Of a stretch of 64,000 nucleotides of DNA, positions 1 to 64,000 are shown piece after piece. Below the pieces are notes generated by a model. The model was not told where the DNA came from, ran no database searches, and was given only the letters and a program-made list of their open reading frames with translations. How positions within the stretch are numbered: position 1 is the stretch's first letter; every line of letters starts with the position of its first letter. The position numbers were made by a program, and so were the translations under genes. The stretch lies in NCBI GenBank assembly GCA_963709345.1, contig CAVPVX010000010.1, positions 1 through 64,000 on the forward strand, in the 5' to 3' direction. Origin of the DNA: an uncultured Actinomycetes bacterium. GTDB taxonomy: Bacteria > Actinomycetota > Thermoleophilia > UBA2241.

Positions 1-654
1 GAGATCCCCTACCAGATAGTCATGCTTCGCCGCGGGCGCCTGAGTGGTTCCCAGGCCATGTCGGTGGTCGTCTTCAAGGGCCTCGTACACACGCTTCTTC
101 TGGCCGTCGTCGCACTCGTCTCGCTGCTGCCCTGGACGGACTCGGCCATCACCCCGCTGCAGCGCTGGTTGCTGCTCGGCGTCACGGCAGCGCTGGTCCT
201 CGTGTGGGTCGCCGTCTGGCTCTGGGTGCAGCGCCCGATGGGGCGCGCCTTCGTGCCGAAGCGGCTGCACGGCAAGCTGGATGAGCTCGTGGAGGCGGCG
301 CGGGCGTTCGGCGGCGCGAGCCGCCGCACCATCGCGGAGCTTGTCGCCTTGCAGTTGGTGTACTGGCTGGCGATGTTTGCGATCCTCATCTTCGTGCTGT
401 ACGCGCTCGGCTGGCGCGGCCCGATCGTCCCGATCATCACGGGTCAGGCGGTGATGCAGGTGCTCATGCCGCTCTCGCCGCTTCCCGGCGGGGCCGGCGT
501 GGCCGAGCTCAGCTACTTGGCGCTTATCGGGCCCTCCACGCCCGAGAGTATCCACGTTTCGAGCCTCGTGCTCTGGCGCTTCTTCACGTGGGTGCTGCCG
601 GTCGCGGCCGGGGCGGTCTCGCTCAGTACCAGGGGGTTGTGGCGTGCGGCGTGA
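1..654 (+). CDS. Lysylphosphatidylglycerol synthase TM / flippase-like membrane protein (5' truncated by window edge)
   Basis: Frame open from base 1 (EIPYQIVML...); multiple TM helices; family-like motifs PLPGGAGVAE and LWRFFTWVLP. Confidence 0.75.
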   Translation, partial: EIPYQIVMLRRGRLSGSQAMSVVVFKGLVHTLLLAVVALVSLLPWTDSAITPLQRWLLLGVTAALVLVWVAVWLWVQRPMGRAFVPKRLHGKLDELVEAARAFGGASRRTIAELVALQLVYWLAMFAILIFVLYALGWRGPIVPIITGQAVMQVLMPLSPLPGGAGVAELSYLALIGPSTPESIHVSSLVLWRFFTWVLPVAAGAVSLSTRGLWRAA

Positions 655-1270
655 GCGACGGCCCTGGGGCGCCCCCCGAACGCTGCTCTGGGCGAGCGCC
701 GCTTTCGCCGCCGGCTGCATCCCCAGCGGGCGGCTGGTCACGCGGGCGCTCACCGGCCGGTCTCTGGAGGAGATCGGCGACGGCAAGCCGGGTTCCTCCA
801 ACGTCGCCCGCAGCGTGGGCTGGAAGCCCGGCGCCGCCGTTCTCGCCCTTGATGCGGGCAAGGCGTACGCGCCGGCCACCGCGGCGCGGCTGGCGGGCGC
901 CGGCGACGGCGCCGTAGCGGCTGTCGGCATCAGCGCCATGCTCGGCCACATCGCTGTGGTCAAAGGCCGGGGCGCCGGCTCCGCCCTGGGCGCCATGTTC
1001 GCCATGGACCCGGGGACCATGGCGATAGGTGGCGCCGAGCTGGTCGCCGGCGCCAAGCTTCACCGCAACCCCCAGGCGGTCGCCGTCACGGCGCTCTCGC
1101 TGCCGCTCATCAGCCTGCTGCTGCACCGAAGGCGACCGCGGCGGGCGCTCGGCCCCCTGGTGCTCATCGCCATTCTGCTGGCGGCGCGCGTCAAGGGTTC
1201 GCCCGGCACCGGGCTGCCGGCGTCGCGAGCGATGCTGTGGCGGCGCTTCTGGCTGGACAGGGACGACTGA
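644..1270 (+). CDS. plsY: Glycerol-3-phosphate acyltransferase PlsY family
   Basis: Motifs GCIPSG, IGDGKPGSSNVAR, LDAGKAY, LGH...KGRG; start approximate. Confidence 0.75.
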   Translation: MRRERRPWGAPRTLLWASAAFAAGCIPSGRLVTRALTGRSLEEIGDGKPGSSNVARSVGWKPGAAVLALDAGKAYAPATAARLAGAGDGAVAAVGISAMLGHIAVVKGRGAGSALGAMFAMDPGTMAIGGAELVAGAKLHRNPQAVAVTALSLPLISLLLHRRRPRRALGPLVLIAILLAARVKGSPGTGLPASRAMLWRRFWLDRDD

Positions 1271-1281
1271 AGGGCGGCTCC

Positions 1282-2514
1282 ATGCGCGTCGGGCTCGTGA
1301 CGCCGTACTCCTGGACCGTGCCGGGCGGCGTCAACCACCACATAGAGGACCTTGCCGCCGAACTGCAGGCTCGCGGCCACGAACCGTGGATCATCGGCCC
1401 TGTGGGGGTCCTCTCGACCACGCGCCGCGCCGTCGACAGCAGACGGCAACAGGCCGCCGAGCGGTTCATCCCGATGGGCACCGCCGTCCCCGTGCCGTCC
1501 AACGGCTCGCGTTCGTACATCAGTGTCAACCCCCGCGTCGTGCTCCGCATGGACCGCGCGCTCCGCTACGGGCGCTTCGACGTGTTGCACGTCCACGAAC
1601 CCGGCACGCCGTGGGTGGGTCTGGCGGCCGTGTTCCTTGCCACGTCTCCGGTGGTGGCGACGTTCCACGCCGCGCTCGAGTCCTCGCTCGGCTACGACCA
1701 TGCCCCGCGACTCGGTCGCGCGGGTATGAAGCGCATCGACGTGCGCATCGCCGTCTCGGAGGCGGCACGCGAGTACCCGGCGCGGCTGTTCCCCGGCGAC
1801 TACCGCATCATCCCCAACGGTGTAGCGGTGGAGAAGTACGCGCCTGCGGTGGGGGCGCCCAAGGTCGGGAACCGCGTGCTCTTCATCGGCCGCGCCGAGA
1901 AGCGTAAGGGGCTCGGCGCGCTCCTGCACGCGTTCTCCGAGCTGCGGCGGCGGTTGCCCGACGCGACGCTGGTGATCGCCGGGGCCACCCGTGGACAGGC
2001 GCTCGAGGCCTCTCGTGTCGGCCTCGGGCCTCCGCTCGACCTCGACGGCGTCGAGGCGCTGGGCTGGGTGGCCGACGACGAGAAGGTCGACCTGTTGGGG
2101 AAGGCCGAGGTGGTGTGCGCGCCGTCGCTGGCCGCGGAGAGTTTCGGCATAGTGCTGGCGGAGGCCATGGCCGCCGGCGTCCCGGTCGTCGCGTCGGATC
2201 TGCCCGGCTATCGATCCGTGCTCCGGGGGGGCGAGGCCGGCCGGCTCGTGGCTGCCGGCGAGCCGGGCCTTCTCGCCGACGCATTGTACGACCTTCTGCA
2301 GGATCCGGAGGAGCGGCGGCGGCTTGCGGCGGCGGGCCTGGTCGCGGCGCAACGGCTCTCATGGAGTCGCGTGACCGACGAGATCATCGCCGCCTACGAC
2401 GACGCCGTCGCGGTGGGCGACCGGCCCGGCGTGCATGGCCTGCCCGGCAGGCCCTGGTTCGGCCGGGCCTTGCTCGAGTACAGGCTCAGCGGGGGCCGTG
2501 CCGGGCGCGGGTAG
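1282..2514 (+). CDS. GT4 glycosyltransferase, PimA-like phosphatidylinositol mannosyltransferase
   Basis: N-terminus MRVGLVTPYSWTVPGGV; HVHEP; ESFGIVLAEAMAAG GT4 signature. Confidence 0.8.
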   Translation: MRVGLVTPYSWTVPGGVNHHIEDLAAELQARGHEPWIIGPVGVLSTTRRAVDSRRQQAAERFIPMGTAVPVPSNGSRSYISVNPRVVLRMDRALRYGRFDVLHVHEPGTPWVGLAAVFLATSPVVATFHAALESSLGYDHAPRLGRAGMKRIDVRIAVSEAAREYPARLFPGDYRIIPNGVAVEKYAPAVGAPKVGNRVLFIGRAEKRKGLGALLHAFSELRRRLPDATLVIAGATRGQALEASRVGLGPPLDLDGVEALGWVADDEKVDLLGKAEVVCAPSLAAESFGIVLAEAMAAGVPVVASDLPGYRSVLRGGEAGRLVAAGEPGLLADALYDLLQDPEERRRLAAAGLVAAQRLSWSRVTDEIIAAYDDAVAVGDRPGVHGLPGRPWFGRALLEYRLSGGRAGRG

Positions 2515-2519
2515 CCGTT

Positions 2520-2548
2520 TTGCTGCGCCTATTCGCGTGTGTTAGACT
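2520..2548 (+). promoter_or_regulatory. Sigma70-type promoter for tRNA-Asp
   Basis: TTGCTG-17 bp-TAGACT with a TG extension, about 58 bp upstream of the tRNA. Confidence 0.55.
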
Positions 2549-2606
2549 CCCGCTTCGCTGCATCGCGGCCGGCCGCTCTCGCCAGCGACCATCCGTGGCA
2601 GCTCTC

Positions 2607-2683
<77 letters not shown>

Positions 2684-2698
2684 CTCTTCTCCCTGCGT

Positions 2699-2938
2699 TC
2701 AGCTCGCCCGCAACTCGGGATCGCTCAGCTCTTCCTCGCCGAGCGGCGTCGCCAGCCAGGGTCCCTCCGGAAGGATCGCCGGGTCGGTGATGAGCGTCGT
2801 CGAGCTGGTGCGCGTATCGACCCGCAGGCCGCAGTCCCCGTGCCAGAGGTAGCGTGCGCCGTCGTTGCCGACACACAGAGCTTCGAAGCCGCGCGCAGTG
2901 ACCTCCGTGCGCGTGAACGTGGCGGTGGCGTCGGGCAT
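2699..2938 (-). CDS. Small hypothetical protein (79 aa)
   Basis: ATG preceded by GGAGAAG RBS; plausible protein composition; no family recognised. Confidence 0.45.
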   Translation of the reverse strand: MPDATATFTRTEVTARGFEALCVGNDGARYLWHGDCGLRVDTRTSSTTLITDPAILPEGPWLATPLGEEELSDPELRAS

Positions 2939-3124
2939 GGCATCTTCTCCCGCGTAGAGTCGTGGGTCACCGCTGCGCGCGGCGCCGGGGGCGTCTCTCC
3001 CTGTCATCGGCGCGGCCGAGCCGCGGCTTGAGGAAGGACCCGGGACGCGGCGTTGCCGGGGTGAGCAACACTCGCGTGGACGAGGTAGGCGGCGGCCGGG
3101 AGGGCGCGCCGTCCTCGTATGGCC

Positions 3125-5227
3125 TCAGTCAGCCCACGGGGTCACGCGGCAGAGGAAGCCCCGCAGCGTGGTCGCTCCCATCTCACGGCAGTACGGCGCG
3201 TCGCTGCTCGTCAGCGTGTTGATGTTCGCTTCGGCCCAACCGTGAAGATCCCGGACGTCGCGCTCCGGATACCACCAGAGGGGCTCGGCGACCACAACTC
3301 GCGGGTCGATGGCGTCGGACAGATGGGCCCGCTGGCGGGCTCGGCCGCGCTGAGTCTCCAGCGCGACCCAGTCGCCTTCCGCGATGCCCAGAGCCCCGGC
3401 GGTCTCCGGATGAATGATCGCCAGCGGCTCAGGATGTTGCCGGCGCAGCGACGCGACCTGCCTGCCGGTGGAGTGGTAGTACTCCGGCAGCTTCCAGCTG
3501 GTGAGTACGAGCGGGTACTGCTCGGCCAGGCCGGGCTCGCTAAGCGGTGTCTCCGGCGGCTCATGGTAGACGGGAACGGGGTCGAACCCCCACTCGGCCA
3601 GCTGCTTCGAGACGAGCTCCACTTTGCCCGAGGGTGTGGCGAACCCACCCAGCTCTTCGTGCGACTCGGCTCGAGCCGGCAGGAGCCAGCCGACGTCGCA
3701 CAGCTCCTCGAAGGAGAGGCCGGAGGGCTCCAGCAGATAGTCGAGGGTCTCGTGCTCGCCGGCCCAGAAGCGCTCGCCGAAGCCCATCTCGGATGCCAGT
3801 TCGTTGCAGATGCGCAAGTCGGACCATGCTTCGCCGACCTGCGCGACCTTCAGGATGGCGCTGACCACGGGGGTGTTCGAGGACTGGTGGATGCCGTCCG
3901 TCTCGAGGTACGTGGCCACCGGAAGGACGATGTCGGCGAGCTCGGCGGTGGGCGTCATGAACTGATCGGCCACGACGAGGAAGTCGAGGCTCTCCAGCGC
4001 GCGGCGGACCTCGTCCACACCGCTGTACGACTGCAGCATGGACGCTCCGGCCACGTATGCCGCCCTGACGGGGTACGGTTCGGCGGTCAGCATGGCTTTG
4101 ACGACCGTCTGGGGCAGGGCAGCGTAGTAGTTGGGCAGCATGCCCTGTTCCGCGCCGACCCTCCGCGCGCGCGTCTCGGGGGAGATCGCGTCCTGCTGGT
4201 TCAGTTCGGGTGAGCCGCCCGCGACCACGTTCGGCGGCACCCATGCGATCTCGCCGCCGGACCGCCCCACGTTGCCCGTGATGGCGCGCAGGATGGCCAG
4301 CGCACGTCCCGCCTGGAAGCTGTTGATCGTGCCGTCGATGCCCCATCCGCACTCAAGGATCGCGGGACGGTTGGTGGCATAGGTCCGCGCCAGGTCGCGG
4401 ACGGTCTCCGCCGGCACCCACGTCAGCCTCTCGGTCTCTTCGGGGGTGGAGGCGCGCACGGCCTCGCGAAGCTCGCCGAACCCCGTCGTCCATCGCTCCA
4501 CGAACTCCCCGTCGTGCAGGTCCTCCTCGATGACGACGTGGATGACGCCCAGCGCGAGCGCCAGGTCGGATCCCGGGCGCAGCTTCGCCCAGACGTCCGC
4601 CCGCTGTGCGTACACGGTGTCGACCGGGTCGACGGCGATGAGCTTCGCGCCCGCCGCCAGCGCCCGCTCCATCGCGACGTGGCGTGGCGGGTTCGTGGCC
4701 AGCGGGTCGGAGCCCCAGACGAGGAGGCACGCCGGGTCGTGCTCGTAGTCCCCCCGCGCGTCGAAGCCGTACGTCATCCGCGAGGCGTAGACCTGCGGTA
4801 CCCAGCAGATGTGCGAGGTCGAGAGGGCGTTGGGCGAGCCGAAGACGTTGGCGAGGCGCGCCAGGTAGCGGTCCTGGTAGCCCTTTGCCACACCACGGAT
4901 GAAGGCGACGCTCTCCGCGCCGTGGGACGCCTTCGCCTCGTTCAACCCCGCGGCGACGGCCTCGAGGGCGGTGTCCCACGAGACCGTTTCCCAGCGTCCC
5001 TCACCGCGCGCTCCCAGTCGCATCAGCGGGTGGGTGATGCGGCCGGGGCTGTCGAGGTACTCGAGGGAGGCGCGGCCTCTGCGGCAGATCACGCCGCGGC
5101 TCCCCGGATGCTCTGGGTCCCCCTCGATGGAGACGGGCCTGCCGTCCCTGATCTCGATGAGCACGCCGCATCCGGCCGTGCAGAGGGTGCAGGTGCTGCG
5201 GACGATCCCGTCCGGATGCTCGCTCAT
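3125..5227 (-). CDS. Molybdopterin (bis-MGD, DMSO reductase superfamily) oxidoreductase with 4Fe-4S, cytoplasmic
   Basis: CTLCTAGC...GVICRRG Fe-S motif, RITHPLMR, ADIVLPVA, TPSGKVEL, C-terminal molydopterin-binding domain; no TAT signal; GGAG RBS. Confidence 0.9.
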   Translation of the reverse strand: MSEHPDGIVRSTCTLCTAGCGVLIEIRDGRPVSIEGDPEHPGSRGVICRRGRASLEYLDSPGRITHPLMRLGARGEGRWETVSWDTALEAVAAGLNEAKASHGAESVAFIRGVAKGYQDRYLARLANVFGSPNALSTSHICWVPQVYASRMTYGFDARGDYEHDPACLLVWGSDPLATNPPRHVAMERALAAGAKLIAVDPVDTVYAQRADVWAKLRPGSDLALALGVIHVVIEEDLHDGEFVERWTTGFGELREAVRASTPEETERLTWVPAETVRDLARTYATNRPAILECGWGIDGTINSFQAGRALAILRAITGNVGRSGGEIAWVPPNVVAGGSPELNQQDAISPETRARRVGAEQGMLPNYYAALPQTVVKAMLTAEPYPVRAAYVAGASMLQSYSGVDEVRRALESLDFLVVADQFMTPTAELADIVLPVATYLETDGIHQSSNTPVVSAILKVAQVGEAWSDLRICNELASEMGFGERFWAGEHETLDYLLEPSGLSFEELCDVGWLLPARAESHEELGGFATPSGKVELVSKQLAEWGFDPVPVYHEPPETPLSEPGLAEQYPLVLTSWKLPEYYHSTGRQVASLRRQHPEPLAIIHPETAGALGIAEGDWVALETQRGRARQRAHLSDAIDPRVVVAEPLWWYPERDVRDLHGWAEANINTLTSSDAPYCREMGATTLRGFLCRVTPWAD

Positions 5228-5252
5228 TCGTTGTCTCCTCGTCTGGCGATGA

Positions 5253-6673
5253 TCACAGGCTGTCCGTTGCGGACTGCACGATCCCGTCGAGTGCTCTGCA
5301 CACGTCTTCGGGCAGTGGGTCGGGCGCGATCTCCGCGTTCCACAGGGCCGCGGCCCTCTCGGCGGCGCGCTCCACGGCGTCCCCGGCCCCCTGCGCCTCC
5401 CACGCGGCGTAGGGCGCGGTGTTCAGCAGGAGCGGCAGGTGGATCTCCTGCCGGTATTCCTCCTCGTGTGCTGGGCCCCGAGGTAGTCTGAGGGCGCAGG
5501 CCCGACGTCGTGGATCAGATCCAGCGCCAGCGACCGGTCGTCCACGCGGACGCCGCGCAGGTAGCGCTTGGTCATGGCGATGAGCTCGTCGTCGAGGAGG
5601 AGCTGGGGGTAGGCGTAGACGCAGTCCATGGACAGGCCTCCCGAGAACGATACGATGTTGCCGCCTCCCTGCGCGAGCAGCGGCACCTGCATCCCAACCT
5701 GCATCCCGTTCTGCCATCCGGCGGTGTTGCCGGTGACCATGGGGCACGCCGACCAGAATGGGATGTCGTTGCGATGCAGCAGTTGCGCTGCGGCGTTGCA
5801 CAGCAGGACTCCCTCGATGCCCGTGTAGACGCTGCCGCTGCGCATGTCCATCAGCATCGCCGAGAAGCCGGCGATCACGGGCGTTCCCGGGCCGACGGCT
5901 TGCGCCAGCACGATCTCGGCCATGATCTCCGCGAGCGCGACGACCAGCGTTCCGGCGAGCGTCGCCGGCCCATTGGCTCCCGGGGTCGGGCCGCTCCAGC
6001 ACAGGCACGGCCAGCGCCGCTCGGCCCACAGCATCAAGGCCTCGCACATGTTCTCCGGCAGCGACAGCGGCGATACCGGGCCGATCGCGTTCATGAAGGG
6101 CCGGCCGGCGGCGTCCGCCAGCTCGAGTTGCACGCGCCTGTCGACGCCGATACCGATGGGGCCGCACCCGACGACGGGCTTGCGGCCGTACTTCAGCGTC
6201 TCGGCCAGGATGTACTCGCCGGTGAGCTGCCGGGGGCAGTCGGAGACGGCCAGTGGCGAATTGAGCACGTCGATGCCGCCGACGTGGTCGATGAAGGTCA
6301 CCAGCTCGGCCACGTCGGCGAGCACGGCCGGGCGCTGCCTCCCGGACGCTCGATCCATGATGCTGCCGCCGCCCGAGACGGTGAAGGCGACGTGTTCCGG
6401 ATCGAGGACGACGTCGTCTTCGGGGGTGCGCCCGCTGTGGACAAAGGAGCGAGGCGTCAGGCGCAGCGCCCCCTCGACGAGCGCTCGAGGTATGCGCGCC
6501 CGGCGGGTCGCGTGATCGACCAGGCAGCCGGCGCTCTCCACTGCGCGCAGCGCCGGCTCGTGTGCGTACACGAAGCCGGTGTCCTCGAGGACGCGCAGCG
6601 CACCATCGAGGATGCGATCGACTTCGCACTCGCTCAGTGCCGTGGGGCGCCCCGGTGTTGCTGTGAGATCGAT
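5253..6673 (-). CDS. MttB-superfamily (non-pyrrolysine) corrinoid methyltransferase #1, frameshift near 5460
   Basis: LRVLEDTG, PVSPL, GPATLAGTLV, MDMRSG, LLLDDE, SLALDLIHDVGP; C-terminus continues in the adjacent frame; start codon uncertain. Confidence 0.8.
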
Positions 6674-6698
6674 GGCTACCTCACCGCTTGCAGGGCCG

Positions 6699-8222
6699 CT
6701 AAGTGAGAGAACCGACGGCAGTCTCGACTGCCTCGAGGATCTCGCCGGAGGCCACCAGGGCGGCCATGGCGTTGTGGTCGGGGTAGAGCGGCCGGTCGAC
6801 GTCCAAGTGGTCGACGTGGCGGCGGATGACGTCCTTCGCGGCGCGCACGCCCGTGCCGGGCTTGAACTCGCGGAAGTCGAGCGCCTGAGCGGCGCCCATG
6901 AACTCGATACCAAGCACGCCGTAGGCGTTCTCGAGGATCTGGCGGTTCTTGAGCGCCGTGTTCATGCCCATGGAGACGAAGTCCTCTTGGTCGGCGGCGG
7001 CCGGGATGCTCATCGTGCTCGCCGGCGCCGCCAGGATGCGCTGCTCCGTGATGAGCATGTCGGCGGTGTACTGGCTGAGCATCATACCGCTGTAGAATCC
7101 TGGGTTCGGCGTGAGAAAGTCGGGCAGGCCCTGGCTCGTCGCGGGATTCTCGAGACGGTTGAGCCGGCGCTCGCTCAGCACGCTGACCATGGTGATCGCC
7201 TGGCCGACGATCTCCATCGGCAGGCTGACCGGCGTGCCCTGGAAGTTGGCGCCCGTCAGCGTGAGCTTGTCCTCGGGTACGAAGATGGGGTTGTCGCCGA
7301 CGCCGTTGAGCTCGATCTCCACCTGGCTCTTCGCCCAGGCGAGCGCGTCGTGAGCGGCGCCGATGACCTGCGGCGACGACCGCATCGAGTAGGCGTCCTG
7401 CACCTTGGTCTTGATCTTGCCGGTGGCGAGGTCGCTGTCGTCGATGCACTTCTTGATCGCCGCGGCGCTGCGGATCGCGCCCGAGAAGCCGCGCAGTTCA
7501 TGCAGCTTGGCGTTGTACGGCTTGAGGTTGGCGAGCAGCGCCTCGAGGCTCATGGCGCAGGCGATCTCGGCCTGGCGGAGCCAGCGGTCGGCGTCCCAGC
7601 AGAGCAGCGCGCTCATCGCGGTGAGGACGTTGGAGCCGTTGATGGTGGCGAGGCCGTCGCGCGCCTCCAGCCCCGGGACGGGGATGCCGGCGCGCTCCAT
7701 GGCCTCGCGGCCGGGCAGGCGCTCTCCCTCGAAGAAGGCCTCGCCCTCGCCCATCATGAGGAGGGCGAGCTGGGCCATCGGGGCGAGGTCGCCGGAGGCG
7801 CCCACCGAGCCCTTCGAGCTGATGACCGGCGTGACGCCCTTGTTCAGCATCTCCACCAGCGTCAGCGTGATCTCGGGCCGGTTGCCGGAGTTGCCGTGCG
7901 CCTGCACGTTGATCCGCCCTGCCATGGCCGCACGCACGACCTCGAGCGGCGCCGGCTCGCCGATGCCGGCGGCGTGGTTGTAGACGAGAAAGCGCTGGAA
8001 CTGCTGGACCTGCTCGTCGTCGAGCACGATCTCGCTGAACTCGCCGATGCCCGTGTTGGTGCCGTACATGATCTCGCGGGCCTTGATCTTGTCTTCGATC
8101 ATGGCGCGGCACGCCTTGATGCGCTTGAGCGACGCCGGATCGAGCCCGACCTTCTCGCCGTCGCGGGCGATGCGGACGACCTTCTCGACGGTGAGCGACG
8201 CGCCGTCCAGGATGATGGTCAC
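6699..8222 (-). CDS. Histidine/aromatic amino acid ammonia-lyase family (MIO-forming, YNH variant)
   Basis: YGTNTGIG, GSVGASGDLAP, VQDAYSMR, DNP, GANFQG, DQEDFVSMG; GTG start with AAGGAG RBS. Confidence 0.9.
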   Translation of the reverse strand: MTIILDGASLTVEKVVRIARDGEKVGLDPASLKRIKACRAMIEDKIKAREIMYGTNTGIGEFSEIVLDDEQVQQFQRFLVYNHAAGIGEPAPLEVVRAAMAGRINVQAHGNSGNRPEITLTLVEMLNKGVTPVISSKGSVGASGDLAPMAQLALLMMGEGEAFFEGERLPGREAMERAGIPVPGLEARDGLATINGSNVLTAMSALLCWDADRWLRQAEIACAMSLEALLANLKPYNAKLHELRGFSGAIRSAAAIKKCIDDSDLATGKIKTKVQDAYSMRSSPQVIGAAHDALAWAKSQVEIELNGVGDNPIFVPEDKLTLTGANFQGTPVSLPMEIVGQAITMVSVLSERRLNRLENPATSQGLPDFLTPNPGFYSGMMLSQYTADMLITEQRILAAPASTMSIPAAADQEDFVSMGMNTALKNRQILENAYGVLGIEFMGAAQALDFREFKPGTGVRAAKDVIRRHVDHLDVDRPLYPDHNAMAALVASGEILEAVETAVGSLT

Positions 8223-8344
8223 AGGTGTCTCCTTCCGGGGGGACCTCAGGCGCCGTGGCCGACCGGCCGGGCGCGGCGCCGATGCTGTCTTGACCGCGAA
8301 GCGTACGTGAGACGTAAGGCGTTTCCCAGCCCTCAGACGCGGCT

Positions 8345-8360
8345 GTCCCGCATTACGGAC
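8345..8360. promoter_or_regulatory. Palindromic operator GTCCCG-CATT-ACGGAC (leftward promoter of the lyase-mttB-Mo enzyme operon)
   Basis: Matches the recurring motif; minus-strand TACGCT -10-like box at 8305-8300, weak -35. Confidence 0.55.
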
Positions 8361-8414
8361 GCAATTGCCGTTTGGCCGTGGCACACCCCTCTCCGCTTCG
8401 ACCGCAGCGATTTC

Positions 8415-8474
8415 GTCCCGGACGCTGGACTCGCTCCGGGTGCGGTTGAGCGCCGGGCGCCGTCGCCGTAGCAT
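8415..8474 (+). promoter_or_regulatory. Operator GTCCCG-GACG-CTGGAC plus promoter TTGAGC-17-TAGCAT
   Basis: Motif 8415-8430, 15-bp gap, -35 at 8446, -10 at 8469. Confidence 0.7.
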
Positions 8475-8770
8475 GGCTGGACTTGCGGAGTCATCGCTCA
8501 TCACACACAGGTGGCGCCGGCCGGCGCCCCAGGGGGATCGTCCGATGACTGCTACACAGCGTGCCGTCGTCCTCAGATGCTTCCGTCTTGCCCTCCTGCC
8601 GGGCGCGCCTCCTTACGTGCTCATGCCGGGCAGCACCAGCTTCGACTCCCGGGGTCCCTAGACTGCTTCCGCGCGCCGCGTCTTCACCGGCCGGCGCCGC
8701 GACCTCAGCATTCGCACGGCAGAGCGCGCCGATCGGCGCGTCTCCGCGACGCATCCCAAGGAGACACCAC

Positions 8771-10215
8771 ATGGGAGACACACTGAAGCTTCGCCTGCTC
8801 TCCACCGAGCAGGTGAGCACGATGCGCGAGAAGTGCCTCTATCTGCTTTCGACGATGGGCATGAGGATCGACCACGAAGGAGCGCTTCAGATCCTCGCCG
8901 ACGCCGGCGCGGACGTCGACCGCGAGGCGCACGTCGTGCGCTTTCCGGTCGACCTCATCGAGTCGGCGATCGAGTCGGTCCCGAGTGAGCTGACTGTCAA
9001 GGGCGCCGACCCCAGGCACGACTGCCCCATCCCGCACCCCGAGGGCCTGTTCTACTCGTGCACCAACATCCAGAGCATGCTGCACCACGACGTGGACTCG
9101 AAGCGCTTCGAGGACAATTCGGTCGCGCGATACTCGGAGTGGTGCCAGATCATCGAGACCCTGGACCACGCCGACATCTGTGCCATCCAGACGCCGATGG
9201 ACGTCCCGGCGGAGAGCGCCGAGGTCCACGCGCTCAGCATCCAGATGCAGAACACGACCAAGCCGCTGTGGATGCACGCCTTCAGCCTCGAGGCAGTGCC
9301 GTTCATGTTCGAGCTCATGGTCGCGCGCATGGGCAGCGTCGAGGCGCTGCGCGAGCAGAGCGTCGCGATCATCAACCCCGGCACCGTCTCGCCGTTCATC
9401 ATGAAGGCGATGGACGCCGAGGAGATCATCCAGGCGTGCCACCACGGCGTGCCGATCTCGGCGGACGGCCACGTGATGGCCGGCTTCACCAGTCCCATGA
9501 CGGTCGCCGGCAGCGTCGTGCAGAACTGCGCCGAGGTCCTCGCGCACATCATCCTCTGCCAGGTCGTCAAGCCCGGGACATCCCGCGATGATGACCCAGT
9601 TCAACGTGCCCGGCGACATGGCCACCGGGTTCTCCACGCTGGCCACTCCGTCGGCGAACGTCCAGCGTTCCGCCGGCGTGCAGCTCTGCAAGGAGGGATT
9701 CGGTATCCCCGTCTCGGGCTGTCCGATCATGACCGACACCTACGCCTCCGACGGCAGGTCGGTGGCCGAGAAGGCTCTCGGCGGCCTGATGAGCATCATG
9801 GCCGGCATGGACATCGCCTACGGCGTCGGCCGCCTGGGCGGCGCCAGCCTGGCCAGTCCCGCCCAGCTCGTCATCGACAATCAGCTGATCGCGCTGCTCA
9901 AGGAGTACGTCGGCGGCGTGCGGGTGGACGACGACTACCTCGCCGTCGACGAGATCGTCGAGGCCGGCATCGGCGGGAGCTTCGTGCACAGCAAGCACAC
10001 GCTGCGCCACTGCCGTGACTACGTCGAGCCCAGCCTCTTCCGCTTCCAGCTGCAGCAGACCTGGGAGGCCGAGGGGGAGAAGGATCTCTACGAGCGCGCC
10101 GTGGACGAGTACCGGCGGCTCAAGACCCAGATCAAGCCCGTCGACATCGCCGGACGACGTGCGGCGCGACATGGACGCCGTCGTCGCCCGCGCCGACAAG
10201 GCCCTCTGCCCGTGA
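8771..10215 (+). CDS. MttB-superfamily methyltransferase #2, frameshifts near 9580 and 10150
   Basis: NTTKP, TVSPF, SPMTVAGSVVQNCAEVLA, QLVIDNQ, LAVDEI, HTLRH spread over three frames; AAGGAG RBS. Confidence 0.85.
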
Positions 10216-10352
10216 GCATCGGTCACAGCGAGCCGTGCGTGCGCGACCTCGCGTCACGCGACAACCAGACATTCCGCGTCTTCGGGACACTCGTCACCGC
10301 AGGCCGACAAGCGAGTGGGCCACCGCAGGCGGACCGCTCTTTAGGAGGAACC

Positions 10353-10978
10353 GTGTCGATCAACGACATCAGGCAGGCCGTGCTCAGCGGCGATGAGCAA
10401 GGCGCCGCCGAGCTGGTCGCGCGCCGAGCTCGACGCCGGCAGCACGGCGCAGGAGATCATGGATTCCGCGCTGATCAGCGCCATGGACGAGGCCGGCGCC
10501 AAGATGGCCACCGGCGAGCTCTTCATCCCCGAGGTGCTGGTCGCGGCCGACGCCATGAAGGCCGGCCATGGACGTGCATCACCCCGCATCTCGTCGGCGC
10601 GGCCGCGGGAGCCCGAGGGACGGTCGTCATCGGAGCCGTCGAGGGCGACGTGCACGATATCGGCAAGAGCCTCGTCGCGCTCATGCTCGACGGCGCCGGT
10701 TTCGAGGTGCACGACCTCGGCGTCGGACGTGGCGCCCGAGGCCTTTGTGGCTACGGCACAGGAGCACGACGCCGACATCGTCGCCATGTCGTCCCTTGAT
10801 GGTGACGACGATGCCGAAGATGAAGGTCGTCATCGAGGCGCTGCACGAGGCCGGCCTTGCGGCGAAGCCGATCGTCGGCGGCGCGCCTCTGACGCAGGCC
10901 TTCGCCGACGAGATCGGCGCCGCCGGGTACGCGCCGGATGCCGGCGGAGCGGTGAAGCTGGTGCGCGAGCTTGTCTGA
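10353..10978 (+). CDS. Methyltransferase corrinoid (B12-binding) protein, MttC/MtbC-like, several frameshifts
   Basis: ELFIPEVL, EGDVHDIGK (DxHxxG), VGGAPLTQAFADEIGAAGYAPDA; AGGAGG RBS. Confidence 0.85.
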
Positions 10979-11345
10979 ATACCTGGGCAACGGAAAGAGG
11001 GGGCCGGCGGAGGCGTCCGCCGGCCCTGCCGCCATGTCGACGCAGGTGGGCGCAGTTCCCGCGACCCGCGTTCGGTGGATCGCTCCGGGCCGGGAGGTGC
11101 GGCCATGGGGGTAGGCGACCTCCTGATCATCGATTTGACCACGTGTTCACTGCGTCGTTCGCCGCAAGGTGACGAAGATCATTGCTGCTCCCGCGTGCGA
11201 CACGCGGACGGAGTACGGCAACACGACCGTCAAATGGGCGAGCGACGCGCGCCCCCCGTTGGTTGCAGCTGCTCGCGCAGCGACTTCGTGGGCGCGGCTT
11301 GGATCGACGAGAGACATGCGAGTACCCCCACGCGAAAGGAACCCA

Positions 11346-12305
11346 ATGTCGCACTTCGGGCCTGACGAGGTAATTGCGCGCATCGATGAGTGGCACGGCA
11401 AGAGCGTTCGCTGGGAGCCCCTCGGCGGCGGCATCACGAACCACAACTACGTCGTGTGGGTGGATGGTGCACCTGAGGTCGGCGGCGCGAAGTACGTCAT
11501 GCGCATCCCCGGCACGGGCACCGACATGTTCATCGACCGTGCCCTTGAGCGTGACTGCATGATCCAGGCAGCGCAGGTCGGAGTCGGGCCGGGAGTGGCG
11601 TATCAGATCGAACCCGAGGGCGCCCTGATCCTCGACTTCATCGAAGGCGAGACGCTGCACCCGGAGGCCATGGTCGGGCACCCCGATCGCATCACGCAGG
11701 CGGTGCGGACTGTGAAGACGTTCCACGACAGAGCGACGCTTGGGCACGAGATCCACGTCTTCAGGATGCTGCGAGACTACACGAGGATCGCGCGGGATGT
11801 CGCGGCCCCGCTGCCGGACCGGCTTCTTGCCACGCTGCCCTCGCTGAACCACATCGAGGCGGCGCTGTCCCGCGACCCGGTCAGAAGCGTTGCCTGTCAC
11901 AACGATCTGCTGTCTGAGAACTTCATCGTCGACGCCGTGGGCAAGATGTGGATCATCGATTGGGAATACGGAGGCATGACCGACCCGTACTTCGACCTCG
12001 GCGACTTCGTGATGGAGCACCCCTTCTCTCGTGAGGAGGAGAGGCTCGTCGTTGCGACCTACTGCGGCGGGATGAGCGAGAACTACTTCGGGCGCATGAT
12101 GCTCTACAAGATAGTGTCTGCCGTCTGGTGGGCCACATGGGCGATGATCCAGGAGGTCGTGTCGGAGATCGATTTCGATTACACGACATGGGGCATGGCT
12201 CGCGTCGAGCGAGCCGAATCCACCTTGAGCGACCCCGACTACGGGGCGTGGCTTGAGGCGGTCCAGTGCCCCAAGGGAGTTGACTCCAAGATGCTGGACG
12301 CTTGA
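11346..12305 (+). CDS. Choline/ethanolamine kinase-like phosphotransferase
   Basis: LGGGITNHNY, RIPG, CHNDLLSENF, IIDWEYGGM, FDLG. Confidence 0.85.
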   Translation: MSHFGPDEVIARIDEWHGKSVRWEPLGGGITNHNYVVWVDGAPEVGGAKYVMRIPGTGTDMFIDRALERDCMIQAAQVGVGPGVAYQIEPEGALILDFIEGETLHPEAMVGHPDRITQAVRTVKTFHDRATLGHEIHVFRMLRDYTRIARDVAAPLPDRLLATLPSLNHIEAALSRDPVRSVACHNDLLSENFIVDAVGKMWIIDWEYGGMTDPYFDLGDFVMEHPFSREEERLVVATYCGGMSENYFGRMMLYKIVSAVWWATWAMIQEVVSEIDFDYTTWGMARVERAESTLSDPDYGAWLEAVQCPKGVDSKMLDA

Positions 12306-12306
12306 G

Positions 12307-12580
12307 TGACCTGTACCCCCGAAATCGGTCCACCCGCAATGTAGGGTTTCGCGACCGACGAAGGAGTCAGATCATGCCCAAGAAGCGCTACCACCCCGAG
12401 GAGCTCATCGCCAAGCTGACCCTGCGGGAGGCGGCGCGGGGAAACGCCTGAGCTCCTCGCGACGAGCACACGAGGGAGTGCCTTGTGATCATCGTCGCCC
12501 GCAGGATCACCAGCCACGAGGTGCTGATGACGCTGGCTGACCTCTTCCTCAAGTTCGGCATTCCGGAGCACATCAGGTCC
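12307..12580 (+). mobile_element. Degenerate IS3-family remnant with internal deletions
   Basis: Left end TGACCTGTACCCCCGAAA; orfA start MPKKRYHPEELIAKL at 12374; integrase-core fragment DEHTRECLVIIVARRITSHEVLMTLADLFLKFGIPEHIRS. Confidence 0.75.
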
Positions 12581-12776
12581 GCGTGCTATCAGGTTCCTGT
12601 CAACCAACTCCACTCGCCGGTGGTGATCAGGGCTGGCCCGAAGGCCAGGATGCCATCCTGGCCTTTTCCAGTCACAGCTGTTCGATCGTCGACGACCGCG
12701 ACGAGCGTGACAAGGATCTCTTGGGAGAGGTCGTGCGTCGTACCAGCTGAGCTGGTCGAACGCCTGGTGCGGAGCG

Positions 12777-13646
12777 TTACTCGCGGAACCGCTGAGCTAT
12801 CTCCCGCGCGACCGCCTCGACCATGCGCTGGGCGCGGATGATCCCGAACTCCTCGATCCGCCAGCTCGGCGCGGTGATGCCGACGGCGGCGTCGTCGGAG
12901 GGCAGCTCGATCGCGCAGACGATGGAGGTCACGCCGGTCTCCACGGCGTCCTTGGCGACGTGAGAGGTCGTGCGGTCGTCGAAGGCGCCGCCGGTCGCCG
13001 TGCCCGCCAGCGGCACGCGGCGACCGACCCAGCCGCTGTGGCGAAGCGCATATGAGCTCTCGACCTGATCGACGTAGATCGCATGGTCGCCGTCGAGGAC
13101 GATGAGGTTCGCGGTCTCCTTGGTGGCGTCGCGCAGGCGCACGAGGTGAGCCCGGGCGGTGATGCGCAGCCTGTCGACCCAGCCCACGCGCGAAGCGAGA
13201 CTGACGAGCTCCAGTCCGAGCGAGTACGTGCCGTCAGGGTCGGCGTGCAGCAGGTCGCTCTCGACCAGATGCGGCAGGATGCGGGAGACGGTGACGCGCG
13301 AGAGCCCGGCGCCGGTCGCGATCTGCTGCACGGTGAGGCCGCGGGAGGCGCTGGCGAAGGCGCGCAGTACGGCGAGGCCGTGGGCGAACAGCGGCGCGTC
13401 GGCGCTGAGCTCGAAGGCGGCCGAGCCGAGCGACCAGGCGCGCTCGTCACCGCGGTAGGCGACAAAGCGCCGCTCCCTCAGCAGGTTCAGCAGGCCGTAT
13501 GTGCTGGATCGCGGGATGTGGCAGGACGAGGCGATGATGCTGGCCGGGGCCGGCGATGTGCGGCGCCCGAGGAACTCGAGCACATCCAGCACGCGGGCTG
13601 CTCCCCAGGTGGTTCCCTCGTCGTCGCGCTTCGACTCGCCCGGCAT
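12777..13646 (-). CDS. IclR-family regulator with two tandem HTH domains
   Basis: HTH1 RVLDVLEFL...IPRSSTYGLL...WSLG; HTH2 HGLAVLRAF...LSRVTVSRIL...YSLG; effector domain ATKETANL...VGRRVPL..TATG; GGAGG RBS. Confidence 0.85.
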   Translation of the reverse strand: MPGESKRDDEGTTWGAARVLDVLEFLGRRTSPAPASIIASSCHIPRSSTYGLLNLLRERRFVAYRGDERAWSLGSAAFELSADAPLFAHGLAVLRAFASASRGLTVQQIATGAGLSRVTVSRILPHLVESDLLHADPDGTYSLGLELVSLASRVGWVDRLRITARAHLVRLRDATKETANLIVLDGDHAIYVDQVESSYALRHSGWVGRRVPLAGTATGGAFDDRTTSHVAKDAVETGVTSIVCAIELPSDDAAVGITAPSWRIEEFGIIRAQRMVEAVAREIAQRFRE

Positions 13647-13707
13647 GTCGCCCACCTCCTCGACAATCCAGCATAGCGGGCACGGCGACACACCACAATG
13701 AAAAGAA

Positions 13708-13767
13708 GTACAGAACTCTGGACACGGCCGGCGCGCGCTTGATGTGGGAGCGCGCCGGCGTCAGGGT
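13708..13767 (+). promoter_or_regulatory. Operator GTACAG-AACT-CTGGAC plus promoter TTGATG-17-CAGGGT
   Basis: Motif 13708-13723, 15-bp gap, -35 at 13739, -10 at 13762. Confidence 0.65.
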
Positions 13768-13810
13768 TGTGCACACACGAGTGCGACCACCGCCCGGAAA
13801 GGAATCTACG

Positions 13811-15284
13811 GTGCCTACCCCCGAATCCCATGAGCGGCCGCGCGCCGGCCGTCTCACGTACCTGAGTGAGGCCGACAAGCAGGCGATCTACGATGCCGCT
13901 CTCGAGATCGTCGGGACGGTCGGCATGCGCGTCCACCACCCCGAGGCGCTGGAGATGCTGCGCGCCGCCGGCTGCGCCGTCACCGACACGGATCTCGTCC
14001 GCATACCGCGTGAGCTCGTTGAGAAGGCGCGTGCCACGGCGCCTCCGGTGATCGAGGTCTACAATCGCACCGGCGAGCCGGCGATGTCGCTCGGCGGCAC
14101 GAACAGCTACTTCGGCACGGGCTCGGACCTCATGAGCACCTACGACCTCGAGACCGGCGAGCACCGGCCGAGCGCTCTCGCCGACATCAGTCGCGCGGCT
14201 CGCCTCTGCGACGCGCTGCCCAACATCGACTTCATCATGTCGTGCGCGCACCCCAACGACATCGAGCCGCACCGGTCCTACCTCGAGAGCTTTCGGGCCA
14301 TGGTGACGAGCACCACCAAGCCGATGGTCATGACCTCCGAGGACGCCGGCGACCTCGAGGTCATGTGGGCGATCGCGAGCGCGCTGCGCGGCGGCGCCGA
14401 GGAGCTCCGCGCCAAGCCGTACTTCACCATGTACCTCGAGCCGGTGAGCCCGCTCAGCCATCCTGTGGAGAGCCTGGACAAGCTCCTCTTCTGCGCCGAC
14501 CGGGGCATCCCGGCGATCTACTCGCCGGCGCCGCTGGCCGGCGGCACGGCGCCGATCACCGTCGCCGGGCACACCTGCCAGGGCGTGGCCGAGTCGCTCT
14601 TCGGCCTCGTCATCCACCAGCTTGCGCAAGCCGGGCTCACCGTTCCTCTTCGGCATCGGCCCGGCCGTGCTCGACATGGCCACGTCGCAGAGCTCCTACA
14701 ACGCGCCCGAGTACCTGATGACCTTCCTCTGCCAGATCGAGATGGCGCGCTGGCTCGACCTGCCCAACTGGGGCTACGGCGGCACATCGGACTCGCAGGT
14801 CGTGGACGCCCAGGCCGGCATGGAGATCGCCGAGCTGGCGCTGCTGTGCATGGCCGCCGGCTCCAACCTCAACCACGACGTCGGCTACCTCGACTTCGGC
14901 CTCACCGCGTCGCTCGAGCTCATCGTCATCGTCGACGAGTACGTGTCCCTCAACCGCAAGCTCTTCGCCGGCGTCGAGGTGACGCCCGAGACGCTCGCCG
15001 TCGACGTCATCCGTGAGGTCGGCCCCGGCGGCGACTTCCTCGCCCACCGCCACACCGCCAAGAACGTGCGCAAGGCGCAGTGGCGTCCCACGATCATCAA
15101 CCGCCAGGGCCACGTCCGCTGGCTGGAGGAGGGCGGGCTCGACCTCAAGGAGAAAGCCCGCCGCAAGGCCCTCAAGCTGCTCGAGACGCACCAGCCGGCG
15201 CCGCTGCCCGACGCGGTCGCGGCGCGCATCGACGAGCTGGTGGCCGGATTCACGTCCGCAGCCCGCTCCATCGGGGAGGGCTGA
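13811..15284 (+). CDS. MttB-superfamily methyltransferase #3, frameshift near 14622
   Basis: YFGTGS, LCDALPNIDF, STTKP, EPVSPL, APITVAG, NLNHDVGYLDFG, TLAVDVIREVGPGGDFL. Confidence 0.9.
14946..15253 (+). repeat. Direct repeat copy 1 (3' end of MttB #3)
   Basis: 14946-15208 matches 16392-16654 with one mismatch by eye; 15219-15253 matches 16665-16699. Confidence 0.85.
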
Positions 15285-15287
15285 GCC

Positions 15288-16712
15288 GTGGCCGCCCGTC
15301 TCTCGTACCTCACCGACGCCGACAAGGCGGCCGTTTATGAGGCCGCCCTCGAGATCATGGCCACCATCGGCCAGCGTGTGCATCATCCGAAGGCCCTCGA
15401 GCTGCTGCGCGCCGCCGGCGCCACTGTGGAGGAGCCGGACCTCGTCAAGATCCCCCGTGAGCTGGTGGAGAAGGCGCGCGAGACGGCACCGCCCGTGATC
15501 GAGGTCTACGACCGCGCCGGCGAGCCGGCGATGTCCCTCGGCCGCTACGACACCTACTTCGGAAACGGTTCCGCGGTCACCAGCGTCTACGACGTGGAGA
15601 CCGGCGAGCACCGGCCGACGGTCCTCGCCGACGGCGTCATGGCCGCGCGCCTCTGCGACGCACTGCCAAACATCGACTTCGTCATGGCCTATGCCCATCC
15701 GGGCGAGGGCGACCCGCACGTCGCCCTGCTCGAGAGCTTCCGCGCCATGGTCGCGAACACGACCAAGCCGCTCGTGGTCGTATCGGAGAACGCCGGCGAC
15801 CTCGCGGTGATGGCGGACATCGCCGCCGCCGTGCGCGGCGGGGACGATGAGCTCGCAGCGAAGCCGTACTTCACGCTGTACGGCGAGCCCACCAGCCCGC
15901 TGCGGCACCCGGTGGAGGCGCTCGACAAACTGCTGCTCTGCGCCGACCGGGGCATCCCCTGCGTGTACTCCACGTCGCCGCTGGCCGGCGGCACGGCGCC
16001 GATCACCGTCGCCGGGCACGTGGCCCAGGGCACCGCCGAGTCGCTGCTCGGCCTCGTCGTCCAGCAGCTCCACAAGCCGGGTGCGCCGTTCATCTACGGC
16101 ATCGGCCCGGCCGTGCTCGACATGGGCACGATGCAGTCCGCGTACAACGCGCCCGAGTACCTCATGGGCTACGTCTGCGCCGTTGAGATGGCGCGCTGGC
16201 TCGATCTGCCCAACTGGGGCTACGCGGGCACCACCGACGCCCAGGTGATCGATGCACAAGCGGGCATGGAGGCGGCCGAGCTCACCTTCTTGAGCCTGGC
16301 GACCGGCTCGAACCTGAACCACGACATCGGGTACCTCGACTACGGCATGACCGGCTCCCTCGAACTGATCGTGCTCACAGACGAGTACCTCTCCCTCAAC
16401 CGCAAGCTCTTCGCCGGCGTCGAGGTGACGCCCGAGACGCTCGCCGTCGACGTCGTCCGTGAGGTCGGCCCCGGCGGCGACTTCCTCGCCCACCGCCACA
16501 CCGCCAAGAACGTGCGCAAGGCGCAGTGGCGTCCCACGATCATCAACCGCCAGGGCCACGTCCGCTGGCTGGAGGAGGGCGGGCTCGACCTCAAGGAGAA
16601 AGCCCGCCGCAAGGCCCTCAAGCTGCTCGAGACGCACCAGCCGGCGCCGCTGCCGGCGGAGCTGGCGGCGCGCATCGACGAGCTGGTGGCCGGATTCACT
16701 CCCGGAGCCTGA
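15288..16712 (+). CDS. MttB-superfamily methyltransferase #4
   Basis: Intact 474 aa ORF; close paralogue of #3; NLNHDIGYLDYG. Confidence 0.92.
   Translation: MAARLSYLTDADKAAVYEAALEIMATIGQRVHHPKALELLRAAGATVEEPDLVKIPRELVEKARETAPPVIEVYDRAGEPAMSLGRYDTYFGNGSAVTSVYDVETGEHRPTVLADGVMAARLCDALPNIDFVMAYAHPGEGDPHVALLESFRAMVANTTKPLVVVSENAGDLAVMADIAAAVRGGDDELAAKPYFTLYGEPTSPLRHPVEALDKLLLCADRGIPCVYSTSPLAGGTAPITVAGHVAQGTAESLLGLVVQQLHKPGAPFIYGIGPAVLDMGTMQSAYNAPEYLMGYVCAVEMARWLDLPNWGYAGTTDAQVIDAQAGMEAAELTFLSLATGSNLNHDIGYLDYGMTGSLELIVLTDEYLSLNRKLFAGVEVTPETLAVDVVREVGPGGDFLAHRHTAKNVRKAQWRPTIINRQGHVRWLEEGGLDLKEKARRKALKLLETHQPAPLPAELAARIDELVAGFTPGA
16392..16699 (+). repeat. Direct repeat copy 2 (3' end of MttB #4)
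   Basis: Near-identical to 14946-15253 at an offset of 1446 bp. Confidence 0.85.
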
Positions 16713-16735
16713 TCGTGGCCGAAACCGACTGACCG

Positions 16736-18112
16736 GTGTTCTCGCCGACCGGCATCGAGGAAGTGCACGCCGCGGCGCTTCGCGTGCTCGCGCGCACCGG
16801 TGTGCTCGTGCAGGACGACGAGGCCGTTGCGCTGCTCCGCTCGCGCGGCGCGTGTTGCGACGGGCGCCGCGTATTCGTGGACGAGGGCGCGGTGACGGCG
16901 GCGCTGGCCGCCGCGCCTTCGTCCTTCGTGCTAGGCGGCCGCTCCCGGGAGCGCGACCTGCTGGTGGGCGGCCGGGCTGTGTTCGGCACCGGCTCCGGGC
17001 CGGCCTTCGTCCTTGACGGCGAGGCTGTCCGGCAGGGGCGGCTCGACGATGCGCATGCCGCGGCGAAGCTCTGCCATCTCTCGCCGGTCATCGACTTCAA
17101 CGGCGACTCCGTTGAGCCGCTCGACCTTCCCGAGGAGCGGCGCACGCGCCTCAGCACCCACGCGCGGCTGACGCTCAGCGACAAGGCCATCGAGTGGATC
17201 GCCAGCGTCGACGACGATCTCGACGCGGCCGTTGCCATCAACGAGATCCTCTTCGGCGCGGAGTGGTCGAGCGGCCCCCGGGCGCTCATCGTCCTCAACA
17301 CGAACTCGCCGCTGCAGATCTCGAGCGAGACCGCGCGCCTGCTCGTGCGTTGGGCGCGCCTCGGCCAGCCGTCATGTGTGACAGCCTGCGTGATGGGCGG
17401 CACCACCGGGCCCGCGACGCTCGCCGGGACGCTCGTCGTGCAGCACGCGGAAGTGCTCTCGTCACTCGTGCTGGCGCAGGCTGCCGGTGAGGGCAGCCCC
17501 TTCATCTACGGTGGCGTCTCGACGATGTCCGACCTGCGCACCGGGGCGGCCGACTTCGGGACGCCTGAGTTCGCGTACCTGGCCGAGGCCACGGCGCTGC
17601 TCGCGCATCGCTGTGGTCTTCCCGTGCGCGCCGGCGCCGCCGTCACCGATGGGCACGTCCCGGACGGGCAGGCCACTCTGGAATCGGCGCTCGGCCTCTC
17701 TGCTGGTGTGCGCGCCGGGGCCGACTTCGTCTTTCAATCCGCCGGCATCCTCAGCTCGTTCAACGTGTTCTCGCTCGAGAAGTTCATCATGGACGAGGAA
17801 CTCATCACCAAGCTGCGCACGGTCGCGGAGCCGGCGGCCACGGACGAGGACGCGCTGGCCGAGGACGTCATCGACAGGGCCGGTCCGGCCGGGGACTACC
17901 TGGGTCGCGCGCACACGCGCCGCCACGCGCGCGACCGCGCGAGGCCGACGGTCCTCGTGCGTGAGGCGTTCGAGAAGTGGCAGGCGGAAGGCGGCGTCGA
18001 CCTCCGCGCCGCCGCCGCTCGCGAGGTCGCCCGGCGACTGGATGAGCACGAACCCCCGGATGACCTCGACCCCATCGTCCGGCGTCAGCTTGACGCCTAC
18101 TGCCTGGCCTGA
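16736..18112 (+). CDS. MttB-superfamily methyltransferase #5
   Basis: NTNSPL, GPATLAGTLVVQHAEVL, SDLRTG, FGTPE, DGQA, SAGILSSF..FSLEKFIMDEE; true start may be about 16715. Confidence 0.9.
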   Translation: MFSPTGIEEVHAAALRVLARTGVLVQDDEAVALLRSRGACCDGRRVFVDEGAVTAALAAAPSSFVLGGRSRERDLLVGGRAVFGTGSGPAFVLDGEAVRQGRLDDAHAAAKLCHLSPVIDFNGDSVEPLDLPEERRTRLSTHARLTLSDKAIEWIASVDDDLDAAVAINEILFGAEWSSGPRALIVLNTNSPLQISSETARLLVRWARLGQPSCVTACVMGGTTGPATLAGTLVVQHAEVLSSLVLAQAAGEGSPFIYGGVSTMSDLRTGAADFGTPEFAYLAEATALLAHRCGLPVRAGAAVTDGHVPDGQATLESALGLSAGVRAGADFVFQSAGILSSFNVFSLEKFIMDEELITKLRTVAEPAATDEDALAEDVIDRAGPAGDYLGRAHTRRHARDRARPTVLVREAFEKWQAEGGVDLRAAAAREVARRLDEHEPPDDLDPIVRRQLDAYCLA

Positions 18113-18144
18113 ACTCCGCCCGCTCGGCACCCTGTCCGGCATGT

Positions 18145-18217
18145 GTCCCGCTCGTTGGACGCTTTGCCCAGCTGCTTGACACTACTGAGCGGGTCGCTAA
18201 TGTCTCAAATGAAGGAC
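18145..18217 (+). promoter_or_regulatory. Operator GTCCCG-CTCG-TTGGAC plus promoter TTGACA-16-TAATGT; weaker second site at 18202-18217
   Basis: Motif 18145-18160, 15-bp gap, TTGACA at 18176. Confidence 0.7.
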
Positions 18218-18386
18218 ACCATCCGGCGGTGTCCACTCCCGTCTTCAGCTCTGGAGGTTCGAATGGACGGTCACCGGTCGGCGGGCAGCACGGAGGCTCC
18301 CGCCGCCCACCAGGCGGCGCGCTTCTGAGTCACCCGAGCCGTGCACGCCGTTGCTCGCACTCACCAATAAGGGGGAACACACAGAC

Positions 18387-20004
18387 ATGATCGCACCATC
18401 ACATACCACGGGCACGAGATTCCGCCGAGGCGCTCGCGCCTTCAGCGCGGTGCTCGTTCTCGCTCTCGTACTTGTGCTCGCGTTCGCGGCTCTGGGCTGC
18501 GGGGGCACGAGCGACGAAGCAGCAACCACGGACGAAGGGGGCACGCGGGTCGACGGCGGCGTGCTCAAGGTCGGTCACCAGGCCGGCAACGGCCAGTACG
18601 ATCCGCTGCTCATGGCGGGCGCGACCGGCGACATCCTCCTTGTCTGCCAGGTCCAGGAGAACCTCGTCGATCTCTCCCAGGAGTTCACCGTGGTGCCCTG
18701 GCTCGCCAAGGAGTGGGACTCCGCGGACGGTCAGACCTGGAAGGTCACGCTGAACGAAGGCGTGGTGTTCACCAACGGTGAGGCCTTCACGTCCGACGAC
18801 GTGGTCTATTCGTTCGATCGTCTCCGCAGCGAAGAGCTTGGCTCGCCGATGGCGGACGTGTACTCGAACATCAAGAGCGTGGTTGCCGACGATCCGACCC
18901 ACGTGACGTTCAACCTGAAGACCCCGGACTCGGAGTTCCTGGCGTCGCTCACCGACTACCGCGCCATGATGCTCTGCAAGAGCGTCAAGGACCCAATGAC
19001 CGAGACTCGTCGGCACCGGTCCCTTCATGCTTGAGTCGTTCGCGGCCGAAGACCGCGCCGTGCTGATGAAGAACCCCGACTACTGGGCCAAGGACGCGGA
19101 CGGAAGCACGCTTCCGTATCTCGACGGTGTCGAGTTCATCTACTCACCCGACATCGCCGGCCAGATCGAGGGCCTGCAGGGCGGCTCGCTCAACTGGGTC
19201 GGCGGGCTCACCGCCGAGCAGAAGCAGGCGGTCGAGGCCAGCCCGAGCCTCGAGCTCATCTCCACCGAGACGAACTACTGCTACGAGCTGCAGATCCGCT
19301 GTGACCAGGGCCCCGGCAAGGAGCTCGCCTTCCGCCAGGCTCTGATGGCCGGCACGGACCGGCAGGCGATCGTCGACCTCGTGGCTCCCGGTGTGGCGAA
19401 CCCCGGCAACGGCACGCTCGTGGGCCCGGCCTACGCCGACTACTACCTCGAAGACCCGATCGCCTACGACCCGGAGAAGGCCAAGCAGCTGCTCGCCGAA
19501 GCCGGGTATGCGGACGGCGCCAAGATCAAGGTCGTGGCACAGACGGTCGATCCGGTACCGGCGCTCGCGACCGCATGGCAGGCGCAGATGAAGGAGATCG
19601 GCGTCGACGTCTCGATCGAGCAGGTCCCGCCGGACGTCTTCTACGCCGACAAGGGCGACGACACCTGGTACGAGGCCGACTTACAGCTATCGTCGACTGG
19701 GGTACGCGCGCCGCGCCGATCACGTACTTCAAGCTCGCGCTGACCAGCACGGCACCGTGGAACTACTCGCGCTGGGAGAACGCCGAGTTCGACTCTGTCG
19801 TCAAGCAGATCCCGCTGGAGCTCGACGTCGCCAAGCGCGCCGACCTCTACAAGCAGGCGCAGGCAGATGCTGCAGGACGAGGTGCCGATGATCAACTTCC
19901 TCATCAACACCGCCTACGCGGGGCAGACGAACACGATCGACGGCCTGCTGCTCAACCCCGACTGGTCTCACACCATGTTCACGAAGGCGTACTTCACGGA
20001 ATGA
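18387..20004 (+). CDS. Family 5 (Opp/Dpp) ABC substrate-binding lipoprotein, frameshifts near 19010, 19685 and 19860
   Basis: Lipobox FAALGC; PWLAKEW, FTNGEAFTSDDVVYSF, KNPDYW, YDPEKAKQLLAEAG, WNYSRW. Confidence 0.85.
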
Positions 20005-20057
20005 CGCGGGGAGGATCGACGTAACGACTGGATCGTCCGTCGGCAAACGGCGTAAGA

Positions 20058-20087
20058 GCGAGGGGGGCCGAGTGCGGCCCCCCTCGC
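20058..20087 (+). terminator. GC-rich hairpin after the substrate-binding protein gene
   Basis: Perfect 13-bp stem GCGAGGGGGGCCG/CGGCCCCCCTCGC with a 4-nt loop; weak U tract. Confidence 0.6.
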
Positions 20088-20127
20088 GCGCTGTCTTTGG
20101 CGACGACGCTGGGAGCGTGGTGTGACC

Positions 20128-22167
20128 ATGGAGACCCACCAGACGCTGTGCCGGATGTGTGACGATCGCTGTGGCATCGTGGTGAGCGTGGAGGATGGCC
20201 GTGTCGTCAGCATCGCCGGCGACCGCGACCATGCGTACAACCACGGCCGCCTCTGCATCAAGGCGAAGGCGGCGGTGGAGATGGTCAACCACCCCGACCG
20301 GCTGACGACGCCGCTCAGGCGAGAAGGCAGCGGCTGGGTCGAGGTCGGCCTCGAGGAGGCGCTCGACGACATCGCCGCGCGCATTGCCGCCATCCGTCAT
20401 CGGCACGGCCCCCAGAGCCTCGGTGTATGGAAGGGTGAGGCCGTCGGCTTCGCCCAGCAGGAAGGGCTTGCGCGGCGGTTCGCCCATGCCGTCGGCACCC
20501 CCAACTACCTGTCCAACGATTCCATGTGCTTCGTTGCCCGCCATCTGGGCTACCGCCTCACGATGGGCGGATGGCCGGTACCCGATTTCGAGAATGCCAA
20601 GTGCATCGTCGTGTGGGGATCCAACCCTCCCGCCTCGTTGCCGAACGTCTCGCACGCCATCGGCGCGGCACGTCGTCGCGGCGCGGCGCTGATCGTCGTG
20701 GACCCTCGCCGGTCCACGATCGCACGACGCGCCACGCTTCACGCGCAGGTGCGCCCGGGCACCGACGGCGCTCTGGTGTGGGCTCTGGTGCGCGAGCTCC
20801 TGGAGAGGGGCATGCACGATGCCGAGCACGTCTCGCGCCACGGCCTCGGGTTCGACGAGGCCGCAGCCTACGCGGAGCAGTTCACGCCCGAGCGCGCTGA
20901 GGCCGAGACGGGCGTATCCGCCGCGACCGTGCGGGAGATGGCGACCCTCCTCGAGAGTGCCTCGCCGCGCGTAGCCATCTACCCGGGCAACGGTCTCGAC
21001 CACCACGAGAGCGGTGTCGACATCGTGCGCACTCTGGCGATGCTCGACTTCCTGCTGGGGACCATCGGCCGGGACGGCGGCACGCGGCTGGCCGGCCCGT
21101 CGCCGCTCCGCGACCTGACGCTCTACGACGTAGTCCCTCTGCGGCATCTGGGACCGCTCGGCGCGGACCGCTTCCCCGTGCTGTACGAAGGGCGGCAGGA
21201 GTGTCACACGATGACCGCCATGGGCGCGATGCTCGAGGCGAAGCCGTACCCACTCCGAGCGCTGGTGCTGACTGCCGGCAATCCCGCCTTGACCAATCCC
21301 AACTCCGCCCGCGTGCGGGAAGCGCTCTCTTCCCTGGATCTGCTGGTCGTGCGCGACCTGTTCATGAGCGAGACGGCGGCGTTGGCGCACTACGTGCTGC
21401 CGGCCGCCTCCTTCCTGGAGCGCAGCGAACTGCACCTGCACGTGGAGCCGGCCACGCTGACGCTCACCGAGGCGGTCGTCTCGCCACCCGGGGTGCAGAC
21501 CGAATACGAGTTCTGGCGCGATCTCGCGCGGCGAATGGGCGCGGGCTCGTTCTTCCCCTGGGGGGACGAGCGCGCCCTCAACCGCTGGCTGCTCGCGCCC
21601 AGCGGGCTCACGATCGAGGAACTCGAGTCGGATCGGCGCGGGATTCGGTTTCGGCGATCCCCTGTCTCAACGGAGGGCGAGGCCCTCTTCGGCACGCCGT
21701 CAGGCCGGTTCGAGTTCGTCTCAAGCCACCTCGCCGACCTGGGGTACGGCGCTCTGCCCGAGTACCAGCCGCCGGCGTACAGGCGGCTGCCGGATCCGGA
21801 GAGGCCGCTCGTGGCGGTCACGGGAGCCCGTGCGCTTCCCTACGCAGCGAGTCGGTACCGCAATCTCTCATCTCTACGGCGGGCCGGAGGCGGACCGGAG
21901 ATCCAGGTCCACCCCGACGACGCGGAGAAGACCGGGGTGCGCAGCGGCGACCTCGTCCGGCTCACGTCTCGCATCGGGTGCGTCGAGGCGCCGGCCCGGG
22001 TGGTCGCCGACGGCGACATCCCGCCCGGCGTCGTCCTGATGACGCACGGGTGGCGTGACGCCAACGTCAACAGCATCACCCCGGACGACCGCCTCGATCC
22101 GATCAGCGGGTTCCCCGCCGTCAAGGAGGTCGAGGTCCGCCTCGAGAAGGCTGGGGGTGAAGCGTGA
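20128..22167 (+). CDS. Molybdopterin (DMSO reductase superfamily) enzyme with acetylene-hydratase-like Fe-S motif
   Basis: CRMCDDRC...GRLCIK, HPDRLTTPLRR, DSMCF, TPSGRFEF, DPISGFP; no TAT signal. Confidence 0.9.
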   Translation: METHQTLCRMCDDRCGIVVSVEDGRVVSIAGDRDHAYNHGRLCIKAKAAVEMVNHPDRLTTPLRREGSGWVEVGLEEALDDIAARIAAIRHRHGPQSLGVWKGEAVGFAQQEGLARRFAHAVGTPNYLSNDSMCFVARHLGYRLTMGGWPVPDFENAKCIVVWGSNPPASLPNVSHAIGAARRRGAALIVVDPRRSTIARRATLHAQVRPGTDGALVWALVRELLERGMHDAEHVSRHGLGFDEAAAYAEQFTPERAEAETGVSAATVREMATLLESASPRVAIYPGNGLDHHESGVDIVRTLAMLDFLLGTIGRDGGTRLAGPSPLRDLTLYDVVPLRHLGPLGADRFPVLYEGRQECHTMTAMGAMLEAKPYPLRALVLTAGNPALTNPNSARVREALSSLDLLVVRDLFMSETAALAHYVLPAASFLERSELHLHVEPATLTLTEAVVSPPGVQTEYEFWRDLARRMGAGSFFPWGDERALNRWLLAPSGLTIEELESDRRGIRFRRSPVSTEGEALFGTPSGRFEFVSSHLADLGYGALPEYQPPAYRRLPDPERPLVAVTGARALPYAASRYRNLSSLRRAGGGPEIQVHPDDAEKTGVRSGDLVRLTSRIGCVEAPARVVADGDIPPGVVLMTHGWRDANVNSITPDDRLDPISGFPAVKEVEVRLEKAGGEA

Positions 22168-22244
22168 TCCCGGATGCGGCCGCGTGTTGCCGCGAGAGGA
22201 GTCGAACGCCGCCGGTGGCGAACTGCCGGAGGGCATCCACAACC

Positions 22245-22346
22245 GTCCAGTTTGGAGGACGGCCGCTCGTCGTTACGCCAGATTGTCGTCCCGTTTGCTG
22301 GACCGCAGCCGGGATGCGTTGACATGTCGGGGGTGGTCGGTAGGGT
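22245..22346 (+). promoter_or_regulatory. Two operators (22245-22260 and 22288-22303) plus promoter TTGACA-16-TAGGGT
   Basis: GTCCAG-TTTG-GAGGAC and GTCCCG-TTTG-CTGGAC; 15-bp gap to TTGACA at 22319. Confidence 0.7.
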
Positions 22347-22393
22347 CACGTAACATCTCGCCGCGGATGATCTGAACACGAGAGGGTGAAGCA

Positions 22394-23332
22394 GTGGTCG
22401 AACCGAACGTGACAGACGAACTCTTCGATACGGCGCTCATGGACGAAGAGGCGGTCAAAGGCTTCAGCGACCCAGACCAGCAGCAGCGCCCCAAGACGTG
22501 GCGTCTCTACTGGCGCCGCCTGCTGAAGCGGCCGGCGGCGCTCGTCGGCACGATCGTCTTCTGCTTCTTCCTGTTCCTCGCGGTCTTCGGTCCGTGGATC
22601 GCTCCTTACGACTACCAGGCGCAGGATGCGAAGCTCAGGCTCGCCACGCCGACGCTGAGTCACCCCTTCGGTAGCGACCAGTTCGGCCGCGACATCTTCA
22701 GCCGTGTCATCGTCGGTACGCGCAACATCTTCTTGCTCGGCGGCTTCGGTACAGCCATCGCCGTCGTCATCGGCACGGCGATCGGGCTCGCCTCCGGCTA
22801 CGTGGGAGGCATCATCGACGAAGTGGTGATGCGCTTACTCGACGTTCTTCTGTCGTTCCCGTCGCTGCTGCTCGCTCTCGTCCTGCTCAGCACGGTGGGG
22901 CCGTCCAACATCAACATCGTGTTCATCGTCGCCATCCTATACGTGCCGATGGTGGCCCGTGTCGTGCGCAGCATGGTGCTCGACCTCAAGAACAAGGAGT
23001 TCGTCGAGGCAGCCCGCGTGCGCGGCGAGACGAGGAGCTACGTGCTGTTCCGGGAGATCCTGCCCAACTCACTGCCACCGCTGCTCGTCGAGGCGTCGAT
23101 GCGCTTCTCGTACTCGATCTTCCTCGTCGCCTCGCTCGGCTTTCTCGGCCTCGGTGTGCAGCCACCCTCCCCGGACTGGGGTCTGCAGATCAACGAGGCG
23201 CGCAACTTCTTCGCCATCGCGCCGTGGGTCCTGCTCTTCCCCGCCTGCACCATCGCCGTGCTGGTGATCTCGACCAACCTGATGTCGGACGGGCTGCGCC
23301 AGGTCATGTTGCCCGGCGGCGGGAGGAACTGA
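22394..23332 (+). CDS. Peptide/nickel ABC transporter permease (DppC-like)
   Basis: HPFGSDQFGRDIFSR, EFVEAARVRG, PPSPDWG. Confidence 0.92.
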   Translation: MVEPNVTDELFDTALMDEEAVKGFSDPDQQQRPKTWRLYWRRLLKRPAALVGTIVFCFFLFLAVFGPWIAPYDYQAQDAKLRLATPTLSHPFGSDQFGRDIFSRVIVGTRNIFLLGGFGTAIAVVIGTAIGLASGYVGGIIDEVVMRLLDVLLSFPSLLLALVLLSTVGPSNINIVFIVAILYVPMVARVVRSMVLDLKNKEFVEAARVRGETRSYVLFREILPNSLPPLLVEASMRFSYSIFLVASLGFLGLGVQPPSPDWGLQINEARNFFAIAPWVLLFPACTIAVLVISTNLMSDGLRQVMLPGGGRN

Positions 23333-23333
23333 C

Positions 23334-25428
23334 GTGGACGCCACCGTCGCCTCCGGCACCGCCGCCGCCGTGGCCGCCGATCGTCGACCCGTGTTCGAGA
23401 TCGAGGGACTGAGCATCGACTACCAGACCGAGCTGGGCGTGCTGCACGCAGTGCGCAACGTATCTCTCAGTGTGCACGAGCACGAGAGCTTCGGCCTCGT
23501 CGGCGAGTCCGGGTCGGGCAAGTCCACTCTCGCCATGGGCGCGATCCGCTACCTGGCGCAGAACGGCCGCGTCACCGACGGCAGCGTGCGCCTCAACGGG
23601 GTCGAGCTCCTCGAACTGCCGCAACGAGAGCTTCGAGCCCTCTGGGGCTCGAGCATCGGCGTCGTGTACCAGAGCCCCCTCAGCGCCCTCAACCCGTCGA
23701 TAGTCATCGGTCGACAACTCGCGGAGGTGGCTCGTCAGCACCTCGGCATGAACAAAGCGGAGGCGCTGGGCCGGGTCACCGAGATGCTGACCAAGGTCGC
23801 CATGCCCGACCCCGAGGCGGTCATGCGCCGTTACCCGCATCAGCTCTCGGGCGGGATGCTCCAGCGCTGCGTGATCGCCATGGCGCTGATGACCGACCCC
23901 GCACTGCTCATCATGGATGAGCCGACGACCGCGCTGGACGTGACGACGCAGGCGGTGGTGCTTGACCTCGTGGCCGACCTCAAGCGAGAGTTCGACTCGG
24001 CCATCCTCTACATCACGCACGATCTCGGAGTGATCACCAAGATCTGCGACCGGGTCGGCGTCATGTACGCCGGTGAGTTCATGGAGCAGGCGCTCCTGTA
24101 CGAGTTGTTCAAGCGGCCACTGCACCCCTACACGCTCGACCTGCTCGGTTGCGTGCCACACTTCGATCCGACCCCGCAGAAGCGGTCGCTGGTCACGATC
24201 CCGGGCTCGATCCCGCGCGTCGACCAGTTGCCGCCCGGATGCATCTTCGCGCCGCGCTGCGGGTTCGTCGAGAAGGCGTGTACGGAAACGCGGCCGTCTC
24301 TCGAGCCGGTCGCTGATGCGCATCCCTCCGCCTGTCGCCGCTGGGCGAGCGTGCCGCTGCCGAACGAGTACATCTGTGAGGCGACCGAGGCGGTGCGGGC
24401 CGTTCAGGCCGAGCTGCATCGGTCTCGAGCCGCTCGTGGTGGCCGACGGCGCCCAGGTCCACTTCAAGGCGCCGAAGGGCCTGATCCGCGCCGTCGACGG
24501 GGTGGATCTCGAGGTCTGCGTCGGGCAGACACTGGGTGTCGTCGGCGAGAGCGGCAGCGGCAAGACGACCGTGGCGCGCGCCATCATCGGTCTCACTCCC
24601 GCGACCGGCGGCACCATCACGCTGCGCGGCGAGTCACTGCCGCCGACGACCGGCAAGCGTCCGCGCGCGACGCTGAAAGAGATCCAGATGGTGTTCCAGA
24701 ATCCGGATGCATCGCTCAACCCTACGCGCACGGTGGGTGACGCCATCATGCGCCCGCTGGCCTTGCTCGGCGGCCTCAACCGCCAGCAGGCGAAGGACAG
24801 GGCCAATGATCTCCTGCAGTCCGTGAGCCTGCCCGTGAGCTACTTCGATCGCCTGCCGCACGAGCTCAGCGGCGGCGAGAAGCAGCGTGTGGCCATCGCG
24901 CGCGCCTTCGCCGCCGAACCGGGGCTGATTCTCTGCGACGAGCCGATCAGCTCGCTGGACGTATCGGTCCAGGGCTCGCTGATGAACCTGCTGATGAAGC
25001 TGCAGGTCGAGAAGCAGACGTCATACGTCTTCATCTCGCACGACCTGTCGGCCGTTCAGCATCTCTCCGACGTGATCGCGGTCGTGTACCTGGGTCACGT
25101 CATGGAAGTCGGCGACGCCACGACGGTCCTGACGCCGCCGTTCCATCCGTACACCGAGGCGCTGCTCTCCGCCGTCCCGCTCGCGGATCCGGACGTCAAG
25201 CAGAAGCCGATCCGGCTCGCCGGCTCGGTCCCGAGCGCAATGGACGTGCCGCCGGGCTGCCGCTTCCACCCGCGCTGCCCGCGCCGCGTCGGGGACGTCT
25301 GCCGCGAGCAGGAGCCGCCCTGGCGAGAAGGCGAGGGCGACCACCGCATCTACTGTCACATCCCTCTCGCCGAGCTTGCTCGGCTTCAGGCGGAGACGCT
25401 GATCCTTGATGCCGGGGAGGGCTGCTGA
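23334..25428 (+). CDS. Peptide ABC transporter ATPase, probably fused DppD-DppF with a frameshift near 24415
   Basis: Two Walker A motifs ([16 protein letters not shown]), LSGG, DEP, HPYT and Cys-rich tails; no stop/start between the halves. Confidence 0.85.
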
Positions 25429-26372
25429 TGGGCCGCTTCATCGCCAGGCGCCTCGGATTCATGGTCATGACCGTGATCCTCGCCTCGATCATCATCTTCT
25501 GGGCGACGGCCGTCCTCCCGGGCGACGTCGCCAGCCAGATCCTCGGACGCTTCGCCACGCAGCAGGCCAAGGACAACCTGCGCACCGAGCTCGGTCTCGA
25601 CCGGCCCCTCGTGGTGCAGTACGGCAGCTGGCTCGGCGACTACGTGCAGGGTGATTGGGGCGACTCCCCCAGTATGAACACCCCCGTCCGCCCGGTCGTC
25701 ATCGAGCGCCTGCAGAACTCGCTGATGCTCGCCCTGGTTGCGTTCGCCATGTACGTACCGTTGGGCATCTTCCTCGGCCTTCTGGCCGCGTTACGCAAGA
25801 ACACCTGGGTGGACCAGACCATCTCTGTCGGATCGCTGGCGTTCATCGGCCTGCCCGAGTTCGTGAGCGGTCTCATCCTCATCGCCATCTTCGCCATCGA
25901 GCTCCAGTGGCTGCCGTCGCAGTCTTCGATCGCTCCCGACACGGGCTTTGTGGAGGCGATCCCGTACCTCATCCTGCCGGCGATCACGGTCGCTCTCACC
26001 AGCCTTGCCTACGTGGTGCGGATGACGCGCTCGAGCACGGTCGACGTGCTGCAGATGGACTACGTGCGCACGGCGAACCTCAAAGGCCTTTCGCCACGTC
26101 GGGTGCTGTTCACACACGTGCTGCGCAACTCGCTGCTACCGACGATCACCGTGGTCGCTATCGGCATCGGCTGGCTGATCGGCGGCCTCATCGTCACCGA
26201 GGCCGTGTACGGCTACCCGGGCATCGGCCGCCTGCTGTTGTTTGCCATCCAGCGCCGCGACCTGCAGTTGATCCAGGCGACGGCGCTGCTGATCGTGCTC
26301 ATCTACGTCGTCGCCAACCTGGTGGCCGACATCCTGTACGCGGTGCTGAACCCCAGGATCAGGTACCAGTAG
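25428..26372 (+). CDS. Peptide ABC transporter permease (DppB-like)
   Basis: LGLDRPLVVQY, DYVRTANLKGL, PGIGRLL, LNPRIRY. Confidence 0.92.
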   Translation: MGRFIARRLGFMVMTVILASIIIFWATAVLPGDVASQILGRFATQQAKDNLRTELGLDRPLVVQYGSWLGDYVQGDWGDSPSMNTPVRPVVIERLQNSLMLALVAFAMYVPLGIFLGLLAALRKNTWVDQTISVGSLAFIGLPEFVSGLILIAIFAIELQWLPSQSSIAPDTGFVEAIPYLILPAITVALTSLAYVVRMTRSSTVDVLQMDYVRTANLKGLSPRRVLFTHVLRNSLLPTITVVAIGIGWLIGGLIVTEAVYGYPGIGRLLLFAIQRRDLQLIQATALLIVLIYVVANLVADILYAVLNPRIRYQ

Positions 26373-26384
26373 AGGCGGAGCGAG

Positions 26385-26414
26385 GGGGCCGGGGTGCCGC
26401 TACACCCCGGCCCC
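26385..26414 (+). terminator. GC-rich hairpin after dppB
   Basis: 12-bp stem GGGGCCGGGGTG/CACCCCGGCCCC; no U tract, so possibly an mRNA stability hairpin. Confidence 0.45.
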
Positions 26415-26441
26415 GGCCTTGGGCACCGAGAGGAACCGCAC

Positions 26442-27548
26442 ATGGACGCCCCTCTTCGTCTGACCGTATGCGGCGCCGGCGGCGCCGGTCTCGCCATCGC
26501 CGCCGACAGCGCGCCTCAAAGGTATCGACGTCACGCTGTTCGAGTTGCCCGCCCTGGCGGACAAGCTCGAGGCGGCACGGACGCGGGGCGGCATCGAGGT
26601 CACGGCCGACTCCGAGACCACCGCGGGGGCGACGGGGTTCGCGCGTCTGGCCGCAGTGACGAGCGACGCCGCCGAGGCGGTCGCCGGGGCCGACGTCATC
26701 ATGGTCACCGTGCCGGCCATGTACCACGACGCCTTCATGGACGCCCTGGCGCCGCATCTGAGCGCCGGCCAGATCGTGCTGTTCAACACCGGCTACTGGG
26801 GCTCGCTGCGGCAGACGCGTGCGCCTGGCGGGCAGGCTGCCGGACGTCACGCTGGCCGAGTCGAACATCATGCCGTACATCTGCCAGCCGAGGGGCGACG
26901 CCATCCACATCGGCCGCTACAAGCGGCACTTCTCGGTCGCCGCCTTCCCCGGCGAGCGGAGCGCCGCGGTGTACGAGGTCGTCCGGATCTACGAGCAGTA
27001 CGACCCGGCCGGGACGGTGATCGACACCAACATCGCCGCCGCCGGCAACCCGCCGATCCACGCCACGCTCACCATCCCCATCGCCGGCTACTACTTCGAC
27101 CGCTACATGGGCGGCAAGTTCTACCAGGACGCGACCGTCCCCGGCGCCCGGCTCGTCGACGCCTTCGACGCCGAGCGCGAGCGTCTGGCCACGCACCTCG
27201 GCTCGGAGCTCTTCGAGGGCGAGTTCGACTTCGACAAGCGCTCGTACCTGCTACAGCGGCCGCGACATCAGCGAGGCGCTGCGCTCGTCGCCGCACGCCG
27301 ACTGGCACGCGACGGCCGCCTACCTCGAGCAGGTCTGCAGCGAGGACATCATCTACGCGTTCGTCCCGATGGTGCGTCTCGGCGAGGCGCTGGGTATCGA
27401 CCTGCCCGTCACTCGCGCTATGGTCGACATCATGGGAGTCATGCTGCAGAGAGACTACTGGGCCGAGGGCATCGACCTGGCCTCGCTGGGACTGGACGGC
27501 CTCGACCTCGAGGGCATGAAGCGGTTCGTGATGAAGGGCGAGCGCTGA
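26442..27548 (+). CDS. NAD/NADP opine (octopine/nopaline) dehydrogenase family, frameshifted
   Basis: Rossmann CGAGGAGLAIAA, VIMVTVPA, NTGYWGS, NPPIH, FY, D.ER, EDI, LGEALG; pieces in three frames. Confidence 0.75.
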
Positions 27549-27552
27549 CGGC

Positions 27553-28977
27553 ATGACGACTGTGGAGCTCAACGGGGCCGACCTGACGCTCGCCGATCTG
27601 GAGAGGGTCGCTCGCACCGGCGCGGAGGTCGCGCTCGCGCCGCAGGCGCTCGAGCGCATGGCGCGCTCCCGCGCGCTGGTGGAGCACGCGGCCGAGGCAG
27701 GTACGCCGACCTACGGCCTTACCACAGGCCTCGGCGTGCAGAAGCGGGTCCGGCAGGAGCGCGACGACGCCGGTTTCGGCCGGCGACAGATCGTCGAGAG
27801 CCGCGCCGGCGTCGGCCCGGAGGCCCCTTCGGACGTGGTGCGGGCGGCGATGGTCGTCCTGCTCAATCAGATGGCGGGGGGCTCCACCTGCATGCGGCCG
27901 ACGCTCGCCGAACGTCTGACGCAGGCGCTGAACGACGGCCTGCGGCCGTTCGTGCGCCTGCGCGGCTCGCTGGGCGCCTCCGACCTGGCGGCGATGGCCG
28001 ACATCGCTCACGGCGTGTTCGGCGGCACTGAGCTCGCCGCCGGCGAGGGTCTCGCGCTCATCAACTCGAGCGCCTTCGGCACAGGGCTGGCGGCCCTGGC
28101 GCTGGCCGACGCCGCGCGGCTCGTCGATGTCGCCGACGCGGCCGGCGCACTCTGCCTCGAGGGCTTCGCCGCGAACCTGGCGGTGCTGCATCCGGCAATC
28201 GAGCGCTTCCGGCCCGACCCGGTGCTGGCCCGGACACTGTCGCGGCTGCGTGAGTTGCTCACGGGGAGCTACCTCTGGGAAGAGGACGTCGCCCGCAATC
28301 TTCAGGACCCCCTCACCTACCGCAGCACGGCGCCCATCCAGGCCACGGCCCGCCGTGCTCTCGAGCATGCGCTGGAACTGCTGGCGCTCGAACTGAACGC
28401 CGCGCAGACCAACCCCCTCGTCTCGGTCGAGGACGGCCGCATCCTCTCGTCCTCCATCTACGAGGTCGTGGGGCTGGCGGCGGCGCTGGACTACGTGCGC
28501 GTGGCGCTGGCGACCATGGTGTCGGCCGCGTCCGAACGCGGCGTGAAGCTGCTCGATACCGCGTGGTCGGGGCTGCCGACCGGACTGCTGCCGGAGGGCG
28601 GCCCGGACCTGGGTCTCAGCATCCTGGCCATCACGGCGCAATCGCTCGCGGCCGAGGCTGCCGGGCTGGCGCAGCCGGTCTCCTACTTGGTGACGAGCAC
28701 GTGCGGCGCGGAGGGCATCGAAGACCGCGCCTCGCACCTGCCGCTCTCGGCGCGGCGTCTCGGCGAGCTCGTCGACGCCGGCGCCGGCGTGGTGGCCGTG
28801 GAACTGGTGGTGGCGGCGCAGGCCGTCGACGTCCGGGGTGCGGCTCCGCTCGGCCGCGGGACGGCGGCCGCGTACCACCGCGTGCGCGAGATCGTCCCCG
28901 TGCTGCGCGCCGGCGACGCGCCGCCGGTGGATGTGGAGCCTGTCCGGCGGCTGATCCTCAGCGGCGCCTTCGACTGA
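27553..28977 (+). CDS. HAL-fold lyase lacking the MIO tripeptide (ergothionase / trimethylammonia-lyase-like)
   Basis: YGLTTGLGVQK, GSLGASDL instead of GASGDL, EGLALINS, LQDPLTYR, AEGIED. Confidence 0.8.
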   Translation: MTTVELNGADLTLADLERVARTGAEVALAPQALERMARSRALVEHAAEAGTPTYGLTTGLGVQKRVRQERDDAGFGRRQIVESRAGVGPEAPSDVVRAAMVVLLNQMAGGSTCMRPTLAERLTQALNDGLRPFVRLRGSLGASDLAAMADIAHGVFGGTELAAGEGLALINSSAFGTGLAALALADAARLVDVADAAGALCLEGFAANLAVLHPAIERFRPDPVLARTLSRLRELLTGSYLWEEDVARNLQDPLTYRSTAPIQATARRALEHALELLALELNAAQTNPLVSVEDGRILSSSIYEVVGLAAALDYVRVALATMVSAASERGVKLLDTAWSGLPTGLLPEGGPDLGLSILAITAQSLAAEAAGLAQPVSYLVTSTCGAEGIEDRASHLPLSARRLGELVDAGAGVVAVELVVAAQAVDVRGAAPLGRGTAAAYHRVREIVPVLRAGDAPPVDVEPVRRLILSGAFD

Positions 28978-29021
28978 GCGGCGCGCGCTCGTCCTCGAGG
29001 TCGACCGACTCGGTCGCCGGG

Positions 29022-30436
29022 TCAGGCCTCGTACGCGACGCGCGCCTTCTCCACCATCGCGTCCAGTTCGCTCAGCGCATCCGGCGCCGGGGCGTAGGCG
29101 CGCTCGCTCTCGCGCAGTTCCGCCGTCTTCACGGCCGCTCGATCGAGCAGTGACGTGCTGCCCGCGGCCGCCCAGGCGTCGTACTGGTCCTGCGAGATGA
29201 GCTCCGGGGTCAGGTAGTCGCGGTAGTGCTTGCGCGTGTACTTGCGGGAGAGGTGGGTGCCGCCGGGCCCGACCTCGGCGATCTCCGCCGCGGCCAGGGC
29301 CGTCTCGTCGACGGTGACGCCCTCGAGGTACGCCTTGACCCAGCGCGACGACCTCGCTCATCGCCACCACGGACTCGTAGGAGGAGGCCGTGCCGGAGGC
29401 GACGTAGCCGATGTCGTGCAGCAGCGTGACGCCGGAAAGGGCGGCGGTGAGCATCGTCATGCCGGCCTCGAGCGCCCACTGCTCGTCGAGCATGAGCGAG
29501 TCGGCGCAGCCGCCGTAGCCGAAGGTGGGCAGGCCGTAGTGGCGGGCGAGGTCGGCGGAGGCCTGCTGGTTGGCCATGGACTCGGGCGCGCAGTAGAGCA
29601 CGTGCGCGGTGCGCGCGTTCATGGCGCCCTGTGTGACGCCGTAGACGAAGGGCGCGCCGGGCTTGGCGAGCTGCGCGATGACGAGGCCGCTGAGCATCTC
29701 GGCGTTGGTGAGCAGCAGGCAGCCGGCGCGAGAGGCGGGCGCCGTCGCGCCTTGCAGGAGCGCCGTGGCGTACACCATCGGGACGTCGAGCTCGGCGCAG
29801 AGCATCAGCCGCTCCGCCGAGTGCCGGCCGTGGACGAGCGGCGGGGTGGGCATCGCATACACGGCCCAGCTGTCGGCCGCGCCGCACGCCGCCGCCATCT
29901 CCTTGAAGAGGGGGAGGTCGGCGGCCGCCTCGGGGACCATGATCAGAGGCTTCGAGGTGCCGCGCAGCATGGCGGCGAACTGGGCGATCGGGGCGAAGCC
30001 GGCGTCGAGCTCATGCGGGTGCGCCATCGACATGACGAAGTCGATGGCGGGCAGCTTCTCCTGCAGCGCCGCCATCTCCTCGACGTCGGCCAGCGTCACC
30101 GGGCGGCGCTCCCGGGCGCCCGGCCCGAGCAGATACAGGCAGTCAGAGCCGGTGCCGTAGTACACAGGACCAGACTCCATGACCAGGCCGGCGCCGCCCG
30201 AGCGGGACGTGAGCGGGATGCTCCGGGGCGCCGCGGCCAGCGCGTCGTCGACGAGCGCTGCGGGGATCCTGACGCGCGTGCCCTCGACGCGGGCGCCCGC
30301 CTTCGCGAGCAGCGCCAGCGCTCCGTCGTGCTGCACCTCGACGCCGGTGTGCTCGAGGATGATCGAGTGTCGCGGTGTGCAGAGCGGCGCACCCTTCGTC
30401 GTCAAGGGCGGCGGCGCGCAGCCGGTAGTCAGTCAT
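29022..30436 (-). CDS. MttB-superfamily methyltransferase #6, frameshifts near 30365 and 29345
   Basis: YYGTGSD, LPAIDFVMS, TSKP, TNAEMLSGLVIAQL, PGAPFVYG, LLHDIGYV; start MTDYRLR with GGAGGG RBS. Confidence 0.85.
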
Positions 30437-30510
30437 TGAGTCCCTCCCGGGCGTCGGATCGGCGGCACAAGTGTACCCGACCGGACGCTGACGACCGGGA
30501 GCCGAATCCG

Positions 30511-30571
30511 TGCCGCCTCCTCGGACTGGCGCGTCGGGAGCTTGCGCGCCCTCGCGCCTCCTGCGTATCGT
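30511..30571 (+). promoter_or_regulatory. Degenerate operator (...TCGGAC) plus promoter TTGCGC-18-TATCGT for iorAB-paaK
   Basis: Right half-site ends at 30526, 15-bp gap, -35 at 30542, -10 at 30566. Confidence 0.55.
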
Positions 30572-30603
30572 GGGCCGGACCGGCCCGTCGGCAAGGGAGC
30601 TGC

Positions 30604-32443
30604 ATGGACGCGCATCTGATGCTCGGCAACGAAGCGGTCGCCCGGGGGGCGTGGGAGGCCGGCGTGCGGGTCGCCGCGGCGTATCCGGGCACGCCCAGCA
30701 CGGAGATCGTCACCAGCCTGGCCCGTTACGACGGCGTGTACGCCGAGTGGTCGACCAACGAGAAGGTCGCCTACGAGGTGGCGTTCGGCGCCGCCATGGG
30801 CGGCGTCCGCGCGCTCACGGCGATGAAGAGCGCGGGCGCCAGCGTGGCGGCCGACCCGCTGATCAGCTCGGTCTACACCGGCGTCAACGGCGGGCTGGTC
30901 GTCTGTCTCGCCGGCGACCCCGGCATGAGCAGCGGCATGACCGAGCAGGACGACCGCTACTTCGGCCGCATCAGCAGCATGCCGATGCTCGAGCCGGCGG
31001 ACAGCCAGGAGTGCTACGAGTTCGCGAAACGCGCGTTCGCGATGAGCGAGGAGTTCGACGTGCCGGTGATGGTGCGCCTGAGCATCCAGACGGCGCACCA
31101 GAAGAGCATCGTGCGGTTCGACGGGGAGCTCGCGGCCGGCGGCGGAGACGACCCGGCCGCTCTTCGCCGCCCGGCGCCGGAACGCCGGCCGCCGGACCGG
31201 AAGACCGAGAAGTACTGCCTGCTCCCGAAGTTCTCGCGGCCGCTGCACCGGAGCCTGCTCGAGCGCGTCGAGCGCCTGCGCGCGTACGCGGAGGCGAGCG
31301 CCGCGTCCGGCGAGCTGGCGCGCGTGGAGCCCGGGACGGGCGCCTACGCGCGTATCGGCATCGTGAGCGGCCGGCGCTGCCTTCATCAGCGCCAAAGAGG
31401 CGCTGCCAGGGGCGTCGCTCCTCAAGCTCGGCATGATCCACCCGCTGCCGATCGAAGCGATCCGCGAGTTCGCGGCCACCGTCGACCGTCTGTTTGTCGT
31501 CGAGGAGCTCGAGCCGTATCTGGAGGAGCAGCTGCTCGCCGCCGGCATCGCCTGCGAGGGCAAGCAGTGGTTCCCGCAGTGGGGCGAGCTGACCCCGGTG
31601 CGGGTCGGCCGGGGCCTCGTCGCCGCCGGTCTCGACCTGCCGCGCTGGGCGGAGGAGAAGGCCGCGGAAGATGGCTCCGTCATCCCGCGGCCCCCCGTCC
31701 TCTGCACCGGCTGCCCGCACCGCGGCATGGCCACGGCGATGAAGAAGCTCGACCTCGACGTGCACGGCGACATCGGCTGCTACGACCTCACGACGCTTCC
31801 GCCGGTCAGCCACATGCACTCTGCCGTCGAGATGGGCGCCAGTATCCCGATGGAGCAGGGATTCTCGCGGGCCGGCGGCAGCGAGAAGGGGTCCATCGCC
31901 GTCATCGGCGACTCCACCTTCCTGCACTCCGGCCTCACCGGGCTGCTCAACGCGGTGCACCAGCGCACGAACGTCACCGTGCTGATCCAGGACAACAGCA
32001 TCACCGCGATGACCGGCGGCCAGACCAACCCCGGCAACGTGCGGACGCTGGCCGGCGCGGAGACGAAGCCGGTGGACATCGCGGCGATCTGCCGGGCGCT
32101 CGGAGTCGAGCACGTCGAGTCCGTCGACCCCTACGACTACGAGGCGTGCGTCGCGGCGCTGGAGACGGGGCTCGCCTTCGAGGGCCCCGCCGTCATCATC
32201 ACGGACCGGCCCTGCATGCTCTTCCCGAGCAAGCTCCCGGGCGACGCCCACTACGTGGTCGACGAGGATGTCTGCAACGCCTGCCAGCAGTGCATGAAGC
32301 TCGGCTGCCCGTCGCTGCACCATGTCGACGTCGAGCACAAGGGCCGGCACAAGGTCGCGATCGACATCGAGACGTGCACCGGGTGCTCGCTCTGCGCGCA
32401 GCTCTGCAAACCGGGCGCGATCAAGAAGGCAGGTGACGCATGA
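30604..32443 (+). CDS. iorA: Indolepyruvate:ferredoxin oxidoreductase alpha subunit, frameshift near 31370
   Basis: LGNEAVARGA, YPGTPSTE, NEKVA, LCTGCPH, GDIGCY, GDSTF.HSG, TAMTGGQ, two 4Fe-4S motifs. Confidence 0.9.
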
Positions 32444-33081
32444 GCGGCGAGCAGTCCAAGTCCCCGGCGCCGAACGCCTGCGCCGCGCACTACGCGGACG
32501 GCGTGGTCGACGACATCATGGTGGTCGGGGTCGGCGGCCAGGGCGTGATCGTGGCCGCCGCGGTCATCGCCGACACGGCGCTGCTGCACGGCGATCTCGA
32601 GGTGAAGCTCAGCGAGACTCGCGGGATGAGCCAGCGCGGCGGCAGCGTCAGCTCGCACATCCGCATCGGCAAGACCGTTGTGGCGCCGAGCATCAGCCCC
32701 GGTGAGGTCGACTACCTGCTCGCCTTCGAGCAGGCCGAGGGCCTGCGGCTGGCTCCGTCGGTCGTCCCCGGCGGCGTCGCCATCGTGAACCTGCAGCAGA
32801 TCGTCCCCCCGCTCGCCTCGCAGGGCGAGTTCGCCTACCCGTTTGACGCCGTCGAACGCATGGACGACGGCTCCAGGCGGCTGATCGCCCTCGACGGCAA
32901 CGCGATCGCCCTCGAGGTCGGCGACCTCAAGGTGGCCGGTATCGTCCTCGTCGGGGCCTTGTCGACGCACCTCCCGTTCAACGTCGCCACGTGGCAGGAG
33001 GCGCTGGCACGCAACGTGCCGGCGAAGTGGAAGGCGCTGAACTTCGCCGCTTTCGCGGCGGGCCGCGAGGCGGGGGCGTGA
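32440..33081 (+). CDS. iorB: Indolepyruvate:ferredoxin oxidoreductase beta subunit
   Basis: GVGGQG, GMSQRGGSVSSHIRIG. Confidence 0.9.
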   Translation: MSGEQSKSPAPNACAAHYADGVVDDIMVVGVGGQGVIVAAAVIADTALLHGDLEVKLSETRGMSQRGGSVSSHIRIGKTVVAPSISPGEVDYLLAFEQAEGLRLAPSVVPGGVAIVNLQQIVPPLASQGEFAYPFDAVERMDDGSRRLIALDGNAIALEVGDLKVAGIVLVGALSTHLPFNVATWQEALARNVPAKWKALNFAAFAAGREAGA

Positions 33082-34448
33082 GTGCGCTGAGTCCCGGCGG
33101 CGCGGCCGCAGGCCTGCACGCCGCCGGCGAGGAGCGCGAGTACTTCGACCCTGCCGACGAGATGCTCGAGCCCGGCGCCCTGCGGGCGCTCCAGCTCGAG
33201 CGTCTGCGACAGGTGGTCTCCCACGCGTACGCCCGGAGCGCGGCGTACCGCGAGCTGTGCCACTCCGCCGCTGTCGAGCCGGCCGACATCACGTCGCTGG
33301 ACGACGCGCGCCGCCTGCCCTTCATCGAGAAGACGACGCTGCGCGACACGTATCCTGACGGCCTGCGCACGTGCGGCATCGACGCCATCATCGAGGTGCA
33401 CTCGACCTCGGGAACGACCGGCAAGCCCTCGCCGATCTGGGTGACGCGCCGCGACATGGCGTTCTGGGCTCAGCGCAACGCGCGTTCGCTGTGGATGGTC
33501 GGCCTCCGGCCCGGTGACCTCCTGCAGAACTGCTTCGGCTACGGTCTCCCGACCAGCATCGGCCTGCAGTACGGCGCCCAGCACGCCGGCATCGGCGTAG
33601 TCCCCGCCGGCATCGGCCGCCAGGAGTTGCTCGTCGATCTCATCGTCGATCTGGGCGTGACCGCGATCTGCACCACGCCGTCCTACGGGCTCTACCTCGC
33701 CGACAAGGCGAAGGAGCGCGGCATAGACCTCGCGACCGGCTCCAGGTTGCGCACCGGGCTGTTCGGCGCCGAGCCCTGGCCGGAGTCGGGACGCGAGCGG
33801 CTCACGGCGGCTCTCGGTGTGGACGCCTTCAACGAGTACGGCATGGGCGAGTTCCTCGGGCCCGGGATGGCCTGCGAGTGCCCGGTCAAGCAGGGCATGC
33901 ACGTGTGGTCGGACCATCTGCTCGTCGAGTGCATCGACCCGGTGACGCTCGAGCCGGTCGCCGACGGCGCCCCCGGCGAGCTCGTCTGGACCTCGCTCAC
34001 CAGCGACTCCATGGCGATGATCCGGTATCGCAGTCACGACATCAGCTCGCTGAGCTGGGAGCCGTGCGCCTGCGGTCGCACCCACCCGAAGATCGGCCGC
34101 ATCACCGGGCGGAGCGACGACGCTCTTTCACTCGGTGGCCTCGTCGTCTTCCCCAGTCAGATCGAGGAGGCTCTGGTGCGCCACGACGAGTTCGGCAGCA
34201 ACTTCTGCATCGTCGTCGAGAACGTCGACAACCTCGACCGGCTCACCCTGCAGGTGGAGATCCGCGGTCTCGACGCGCTGAGCGATGATGGCCGGACCCG
34301 TCTGGCGCGCGCTCTCGCGACCGCGGTCAAGTCGACGACCGGGGTGACGCCGCGCATGGAGCTCCACTCGCCGTTCTCCCTGTCGCGCGAGACCGGCGGC
34401 CAGGGTAAGACGGCCTGTCATCGCGTCGACGACCGGCGCGGCCGCTGA
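33078..34448 (+). CDS. paaK: Phenylacetate-CoA ligase family
   Basis: HSTSGTTGKP, FGYGL, CTTPSY, GAEPW, YGMGE, GRSDD, VFPSQIE. Confidence 0.85.
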   Translation: MSALSPGGAAAGLHAAGEEREYFDPADEMLEPGALRALQLERLRQVVSHAYARSAAYRELCHSAAVEPADITSLDDARRLPFIEKTTLRDTYPDGLRTCGIDAIIEVHSTSGTTGKPSPIWVTRRDMAFWAQRNARSLWMVGLRPGDLLQNCFGYGLPTSIGLQYGAQHAGIGVVPAGIGRQELLVDLIVDLGVTAICTTPSYGLYLADKAKERGIDLATGSRLRTGLFGAEPWPESGRERLTAALGVDAFNEYGMGEFLGPGMACECPVKQGMHVWSDHLLVECIDPVTLEPVADGAPGELVWTSLTSDSMAMIRYRSHDISSLSWEPCACGRTHPKIGRITGRSDDALSLGGLVVFPSQIEEALVRHDEFGSNFCIVVENVDNLDRLTLQVEIRGLDALSDDGRTRLARALATAVKSTTGVTPRMELHSPFSLSRETGGQGKTACHRVDDRRGR

Positions 34449-34515
34449 CCCGTCGCGTCACTGCGCCGCGCCAATCCAGCGTGGCGGCCTGAGCCGAATC
34501 GCGAAGCGAAAACGA

Positions 34516-34575
34516 GTTCAGGATGCTGGACAGCCCTCCAGAGGCCTTGAAGCAGTTGCCGGCTCCCGTCAGGGT
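34516..34575 (+). promoter_or_regulatory. Operator GTTCAG-GATG-CTGGAC plus promoter TTGAAG-17-CAGGGT for the hutU operon
   Basis: Motif 34516-34531, 15-bp gap, -35 at 34547, -10 at 34570. Confidence 0.7.
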
Positions 34576-34639
34576 GGGATCAGGAACACCGCGTGAGCGA
34601 CTGCACGCCCGAAAACCTCCCCACGAAGCGAGGCCGCAC

Positions 34640-36333
34640 GTGAACACCACAGGAGCTTCGACCACCGCGGGCCCGCGCCCGGTGCGCGCGCCGCGCGGGA
34701 CGGAGATCAGCTGCAGGGGCTGGCAGCAGGAAGCCGCGCTGCGCATGCTCATGAACAACCTCGATCCCGGAGGTCGCCGAGGAGCCGGACGAGCTGGTCG
34801 TCTACGGCGGCACCGGCAAGGCGGCGCGCGACTGGGCGAGCTTCGACGCGATCGTCGCGCACGCTGCGCCGCCTCAAGGACGACGAGACGCTGCTCGTGC
34901 AGAGCGGCAAGCCCGTCGGCGTCTTCGCAGACGCACGACGATGGCGCCGCGCGTGCTCATCGCCAACGCCAACCTCGTGCCCGACTGGGCGAACTGGGAC
35001 GAGTTCCGGCGGCTGGAGGCGCTGGGCCTCACCATGTACGGGCAGATGACCGCCGGCACCTGGATCTACATCGGCACGCAGGGCATCCTGCAGGGCACGT
35101 ACCAGACGTTCGCCGCCGCCGGCCAGAAGCACTACGGCGGTCGACTCGCCGGCCGGCTCGTGCTGACCGCCGGCCTCGGCGGCATGGGCGGCGCACAGCC
35201 GCTGGCCGTCACCATGGCGGGCGGCGTGGCGCTCTGCGTCGAGGTCGACCCGCACCGCATCGAGCGCCGTCTCGAGACCGCCTACCTCGACGTCGCGACC
35301 GAGTCGCTCGACGAGGCGCTGCGTCTCGCCGACGCGGCCGTCAGGGCGAAGCAGCCGCTCTCAGCATCGGGCTGCTGCGGCAACGCCGCCGACGTGCTAC
35401 CCGGAGCTCGTGCGCCGCGGCTTCACACCCGACCTCGTCACCGACCAGACCTCGGCGCACGACACCCTCGACGGCTACGTGCCCAACGGCATGACCCTCG
35501 CCGAGGCCGCTCGAGCTGCGCGGCGCCGACCCGAAGGAGTACGTGCGCGCGTGCCGTGGCCAGCATCGTCGTGCACGTGCGGGCGATGGTCGCCTTGCAG
35601 AAGGCCGGCGCCCACGTGTTCGACTACGGCAACAACATCCGCGGCGAGGCGAAGGAGGCCGGCTACGCCGACGCCTTCGCCTTCGCCGGCTTCGTGCCGC
35701 CTATATCCGGCCGCTGTTCTGCCGCGGCAACGGCCCCTTCCGCTGGGCGGCGCTCAGCGGCGACCCGGCCGACATCGCCGCGACCGACGCGGCCCTGCTC
35801 GAGGCCTTCCCGGACAACGAGATGGTCGCGCGCTGGCTCCGCATGGCCGGCGAGAAGGTCGCGTTCCAGGGGCTGCCCTGCCGCATCTGCTGGCTCGAGT
35901 ACGGCGAGCGCGCCAAGGCGGGCCTGATCTTCAACGACCTGGTGCGCACGCGGCAAGGTCAAGGCGCCGATCGTGATCGGCCGCGACCACCTCGACTCCG
36001 GCTCGGTGGCCAGTCCGTACCGCGAGACCGAGAGCATGCGCGACGGCAGCGACGCGATCGCCGACTGGCCGATCCTCAACGCACTGCGTCAACACCGCCG
36101 CCGGCGCCAGCTGGGTAAGCTTCCACCACGGCGGCGGCGTGGGTATCGGCAAGAGCCTGCACGCCGGCATGGTGGTGGTCGCCGACGGCAGCGACATGAT
36201 GGACGAGCGCTTGCGGCGCGTGCTCACCAGCGACCCGGGCACCGGCGTCATGCGTCACGTCGACGCGGGGTACCCCGAGGCGATCGAGAAGGCCCGCGAG
36301 TCGGGCATCGATCTGCCCGATGATGGAGAGTGA
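34640..36333 (+). CDS. hutU: Urocanate hydratase, many frameshifts
   Basis: [83 protein letters not shown] across frames. Confidence 0.9.
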
Positions 36334-36336
36334 GCG

Positions 36337-36669
36337 ATGAGCGAGACGAGCGCCGCCTCCGGCGCGACCGTGGTCGACGAGGCGCTGGACCTCCAGGTCC
36401 CGCTGGAGATCGGCCTTTGCAAGGCCTGCGGCATCTGCATCGAGCTGTGCCCGGAGAAGGTGTTCGACCGCGACAAGCTCGGCCGTACCCGGTGGTCGCG
36501 CGCCCCGAGGACTGCACCCGTGTCTGCTCTGCGAGCTGCACTGCCCGGACTTCGCGCTCGAGATCAAGCGGCGGCGCGCAAGAAGAAGGCCGCGCGTCCG
36601 CCGGCCGTCGAGCCCGAGCAGCTGGCCACCGTTTCCGAGCCGTGCAGCCACGACGGCGAGGAGGGCTGA
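36337..36669 (+). CDS. korD: 4Fe-4S ferredoxin (delta) subunit of 2-oxoacid oxidoreductase, frameshifted
   Basis: CKACGICIELCP and a second C..C..CELHCPDFA motif in the adjacent frame. Confidence 0.75.
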   Translation: MSETSAASGATVVDEALDLQVPLEIGLCKACGICIELCPEKVFDRDKLGRTRWSRAPRTAPVSALRAALPGLRARDQAAARKKKAARPPAVEPEQLATVSEPCSHDGEEG

Positions 36670-36670
36670 G

Positions 36671-37851
36671 ATGGGCGTCGCCGAGACAGCCGCTTCCGCG
36701 CCGTGCTGCTGCAGGGCAACGAGGCCGTCGCCGAAGGCGCCATCGCCGCCGGCGCCCGCTTCTTCGCCGGCTACCCGATCACGCCGTCGACCGAGATCGC
36801 CGAGGTGCTCGCCCGGCGCATGCCCCAGGTCGGCGGCACCTTCATCCAGATGGAGGACGAGATCGCCAGCATCGCCGCCGTCTGCGGCGCGTCCCTCGCC
36901 GGTCAGAAGGCGCTCACCGCGACCTCCGGCCCGGGCTTCAGCCTCATGCAGGAGATGATCGGCTTCGCCTCGATGGCGCAGATCCCCTGCGTGATCGTCG
37001 ACGTCATGCGCGGCGGGCCGTCTACGGGTCTGCCGACGGAGCCCAGCCAGGGTGACGTGATGCAGGCCCGCTGGGGCACGCACGGCGAGCACTCGGTGAT
37101 CGCTCTCGTGCCGAGCAGCGTCAAGGAGTGCTACACGCTGACCGTCGAGGCGTTCAACCTCTCCGAGCAGTACCGCACGCCGGTGATCATCCTCTCGGAC
37201 GCGCTGATCGGGCACATGCGCGAGGCGGTCGTCCTTCCCGGTCCGGATGAGCTTCGCGTGGCGGAACGTGCCGAGCTCGAGCTCGATCCGGACGACTACG
37301 ACACCACCTCCAGCACGCTGGACAACATCCTGCCGCGGCCGCCCTTGGGCTCGGCGTTCAAGGTCCACGTGACGGGCCTTGTCTACAACCGCCGCAGCGG
37401 CACCCCCGACACCGCCGACCCGGCCGCGGCCGCCGACCTCGGCCGCTACCTGCGCGAGAAGATCTACCACCACCGCGACGCGATCGCCAGGGTGGAGGAG
37501 ACGCACATGGAGGATGCCGAGGTCGCGATCTTCGCCTACGGCTCCGTCGCCCGCTCGGCGCTGGCCGTCGTGCGCTGGGCGCGCGCCCAGGGCGTCCCGG
37601 TCGGGCTGGTCCGCCCGATCACCATCTGGCCGTTCCCCACGCACGCCGTCGACCGCATGGCCGGGCAGGTGCGCAGCGTGATCGTCCCCGAGATGAACGT
37701 CAGGCAGATGAGCTGGGAGGTGCAGGCCGCCGTCGCCGGCCGCGCCAAGGTGGTCGACTACGGCCGCATCGACGGCAAGCTGATCACCCCGGCCGAGATC
37801 AAGGAACTCGTCAAACAGGAGTTCTACTACCACAAATGGGAGGACGAATGA
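36671..37851 (+). CDS. korA: 2-oxoacid (2-oxoglutarate):ferredoxin oxidoreductase alpha
   Basis: QGNEA, GYPITPSTE, QMEDEIAS, TSGPG, RGGPSTGLPT; start uncertain (36671 or 36703). Confidence 0.88.
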
Positions 37852-38741
37852 GCGCCCTGGTCGACGAGCAGACGCTCGAGAAGTCACCGAAGGGCGACCC
37901 CCAGCTCCCGAGGATCAAGCCGCACACGACCTCCGAGATCAAGGCGCATCTGCGTGCCGCCAAGACGCTCTGGTGCCCGGGCTGCTCCAACGGCACGATC
38001 ACCCGGGCGTTGATCGACGCGCTCCTGGGTCTCGAGGTCGACCCCGCTAAGGTCGTCGTGGTCGCCGGCATCGGCTGCAGCGGTCGCGTCAGCGCCTATC
38101 TCGACTACTCGACCGTCCACACCGCCCACGGCCGCGCGCTTGCCGTGGCCACCGGCGTCAAGGCGGCGGACCCGTCGCTGCACGTGATCGTCGCCATGGG
38201 CGACGGCGACAGCTCGGCGATCGGCGGCAACCACTTCATCCACGCGGCGCGCCGCAACATCGACCTCACGGCGCTGGTCTTCAACAACTCCATCTACGGC
38301 ATGACCGGCGGTCAGACCAGCCCGACGACGCACCTCGGCGACAAGTCGACGACGAGCGTGTACGGCAACGTCGAGCCCGCCTTCGACCTTTGCGAGCTGG
38401 CGCACGCCGCGGGAGCGACCTACGTCGCCCGCGGCACCGCCTGGGCGTACCGTCAGCTGGTCAACGTGATCGCCGGCGGCATCGCGCACAAGGGCTTCTC
38501 GATGGTCGAGGCGATGGCGATCTGCCCCGTCTACTACGGGCGCTTCAACCTCACCTCCGACCCCACCGAGTTCCTGCTGGTGCAGAAGGAGCACGCGGTG
38601 CCCGCGAGCGAGTTCGACGAGGGCGAGTCGCGCGTGCGCGACAAGTACCCGGTCGGGTTGCTGCATCACGCCGAGCGCCAGGAGTTCGTGACCGCGCTGG
38701 CGGAGGTCAAGGAGAGGGCGAAGGAGACATCCAATGGCTGA
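37848..38741 (+). CDS. korB: 2-oxoacid:ferredoxin oxidoreductase beta (TPP-binding)
   Basis: WCPGC, GIGCS, HGRA, GDGD, IGGNH, YGMTGGQ. Confidence 0.9.
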   Translation: MSALVDEQTLEKSPKGDPQLPRIKPHTTSEIKAHLRAAKTLWCPGCSNGTITRALIDALLGLEVDPAKVVVVAGIGCSGRVSAYLDYSTVHTAHGRALAVATGVKAADPSLHVIVAMGDGDSSAIGGNHFIHAARRNIDLTALVFNNSIYGMTGGQTSPTTHLGDKSTTSVYGNVEPAFDLCELAHAAGATYVARGTAWAYRQLVNVIAGGIAHKGFSMVEAMAICPVYYGRFNLTSDPTEFLLVQKEHAVPASEFDEGESRVRDKYPVGLLHHAERQEFVTALAEVKERAKETSNG

Positions 38742-39345
38742 CGTCGCCGACAGGCTCGCGCGCGTGGAGCTCCGCTTCTCCGGCTCGGGCGGGCAGGGCA
38801 TCCTTCTGGCCGCGGCGATCGTCGCCGAAGGCGCGACGGCGCTGGGCAAGCACGTCGTGCAGACCCAGAGCTACGGCCCAGAGGCGCGCGGCGGCGCGTC
38901 CAAGTCGGAGGTCATCGTCTCGGACGAGGACATCGACTACCCTGAAGTCCTCACGCCGGACATCAACCTCGTCCTCTCTCAGGCGGCCTACGAGAAGTAC
39001 GCGGCCGACACGCGGCCCGGAGGTCTGCTCGTCTACGACTCCGGGCTGGTCGAGCCGGACGAGCGCGCCGCCGGGCTGCGGCTCCATGGTCTGCCCTTCA
39101 CCCAGGCGGCGGTGGACGAGCTCGGCAAGAAGGTCGTGACCAACATCGTCTCGCTCGGCGCCTTCGTCGCCATCAGCGGCGTGCTGCCGCCCGAGGCCGT
39201 CGAGCAGGCCGTTCTGAACCGCGTGCCCGCCCGCTTCCGCGAGCTCAACGAGCAGGCGTTCGGGCTGGGGCTGCGGCTCGCCGCCGCGGCCGGGTCGGAG
39301 GCGCCGACGTCCCCCGACGCCGTCGCTTCGTCGTCTGCCGGGTGA
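38734..39345 (+). CDS. korC: 2-oxoacid:ferredoxin oxidoreductase gamma
   Basis: GSGGQG, QSYGPEARGG. Confidence 0.9.
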   Translation: MADVADRLARVELRFSGSGGQGILLAAAIVAEGATALGKHVVQTQSYGPEARGGASKSEVIVSDEDIDYPEVLTPDINLVLSQAAYEKYAADTRPGGLLVYDSGLVEPDERAAGLRLHGLPFTQAAVDELGKKVVTNIVSLGAFVAISGVLPPEAVEQAVLNRVPARFRELNEQAFGLGLRLAAAAGSEAPTSPDAVASSSAG

Positions 39346-40534
39346 GGGCAGTGGACCTGCTGGAACACCAGGGCAAGCGCCTCTTCGCCGAAGCGGGACT
39401 GCCGGTACTTCCGTCGCGCGTCGCCGGTTCCACTGCCGAGGCGTGCGAGGCGGCCGAAGCTCTGGGATTCCCGGTCGTGGTCAAGGCGCAGGTCAAGTCC
39501 GGCGGGCGTGGCAAGGCCGGAGGCATCCGCATCTGCGCCGCTGCCGCCGACGTCGAGGCCGCCACCGCCGAGATCTTGGCCATGACCATCCGTGGCAAGG
39601 CCGTCGAGTCGGTGCTCGTCGAGCAGGCGGTCGAGGTCGAGCGTGAGATGTACCTCGCGATCGCCTTGTCGCGAGCCCTCCGCACGCCTCTGCTCATCTT
39701 CTCGCGCGAGGGCGGCGTCGACATCGAGGCTCTCGCCGAGAACGATCCCGGAGCGCTCGTGCGCAGCCCCGTCGATCCACTGATCGGACTCTGCGACTAC
39801 CAGGTGCGGGACGTCGTCGCGGCCGCTTCACTCGACTCGGATGGGCCGGCTGCTGCAGACGCGAAGCGGGCGCTGGCGGCGGTCGTGCGCACTGTGTGGC
39901 GTGTCTACCACGACAGCGATGCGACACTCGTCGAGGTCAACCCTCTGGTGCTGACGCGACGCGGCGAGATCGTCTGTCTCGACAGCAAGGTGACGATCGA
40001 CGAGAACGCACTGCACCGCCAGACGGATCACAAGCTGGACGCGCCTGCGGACGAGCGCGAGGCGAAGGCCCGCAGGGCAGGCCTCGCGTTCGTCGCTCTC
40101 GACGGCGACATTGGCGTGCTCGGCAACGGCGCCGGCCTCGTGATGAGCACGATCGACCAGATCGCCGCCGCCGGCGGCAACGCCGCCGACTTCTGCGACA
40201 TCGGCGGCGGCGCCCGCGCCGACGTCGTCGCGGCGGCGCTCGAGGCGATCCTCGCCGAGCGCCCGATCGCGGCGCTGCTGGTCAGCGTCTTCGGCGGTAT
40301 CACACGCTGCGACGAGGTCGCGCGCGGATTGATTGAGGCGCTCGGCCCGGCGCGGCTCGAGGCGCCGGTCGTGGTGCGCCTCGACGGCAACGCGGCGAAG
40401 GAGGGGCGCGCCGTCCTTGCGGAGGCGCGCCTCCAGGGCGTCACCGTCGCCGCCACGGCGACGGAGGCCGTGACCGAGGTCGTCGCTGCGGCTCGCTCTC
40501 ACGCGCCCGCCGGCTCTCCGGAAGGCGGTGCCTG

Positions 40535-40535
<1 letters not shown>
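39342..40535 (+). CDS. sucC: Succinyl-CoA synthetase beta
   Basis: EHQGK, KAQV..GGRGKAGG, GNGAGLVMST, DIGGGA, FGGITRCD. Confidence 0.93.
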
Positions 40536-41415
<880 letters not shown>

Positions 41416-41419
<4 letters not shown>

Positions 41420-42963
41420 CCCGGATCGTCATCGGAGCCGCGCCGCTCACCATAGACGACGTGGTCGCGGTGGCGCGCGGCGGAGCCGAGGTCGCTCTCG
41501 GCCGCGCCGCTCGCGAACGCATCGCGGCGGCGCACGACGTGATCGCCGCCGTGATCGCGAACGAACTGGTCGCCTACGGCGTCACCACGGGGTTCGGACT
41601 GCTGGCGACCACGCACATCCCGGTCGACAAGGTCCGCGAACTGCAGGAGAACCTGGTGCGCAGCCATGCCGTCGGCGTCGGCGTGCCGCTCTCGCGCGAG
41701 GTCGTGCGCGCCGGAATGACGATCCGGCTCAACACCATGGCTCGCGGGCACTCGGGCGTGCGCGAAGAGGTCGCGGAGCACCTCGCCGCCTGCATCAACG
41801 CCGATATCGTTCCGTGGGTGCCGTCACGCGGCTCGCTGGGCGCTTCCGGCGACCTCGCCCCCTCCGCGCACCTGGTGCTCGCGATGATGGGCGAGGGCGA
41901 GGTCCTCACGAAGGAAGGGCGGCGCGAGCCGAGCATGCCCGCGTTGCGGGCAGCCGGGCTCGCGCCCCTCACCCTGGAGGCAAAAGAAGGACTCAGTCTG
42001 CTCAACGGCACCCAGTTCATGGCCGCCATTGGCTGTCTGCTGGTCGCCGACGGCGAGGCGCTCCTCGACTCCGCCGACCTGATCGGCGCCATGAGCCTCG
42101 AGGGCCTGCGTGCCTCCGTCGGTCCCTTCGAGGAGCGTATCCAGGCGCTCCGCCCGATACCCGGCCAGCTCGAATGCGCCGCCAACGTGCGTCGCGCCAC
42201 CGCCGGCAGCGCGATCATGCAGAGCCACCTCAACTGCGACAAGGTGCAGGACGCCTATTCGCTGCGCTGCATCCCTCAGGTGCACGGCGCCTGCCGCGAC
42301 GCTCTCGCGTGGCTGCGCCGGGTCGTCGGCGTCGAGGTCGATTCGGTCACCGACAACCCGCTCATCTTCCCCGACTCCGGCGAGATCATCTCGGCCGGCA
42401 ACTTCCACGGCGAGCCGCTGGCCCTGGCGCTCGACCTGGCGGCGATGAGTCTCTCGGAGATCGCGAGCATCAGCGAGCGCCGCACCTTCCGCATGCTCAC
42501 CACCTCGCTCAGCGAGCTCCCGGCGTTCCTCACGACCGACAGCGGCCTGAACAACGGCTACATGATCGCCCAGTACACGGCCGCCGCGCTGGTTGCCGAG
42601 AACAAGATCCTCTGTCACCCGGCGAGCGTCGACTCGATCCCGAGTTCCGGCGACCAGGAGGACCACGTGAGCATGGGTATGACTGCGGCGCTCAAGGCTC
42701 AGGACGTGCTTCGCAATGCGCTCAGCGTCCTCGGCATAGAGGCGCTCTGCGCGGCCCAGGCCATAGACCTGCTGGCGCCGCTCACGCCCGGCGCCGGTAC
42801 CGGGGCCGGGCTGGCGATCGTCCGTGCGCTGACGCCGACACTGGGTCGCGACAGGTATCTGGCGCCGGAGATCGAGGCCGCAGCGGCTGCCGTGGCCGCC
42901 GGCCGCTTCGCCGCCGTGGTGCGCGAAGACGCCGGCGCCGCGATGGGAGGAGCGGGCCTATGA
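41416..42963 (+). CDS. hutH: Histidine ammonia-lyase (canonical)
   Basis: YGVTTGFG, LVRSHAVG, GASGDLAP, VQDAYSLRC, GNFHG, QEDHVSMG; AAGGAGG RBS. Confidence 0.95.
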
Positions 42964-44279
42964 GCGTCACCTGCGATCTGCTGGTGCGCGGCGCCTCCGA
43001 GGTCGTCACGATGCGCGCGCCGGACGGCGGCGCCCTGCCGCTCTCAGGGCCTGCGACGGCCGCCGACCTCGGTGTGATCGCCGGCGCCGCCGTCGCCGCT
43101 CGTGATGGCCGCATCGTGTGGGTCGGCGCCGAGACCGACGTCGCCGCCGCGCTCGACGTCCCCGACGACGCTCTCGTGGTCGACGTCGAGGGCGCCGCCG
43201 TGCTGCCCGGTCTCGTCGACGCGCACACGCACGTGGTGTGGGCCGGCGAGCGGGCCGCGGAGTACGGGATGCGTCTCGCCGGCGCCACGTATCTGGAGGT
43301 CCAGGAGGCCGGCGGCGGGATCAACAGCACGGTCAGGGCGACGCGGGCGGCCTCCCGTGAGGAGCTTGCCGCCCTGGCGGTCAGGCGACTCGACTCGTTC
43401 CTGCGGCACGGCACCACCACGCTCGAGATGAAGACCGGCTACGGTCTCACGCTCGAGGACGAGCGCAAGCAGCTCGCCGCCGGCAAGGTCGCCCACCCCG
43501 CGAACCGCGTGCACACGGTGCTGGCCGCTCACCTCACGCCCGAGGAGTACTCGGGTCGCGACGACGAGTACATCGACCTCGTCTGCGCCGAGATCCTGCC
43601 GGCGCTCGCCGGCCAGGCGGAGTTCGCCGACGTGTTCTGCGACGAGGGCGCCTTCACCGTCGCGCAGTCGCGGCGCGTGCTCGAGGCGGGCCGCGCCGCC
43701 GGCTTCCGGCTCAAGATCCACGCGGAGGAGCTCGTCCACACGGGTGGCACGGCGCTGGCGGCGGAGCTCGGCGCCGTCTCGGCCGACCACCTCATCCATA
43801 TCACCGGCGAGGACATCGCGGCGCTCCGCGCCTCGGGCACCGTCGCCGTCCTGCTCCCGGGCACGAGCTACACGCTGCACACCACGTATGCTCCGGCGCG
43901 AGCGCTGCTGGAGGCCGGCGTCATCATCGCTCTGGCCACCGACTTCAACCCGGGCAGCTGCTACTGCGAGAATCTCCAGCTGATGATCTCGCTCGCCTGC
44001 CAGGAGCAGCGGCTGACTCCCGCCGAGGCTCTCCGCGCCGCCACGCTCGGCGGCGCGGCGGCGCTCGGCTTGCAGAGCGAGGTCGGCAGTGTCGAGGTCG
44101 GCAAGCGCTGCGACCTGCTGGTGCTCGACGCCGCGTCGCACGAAGAGCTCCCCTACCACCACGGCGTCAATCTCGTGACCGGCGTCGTCGCCGGCGGCGA
44201 GCTGGTCGTGCAGGACCGAGCGCTCCGCGTCCCTTCGAGCGCGCCCCCCGCCACCACCGCAGACGGAGGCCGGCTGTGA
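42960..44279 (+). CDS. hutI: Imidazolonepropionase
   Basis: DAHTH, GGGINSTV, EMKTGYGL, DVFCD, IHAEE, SADHL, ATDFNPG. Confidence 0.95.
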   Translation: MSVTCDLLVRGASEVVTMRAPDGGALPLSGPATAADLGVIAGAAVAARDGRIVWVGAETDVAAALDVPDDALVVDVEGAAVLPGLVDAHTHVVWAGERAAEYGMRLAGATYLEVQEAGGGINSTVRATRAASREELAALAVRRLDSFLRHGTTTLEMKTGYGLTLEDERKQLAAGKVAHPANRVHTVLAAHLTPEEYSGRDDEYIDLVCAEILPALAGQAEFADVFCDEGAFTVAQSRRVLEAGRAAGFRLKIHAEELVHTGGTALAAELGAVSADHLIHITGEDIAALRASGTVAVLLPGTSYTLHTTYAPARALLEAGVIIALATDFNPGSCYCENLQLMISLACQEQRLTPAEALRAATLGGAAALGLQSEVGSVEVGKRCDLLVLDAASHEELPYHHGVNLVTGVVAGGELVVQDRALRVPSSAPPATTADGGRL

Positions 44280-45178
44280 CCCTCATCGAGTGCATCCCCA
44301 ACTTCAGCGAAGGTCGGCGGCCGGAGGTCATCGACGCGATCGCCGAGACCGTGAGGAGCATCGAGGGCGTGCAGCTGCTCGACGTGCAGAGCGACGCCAC
44401 GCACAACCGTTCCGTGGTCACGTTCGTCGGTCATGAAGGGCCCATCGCCGAGGCCGCCTTCCGTGCGATCGGGAAGGCCGCCGAGCTCATCGACCTCAAC
44501 GGGCACGAGGGCGCGCACCCGCGCTTCGGCGCGACCGACGTCGTCCCGTTCGTGCCGCTCCGCTCCGACGCCATGCCGGTGTGCGTGGAGGTGGCGAACG
44601 GGCTCGCCCGGAGAGTCGCCGCCGAGCTCGACCTGCCCGCGTATCTCTACGAGGCCGCGGCCCGCGTCCCCGAGCACAAGAACCTTGCGGTGATCCGCGG
44701 CAAGGGCTTCGAGGAGCTCCGCGAAGTGATCGCCACGGACGCCTCACGGCGGCCCGACGAGGGCGCGCCGCGCATCCACCCCACCGCCGGCGCGGTCGCC
44801 GTCGGCGCCCGGTTCCCGCTGATCGCCTACAACGTCAACCTCGAGTCGGACGACCTTGAGCTGGCACAGCGCATCGCCCGGGAGATCCGCGAGCGTGACG
44901 GCGGGATGCCCTGCGTCAAGGCGATCGGGTTGAAGCTGGACGACGGGGCGGTACAGGTCTCGATGAATCTGACGGATTACCGCGTGACCTCGATGGCCGA
45001 CGTGGTCGCCGCGATCGCCGCGCGCGCCGAGGACGCCGGGGTGGCGATTCGCGAGAGCGAAGTCGTCGGGCTGCTCCCCGAGGACGCGCTCGTGCAGCTG
45101 GCGCGGTCGCTGCTGTTTGCGAAGGACCTCAGCCGCGAGCAGGTGCTGGAGGCGTGTGTGCTGGACACGCTGCTGTGA
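44276..45178 (+). CDS. ftcD: Glutamate formiminotransferase (stand-alone FT domain)
   Basis: IECIPNFSEGR, HNRSV, HPRFGATDVVPFVP, GARFPLIAYNV, QVSMNL. Confidence 0.92.
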   Translation: MTLIECIPNFSEGRRPEVIDAIAETVRSIEGVQLLDVQSDATHNRSVVTFVGHEGPIAEAAFRAIGKAAELIDLNGHEGAHPRFGATDVVPFVPLRSDAMPVCVEVANGLARRVAAELDLPAYLYEAAARVPEHKNLAVIRGKGFEELREVIATDASRRPDEGAPRIHPTAGAVAVGARFPLIAYNVNLESDDLELAQRIAREIRERDGGMPCVKAIGLKLDDGAVQVSMNLTDYRVTSMADVVAAIAARAEDAGVAIRESEVVGLLPEDALVQLARSLLFAKDLSREQVLEACVLDTLL

Positions 45179-45200
45179 CGAGCAAAGGGAGAGAGCGGCG

Positions 45201-46337
45201 ATGACGAGCGTAGGGAACGTCCGCATCCTGGCGGTGAGGACGACGCCGCTGCTCCTCACCTTCAAGGAGCCGTACCATTGGGCCGGCCGCGTGGATCACG
45301 GTTCCCCCGTCGTCCTCGTGGAGGTCGAGACCGACGCCGGCATCACGGGGGTCGGCGAGTCCGTCTCGTCGCTCGCCGCCGAGGGCACCGTCGCGGCGAT
45401 CCGCTGCGTCGAGCCGCTCTTCGTCGGCCAGCCGATCCACGACGTGGCGCGGCTGGTGCACGAGGCGCGCTACCTCGGCGCGTTCAACCACATGCCGTGG
45501 TACGCGGACTTCGTGCTCGCGGGCTTCGAGATGGCCCTCTGGGACGCCATCGGGAAGGCCGCCGGCCAGCCGGTCTACCGGCTCCTCGGCGGCGCCGTCC
45601 GTGACGAGGTCGACTACTTCGGCTTCGTCCAGGGCGACACGACGGAGGAGCTCGTCGCCCACGCCCGCGAGCTTGCAGCGGCGGGCCACGGCGTCATCTA
45701 CCTCAAGGTCGGGCGCGGCGACGACGCCGACCTCGCGAACACGGCGGCGGTGCGCGAGGCGATCGGTCGCCGCCGTCTGCGCGTCGACCCCAACTGCGCC
45801 TGGAGCGTGCCCGACGCCATCCGCATGATCCACGCGCTCGAGCCCTTCGGCATGGACTGGGTCGAGCAGCCGACGACTCTCCTCAGCGTCACGGCGATGC
45901 GGCAGGTGCGCGAGGCGGTCCACGTACCCATCGCCGCCGACCAGGCGGTGCTCACGCCCGCCGACGTCTACGACTTCGTCCGCCAGCGGGCGTGCGACGC
46001 AATCTGCCTCTCGCCGCACGAGGCCGGTGGCCTCCTCGCCTTCAAGAAGGCCGCAGCCATCGCCGAGGCCGGCGGCGTGCCGATCTGCCTGCACGGCCAG
46101 AGCGTGTCCGGCATCACCGACGCCGCTCAGCACCACCTCGGGCTCAGCACGCCGAACCTGACCGACGGCAACCAGATCATGCACCAACTCCTCATCGAGG
46201 ACCTGGTCGCCGCGCCCGACCTCACGCCGCGACAAGGCAAGCTCGGTCTGCTCGACGCACCCGGACTCGGCGTCGAGCTGGACGGCGACGCGGTCGCCCG
46301 CGCCGCCGAGAGCTACAAGAAAGGAGGCGCCTCGTGA
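45201..46337 (+). CDS. Mandelate racemase / muconate lactonizing enzyme family (enolase superfamily)
   Basis: EMALWDAIGK, YLKVG, DPN, EQP, AADQ, PGLGVE. Confidence 0.88.
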   Translation: MTSVGNVRILAVRTTPLLLTFKEPYHWAGRVDHGSPVVLVEVETDAGITGVGESVSSLAAEGTVAAIRCVEPLFVGQPIHDVARLVHEARYLGAFNHMPWYADFVLAGFEMALWDAIGKAAGQPVYRLLGGAVRDEVDYFGFVQGDTTEELVAHARELAAAGHGVIYLKVGRGDDADLANTAAVREAIGRRRLRVDPNCAWSVPDAIRMIHALEPFGMDWVEQPTTLLSVTAMRQVREAVHVPIAADQAVLTPADVYDFVRQRACDAICLSPHEAGGLLAFKKAAAIAEAGGVPICLHGQSVSGITDAAQHHLGLSTPNLTDGNQIMHQLLIEDLVAAPDLTPRQGKLGLLDAPGLGVELDGDAVARAAESYKKGGAS

Positions 46338-47350
46338 AGGTCCTGATCGCCGACCAGAAGCTCGTGACCGAGATCTACCCGATGGAAGAGGCCATCCCGA
46401 CGATGCGCAGGGCTCTGACCATGCTCGCCGAAGGCGACGTGGTGATGCCGCTGCGCACCATGCTCGGGCTGCCGCGCGGCGACGCCGTCATGGGGCTCAT
46501 GCCGTCGTACCTCGGTGGCCTCGAGGCCGTCGGCGTCAAGGTGGTCGCCGCCTTCCCCGCCAACTTCGGCAGCGAGTACGACACCCATCAGGGCGTCGTA
46601 CTCTTCTTCGACACCGAGCGTGGGCTGTTGCGGGCCATCGTGGACGCGACGTCTATCACGGCGATCCGCACGGCCGCGGTGAGCGGCCTCGTCACCGACC
46701 TTCTGGCCGGCCCCGACGCCGGTGACGTCGCGATCATCGGCGCCGGCACGCAGGCGCACACGCACTTGCAGGCGATGATGGCCGTGCGCGCCGTGCGCCG
46801 GGTGCGTGTGTTCAGCGTGCCGGCCGAGAGCGCGGCGGAGTTCGCGGAGCGCGAGTCACGGCTCACCGGCCTGCCCGTCGTGGCGGTAGCGACCGCCGAG
46901 GAGGCGGTCACGGGGGCCGACCTCATCTGCACCACCACGACCGCCACCGAGCCGGTCGTTCGCGGCGAGTGGGTGAGACCGGGAGCGCACGTGAACGCCG
47001 TCGGCGCCTACACGCCCGTTACCCGCGAGCTGGACTCGGACCTGGTGGTCAAGTCCCGTCTGTACGCCGACAAGCGCGAGTCGCTGCTCAGCGAATCGGG
47101 CGAGTTCCTCATCCCCAAGGGCGAGGGGCTGATCGGGGACGACCACCTCGTCGGCGAGATCGGCGAGGTGCTCACCGGCAAGGCTCCGGCACGCACATCG
47201 CCCGACGAGATCACGCTCTTCAAGTCGCTCGGCATCGCCATCGAGGACCTCGCCTCCGCGCACCGCATCTACGAGATCTGCACAGAGCGCGACCTCGGCA
47301 CGTGGGTGGAGATCGGTGGCCTGCACTTCGGGAAGGCGGTGGAGGGTTGA
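46334..47350 (+). CDS. Ornithine cyclodeaminase / mu-crystallin family #1
   Basis: GVKVV, TAIRTAAVS, GAGTQA, HVNAVG, FKSLGIAIEDL. Confidence 0.9.
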   Translation: MKVLIADQKLVTEIYPMEEAIPTMRRALTMLAEGDVVMPLRTMLGLPRGDAVMGLMPSYLGGLEAVGVKVVAAFPANFGSEYDTHQGVVLFFDTERGLLRAIVDATSITAIRTAAVSGLVTDLLAGPDAGDVAIIGAGTQAHTHLQAMMAVRAVRRVRVFSVPAESAAEFAERESRLTGLPVVAVATAEEAVTGADLICTTTTATEPVVRGEWVRPGAHVNAVGAYTPVTRELDSDLVVKSRLYADKRESLLSESGEFLIPKGEGLIGDDHLVGEIGEVLTGKAPARTSPDEITLFKSLGIAIEDLASAHRIYEICTERDLGTWVEIGGLHFGKAVEG

Positions 47351-48990
47351 CCGCGCTCGTGCCCGCGTACCCCGAGTTCTTCAACGACGTCTTCGGCCCC
47401 GTCATGCAGCCGGGCTCGAGCTCGCACTTCGCCGGGCCGTGCCGGCTTGGCCTGCTGGCCGGACGGTTGCTCGGCGAGCCCCCCGCCCGGGTCCGGATCC
47501 TGCTCGACGAGAGAGGATCCTTCGCCGGCACGTTCGGGATCATGGCGGAGGACCGCGCCATGGTCGGCGGAGTCCTCGGCTTCGGGCCGGACGACGAGCG
47601 CCTGTTCCGCGCCTTCGAGCTCGCGGAGGAGGCCGGGGCCGAGGTCTCGTTCGCGTTCGGTGAGATCACGGAGAGCGGGCATCCGAACGCCGTCAAGTTC
47701 ACCCTCACCGGGCGCAGCGGCCGCGAGGCCGAGCTGGTCGGCAACTCCACCGGAGGCGGCATGGTGGAGACGATCACGGTCGATGGCTTCCCGTTCCGGA
47801 CGATCGGCGATTCGTACGTGCTGCTCGTCGCCGACGCCGAGAGCCGCATCGGCGACGAGCAGCTCGTCGCCCTGGAGTCGGAGCTGCCGGAGCCGCTCGA
47901 GAGCCACGAGGTGCGCGTCGACGGCCGTGGTGTGCTGCGCGCCTACATGCTGGCCGTCGAGCCCGACGTGGTCGCCCTCAACGGTCTGCTCACGGCCGGC
48001 CTGCCGGGCGTCTCCGTCTCCGTTCTCGCGCCGCTGCTGCCGGTCGTCTCCCAGCTCGACCGCAAGCCGCAGCTGTTCGACACCATGACCCGCTGGCGCG
48101 AGATCGCCGAGGAGCGTGGTGTACCCCTGTGGGAGCTCGCCGTCCAGTACGAGATGGACGCCTCCGGCTGGCCGCGCCTCTGGATCATCGACCGCATGCG
48201 CATGCTCACCGACCTGATGCGCCGGCAGACCCGGGCCGTGTACGAGGAGGGCCTCGACGTGCCCACCAGCCCGTTCAAGCCGGACTTCGCCGGCCGCTGG
48301 GCCGAGCACGCCGCGTCCGGCCGCGCCGTCACCGGAGGAGTCACGGCGCAGACCATCAAGTGGGCCTACGGCGCCGGCTCCGGCGTTCCCGGCGTCGTCG
48401 CGGTGCCGGGCCCCATGGGCGGGGGCGCCGGCTACATCTACGCGGCGATGAGCGCCGTGCAGGACGCCCGCGGCCTGAGCGACGACGATCTGCTGCACGG
48501 TCTCTTCGTCGCCGCGGGCATCGGCGCCATCTCCTACACGCGTTCGGCGCCGACCGGTGAGGTCACCGGCTGCGCCGGCGAGACCGGCACCTGCGGCGCC
48601 ATGGCCGCCGCGGCCATCGTCGAGATGGTCGGTGGCACGCCCGAGCAGATCGAGAACGCCGCTTCGCTGGCGCTGCAGACCTTCACCGGGATGCCGTGCG
48701 ACCCCATGCCGGGCGGCCTTTGCCAGCCCTGCCGCAGCCGTATCCTCGCCACGACCTGCATGGCGCACGTCTTCGCCGACCTCGCCATGGCCGGGCACGA
48801 GGCGGTGCTGCCGCTGCACGAGGCCATCGACGTACTCGACGGGATCGGCCGCGATCTGCCACCGGAGTTGCTCTGCACCTCCGCCGGCGGCGCCTGCGCG
48901 GCTCCGGCGGCACAGCGCTGCCGCGCCGACTTCCAGCACTGGTTCGCGGAGAGCAAGCCCGAGGACCGGCCGCCGGCGAGCCTGATCTGA
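47347..48990 (+). CDS. Fe-S L-serine dehydratase-like protein, fused beta+alpha, divergent
   Basis: GPVMQPGSSSH, HPNA, STGGG, GCAGETG, CDP...PC. Confidence 0.75.
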   Translation: MTALVPAYPEFFNDVFGPVMQPGSSSHFAGPCRLGLLAGRLLGEPPARVRILLDERGSFAGTFGIMAEDRAMVGGVLGFGPDDERLFRAFELAEEAGAEVSFAFGEITESGHPNAVKFTLTGRSGREAELVGNSTGGGMVETITVDGFPFRTIGDSYVLLVADAESRIGDEQLVALESELPEPLESHEVRVDGRGVLRAYMLAVEPDVVALNGLLTAGLPGVSVSVLAPLLPVVSQLDRKPQLFDTMTRWREIAEERGVPLWELAVQYEMDASGWPRLWIIDRMRMLTDLMRRQTRAVYEEGLDVPTSPFKPDFAGRWAEHAASGRAVTGGVTAQTIKWAYGAGSGVPGVVAVPGPMGGGAGYIYAAMSAVQDARGLSDDDLLHGLFVAAGIGAISYTRSAPTGEVTGCAGETGTCGAMAAAAIVEMVGGTPEQIENAASLALQTFTGMPCDPMPGGLCQPCRSRILATTCMAHVFADLAMAGHEAVLPLHEAIDVLDGIGRDLPPELLCTSAGGACAAPAAQRCRADFQHWFAESKPEDRPPASLI

Positions 48991-49108
48991 TCGGTGGGCG
49001 GCGTGACGGGCACGACGATCTGCCGGGTCCGGGTCGCAACGCGGGCCCGGGACTGCCACACTCCAAGGGAGCCTTGACAGGGCTCTCGATGACGGCCAAG
49101 GAGCAGTA

Positions 49109-51379
49109 GTGACACAGGACCTGCAGTACGTGGGCGGAAGCTACCCCGTCCACGACGTGGCCCAGAAGGTCACCGGCGAGCTCATCTACGGCAGCGATTT
49201 CCACGTGCCGGGCATGCTCTATGCCAAGCTTGTGCTCAGCCCGATCGCGCACGGCTTCGTCAAGCGCATCGACGCGTCGCGCGCCGAGGCGCTGCCTGGG
49301 GTAGTCAAGGTCTTCTCGCATCTCAACGCGCCCATGGACACGTACTCCCGGGCGCGCATCCACCCCGGGGAGGATGAGCTCGCTCCGTGGGACGAGACGC
49401 TGTTCAGCGAGCACGTGCGCTTCGTCGGTGACCGCGTGGCCGCGGTCGTGGCCACGAGTCAGGCCATCGCCACTGCCGCCGCGGCCGTCGTCGACGTCGA
49501 GTACGACGAGCTGCCGGCGCTGCTCACGCCCGAGCAGGCGCTGGCGCGCGACGACGTCCCGATCCACCCCATCGGCAACGTGGCGTACGAGCACCTGACC
49601 GAGGTCGGGGAGCGCTCGGACCTGACCGGAGCCGTCGTCGTTTCCACGGTGGCGAGCACGCCGCGCGTCCACCACGCCGCGCTCGAGCCGCACGTGTGCA
49701 CCGCGCAGGGTCACAGCACCGGCGGCATGACCGTGTGGACGACCAGCCAGGGGGCGTTCGCCGCCCGCACAGTCATCGCCGAACTGCTCAAGCTCGAGTA
49801 CCACCGCGTTCGCGTCATCAAGCTGCCCATGGGCGGCTCCTTCGGCGGCAAGACCGAGTACATCCTCGAGCCCGTGACGGCCTTCCTGGCGCACGCCCTG
49901 CATCGCCCGGTCAAGCTTCTGTTCGACCGGGAAGAGACCATGATCGCGACGATGTGCCGTCCGGCCACGGCGACGACGATCCGCACCGCCTGCACAGCCG
50001 ACGGGGAGCTGCTGGACTTCGAGGCCGCGACGACGCTCGACTCCGGGGGGTACGCCGCGAGCACGCCGGATTACGGCATCCACATGACCAAGAAGGTAAC
50101 GAAGCTGTATCGGGTGCCTCACTACGAGCACCGCAGTCGGGCCGTGTACACGAACACACCGGTCGGCGGTGCGGCGCGAGGCTGGGGCGCTCCGGAGATG
50201 ATCGCCGCCTCGGAGATCCACATGGACCGGGTGGCGGCGGCGCTGCGCATGGACCCGGTCGAGTTCCGCCTCAAGAACATGGTTGAGCCCTTTGACACCG
50301 ACCCCGTCACGGGCCTGTCGCTCGGCGACGCGCGGGTCCGCGAGTGTCTGGAGCGAGGCGCTGTGGCCTTCGACTGGGCCACGCGTCGTGCCCGGCCATC
50401 CGGCAGGGGCCGGCTAAGGCGTGGCGTCGGCGTGGCCTGCGGAAGCCACAAGAACGGCATGTACGGCGCGTTCCCCGAGGCGAGCAACGCGTCGCTCAAG
50501 ATGAACGAGGACGGGACCTTCGAGCTCGAACGCCAGCCTGCACGACGTCGGCTGCGGCATCGTCACGACGATGAAGGTCATCGTGGCCGAGGTACTCGGC
50601 GTGCACCCTGACCTGATCGCCGCCTGCGAGGCCGACACGGCGACCACCCCCTTCGACTACGGCACGTACGGCAGCCGTGTGACCTACGTGGTCGGAGCCT
50701 GCGTCCGCGCGACGGCCGAGAAGGTCAAGACCAAGCTTCTCGCCGCGGCAGCCCACCTTCTGGAGGAGCCTGTCGAGCGGTTGTACGTCGGGGACGGCGC
50801 GGTGCACGTCCGTGACGACGGCGAGCGTGCCATCGCCTACCGCGACATCGCTCGCCTCAGCCACATGCGTGACGTGCCGGGGATCTCCGCGTCGCTCACG
50901 TACTACGCGGTCTCGAACCCCGGCGTCGTACTCGGTGCAGTTCGCCGAGGTCGAGGTCGATTGCGCCACCGGCCTGACGGCGGTGACGGATTTCCTCGCC
51001 GTCGGCGACGTGGGCCAGGCGATCAACCGGGGCATGGCCGAGGCGCAGTTCCAGGGCGCCGTGCAGATGGGCATCGGCTACGCGCTCTACGAGCACCTTG
51101 AAGTGGACGAGGCCGGCCGCGGAGGCGTGGACGGCTTCAAGAACTACCACATCGTCAACGCTCCGGACATGCCGGACGTCCAGGTGCTCCTCGTCGAGCA
51201 CGAGGGCGACGACGGGCCCTTCGGCGCCAAGAGCGTTGGAGAGATCGCCACGGTGCCGACTGCCCCCGCTGTCGTCAATGCGGTGAACAATGCGCTTGGG
51301 CACGACGCTCTCGGACCTGCCGCTCACTCCGGAGAAGATCGTCGCCGCTCTCCACGGCGCCAACGGGGAGGGGTCATGA
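49109..51379 (+). CDS. Xanthine dehydrogenase family Mo-binding subunit, frameshifts near 50530, 50925 and 51305
   Basis: KVTG, PGMLYAK, GGSFGGK, YTNTP..GAARGWG, YGSR, GPFGAKSVGE. Confidence 0.85.
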
Positions 51380-52032
51380 ATCTGACGCTCAGGGTCAACG
51401 GGATGACCCACGAAGTGGAAGCCCCGCCCACCGCGCGGCTGCTCGACGTCCTCAGAGACCAGCTTGGTCTCACTGGGACCAAGGAAGGCTGTGCCGAGGG
51501 CGAGTGCGGCGCCTGCACGGTGATCGTCGACGGCAAGGCCGTCAACTCCTGTGTCATGCTCGCCGTTCAGGCGCAGGGCAAGGAGGTGCTCACGGTCGAG
51601 GGGCTGGCCGCCGACGGGGAGCTTGACGATCTGCAGCAGAAGTTCGTCGAGAACGGCGCCGTGCAGTGCGGCTTCTGCACCCCGGGCATGCTGATGTCGG
51701 CCAAGGCGCTCCTCCTCGCCAACCCGCTGCCGTCCGAGCAGGACATCCGCATCGCGCTCGCCGGGAACCTGTGCCGTTGCACGGGCTACTCCGCGATCGT
51801 CGCCGCCGTGAAAGCAGCGAGTGGGCAGGAGTTGACGCCGGCGATGGCGCTGCCCGGAGATGCGGAAGATCTTGCCACTGTGGTGACGACGGACCCGGAG
51901 ACGCTGGCTGCTGCGTGCGAGGTGGTGCAGGCGAAAGGCGCCCCCCTTCTGGGCGCTCCGTGCGACGACATACCTCGCGCCTCCGCGGCCGTCGCCCCTG
52001 ACGAAGCCGGCGCTTCAGAAGGGGGTGAGTGA
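51376..52032 (+). CDS. Xanthine dehydrogenase family 2Fe-2S subunit
   Basis: KEGCAEGECGAC, QCGFCTPG, GNLCRCTGY. Confidence 0.92.
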   Translation: MNLTLRVNGMTHEVEAPPTARLLDVLRDQLGLTGTKEGCAEGECGACTVIVDGKAVNSCVMLAVQAQGKEVLTVEGLAADGELDDLQQKFVENGAVQCGFCTPGMLMSAKALLLANPLPSEQDIRIALAGNLCRCTGYSAIVAAVKAASGQELTPAMALPGDAEDLATVVTTDPETLAAACEVVQAKGAPLLGAPCDDIPRASAAVAPDEAGASEGGE

Positions 52033-52922
52033 CGTGACCGCGACCCAGGTGGTGACCCCGGTCGGCGTCGAAGAGCTGGTCGCGGCGCTCGCCGAGGCCG
52101 GCCCCCAGACCCGGCTTCTCGCCGGCGGCACCGACCTCGTGCGCGACATCCGCCGGCCCGGCGCCGCACCGGACCTGATCATCGACCTGGCCCGGCTGAC
52201 GGCGCTCTCGTACGTGCGTCTCGAGGGCGACGACGCTCCGCGTCGGCGCGCTGACCACGTTCACCGAGCTTCAGCTCCACCCGCTCGTGCGCGAGCACGC
52301 CCCGTGCCTCGGTCTTGCCGCCGCGCAGGTCGGCTCGGTGCAGATCCGCAACGTCGGCACGGTCGGCGGCAACATCGCCAACGCCTCGCCGTGCGCGGAC
52401 GGCGCGACGGCGCTGACCGCGCTCGGCGCCATGGTCGCCACCGTCGACGGCGCCGGCGACGTCAGGACCAGGCCGATCGGCGAGGTCCTCCTCGGTCCGA
52501 GCCGGACGAGCCTCGCCCGCGACGAGGCGATCACGGAGTTCTCGTTCCCCGCGCTGGGGACGGAGCACCGTTCGGCGTTCGCCAAGATCGGCTCGCGCAC
52601 TGCAGTGAGCGTCGCGCGGCTCAGCGCCGCCCTCGTGGTCCGTTTCGACGCGGCTGCCGGTACGCTTGCGGACGTGCGTGTGGCGCTCGGTGCGGTGGGC
52701 GGAGCGGCCTTCCGCGCCTCGGCCCTGGAGGGCGCGCTCGAGGGCCGGCCGGCGGACGAAGAGGCCGCCCGGCTGTTCGCCCTGGGGTGTGTGGATGCCG
52801 TGCAGAAGTCGATCCCAGGGCGCTATTCGCTTCCGTACAAGCAGTACGCCGCGGTGGGGCTGGCGTACGACGCCTGGAACGCGCTCGCCCTCTGCTCGCC
52901 GTGTGAACCGGCGTGGGACTGA
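52025..52922 (+). CDS. Xanthine dehydrogenase family FAD-binding subunit, frameshift near 52235
   Basis: AGGTDL, QIRNVGTVGGNIANASP.AD. Confidence 0.88.
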
Positions 52923-52935
52923 GTGCCGGGGGCTG

Positions 52936-54093
52936 ATGGCTCCTTACGAGCACGCGGGCGTCCCGCGCATCGTCGCGGGCGCGGGCGCCCTGGAGAGGCT
53001 GCCCGGCACTCTGGCAGGGCGGACCGTCGATGCGGTCGTCCTGGTGTCGGACCACGGGCTGGAGCAGGCCGGCCTCGTCGACCGCGTCGTCTCCCTGCTT
53101 GGTGACGCCGCCGATGTCCACACGTATCTCGCGTCTTCCGGCGAGCCGGAGGCCGCCGACGTGGAAGCAGCGGCGGCTCTGGTGCGCGAGTGGCCGGGCG
53201 CGACGGTCATCGGCCTGGGGGGAGGCACGGCGATGGACATCGCCAAGCTCGCCGCCGCCACGGCTCCCGCCGGCGAGCCCGTCGACCACTACTTCCTGCG
53301 CCCCGACGCGTTCACCGGCAAGGCGCCGTCCGTCCTCATCCCGACCACTTCCGGCACCGGGTCGGAGGTGACGCGCACGGCGATCTGCAACGACGCGGAG
53401 GGGCACAAGCTCTGGTGTTGGGGCGAGAAGCTGCTGCCGGAGCTCGTCGTCCTGGACCCGACGCTCACGAAGTCGCTCCCTGCGACCCTGACCGTGACGA
53501 CCGGCGTCGACGCCTTGGCGCATGCGATCGAGGCGGTGACCGGGCGGCGGCGTAACGCGTTCGCCACCGCGCACGGGTTGCATGCAGTCCGCCTCGTCGC
53601 CCGGCACTTGCGGATGGCGATCGCCGCTCCCGGCCACGTCGAGACGCGGCAGCGCATGCAGGAGGCCGCCTGCCTCGCCGGTCTCGCGCGGGAGAACGGA
53701 GGCACCGGGATCGCCCACACGCTCGGGCACGCGCTTGGATCGGCATACGGCGTTCCTCACGGTGTCGCCGTGGCGGCGGCGCTCGGCGCGGTGCTGCCCT
53801 GGAATATCATCGGCGACCAGGACCTCTTCCATCCGGTCGCCGAGGCCTTCGCGCCGTCGGCGCGGGCCGCCGACCTGCCGGCGCTGTACGACAAGCTCCT
53901 GGCCGACGCGGGGTTCGCGGCCGCGCTCGAGCCGTACCGGCAGACGCGCGTGGACGCCGGCGTGCTCGCCGAGGCATGTCACCTCCCCGAGAACGCGCCC
54001 ACGCTGCGTAACAACGCTCGCGCCGCCAACGACGTCGACGTCAAGTCACTCTGCATCACGCTCGAGCTCGCTTGGAACGCCGCTGCGGTCTGA
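52936..54093 (+). CDS. Iron-containing alcohol dehydrogenase family
   Basis: GLGGGT.MD.AK, PTTSGTGSEVT, DALAHAIEA, HTLGH, HG. Confidence 0.9.
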   Translation: MAPYEHAGVPRIVAGAGALERLPGTLAGRTVDAVVLVSDHGLEQAGLVDRVVSLLGDAADVHTYLASSGEPEAADVEAAAALVREWPGATVIGLGGGTAMDIAKLAAATAPAGEPVDHYFLRPDAFTGKAPSVLIPTTSGTGSEVTRTAICNDAEGHKLWCWGEKLLPELVVLDPTLTKSLPATLTVTTGVDALAHAIEAVTGRRRNAFATAHGLHAVRLVARHLRMAIAAPGHVETRQRMQEAACLAGLARENGGTGIAHTLGHALGSAYGVPHGVAVAAALGAVLPWNIIGDQDLFHPVAEAFAPSARAADLPALYDKLLADAGFAAALEPYRQTRVDAGVLAEACHLPENAPTLRNNARAANDVDVKSLCITLELAWNAAAV

Positions 54094-54251
54094 GCGCTTC
54101 CGGCGGCGCTCCCATCTCTGCGCCATCCGGTCGGGTTCGGTCGAGTACGGACACAATGGATAGTTTTTCCAGCTCTCAGCGGTAGATTGTTCTCTCTTCG
54201 TCTTGACTCGACGAACATTTCGCTGAATACTGCGGTGGTTGTCAGCACTCG

Positions 54252-54728
54252 GTGGAGGTGGCTGTGGACGCTCTCGATCGCGATGTTCTTCTGGCCCTCC
54301 AGGCCGACGGACGCAAGTCGAATCTCGCCCTGGCGCGCGCGCTAGACCTCTCGCCGTCGGCGATGCTCGGCAGGGTGCGGCGCCTCGAGCGCAGCGGCGC
54401 CATCCGCGGGTACCGCGCCATCATCGACCCGTCCGCGCTGGGCATCACCGTCCGCGCCATGGTGGTGGCCCGCCTGCGCGAGCATAGCGAGCGCTCCATC
54501 AGGGAGTTCGAGAAGGGCATTCAGAGCGTGCCCGGCGTACGCGCCTGCTACCACGTCACCGGGCAGTACGACATGGTCCTGGAGCTGGCCCTCCGCGATC
54601 TTGACCACCTCGGCCAGCTCATCCGCGTCGACATCGCCCGCATCCCCGGCGTCGTGAACCTCGAGACCATGCTGATCATGGCCGAGCCGGTCGCCGACGA
54701 AGGTTGGCCCGTCATCCCAGAAGAGTAG
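54252..54728 (+). CDS. Lrp/AsnC family regulator
   Basis: LDRDVLLALQADGR, RVRRLE..GAIRGY, CYHVTGQYD. Confidence 0.92.
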   Translation: MEVAVDALDRDVLLALQADGRKSNLALARALDLSPSAMLGRVRRLERSGAIRGYRAIIDPSALGITVRAMVVARLREHSERSIREFEKGIQSVPGVRACYHVTGQYDMVLELALRDLDHLGQLIRVDIARIPGVVNLETMLIMAEPVADEGWPVIPEE

Positions 54729-54776
54729 TCCGCGGCAGCAGCGCCGCGCCGACTCCCCGCACAGGAGGTCCCCCGT

Positions 54777-55626
54777 ATGTCAGCAAAGAAGGGTCTTTTC
54801 GACCTGCACGAGATGAAACGCGCCGGCGAGAAGATCGCCTGGCTCACCGCCTATGACTACCCGACCGCCAGCTTCGAGGAGGCCGCCGGCGTCGACATGA
54901 TTCTGGTCGGCGACTCGCTCGGCATGTGCGTCTACGGCTACCAGGGCACGGTGCCGGTCACCATGGACCAGTGCATCGTGCACAGCGAGGCGGTGCGCCG
55001 CGGCGCGCCCAGCACTTTCGTCATCGGCGACATGCCGCTGGGCAGCTACCAGGCGTCCGACGAGGATGCGGTGACGAACGCCATCCGCTTCCTCAAGGAG
55101 GCGAACGTCGACGCGATCAAGCTCGAGGGCGGCGTGCGCACCGTGAGCCGCGTCAGGGCGATCCTCGACGCCGGGGTCGCCGTCTGCGGCCACATCGGCC
55201 TCACGCCGCAGAGCTCCGGACAACTCGGCGGCCACAAGGCCCAGGGCCGCACGCTCGAGTCCGCCAAGCTGGTGGTCGAGGACGCCCGCGCCCTCTACGA
55301 GGCGGGCGTCCAGCTGCTGCTCGTCGAGGCCGTGCCACCCGAGGTCGCCGGCTTCATCCGCGACGAGCTGCCGATCCCGGTGCTCGGCATCGGCGCCGGC
55401 GAGGATGTCGACGGCCAACTGCTCATCGTCACCGACGTGCTCGGCACCTTCGCGGCCTTCACGCCCAAGTTCGTGAAGAAGTACGCCGACCTCGCCGGCG
55501 TCTCGACCGCCGCGCTCACCGAGTACGTCAAGGACGTGCGCGGCGGCGCCTTCCCCGAGGAGCAGCACTGCTACCGCATGCTCGAGGGCGAGAACGAGAA
55601 GTTCGCGGAGTACACCGAAGGAATGA
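54777..55626 (+). CDS. panB: Ketopantoate hydroxymethyltransferase PanB family (stop obscured by an indel)
   Basis: LTAYDY, LVGDSLG, DMP, KLEGG, HIGLTPQ, GIGAG, DGQ, PKFVK; end inferred from the overlapping ATGA at 55623-55626. Confidence 0.85.
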
Positions 55627-56851
55627 CTTCACGCGCCGCGACAGACGACGTTCACCGCGGCGCAGCGTATCGCGCAGCTCGGCACCGAGACGGTCTTCGC
55701 CGTCTCGGCCGAGGCTGCGGCGCTCGCCGCTCAAGGCAAGACGGTCTACCCGTTCCACCTCGGAGATCTCAATCTCCCGACGCCGGAGAACGTCGTCGAG
55801 GCGTCGTTCCGGGCGATCCGGGACGGCAGGACGACCTACTGCCCCAACGCCGGCATCCCGCAGCTGCGGGATGCTCTGGCCGACGACGTGAGCCGCGCCC
55901 GCGGCCTCGACTACACGGCGGAGAACGTCTCCGTGCAGCCGGGCGGCAAGCCGGTGATCGCCAAGTTCCTCCTGACGCTCATGGACCCGGGCGACGAGGT
56001 GCTCTACCCGAACCCCGGGTTCCCGATCTACAGCTCGCTGATCGACTTCTTCGGCGGCGTGGCCGTGCCGTACACGTACACCGAGGGCAGCGACCGCTTC
56101 CACCTCGACCTCGAGGGTATCGAGCGACGCATCACCCCGCGCACGCGCCTCCTGATCCTCAACGACCTGCACAATCCCACGGCCGCCGAGTGCACGCCGG
56201 CGGAGCTCGAGAGGCTCGCTGAACTCGTCGTCGAGCACAACCTGCTCGTCCTCAGCGACGAGGCGTACTTCGATGTGCGCTTCACGGGCCGGAGCCGCTC
56301 GCTGGTCTCCCTGCCCGGCATGCGCGAGCGCTGTGTCATCCTCTACACGTTCTCCAAGAAGTACGCGATGACGGGGTGGCGACTCGGTGCTGCGATCGGG
56401 CCCAAGCCGATCATCGACATCATCACGAAGCTCAACGTCAACATCGAGTCGTGCCCCAATCACTTCGTTCAGTACGGCGCTGTGGCGGCGCTCACCGGCG
56501 ACCAGAGCGGTCCCCGCGAGATGATGGTGACGCTCAAGGGCCGCCGCGACGCCGCCCTCGAGGTCCTGAACGCGACGCCCGGAATCCGCTGCCTGACGCC
56601 GGAGACGACGTTCTACCTGTACCCCAACGTCACCGGCGCCCTCGAGCTGACGGGCTGCGCCTGATCACGAGAGCTTCCGCCGCCTCGTCCTCGAGCACAC
56701 CGGCGTGTCGTTCTGCACGCGCCTGCACTTCGGCCACGCGCTCGACGGCGAGGACCAGTACTATCTGAGGCTCGCTTACTCGGGCCTCGACACCGCGCAG
56801 ATCCAGGAGGGCCTCGGCAAGCTCAAGGCCTTCGTCGAGAGTCACACATGA
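55623..56851 (+). CDS. PLP-dependent aminotransferase class I/II, frameshifted at both ends
   Basis: GGKP, PGFPIY, NPT, SDEAY, FSKKYAMTGWRLG, LRLAYS. Confidence 0.85.
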
Positions 56852-56871
56852 TCCTCTGAGGAGATGAGACG

Positions 56872-58326
56872 ATGAACGACCTGCCCACCTCTGTGCTGAA
56901 CAGCCGTCTGACGCTCCTCTCGGAGGAGAAGTGCCAGATGATCTACGACGCCGCCCTCACGATCATCGCCGACATCGGCATGACCGTGCCGCACGCCGAA
57001 GCACGCGAGATGCTCGTGAAGGGCGCGGGAGCCACCGTCGAGGGCGACGACCTCGTCAGGATCCCGCGTGAGGCCGTGGACAGGGCGCGCGAGACCGTGC
57101 CGTCCATGATCCCGGTCTACGACCGGGGCGGCGAGCTCGCGATGCAGCTCGGCGGCCACAACTCGTACTTCGGCACGGGCTCGGACCTCATGAGCATCTA
57201 CGACTTCGAGACTCGCGAGCGCCGCCAGAGCGTGCTCGCCGACACGGCGCGCATGGCGCACCTGTGCGACGGCCTCCCCAACATCGACTTCATCATGTCG
57301 GCCGCTCACCCGCACGACATCGACGCGTACGCCTCCTACCTCGAGTGCTACCGCGCCATGGTGAGCAACACGACCAAGCCGATGGTCATGACCGCCGCCG
57401 GCAAGGACGACATCGAGGTCATGTGGAGGATCGCCTGCGAGTTCCGCGGCGGCGCGGAGGAGCTGCGCGAGAAGCCATACTTCATCCAGTACGGCGAGCC
57501 CGTCAGCCCGCTGCAGCACGCGCCAGAGGTCCTGGACAAGCTGCTCTTCTGCGCCGACTGGGGCATCCCGCTGATCTACTCCCCGGCGCCGATCGCCGGC
57601 GCCACGGCGCCGATCACCCACGCCGGCCACATCGTTCAGGCAGTCGCCGAGTCGCTCTTCGGCGTCGTCATCCACCAGCTGCGCCGTCCCGGCTCGCCGC
57701 TGCTCACCGGCATGGGCCCGGTCAAGCTCGACATGAACACCGTGCAGGCTCTCTACAACTCGGCCGAGTACTACACGACGTATCTCGGCATCACCGAGAT
57801 GGCCAAGTGGATGGATATCCCCAACTGGGGCTACGCCGGCACCAGCGACTCGCAGTGTGTCGACGCCAACGCCGGCATCGACATCACCGAGCTCACCTTG
57901 CTCTCCATGCAGGCCGGCTCCAACCTCAACCACGACATCGGCTACCTCGACTTCGGTCTCACCGGCGCCGGCGAGCTCGTCGTGCTCACGGACGAGGTCA
58001 TCTCGATGAACCGGCGCGCGCTCGAGGGCATCGAGGTCACCGAGGAGACGCTGGCGCTCGACGCCATCGCCGCGGTGGGTCAGGGCGGCGACTTCCTCGG
58101 CCAGAAGCACACCAAGCGGCACGTGCGCCAGCTGCAGTGGCGGCCGACCGTCCTCAATCGCAGCACCCGGAAGAACTGGGAGGCCGAAGGCTCGCTCGAC
58201 GCCACCGAGAAGGCGCATCGCAAGCTCGTGGACATCATGACCAACCACAAGCCCGAACCGCTTGGCGCCGAGATGAAGGCCAAGGTCGACGCGATGGTCG
58301 ACGCCTTCGTAGCGGCCGGCAAGTGA
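56872..58326 (+). CDS. MttB-superfamily methyltransferase #7
   Basis: Intact 484 aa ORF; YFGTGSD, NTTKP, EPVSPL, NLNHDIGYLDFG; same subgroup as #3 and #4. Confidence 0.93.
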   Translation: MNDLPTSVLNSRLTLLSEEKCQMIYDAALTIIADIGMTVPHAEAREMLVKGAGATVEGDDLVRIPREAVDRARETVPSMIPVYDRGGELAMQLGGHNSYFGTGSDLMSIYDFETRERRQSVLADTARMAHLCDGLPNIDFIMSAAHPHDIDAYASYLECYRAMVSNTTKPMVMTAAGKDDIEVMWRIACEFRGGAEELREKPYFIQYGEPVSPLQHAPEVLDKLLFCADWGIPLIYSPAPIAGATAPITHAGHIVQAVAESLFGVVIHQLRRPGSPLLTGMGPVKLDMNTVQALYNSAEYYTTYLGITEMAKWMDIPNWGYAGTSDSQCVDANAGIDITELTLLSMQAGSNLNHDIGYLDFGLTGAGELVVLTDEVISMNRRALEGIEVTEETLALDAIAAVGQGGDFLGQKHTKRHVRQLQWRPTVLNRSTRKNWEAEGSLDATEKAHRKLVDIMTNHKPEPLGAEMKAKVDAMVDAFVAAGK

Positions 58327-58381
58327 ACCGGACCGAGACGTTCGCGCCCGCGGCGACCAAGCGTCGTAAGGAGGATCCCCA

Positions 58382-59032
58382 GTGTCCGAAGAGCTCTACG
58401 CACAGATGAAGCAGACCGTGATCGACGGCGAGGCCGAGGACGCCGAGCGGCTCGCCCAGGAGGGCCTCGACGCCGGCCTGCCCGCCGCCGACATCCTCGA
58501 CCAGGGCTTCGTCAAGGGCATCGAGGAGGTCGGCGACCTCTTCGGCCGCGGCGAGTTCTTCCTCCCCGAGCTCGTCCAGGGCGCCGAGGCGATGAAGGCC
58601 GCCGTGGCCGTCCTGCAGCCCGCCCTCGACGCCTCCGGTGGCGGCCGTAAGGCGCTCGGCAAGGCCGTCGCCGGCACCGTCGCCGGCGACATCCACGAGA
58701 TCGGCAAGACGATCGTCTGTTCCATGCTCTCCGCCGCCGGCTTCACCGTCACCGACGTCGGCTGCGACGTACCGGTCGAGGACTTCGTTGCCGCGGTCAA
58801 GGACTCCGGCGCCGACCTGCTCCTGCTCTCCGCCCTGCTGACCACGACGATGCCCAACCAGCAGAAGACGATCGAGGCGCTCAAGGAGGCCGGCCTGCGG
58901 GACTCGGTCAAGGTGATGATCGGCGGCGCCCCGACGACCCGCGCCTGGGCCGACGAGATCGGCGCCGACGGCTACGCCGAGGACGCGATCGAGGCCGTGG
59001 CCACCGCCAAGACGATCCTCGGGGTCGGCTGA
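58382..59032 (+). CDS. Methyltransferase corrinoid protein (MttC/MtbC-like)
   Basis: FFLPEL, GDIHEIGK, SALLTTTM, MIGGAP, IGADGYAEDA. Confidence 0.93.
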   Translation: MSEELYAQMKQTVIDGEAEDAERLAQEGLDAGLPAADILDQGFVKGIEEVGDLFGRGEFFLPELVQGAEAMKAAVAVLQPALDASGGGRKALGKAVAGTVAGDIHEIGKTIVCSMLSAAGFTVTDVGCDVPVEDFVAAVKDSGADLLLLSALLTTTMPNQQKTIEALKEAGLRDSVKVMIGGAPTTRAWADEIGADGYAEDAIEAVATAKTILGVG

Positions 59033-59318
59033 GGGCGGGATCACGCAGACCGGATGTACCTCGGCGGGGCGACGGCCGTCTTCCCCCTCCCGTCACTCGC
59101 CGTCATGCCGCGGTCATCTGCGGTGAGCTCCGGCCGGGCAGCTCCGTCTGCCCGGCCGGAGCGACGATGCTTGGCGCCGTGGTCGAAGGCGCCGCCGCGT
59201 GGGCCCGCCGCCGGCCCGACCGCGGAGTGCTTGCGCCGGGCAGGGGCCGGTGTACTGTCGGCAGGACTGTCGTGCGCGCCCCGGCCGGGGCGTGTGAACG
59301 CACCCTGGGAGGCGTGAG

Positions 59319-60296
59319 GTGGACCTTACCTATCTGAGCCGGAAGGATGTCGAGGGCCTCGGGGTGTCCATGAAGGAAGTCCTCGACGCGCTCGACCGCG
59401 GCTTTGCCGCGAAAGGCCGGGGGAACGTCGAGATGCCGCCCAAGCCCGGTATCCACCCGCGGCCCGACTGCTTCATCCACGCCATGCCGGCGTACGTCCG
59501 GGAACTGGATGTCGCCGGCGTCAAGTGGGTCTCCGGCTACCCGCCCAACACCGCCAAGGACCTGCCTTACATCAACGGTCTGCTGGTGCTGAACGATTGC
59601 GAGACCGGCGTGCCGCTGGCCGTCATGGACTGTGTCTGGATCACCGCCATGCGTACCGGCGCGAGCGTCGGGATCTCTGCCAGATACCTGGCGCGGGCCG
59701 GCAGCGCGACGGCTGCAGTCGTCGGGTGCGGCGTCCAGGCGCGCACCAGCCTCATGGCGCTGGTCGAGGAGCTGCCGGCGCTCGCCGAAATTCGCTGCTA
59801 TGACCTCGCGCCGCAGGCGGCGCAGCGATTCATCGCCGACATGTCGGCGCGCTTCCCGGCGCTCCGCTTCGTCTCCTGCCGTTCGGCGCCCGAGGCCGTG
59901 CGCCCGGCCGACGTCACGGTCACGGCGATCCCCATCGTCGTCGATCCCAGCCCCGACCTCGACGCCGGCACTCTCAAAGAGGGCGGTCTGGCCGTCGCGC
60001 TCGACTACGACTCGGCCTGGAGCAGCGCAGCGATGCGGGAGTGCGACAGGTTCTGTTCGGACGACACCGGCCAGCTTCTGGCTACCAGGGAGCACGGCGT
60101 GCACTTCGGTGGCACCCCCGCGGTCTTCAGCGCCGATCTCGGCGAACTCGCCGCGGGTCTCAAGCCGGGACGCGAGAGCGACGCCGAGCGCATCTTCTCG
60201 ATGAACATGGGCATCGCCGTCCACGACGTCGTGACGGCTGCGTTGGTGTACAAGCGGGCTCTGGAGCGTGAGGCGGGCGCTTGCCTCCAACTCTGA
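59319..60296 (+). CDS. Ornithine cyclodeaminase / mu-crystallin family #2
   Basis: HAMPAY, GVKWVSGYP, TAMRTGA, GCGVQA, GIAVHD. Confidence 0.88.
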   Translation: MDLTYLSRKDVEGLGVSMKEVLDALDRGFAAKGRGNVEMPPKPGIHPRPDCFIHAMPAYVRELDVAGVKWVSGYPPNTAKDLPYINGLLVLNDCETGVPLAVMDCVWITAMRTGASVGISARYLARAGSATAAVVGCGVQARTSLMALVEELPALAEIRCYDLAPQAAQRFIADMSARFPALRFVSCRSAPEAVRPADVTVTAIPIVVDPSPDLDAGTLKEGGLAVALDYDSAWSSAAMRECDRFCSDDTGQLLATREHGVHFGGTPAVFSADLGELAAGLKPGRESDAERIFSMNMGIAVHDVVTAALVYKRALEREAGACLQL

Positions 60297-60437
60297 TGCG
60301 GCCGGCGGGCGCTTGCAGAGCGACGGTCGCGTCGAGACGCACGAGGTCTGTTCGGTGCGCGAGCGTGGAGAGGCGACGGTGAAAGGGCGTGCACTCCCCC
60401 GGGCCGAGCTGCAGGCGAACGAGAGCGAGGAGGCGTC

Positions 60438-61832
60438 GTGACGAGACCGTCACTGGATGAACAGGGATGTGCGCGGGTCCACACCGCAGCGGTGCGGCTT
60501 CTGGAGACGGTCGGCTGCGACGTTCTTGATCCCGAAGCGCTGGCGTTGCTGGCTGCGCACGGAGCCACCGTCGACGGCGCGCGTGCCCGCTTCGGTGAGG
60601 ACCTCGTCGCGAAGGCTCGAGCCACGGCGCCGTCCGGGTACACCCTCGCCGGTCGCCGGCCCGAGCTCGACCTGCGCATCGCGCTCGACGCTCCGCCTGT
60701 ACTGGCGAGCGCGTCGGGACCGCCGTTCGTGCTGAGCGGCGACGAGTGCCGTCCGGGGACGTTCGCGGACCTGCGGACGGCCGTGGCGCTCGCCCACCTT
60801 TCGCCAAACATCGCCGTGCTTGGCTACAGCGTGGAGCCGAACGACGTGCCCGAGGATCGGCGTGCGCGGCTGATCTCGCATGCGCACGTGACGGGCAGCG
60901 ACAAGATCAGCCGTTTCACCGTCACGACCTTGGACGAGCTGCGGGTCGCGATGGACGTGCTCGAGATACTCTACGGCGCGCAGTGGCACGAGCGTCCGCG
61001 CCTCTGGACCGTCATCAATACGACCTCCCCCTTGCAGTTCTCGGCTGCGGGCGCGCAGGTGCTGCTGCGTCTGGCTCGGCTCGGCCAGCCGGTGCTGGTC
61101 GCGGTCTGCGCCATGGGCGGCACCACGGCTCCCATCACCTTGGCCGGCCTCCTCACCGTCCAACACGCGGAGCTTCTCGTGGGGCTCGTCCTCTCGCAGC
61201 TCGCCCGCCCGGGGTGCCCCTTCCTCTACGGGGGCACCTCGTCTGTCTCTTCGATGCAGACGGGCGCCCTGATGATCGGCGCTCCGGAGTACTGGTCGCT
61301 GATGGAAGCGACCGTGCAGCTCGGCCACTGGCTGGGCGCGCCGGTGCGCGCCGGCGGGTCCATCACCGACTCGCACCTCCCCGATGCGCAGGCCGGCATC
61401 GAGTCGGCGCTGGCTGCGGACGCCGTCCTTCGCATGGACGTACAGTGCGTGCTGCACGCCGCCGGCATCCTCTCGTCGTTCAACTGCTACTCGCCCGTCA
61501 AGTTCGCGATCGACGACGAGGTGCTCACGGCGCTTCGCATCGCCAGGCGGCCCGTCGTCATCGACGACGAGACCCTGGCGCTCGACGTGATCGCCGCCGC
61601 CGGACCGGGCGGCACCGTGCTGGGCCAGGCTCACACCCGCCGCCATGCCCGCGAGGCCGCCAGAAGCACCATCATGAATCGCGCTCCCTACGAGACGTGG
61701 CGCGGCCTCGGCGGCCGGGACCTGGCCACGGTGGCCGCGGAGCGCGTGGCCGCGCAGCTCGAGCAGTACGAGCCTCCCGACGACCTCGACCCGGTGATGC
61801 GCCGGCAGCTCGACGCGTACTGCCTGGAGTAG
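60438..61832 (+). CDS. MttB-superfamily methyltransferase #8
   Basis: NTTSPL, APITLAG, QHAELL, GAPE, DAQAG.ES, HAAGILSSF; C-terminus PPDDLDP..RRQLDAYCL shared with #5. Confidence 0.9.
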   Translation: MTRPSLDEQGCARVHTAAVRLLETVGCDVLDPEALALLAAHGATVDGARARFGEDLVAKARATAPSGYTLAGRRPELDLRIALDAPPVLASASGPPFVLSGDECRPGTFADLRTAVALAHLSPNIAVLGYSVEPNDVPEDRRARLISHAHVTGSDKISRFTVTTLDELRVAMDVLEILYGAQWHERPRLWTVINTTSPLQFSAAGAQVLLRLARLGQPVLVAVCAMGGTTAPITLAGLLTVQHAELLVGLVLSQLARPGCPFLYGGTSSVSSMQTGALMIGAPEYWSLMEATVQLGHWLGAPVRAGGSITDSHLPDAQAGIESALAADAVLRMDVQCVLHAAGILSSFNCYSPVKFAIDDEVLTALRIARRPVVIDDETLALDVIAAAGPGGTVLGQAHTRRHAREAARSTIMNRAPYETWRGLGGRDLATVAAERVAAQLEQYEPPDDLDPVMRRQLDAYCLE

Positions 61833-61895
61833 GCCCCGCTCGGACGGCGAGCTTCTCCAGCGGCTCGGGTTGCGCGCCGCACGGCGCGCCGAGGG

Positions 61896-62600
61896 CTACC
61901 GGCCGGCCGACCCGTTTCGGGACCATTCTTCCAGCGAGCCCGTGAGCGAGTTCTCGAGCAGCCGGGTGAGGGCCCGATAGGGCTTGGCGAGGTCCAGCTG
62001 CGGGTCGATCGCGGCCTGGATGGCGAGACCATCGATGACGGCGCTCATCAGCTGGGCGAGACCGAGGAGGTCGGGGTCCGCCAGCGCTTCGGCGCCGTCG
62101 TCCGCACCGAGCCAGTTCAGCTTCAGGCTCCAGTACCACTGATAGAGCAGCGCGAGGCGGCAGCGAAGCATCTCGTCGCGCAGGACATGGGGCAGGAGTT
62201 CGAAGAAGACCTGGAAGTCCTCGGCGGCGGTGTCCATGCGCATCATCTCCTCGACCAGGCGCCGGGTGCGCTGGCCGGGCTCGACGTTCTTCATACTGTC
62301 GAGCGACACCAGATACTCGTCGTGGATCACGGAGTCGAGGACGGCGGCGATGAGGCCGGCCTTGTTCTCAAAGTAGTAGGAGACCATGGCCTTGTTCTCG
62401 CCGGCGCGGTCGCTCACGGCCTTGAGCGTGAGAGCCTTGAAGCCCTCGTCGGCGACGATCTCCTTGGCCGCGACGAGCAGCTTGCGCGCGGTCGCGGGGA
62501 GCGACGAGAGCGGATCCTCGAAGGTGAACTTCAGACGCGTTCGCGTGGCGTGCGCGCCGGCTGCCTCATGCTTGTTGAATCCTGACTGCCGGGTCTCCAT
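61896..62600 (-). CDS. TetR/AcrR family regulator
   Basis: AAKEIVADEGF..LTLKAVS..AG.NKAMVSYYF.NK HTH. Confidence 0.9.
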   Translation of the reverse strand: METRQSGFNKHEAAGAHATRTRLKFTFEDPLSSLPATARKLLVAAKEIVADEGFKALTLKAVSDRAGENKAMVSYYFENKAGLIAAVLDSVIHDEYLVSLDSMKNVEPGQRTRRLVEEMMRMDTAAEDFQVFFELLPHVLRDEMLRCRLALLYQWYWSLKLNWLGADDGAEALADPDLLGLAQLMSAVIDGLAIQAAIDPQLDLAKPYRALTRLLENSLTGSLEEWSRNGSAGR

Positions 62601-62649
62601 GTGTTCCCCCCGCCTTTCCACACGAGCGACGCACGCTCGGTACCTGCGC

Positions 62650-62704
62650 TTGACATCACTCGCAGGCCGATGTGCAATTGGGGACTAATTGATCGGTCGA
62701 TTAG
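62650..62704 (+). promoter_or_regulatory. TTGACA promoter plus candidate TetR operator
   Basis: TTGACA at 62650; imperfect palindrome CTAATTGATCGGTCGATTAG at 62685-62704 between divergent tetR and aor. Confidence 0.6.
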
Positions 62705-62840
62705 CCCTCGGCCGTCATCCTATCAGACGGGGGCGTGACGCGAGAGACGAGCGTGCCGAGCCGCAGTGCCGGTGACGCTCGATCGTCGGTGACGAGTCCG
62801 CTCACCGGGACGCGTCGCCCGTCGACAGCTGAGGAGACAG

Positions 62841-64000
62841 ATGGATTTCTACAGCGGACAGGTACTCAGGCTCGATCTCTCCAGCCTGCACGCGTCGGTC
62901 GAGCCGCTCGACCTCGAGTGGGCCCGGCTCTACATCGGCGGCAAGGGACTGCTGCTGCGATATCTCTTCGCCGAACTGGCGCCGGGAACGGAAGCCCTCG
63001 CCCCGGAGAACCCGCTGATCCTGGCGACGGGGCCCTTCGCCGGCACTGCCGTGGCGACGTGCTCGCGCCTGGCGGTGGGCTGCAAGAGCCCGGCCACCGG
63101 CACGCTGCTCGACTCCTACGTCGGCGGCTCGTTCGCTCCCGAGCTCAAGTACGCCGGCTACGACCTCGTCATCGTGACGGGCCGCGCTCCCGAGCCGACC
63201 CTGGTGCGCATCGAGGACGATCACGTGGAGTTCGTGCCGGCCGAGGGCCGGTACTGGGGCCTCGAGACGGCGGCGCTCGAAGCGCTGATCCGCGAGGAGA
63301 TGGGGCCGGCGGCCAAGGTGCTCTCAACCGGGCCCGCCGGCGAGAACCTCGTGCCTTACGCGTGCCTCTCGACCGATCAGTACCACAAGGCCGGCCGCGG
63401 CGGCGCCGGAGCCGTGATGGGCAGCAAGAACCTGAAGGCCATCGCCGTTCGCGGCACCGGCGCCGTCACCGTGCCCGACATGACGGTCTTCGCGACCGAC
63501 ATGCTCCGGCTGCAGAACGAACGCGTCCTGACGGTCGACAACGCCTGGACGTACGAGGAGGGCACGCCGTTCCTCGTCGCCGCCGTCAACGGAGCCGGCG
63601 CTCTGCCGACGCGCAACTGGAGCACGGGCACCTTCGACGGCGCCGACACGATCGACTCGACGGCGCTGCTGAGCATCCGCACGAAGATCCGTGCGTGCAG
63701 CCAGTGCCCTCTAGCCTGCCGCCAGGTGCACGACTTCGGCGATCACGTCTGTGAGGGCCCCGAGTTCGAGACCCTGGGTCTCTGCGGCTCGAACTGCGGG
63801 GTGAGTGACCTGGCTGCGGTGGCCGCCTTCAACCGGGAGTGCGACGAACTCGGGCTCGACACCATGTCGACTGGTGCGGTCGTGGCCCTGGCCATGGACC
63901 TCTGCGAGCAGGGCGCCGCCGACTACGGCCTTGCCTTCGGCGACACGTCCGGCTACCTCGAGGCGCCGCGCCTGATCGCGAGCCGCCGGGGGTACGGCGC
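62841..64000 (+). CDS. Aldehyde:ferredoxin oxidoreductase (W/Mo AOR family), 3' truncated; absent from the ORF track
   Basis: MDFYSGQVLRLDLS, YIGGKG, KSPATG, LKYAGYD, GPAGENLV, AGRGGAGAVMGSKNLKAI, C..CP.AC, EGPEFET, CDELGLDTMS. Confidence 0.92.
   Translation, partial: MDFYSGQVLRLDLSSLHASVEPLDLEWARLYIGGKGLLLRYLFAELAPGTEALAPENPLILATGPFAGTAVATCSRLAVGCKSPATGTLLDSYVGGSFAPELKYAGYDLVIVTGRAPEPTLVRIEDDHVEFVPAEGRYWGLETAALEALIREEMGPAAKVLSTGPAGENLVPYACLSTDQYHKAGRGGAGAVMGSKNLKAIAVRGTGAVTVPDMTVFATDMLRLQNERVLTVDNAWTYEEGTPFLVAAVNGAGALPTRNWSTGTFDGADTIDSTALLSIRTKIRACSQCPLACRQVHDFGDHVCEGPEFETLGLCGSNCGVSDLAAVAAFNRECDELGLDTMSTGAVVALAMDLCEQGAADYGLAFGDTSGYLEAPRLIASRRGYG

Follow-up and report, generated by a model that had tools for sequence, protein, structure and literature searches.

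A candidate corrinoid-dependent route for the catabolism of methylated histidines in a Thermoleophilia genomic island

We identified, in the 3.1-Mb genome (70% GC) of a soil actinobacterium of the class Thermoleophilia, a stretch in which MttB-superfamily methyltransferase genes lie among the genes of the Hut pathway. The window, that is, the whole stretch of DNA analyzed (C10:1-64000, 64,000 nucleotides), is in our view best explained, with moderate confidence, as belonging to a catabolic island of ~95 kb that handles methylated nitrogen compounds in a host that uses pyrrolysine. Comparisons of genes and gene neighborhoods suggest, with similarly moderate confidence, that an N-methylated histidine is demethylated here in a corrinoid-dependent manner and passed into the Hut pathway, a lyase offering a side route. 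The substrate is probably hercynine (N-alpha-trimethylhistidine) or its partly methylated forms. We established the identities of the genes, the clade membership of the MttBs and their conserved co-operonic linkage to hut genes.

Gene content and integrity of the island

The window represents 2% of the genome, yet holds 12 of its 64 MTTB-matching pieces (PF06253 search). All four Lyase_aromatic matches and both urocanase matches of the genome are inside it, as are its three HAL-family genes (hutH, HAL2, and HAL3). The main features are as follows.

3125..5227 (-): bis-MGD molybdo/tungsto-enzyme A, acetylene hydratase family (Molybdop_Fe4S4, Molybdopterin, Molydop_binding), last gene of HAL2-MttB1-Mo
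5274..6700 (-): MttB#1, divergent, frame break near the C-terminus (PF06253 pieces 5456-6643 and 5274-5462)
6699..8195 (-): HAL2, histidine-ammonia-lyase paralogue with intact Ala-Ser-Gly (MIO; GSVGASGDLAP in the alignment)
8783..10127 (+): MttB#2 (PF06253), frame break near 9580
10393..11172 (+): second corrinoid protein, broken, DVHDIG at nt 10647
12777..13691 (-): IclR-type regulator, divergent from the MttB3-4-5 array, an arrangement kept in relatives
13844..15284 (+): MttB#3, clade A (PF06253 span 13844-15245), broken by one extra base at 14622
15288..16712 (+): MttB#4, clade A (PF06253 span 15297-16691), intact
16736..18112 (+): MttB#5, clade B (PF06253 span 16736-18103), intact
18351-26372 (+): Opp-type ABC importer (Pfam)
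18351..19743 (+): family-5 binding protein (SBP) of the importer, two SBP_bac_5 pieces in different frames, break near 19030
20122..22167 (+): bis-MGD enzyme B, acetylene hydratase family (Pfam Mo domains)
22394..26372 (+): OppC, OppD, OppF, and OppB-type permeases/ATPases (Pfam)
26394..27556 (+): opine-dehydrogenase-family gene, single-base insertions at 26513, 26820, and 27250
27553..28977 (+): HAL3, MIO-less lyase of the ergothionase/trimethylammonia-lyase kind
29046..30405 (-): MttB#6, separate clade (PF06253 span 29046-30363), extra bases at 29344 and 30362
30600..34448 (+): indolepyruvate-type 2-oxoacid:ferredoxin oxidoreductase and PaaK-like CoA ligase
34523..36333 (+): hutU, the only urocanase of the genome, 12 frame-breaking differences
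36337..41419 (+): 2-oxoglutarate-type ferredoxin oxidoreductase (four subunits) and succinyl-CoA synthetase sucCD
41440..45178 (+): hutH (41440-42963; 643.2 bits vs 539.15), hutI (about 43086-44279; TIGR01224, 453 bits vs 298.15), and ftcD (44276-45178; FtcD, 329.1 bits vs 221.25), all over equivalog cut-offs
45117..56664 (+): accessory genes (MR/MLE enolase-family, OCD/mu-crystallin, serine-dehydratase-like, broken XDH-type Mo hydroxylase, Fe-ADH, AsnC regulator, panB, aminotransferase)
56872..58326 (+): MttB#7, clade A (PF06253 span 56902-58302), intact
58382..59032 (+): cognate corrinoid protein, DIHEIG (TIGR02370, 220.6 bits vs cut-off 215.3)
59319..60296 (+): OCD/mu-crystallin-family enzyme between MttB#7 and MttB#8
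60438..61832 (+): MttB#8, clade B (PF06253 span 60450-61823), intact
61896..62621 (-): TetR regulator with a BetI-type C-terminal domain (Pfam)

This inventory agrees with a preliminary description of the window. The six-frame PF06253 search recovered its eight MttB genes, and its two DxHxxG corrinoid proteins correspond to the DIHEIG copy and the broken DVHDIG copy. The three HAL-family lyases, hutU, hutI, the formiminotransferase, the importer, and the Mo enzymes (two bis-MGD, one XDH-type, and one AOR) that it listed were all found, and two lyases do lie directly beside an MttB gene: HAL2 abuts MttB#1 and faces MttB#2, and HAL3 is convergent with MttB#6. The eight window MttBs are non-pyrrolysine enzymes; none contains an in-frame TAG, and all score below the TIGR02369 cut-off of 525 bits. 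No MT2 gene was found in the window, and the only homolog in the genome is on contig C3, at 33% identity.

Frame splits, which the preliminary description did not mention, affect MttB#1, #2, #3, and #6, the second corrinoid protein, the SBP, hutU, the XDH enzyme, and the opine-dehydrogenase-like gene. An opine-dehydrogenase ortholog is intact at L005:8827-9987 (Octopine_DH, 40.6 bits vs a cut-off of 30), and relatives of MttB#2 in the sister family f4 (L127 and L130; 47-49% identity) are intact in one frame and adjoin a corrinoid protein and a HAL paralog. The hutU ortholog at L002:13575-15251 passes TIGR01228 (954.5 bits vs 375) and fails both thiourocanate hydratase models, so the urocanase lineage is that of a true hutU.

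The island may be non-functional in this genome, a remnant under decay or the product of a local mis-assembly. We consider this a serious possibility, if a somewhat doubtful one. Against intact ORFs of a genome of the same genus, we counted 6 frame changes in 15.4 kb of the window and none in 34.7 kb outside it; rpoB and rpoC both read through in a single open frame, and there is no second urocanase in the genome to stand in for the broken hutU. However, of the 18 breaks located to base resolution, 17 are insertions at non-homopolymer sites in the window (16 add a single base and one adds two) and 1 is a deletion, a pattern that resembles a consensus artefact more than it does natural decay. 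In addition, kor, sucCD, hutH, hutI, ftcD, HAL2, HAL3, and MttB#4, #5, #7, and #8 are intact. With hutU, four MttBs, a corrinoid protein, and the binding protein all frame-broken, the pathway may nevertheless be dead in this genome.

Linkage of mttB and hut genes in relatives

In a tree of 62 MttBs, those adjacent to hut or HAL genes fell in two clades, A and B, with 100% SH-aLRT support. Five of the eight window MttBs belong to them (#3, #4, and #7 to clade A; #5 and #8 to clade B). Hut-linked relatives could be traced for these five and for MttB#2, whereas MttB#6 falls in another branch and MttB#1 is a long branch outside both clades. The reading of the preliminary description, catabolism of methylated histidines, is partly supported, on comparative grounds; MttB#1 and #6 stand outside the linked clades.

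The link is conserved in family f4, where 7 of the 16 HAL-matching genomes have hut operons fused with MttB and corrinoid genes. These tight operons place clade-A and clade-B MttBs together with hutH, hutU, hutI, ftcD, a corrinoid protein, and a methyl-THF methyltransferase. The other nine genomes have plain hut operons (two of them, L105 and L106, viewed with 1.5-kb flanks only), and in seven other families no MttB lies within about 6 kb of any of 26 hut loci. All the fused operons were found in one bacterial class and, as kin, are not independent. In L111, the order is hutU, corrinoid protein, MttB(A), hutH, MttB(B), MttB(B), Fe-S protein, hutI, FTCD, cyclodeaminase, methyl-THF:corrinoid methyltransferase, and GntR/UTRA regulator, with intergenic gaps of 4 to 90 bases (ORF coordinates); its hutH scores 697 bits vs a cut-off of 539 and its methyltransferase 321.7 vs 259. 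Across these operons, hutH is interleaved between MttB genes in several gene orders, with gaps of 4 to 26 bases, beside a GntR/UTRA regulator gene. The MttB sets vary (A+B; A+B+B; A plus a distant A-like copy), so there is not one enzyme per methyl group. The mttB-hut link is present in relatives; its absence there would have spoken against the preliminary reading. In metagenomes, a HAL-family gene accompanies 34 of 73 clade-A MttB loci (27 of the 45 loci of at least 6 kb).

HAL2, HAL3, and the pyrrolysine machinery

HAL2 falls short of the hutH cut-off (491.5 bits vs 539.15). Its orthologs at 81% identity or more are confined to the family of the window itself, where an MttB lies within 1.5 kb in 11 of 24 HAL2 loci. 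HAL3 is of a different kind. The preliminary description had proposed that trimethylamine might be eliminated, and HAL3 now provides a candidate for this reaction: its alignment reads GSLGAS-DLAA in place of ASG, its best solved relative is ergothionase 6s7j (182 bits vs at most 143 for HAL entries), and the profile of its clade gave 274.7 vs 230.1.

We compared HAL3 with the Treponema denticola ergothionase (PDB 6S7J) and with Shewanella Swoo_3913, SO_3057, and SO_3299, which are histidine betaine and N-pi-methyl-histidine-betaine trimethylammonia-lyases. Like them, HAL3 has the HAL fold without the Ala-Ser-Gly MIO, with a loop shorter by one residue, and keeps the catalytic Tyr and the Gln, Arg, Asn, and Glu ligands. 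Unlike them, it is predicted to be cytoplasmic from its start, has no flavocytochrome partner, carries a 24-residue deletion, and pairs with MttB or BHMT-like methyltransferases instead of urocanate-type reductases. In the HAL3 subclade of the window, Lys384 of ergothionase is replaced by Ile and the imidazole-binding His by Ser, so the HAL3 substrate may not be an imidazole. HAL3 homologs lie within 3 kb of an MttB in 23 of 80 loci and of a BHMT-like methyltransferase in 26, never of both; among the 59 HAL3 loci with full flanks, 40 carry one of the two. The MttBs beside distant homologs belong to clade A, clade B, or its sister in 13 of 18 cases. Opp-type genes are found within 10 kb in 50 of the 80 loci, and hut genes are rare (hutU within 10 kb in 4 of 80). 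HAL3 adjoins hut genes in L002, L009, L015, and L017, the MR/MLE, OCD, SDH, and XDH genes accompany hut or HAL3 in L015 and L017, and the indolepyruvate-type oxidoreductase and PaaK-like ligase are kept beside HAL3 in L005, L006, and L009.

These observations leave room for a scheme, possible but rather unlikely in our view, in which the lyase acts first. HAL3 would split hercynine or another aromatic amino-acid betaine into trimethylamine (TMA) and an enoate, a pyrrolysine MttB and MtbB would demethylate the amine, and the neighboring non-pyrrolysine MttBs would serve other substrates. Known relatives of HAL3 release TMA from hercynine, ergothioneine, and N-pi-methyl-hercynine. The genome encodes tRNA-Pyl, PylS, and seven MttBs whose pyrrolysine column holds TAG, and 25 kb downstream are MtbB (C10:85.6-87.6 kb), a corrinoid protein, and a TAG-MttB. 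However, this scheme does not explain the MttB-sandwiched hutH of f4, where no HAL3 homolog occurs in the stretches examined from genomes with MttB-flanked hutH, nor the betaine-type methyltransferase that adjoins the lyase in 49 of 80 loci of its clade, and the Ile and Ser replacements sit poorly with an imidazole substrate. The MIO-less lyases characterized in the cited literature all act on N-alpha-trimethyl histidine derivatives, and an S. oneidensis preprint describes the trimethyl group as required for those studied so far, a poor fit for a lyase acting after a demethylase.

Methyltransferase pockets and the proposed route

The closest known parallel to the methyltransferase genes is the MtgB/MtgC/MtgA system of Desulfitobacterium hafniense (PDB 2QNE, 9YCE), which transfers methyl groups from glycine betaine to THF. 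It shares with the window a non-pyrrolysine MttB-superfamily enzyme and a DxHxxG corrinoid protein and, with the relatives of the window, a pterin-binding methyl-THF methyltransferase. It differs in that the genes studied here lie within or beside hut operons and HAL-family lyases and in that two or three MttB paralogs putatively share one corrinoid protein. According to PMC13080624, Y97, R312, H348, and F356 of MtgB bind glycine betaine. Clade A has S/W/H/G at these positions, keeping one of the four and losing the carboxylate-binding Arg, and so does not resemble MtgB. Clade B retains R312 and F356, as well as H348 except in MttB#5; Y97 is missing from both clades.

One could also imagine a general betaine and one-carbon island, whose MttBs act on osmolyte betaines (glycine betaine, proline or hydroxyproline betaine) and whose proximity to hut reflects a shared fermentative metabolism of THF-bound C1 units and amino-acid carbon, or island-style accretion. 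With about 48-50 MttB loci in the genome (64 pieces, merged by eye), such neighbors arise easily. MttB#8 keeps three of the four MtgB residues, clade B scores 297 bits when compared with MtgB, and the regulator next to MttB#8 has the BetI-type domain. The MR/MLE and OCD-family genes of the window are reminiscent of proline-betaine pathways. We nevertheless regard this explanation as unlikely: the mttB-hut link is clade-specific, hutH is closely interleaved with MttBs beside a regulator gene, two different methyltransferase families pair with a MIO-less lyase, and clade A has no carboxylate-binding Arg.

Least probable is a one-step demethylation of N-pi- or N-tau-methylhistidine to histidine by clades A and B: although the two clades are the conserved core beside the MIO-bearing HutH, which needs a free alpha-amino group, and a protonated N-methylimidazole would be a cationic methyl donor like a quaternary amine on chemical grounds, the clade-B residues that hold a carboxylate near the methylated nitrogen fit an alpha-N-methyl group better, and known relatives of the MIO-less lyase found with clade A require the N-alpha-trimethyl group.

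The MtpB, MtcB, and MtyB enzymes of Eubacterium limosum act on proline betaine, carnitine, and gamma-butyrobetaine. To our knowledge, non-pyrrolysine MttBs take a single methyl group, and only from quaternary amines, so full demethylation to histidine would need chemistry so far unshown for the family. The Eubacterium limosum enzymes, compared by description only (MtyB and MtcB from PMC8604678), likewise belong to the MttB superfamily in an organism with many paralogs and act on quaternary amines other than glycine betaine, but none is reported beside histidine-utilization genes. Our literature search found no paper linking MttB with hercynine or ergothioneine.

The Hut genes themselves are canonical, hutH, hutI, and ftcD passing equivalog cut-offs and the hutU lineage TIGR01228. 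Unlike canonical Hut systems, the window joins them to ferredoxin-dependent 2-oxoglutarate oxidation, succinyl-CoA synthetase, and corrinoid methyl transfer, and has two extra HAL paralogs. The Mo enzymes are less clear. Acetylene hydratase 2e7z is the best solved relative of bis-MGD enzyme A (E 2e-96), and a copy of enzyme B, 59% identical, lies within the f4 mttB-hutH operon of L112. MES, the metallopterin-dependent ergothioneine synthase of Caldithrix abyssi, has an N-terminal module related to acetylene hydratase and 27% identical to 2E7Z according to PMC9516567. For the two bis-MGD enzymes of the window, likewise, 2E7Z is the best solved relative or the cluster bears the name acetylene hydratase; compared with MES by description, they have no fused cysteine desulfurase (700 and 681 residues, three Mo domains only by Pfam). 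A role of the Mo enzymes on histidine derivatives is a guess, as is sulfur chemistry on ergothioneine or hercynine.

For the demethylation route that we favor, we infer the following sequence of reactions and division of labor between clades A and B. The Opp-type ABC system would import the methylated histidine. A clade-B MttB, in whose pocket the MtgB residues for carboxylate binding and cation-pi contact are retained, would remove a methyl group from the quaternary alpha-nitrogen, and a clade-A MttB, with its different pocket, would remove the remaining methyl group(s); the methyl groups would pass to the corrinoid protein and then to THF. The freed histidine would be converted by HutH, HutU, HutI, and FtcD into glutamate and formimino-THF, and the glutamate carbon would reach the 2-oxoglutarate:ferredoxin oxidoreductase and succinyl-CoA synthetase. 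As a second entry, HAL3 might directly eliminate the methylated amine to leave an enoate, the amine being harvested by the pyrrolysine-type TMA/DMA methyltransferases downstream. Hercynine itself is not named by anything in the sequences. If this proposal is true, the island would represent an undescribed route for consuming methylated histidines such as hercynine.

Gene content and broken frames of the window

The window spans C10:1-64000 of the source genome, G000, which comprises 3.11 Mb in 11 contigs at 69-70% GC and is 98% complete; its close relatives are MAGs that bear the label Thermoleophilia or Actinomycetota. Given this high GC content, genes were called by codon-position GC; they were named with Pfam and NCBIfam. 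A six-frame search with PF06253 (cut-off 25 bits) located eight MttB loci in the window, all eight matching with main pieces of 109-359 bits. All Lyase_aromatic and all urocanase matches of the genome lie inside the window, and two corrinoid proteins there carry a DxHxxG motif, so the inventory of MttB genes, corrinoid proteins, lyases and urocanase given in the preliminary description was correct. The whole genome contains 64 MTTB-matching pieces, merged by eye into about 48-50 loci; 12 of these pieces fall in the window, which makes up 2% of the genome.

Gene blocks of the window (MttB genes are numbered by position; HAL2 and HAL3 are HAL-family lyases)
Block 1, minus strand: HAL2 (6699-8195), MttB#1, bis-MGD molybdenum enzyme A (3125-5227)
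Block 1, divergent side: MttB#2, corrinoid protein, kinase-like gene
Block 2: IclR regulator, MttB#3, MttB#4, MttB#5, binding protein, second bis-MGD enzyme (B, 20122-22167), OppC/D/F/B, opine-dehydrogenase-family gene (26394-27556), HAL3 (27553-28977)
Block 2, end: MttB#6, convergent with HAL3; then indolepyruvate-type oxidoreductase, PaaK-like ligase
Block 3, coherent histidine operon: hutU, four-subunit 2-oxoglutarate:ferredoxin oxidoreductase, sucCD, hutH (41440-42963), hutI, ftcD
Block 4, accessory: MR/MLE, OCD, serine-dehydratase-like enzyme, XDH-type Mo enzyme, Fe-ADH, AsnC, panB, aminotransferase
Block 5: MttB#7, corrinoid protein, OCD-family gene, MttB#8; then TetR, AOR

The hutH, hutI and ftcD genes pass their equivalog cut-offs. 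The indolepyruvate-type 2-oxoacid:ferredoxin oxidoreductase and PaaK-like ligase (30600-34448) adjoin HAL3 and MttB#6, are kept at three related loci (L005, L006 and L009), and could together convert an arylpyruvate (imidazolepyruvate?) into an aryl-acetate with a gain of ATP. Just past the window (G000:C10:69256-76266; L167:5256-12266), a GntR/UTRA regulator gene is found with another Opp-type ABC system, in which the double ATPase is fused.

Many window genes are split between reading frames. Measured against intact ORFs from a genome of the same genus, 15.4 kb of the window shows six frame changes and 34.7 kb outside it none, and rpoB and rpoC each form one open frame, so that a uniformly poor assembly is not supported as the cause. 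Eighteen breaks were mapped to the base.

Mapped frame breaks
Opine-dehydrogenase-like gene (3): 26513, 26820, 27250
MttB#3 (1): 14622
MttB#6 (2): 29344, 30362
hutU (12): twelve sites in 34765-36086

In all but one of the 18, the window has inserted bases (one base in 16 cases, two in one case) at non-homopolymer sites; the remaining break is a deletion. The breaks are packed into certain genes, with neighbouring genes clean; many of the inserted bases are G, after C or T and before C, and two insertions create GATC. A programmed frameshift was considered for MttB#2 and MttB#3, both of which break at a conserved K-P-G-x-P motif, and was rejected because relatives carry the orthologues in one frame and a lone surplus T accounts for the break in MttB#3. 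The breaks reflect decay confined to particular genes or else a consensus artefact of local extent; no sequencing run was found that shares half the words of 26400-36390, the best share being 0.23. Claims on the system are based on intact relatives, not on the broken copies of the window.

MttB paralogues and their linkage to hut genes in relatives

None of the eight MttB loci appears to encode a true trimethylamine methyltransferase, as they score 165-358 bits on TIGR02369 (cut-off 525 bits), carry no in-frame TAG, and have Thr, Val, Ile or Cys in the pyrrolysine column. Seven other MttB genes of G000 each contain one TAG in this column and form one clade. The corrinoid protein at 58382-59032 (motif DIHEIG) passes TIGR02370 with 220.6 against 215.3 bits; the second retains DVHDIG in a broken gene and scores 35.6 bits.

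In a tree of 62 MttB sequences (quick IQ-TREE, SH-aLRT support), two clades, each with a support of 100, contain five of the window copies. Clade A unites MttB#3, #4 and #7 with a further copy on the same contig (C10:91916), one copy per operon of a sister family of the same class (f4), and eight copies adjoining distant HAL3 homologues. Clade B comprises MttB#5 and #8 and the remaining f4 copies, and its sister group consists of four further HAL3-adjacent copies. MttB#6 falls in another clade, and MttB#1 and #2 are long branches.

The preliminary description had proposed that this array is wired into a hut pathway, and the linkage is indeed conserved in relatives. Among 16 f4 genomes with a HAL match, seven have fused mttB-hut operons; in the other nine, two of which were viewed with 1.5-kb flanks only, the hut operon is plain. 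At L107-L110, hutH itself is flanked on both sides by MttB genes, and 20-kb views reveal complete fused operons. The gene order in one of them, L111, is hutU, corrinoid protein, MttB, hutH, MttB, MttB, Fe-S protein, hutI, FTCD, cyclodeaminase, methyl-THF:corrinoid methyltransferase and GntR/UTRA regulator, with intergenic gaps of 4-90 bases by ORF coordinates; its hutH scores 697 against 539 bits and its methyl-THF:corrinoid methyltransferase 321.7 against 259. Another, L112, has, as in the window, a bis-MGD enzyme (59% identical to enzyme B), an opine-dehydrogenase-like gene and a divergent Opp system. In seven other families, no MttB was found within about 6 kb of hut genes at any of 26 hut loci.

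Orthologues of HAL2 (at least 81% identity) occur only in the window's own family. Eleven of its 24 HAL2 loci have an MttB inside the 1.5-kb flanks, and at two others the IclR gene found ahead of the array is present; the MttB#1-molybdenum enzyme tail 3' of HAL2 was not seen at the 23 other loci within the same flanks. A metagenome scan with clade A returned close relatives only (58-94% identity), with a HAL-family gene at 34 of 73 loci and at 27 of the 45 loci of at least 6 kb; as these loci are mostly close kin, the counts show consistency, not independence.

A second hut-like locus was observed in f4 (L127, that is, contig C14:9800-23300 of the relative's genome G100, and L130). There, an IclR gene and hutU-like (46%), hutI-like (40%) and FTCD genes diverge from a group made up of an MttB#2-like gene, a corrinoid protein and a HAL paralogue that shares 54% identity with f4 hutH.

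The lyases and the neighbours of HAL3

The three lyases differ in their catalytic motifs. HutH has the Ala-Ser-Gly (ASG) MIO motif and scores 643.2 bits on TIGR01225 (cut-off 539.15). HAL2 retains ASG, along with histidine-type residues such as His in the S/N-H motif, and at 491.5 bits stays just below the HutH cut-off. HAL3 (269 bits) has no ASG, reads GSLGAS-DLAA (GAS-DL) and has a 24-residue deletion; these MIO-less features are kept in 21 of 21 aligned clade members, and the clade is present in 280 species genomes. Among solved structures, HAL3 matches the Treponema denticola ergothionase (6S7J) with 182.4 bits and the best HAL entry with 142.7, and the profile of its clade scores 274.7 and 230.1, respectively.

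A preprint on the Shewanella woodyi enzyme names, for Swoo_3913 and HAL, a catalytic Tyr and Gln, Arg, Asn, His and Glu as carboxylate and imidazole ligands, and states that Lys384 of the T. denticola ergothionase binds the thiolate. Y54, Q251, R257, N287 and E390 are invariant across the HAL3 clade. Where the imidazole-binding His would stand, the window's HAL3 subclade has Ser and the distant subclade His, and the equivalent of Lys384 is Ile360, nearly invariant in the clade. Like MIO-less trimethylammonia-lyases of the ergothionase kind, HAL3 has the HAL fold without Ala-Ser-Gly, and it is closer to ergothionase than to HAL. With the Tyr and the Gln/Arg/Asn/Glu set conserved, HAL3 is predicted to work like such a trimethylammonia-lyase; with Ile in place of Lys384, it does not count as an ergothionase proper. 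A thiourocanate route was rejected for the urocanase lineage, which is true hutU: the intact orthologue at L002:13575-15251 scores 954.5 against 375 bits on TIGR01228 and stays below both thiourocanate hydratase cut-offs (694.9 against 930 on NF058530; 736.1 against 880 on NF058531).

The neighbours of HAL3 homologues were surveyed at 80 genome loci. An MttB lies within 3 kb at 23 of them and a BHMT-like homocysteine methyltransferase (PF02574) at 26, the two never together; one or the other is near HAL3 at 49 of 80 loci, and at 40 of the 59 with full 3-kb flanks. Outside the window's family, hut genes are rare near HAL3 (hutU within 10 kb at four of 80). That one lyase clade has methyltransferases of two unrelated families beside it argues that the lyase and the methyltransferase would act on the same methylated amine, with no order of action implied. 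In Gaiellales-type genomes, the BHMT-like gene (133.6 bits) is directly 3' of the MIO-less lyase and mutually exclusive with MttB (L050:11440-12468 and 25 other loci among L023-L080).

An Fe-S protein of 330-345 residues is found between clade-A MttB and HAL3, or ahead of hutI. It always adjoins a clade-A MttB (for example L111:14320-15315, L038:8723-9757 and G000:C10:94407-95444) and has two C-terminal [4Fe-4S] motifs behind an N-terminal part of about 260 residues without a family match; reductive activation of the corrinoid protein is its candidate role. The opine-dehydrogenase-family gene (L005:8827-9987 at a related locus) is directly 5' of HAL3 at eight of 21 closer loci, and in an f4 fused operon (L112:6570-7676) it adjoins MttB. 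Its product could oxidize a secondary N-alkyl amino acid.

Putative substrate and route

The reading that we favour, with some reserve, is that an N-methylated histidine, probably hercynine, is demethylated in a corrinoid-dependent manner and that the resulting histidine enters the Hut pathway. HAL3 would provide a direct elimination route beside this demethylation. A different order of events is possible, though we give it less credence: the lyase would act first, and pyrrolysine enzymes would demethylate the released amine. G000 does encode tRNA-Pyl (CUA; C11:14991-15063) and PylS (318 against 178 bits; C11:18405-19130), which together with the seven TAG-containing MttBs are the full sign of pyrrolysine use in a 70% GC Thermoleophilia genome. 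On the window's contig, 25-31 kb past it, lie a dimethylamine methyltransferase gene, a corrinoid protein, a TAG-containing MttB, a clade-A MttB and the Fe-S protein; the dimethylamine methyltransferase gene (C10:85633-87645; L168:1633-3645) has an in-frame stop at the expected place (profile position 354/355). With these genes, released TMA or DMA could be used by G000, and the lyase-first route is partly complementary to demethylation by the MttB array. The sole MT2 homologue of the genome is on contig C3 (33% identity). ARAGORN also reported a tRNA-Sec (C1:120215-120312) and, besides it, four tRNA-like genes, 91-94 bases long, whose unusual anticodon loops are listed with anticodons of four or two bases (C6:75189-75281, C7:326638-326731, C7:566478-566568 and C11:29254-29345).

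A general betaine and C1 island is unlikely in our estimate, and the binding residues of MtgB bear on it in both directions. In PMC13080624, Y97, R312, H348 and F356 are given as the residues of MtgB that bind glycine betaine, and we carried them onto all MttB rows through the printed alignments. Clade A (MttB#4 and #7) reads S/W/H/G, one of four kept, whereas clade B reads S/R/H/F in MttB#8 (three of four) and S/R/Q/F in MttB#5 (two of four), so that neither clade has the full set of the glycine betaine methyltransferase. Judged by these positions, clade A is not an MtgB, and clade B, which keeps R, H (Q in MttB#5) and F, could accommodate an alpha-betaine, position 97 being roomier. The MttBs might have turned out to be known glycine betaine enzymes, as the preliminary description had allowed; clade A is unlike them and clade B partly alike. 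Ring-methylated histidines are a substrate that we regard as quite improbable.

The molybdenum enzymes provide only a lead to ergothioneine desulfurization. [quoted passage not shown] The window enzymes recall this N-module at the level of the acetylene-hydratase family, but have no desulfurase domain in Pfam. Enzyme B falls only in generic acetylene hydratase and molybdopterin clusters of the Protein Atlas. For the thiourocanate desulfhydrase of gut anaerobes, also considered for these enzymes, the literature found does not give the enzyme family.

Demethylation to histidine can be extended to a joint reading, which as a whole is speculative and probably wrong in some part. Soil and sediment Thermoleophilia would degrade hercynine without releasing trimethylamine. 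A clade-B MttB would take the first methyl, and a clade-A MttB, with a pocket like that of a pyrrolysine enzyme and Thr at the pyrrolysine position, would demethylate the tertiary and secondary amines without pyrrolysine, giving free histidine for HutH. As a sister route, enzymes of the HAL3 clade would be lyases that release dimethylamine rather than trimethylamine, acting after one demethylation by MttB or the BHMT-like enzyme, and the acetylene-hydratase-like molybdenum enzymes would strip sulfur from ergothioneine into the same route.

Our literature search found no paper joining MttB with hercynine or ergothioneine, and among the papers listed none joins MttB with a histidine betaine or the MttB superfamily with hut genes. 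We class the system as an MttB-superfamily corrinoid system with a new putative substrate class and a new wiring. To our knowledge, most of the many MttB paralogues have no known substrate, and a corrinoid-dependent route, if true, would add a new substrate class to the superfamily; if demethylation proceeds fully to histidine, it would also be a case of non-pyrrolysine demethylation past the quaternary step. The f4 fused operons are intact, compact gene sets that can be directly expressed and assayed, and a second, independent handle on this chemistry comes from the MIO-less lyase being paired with methyltransferases of two unrelated families. Hercynine and ergothioneine are produced in bulk by fungi and actinobacteria, and their known breakdown is through ergothionase-type lyases that release trimethylamine. 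The system, if it acts as proposed, would be a trimethylamine-free sink for hercynine and ergothioneine in anoxic soils and sediments.
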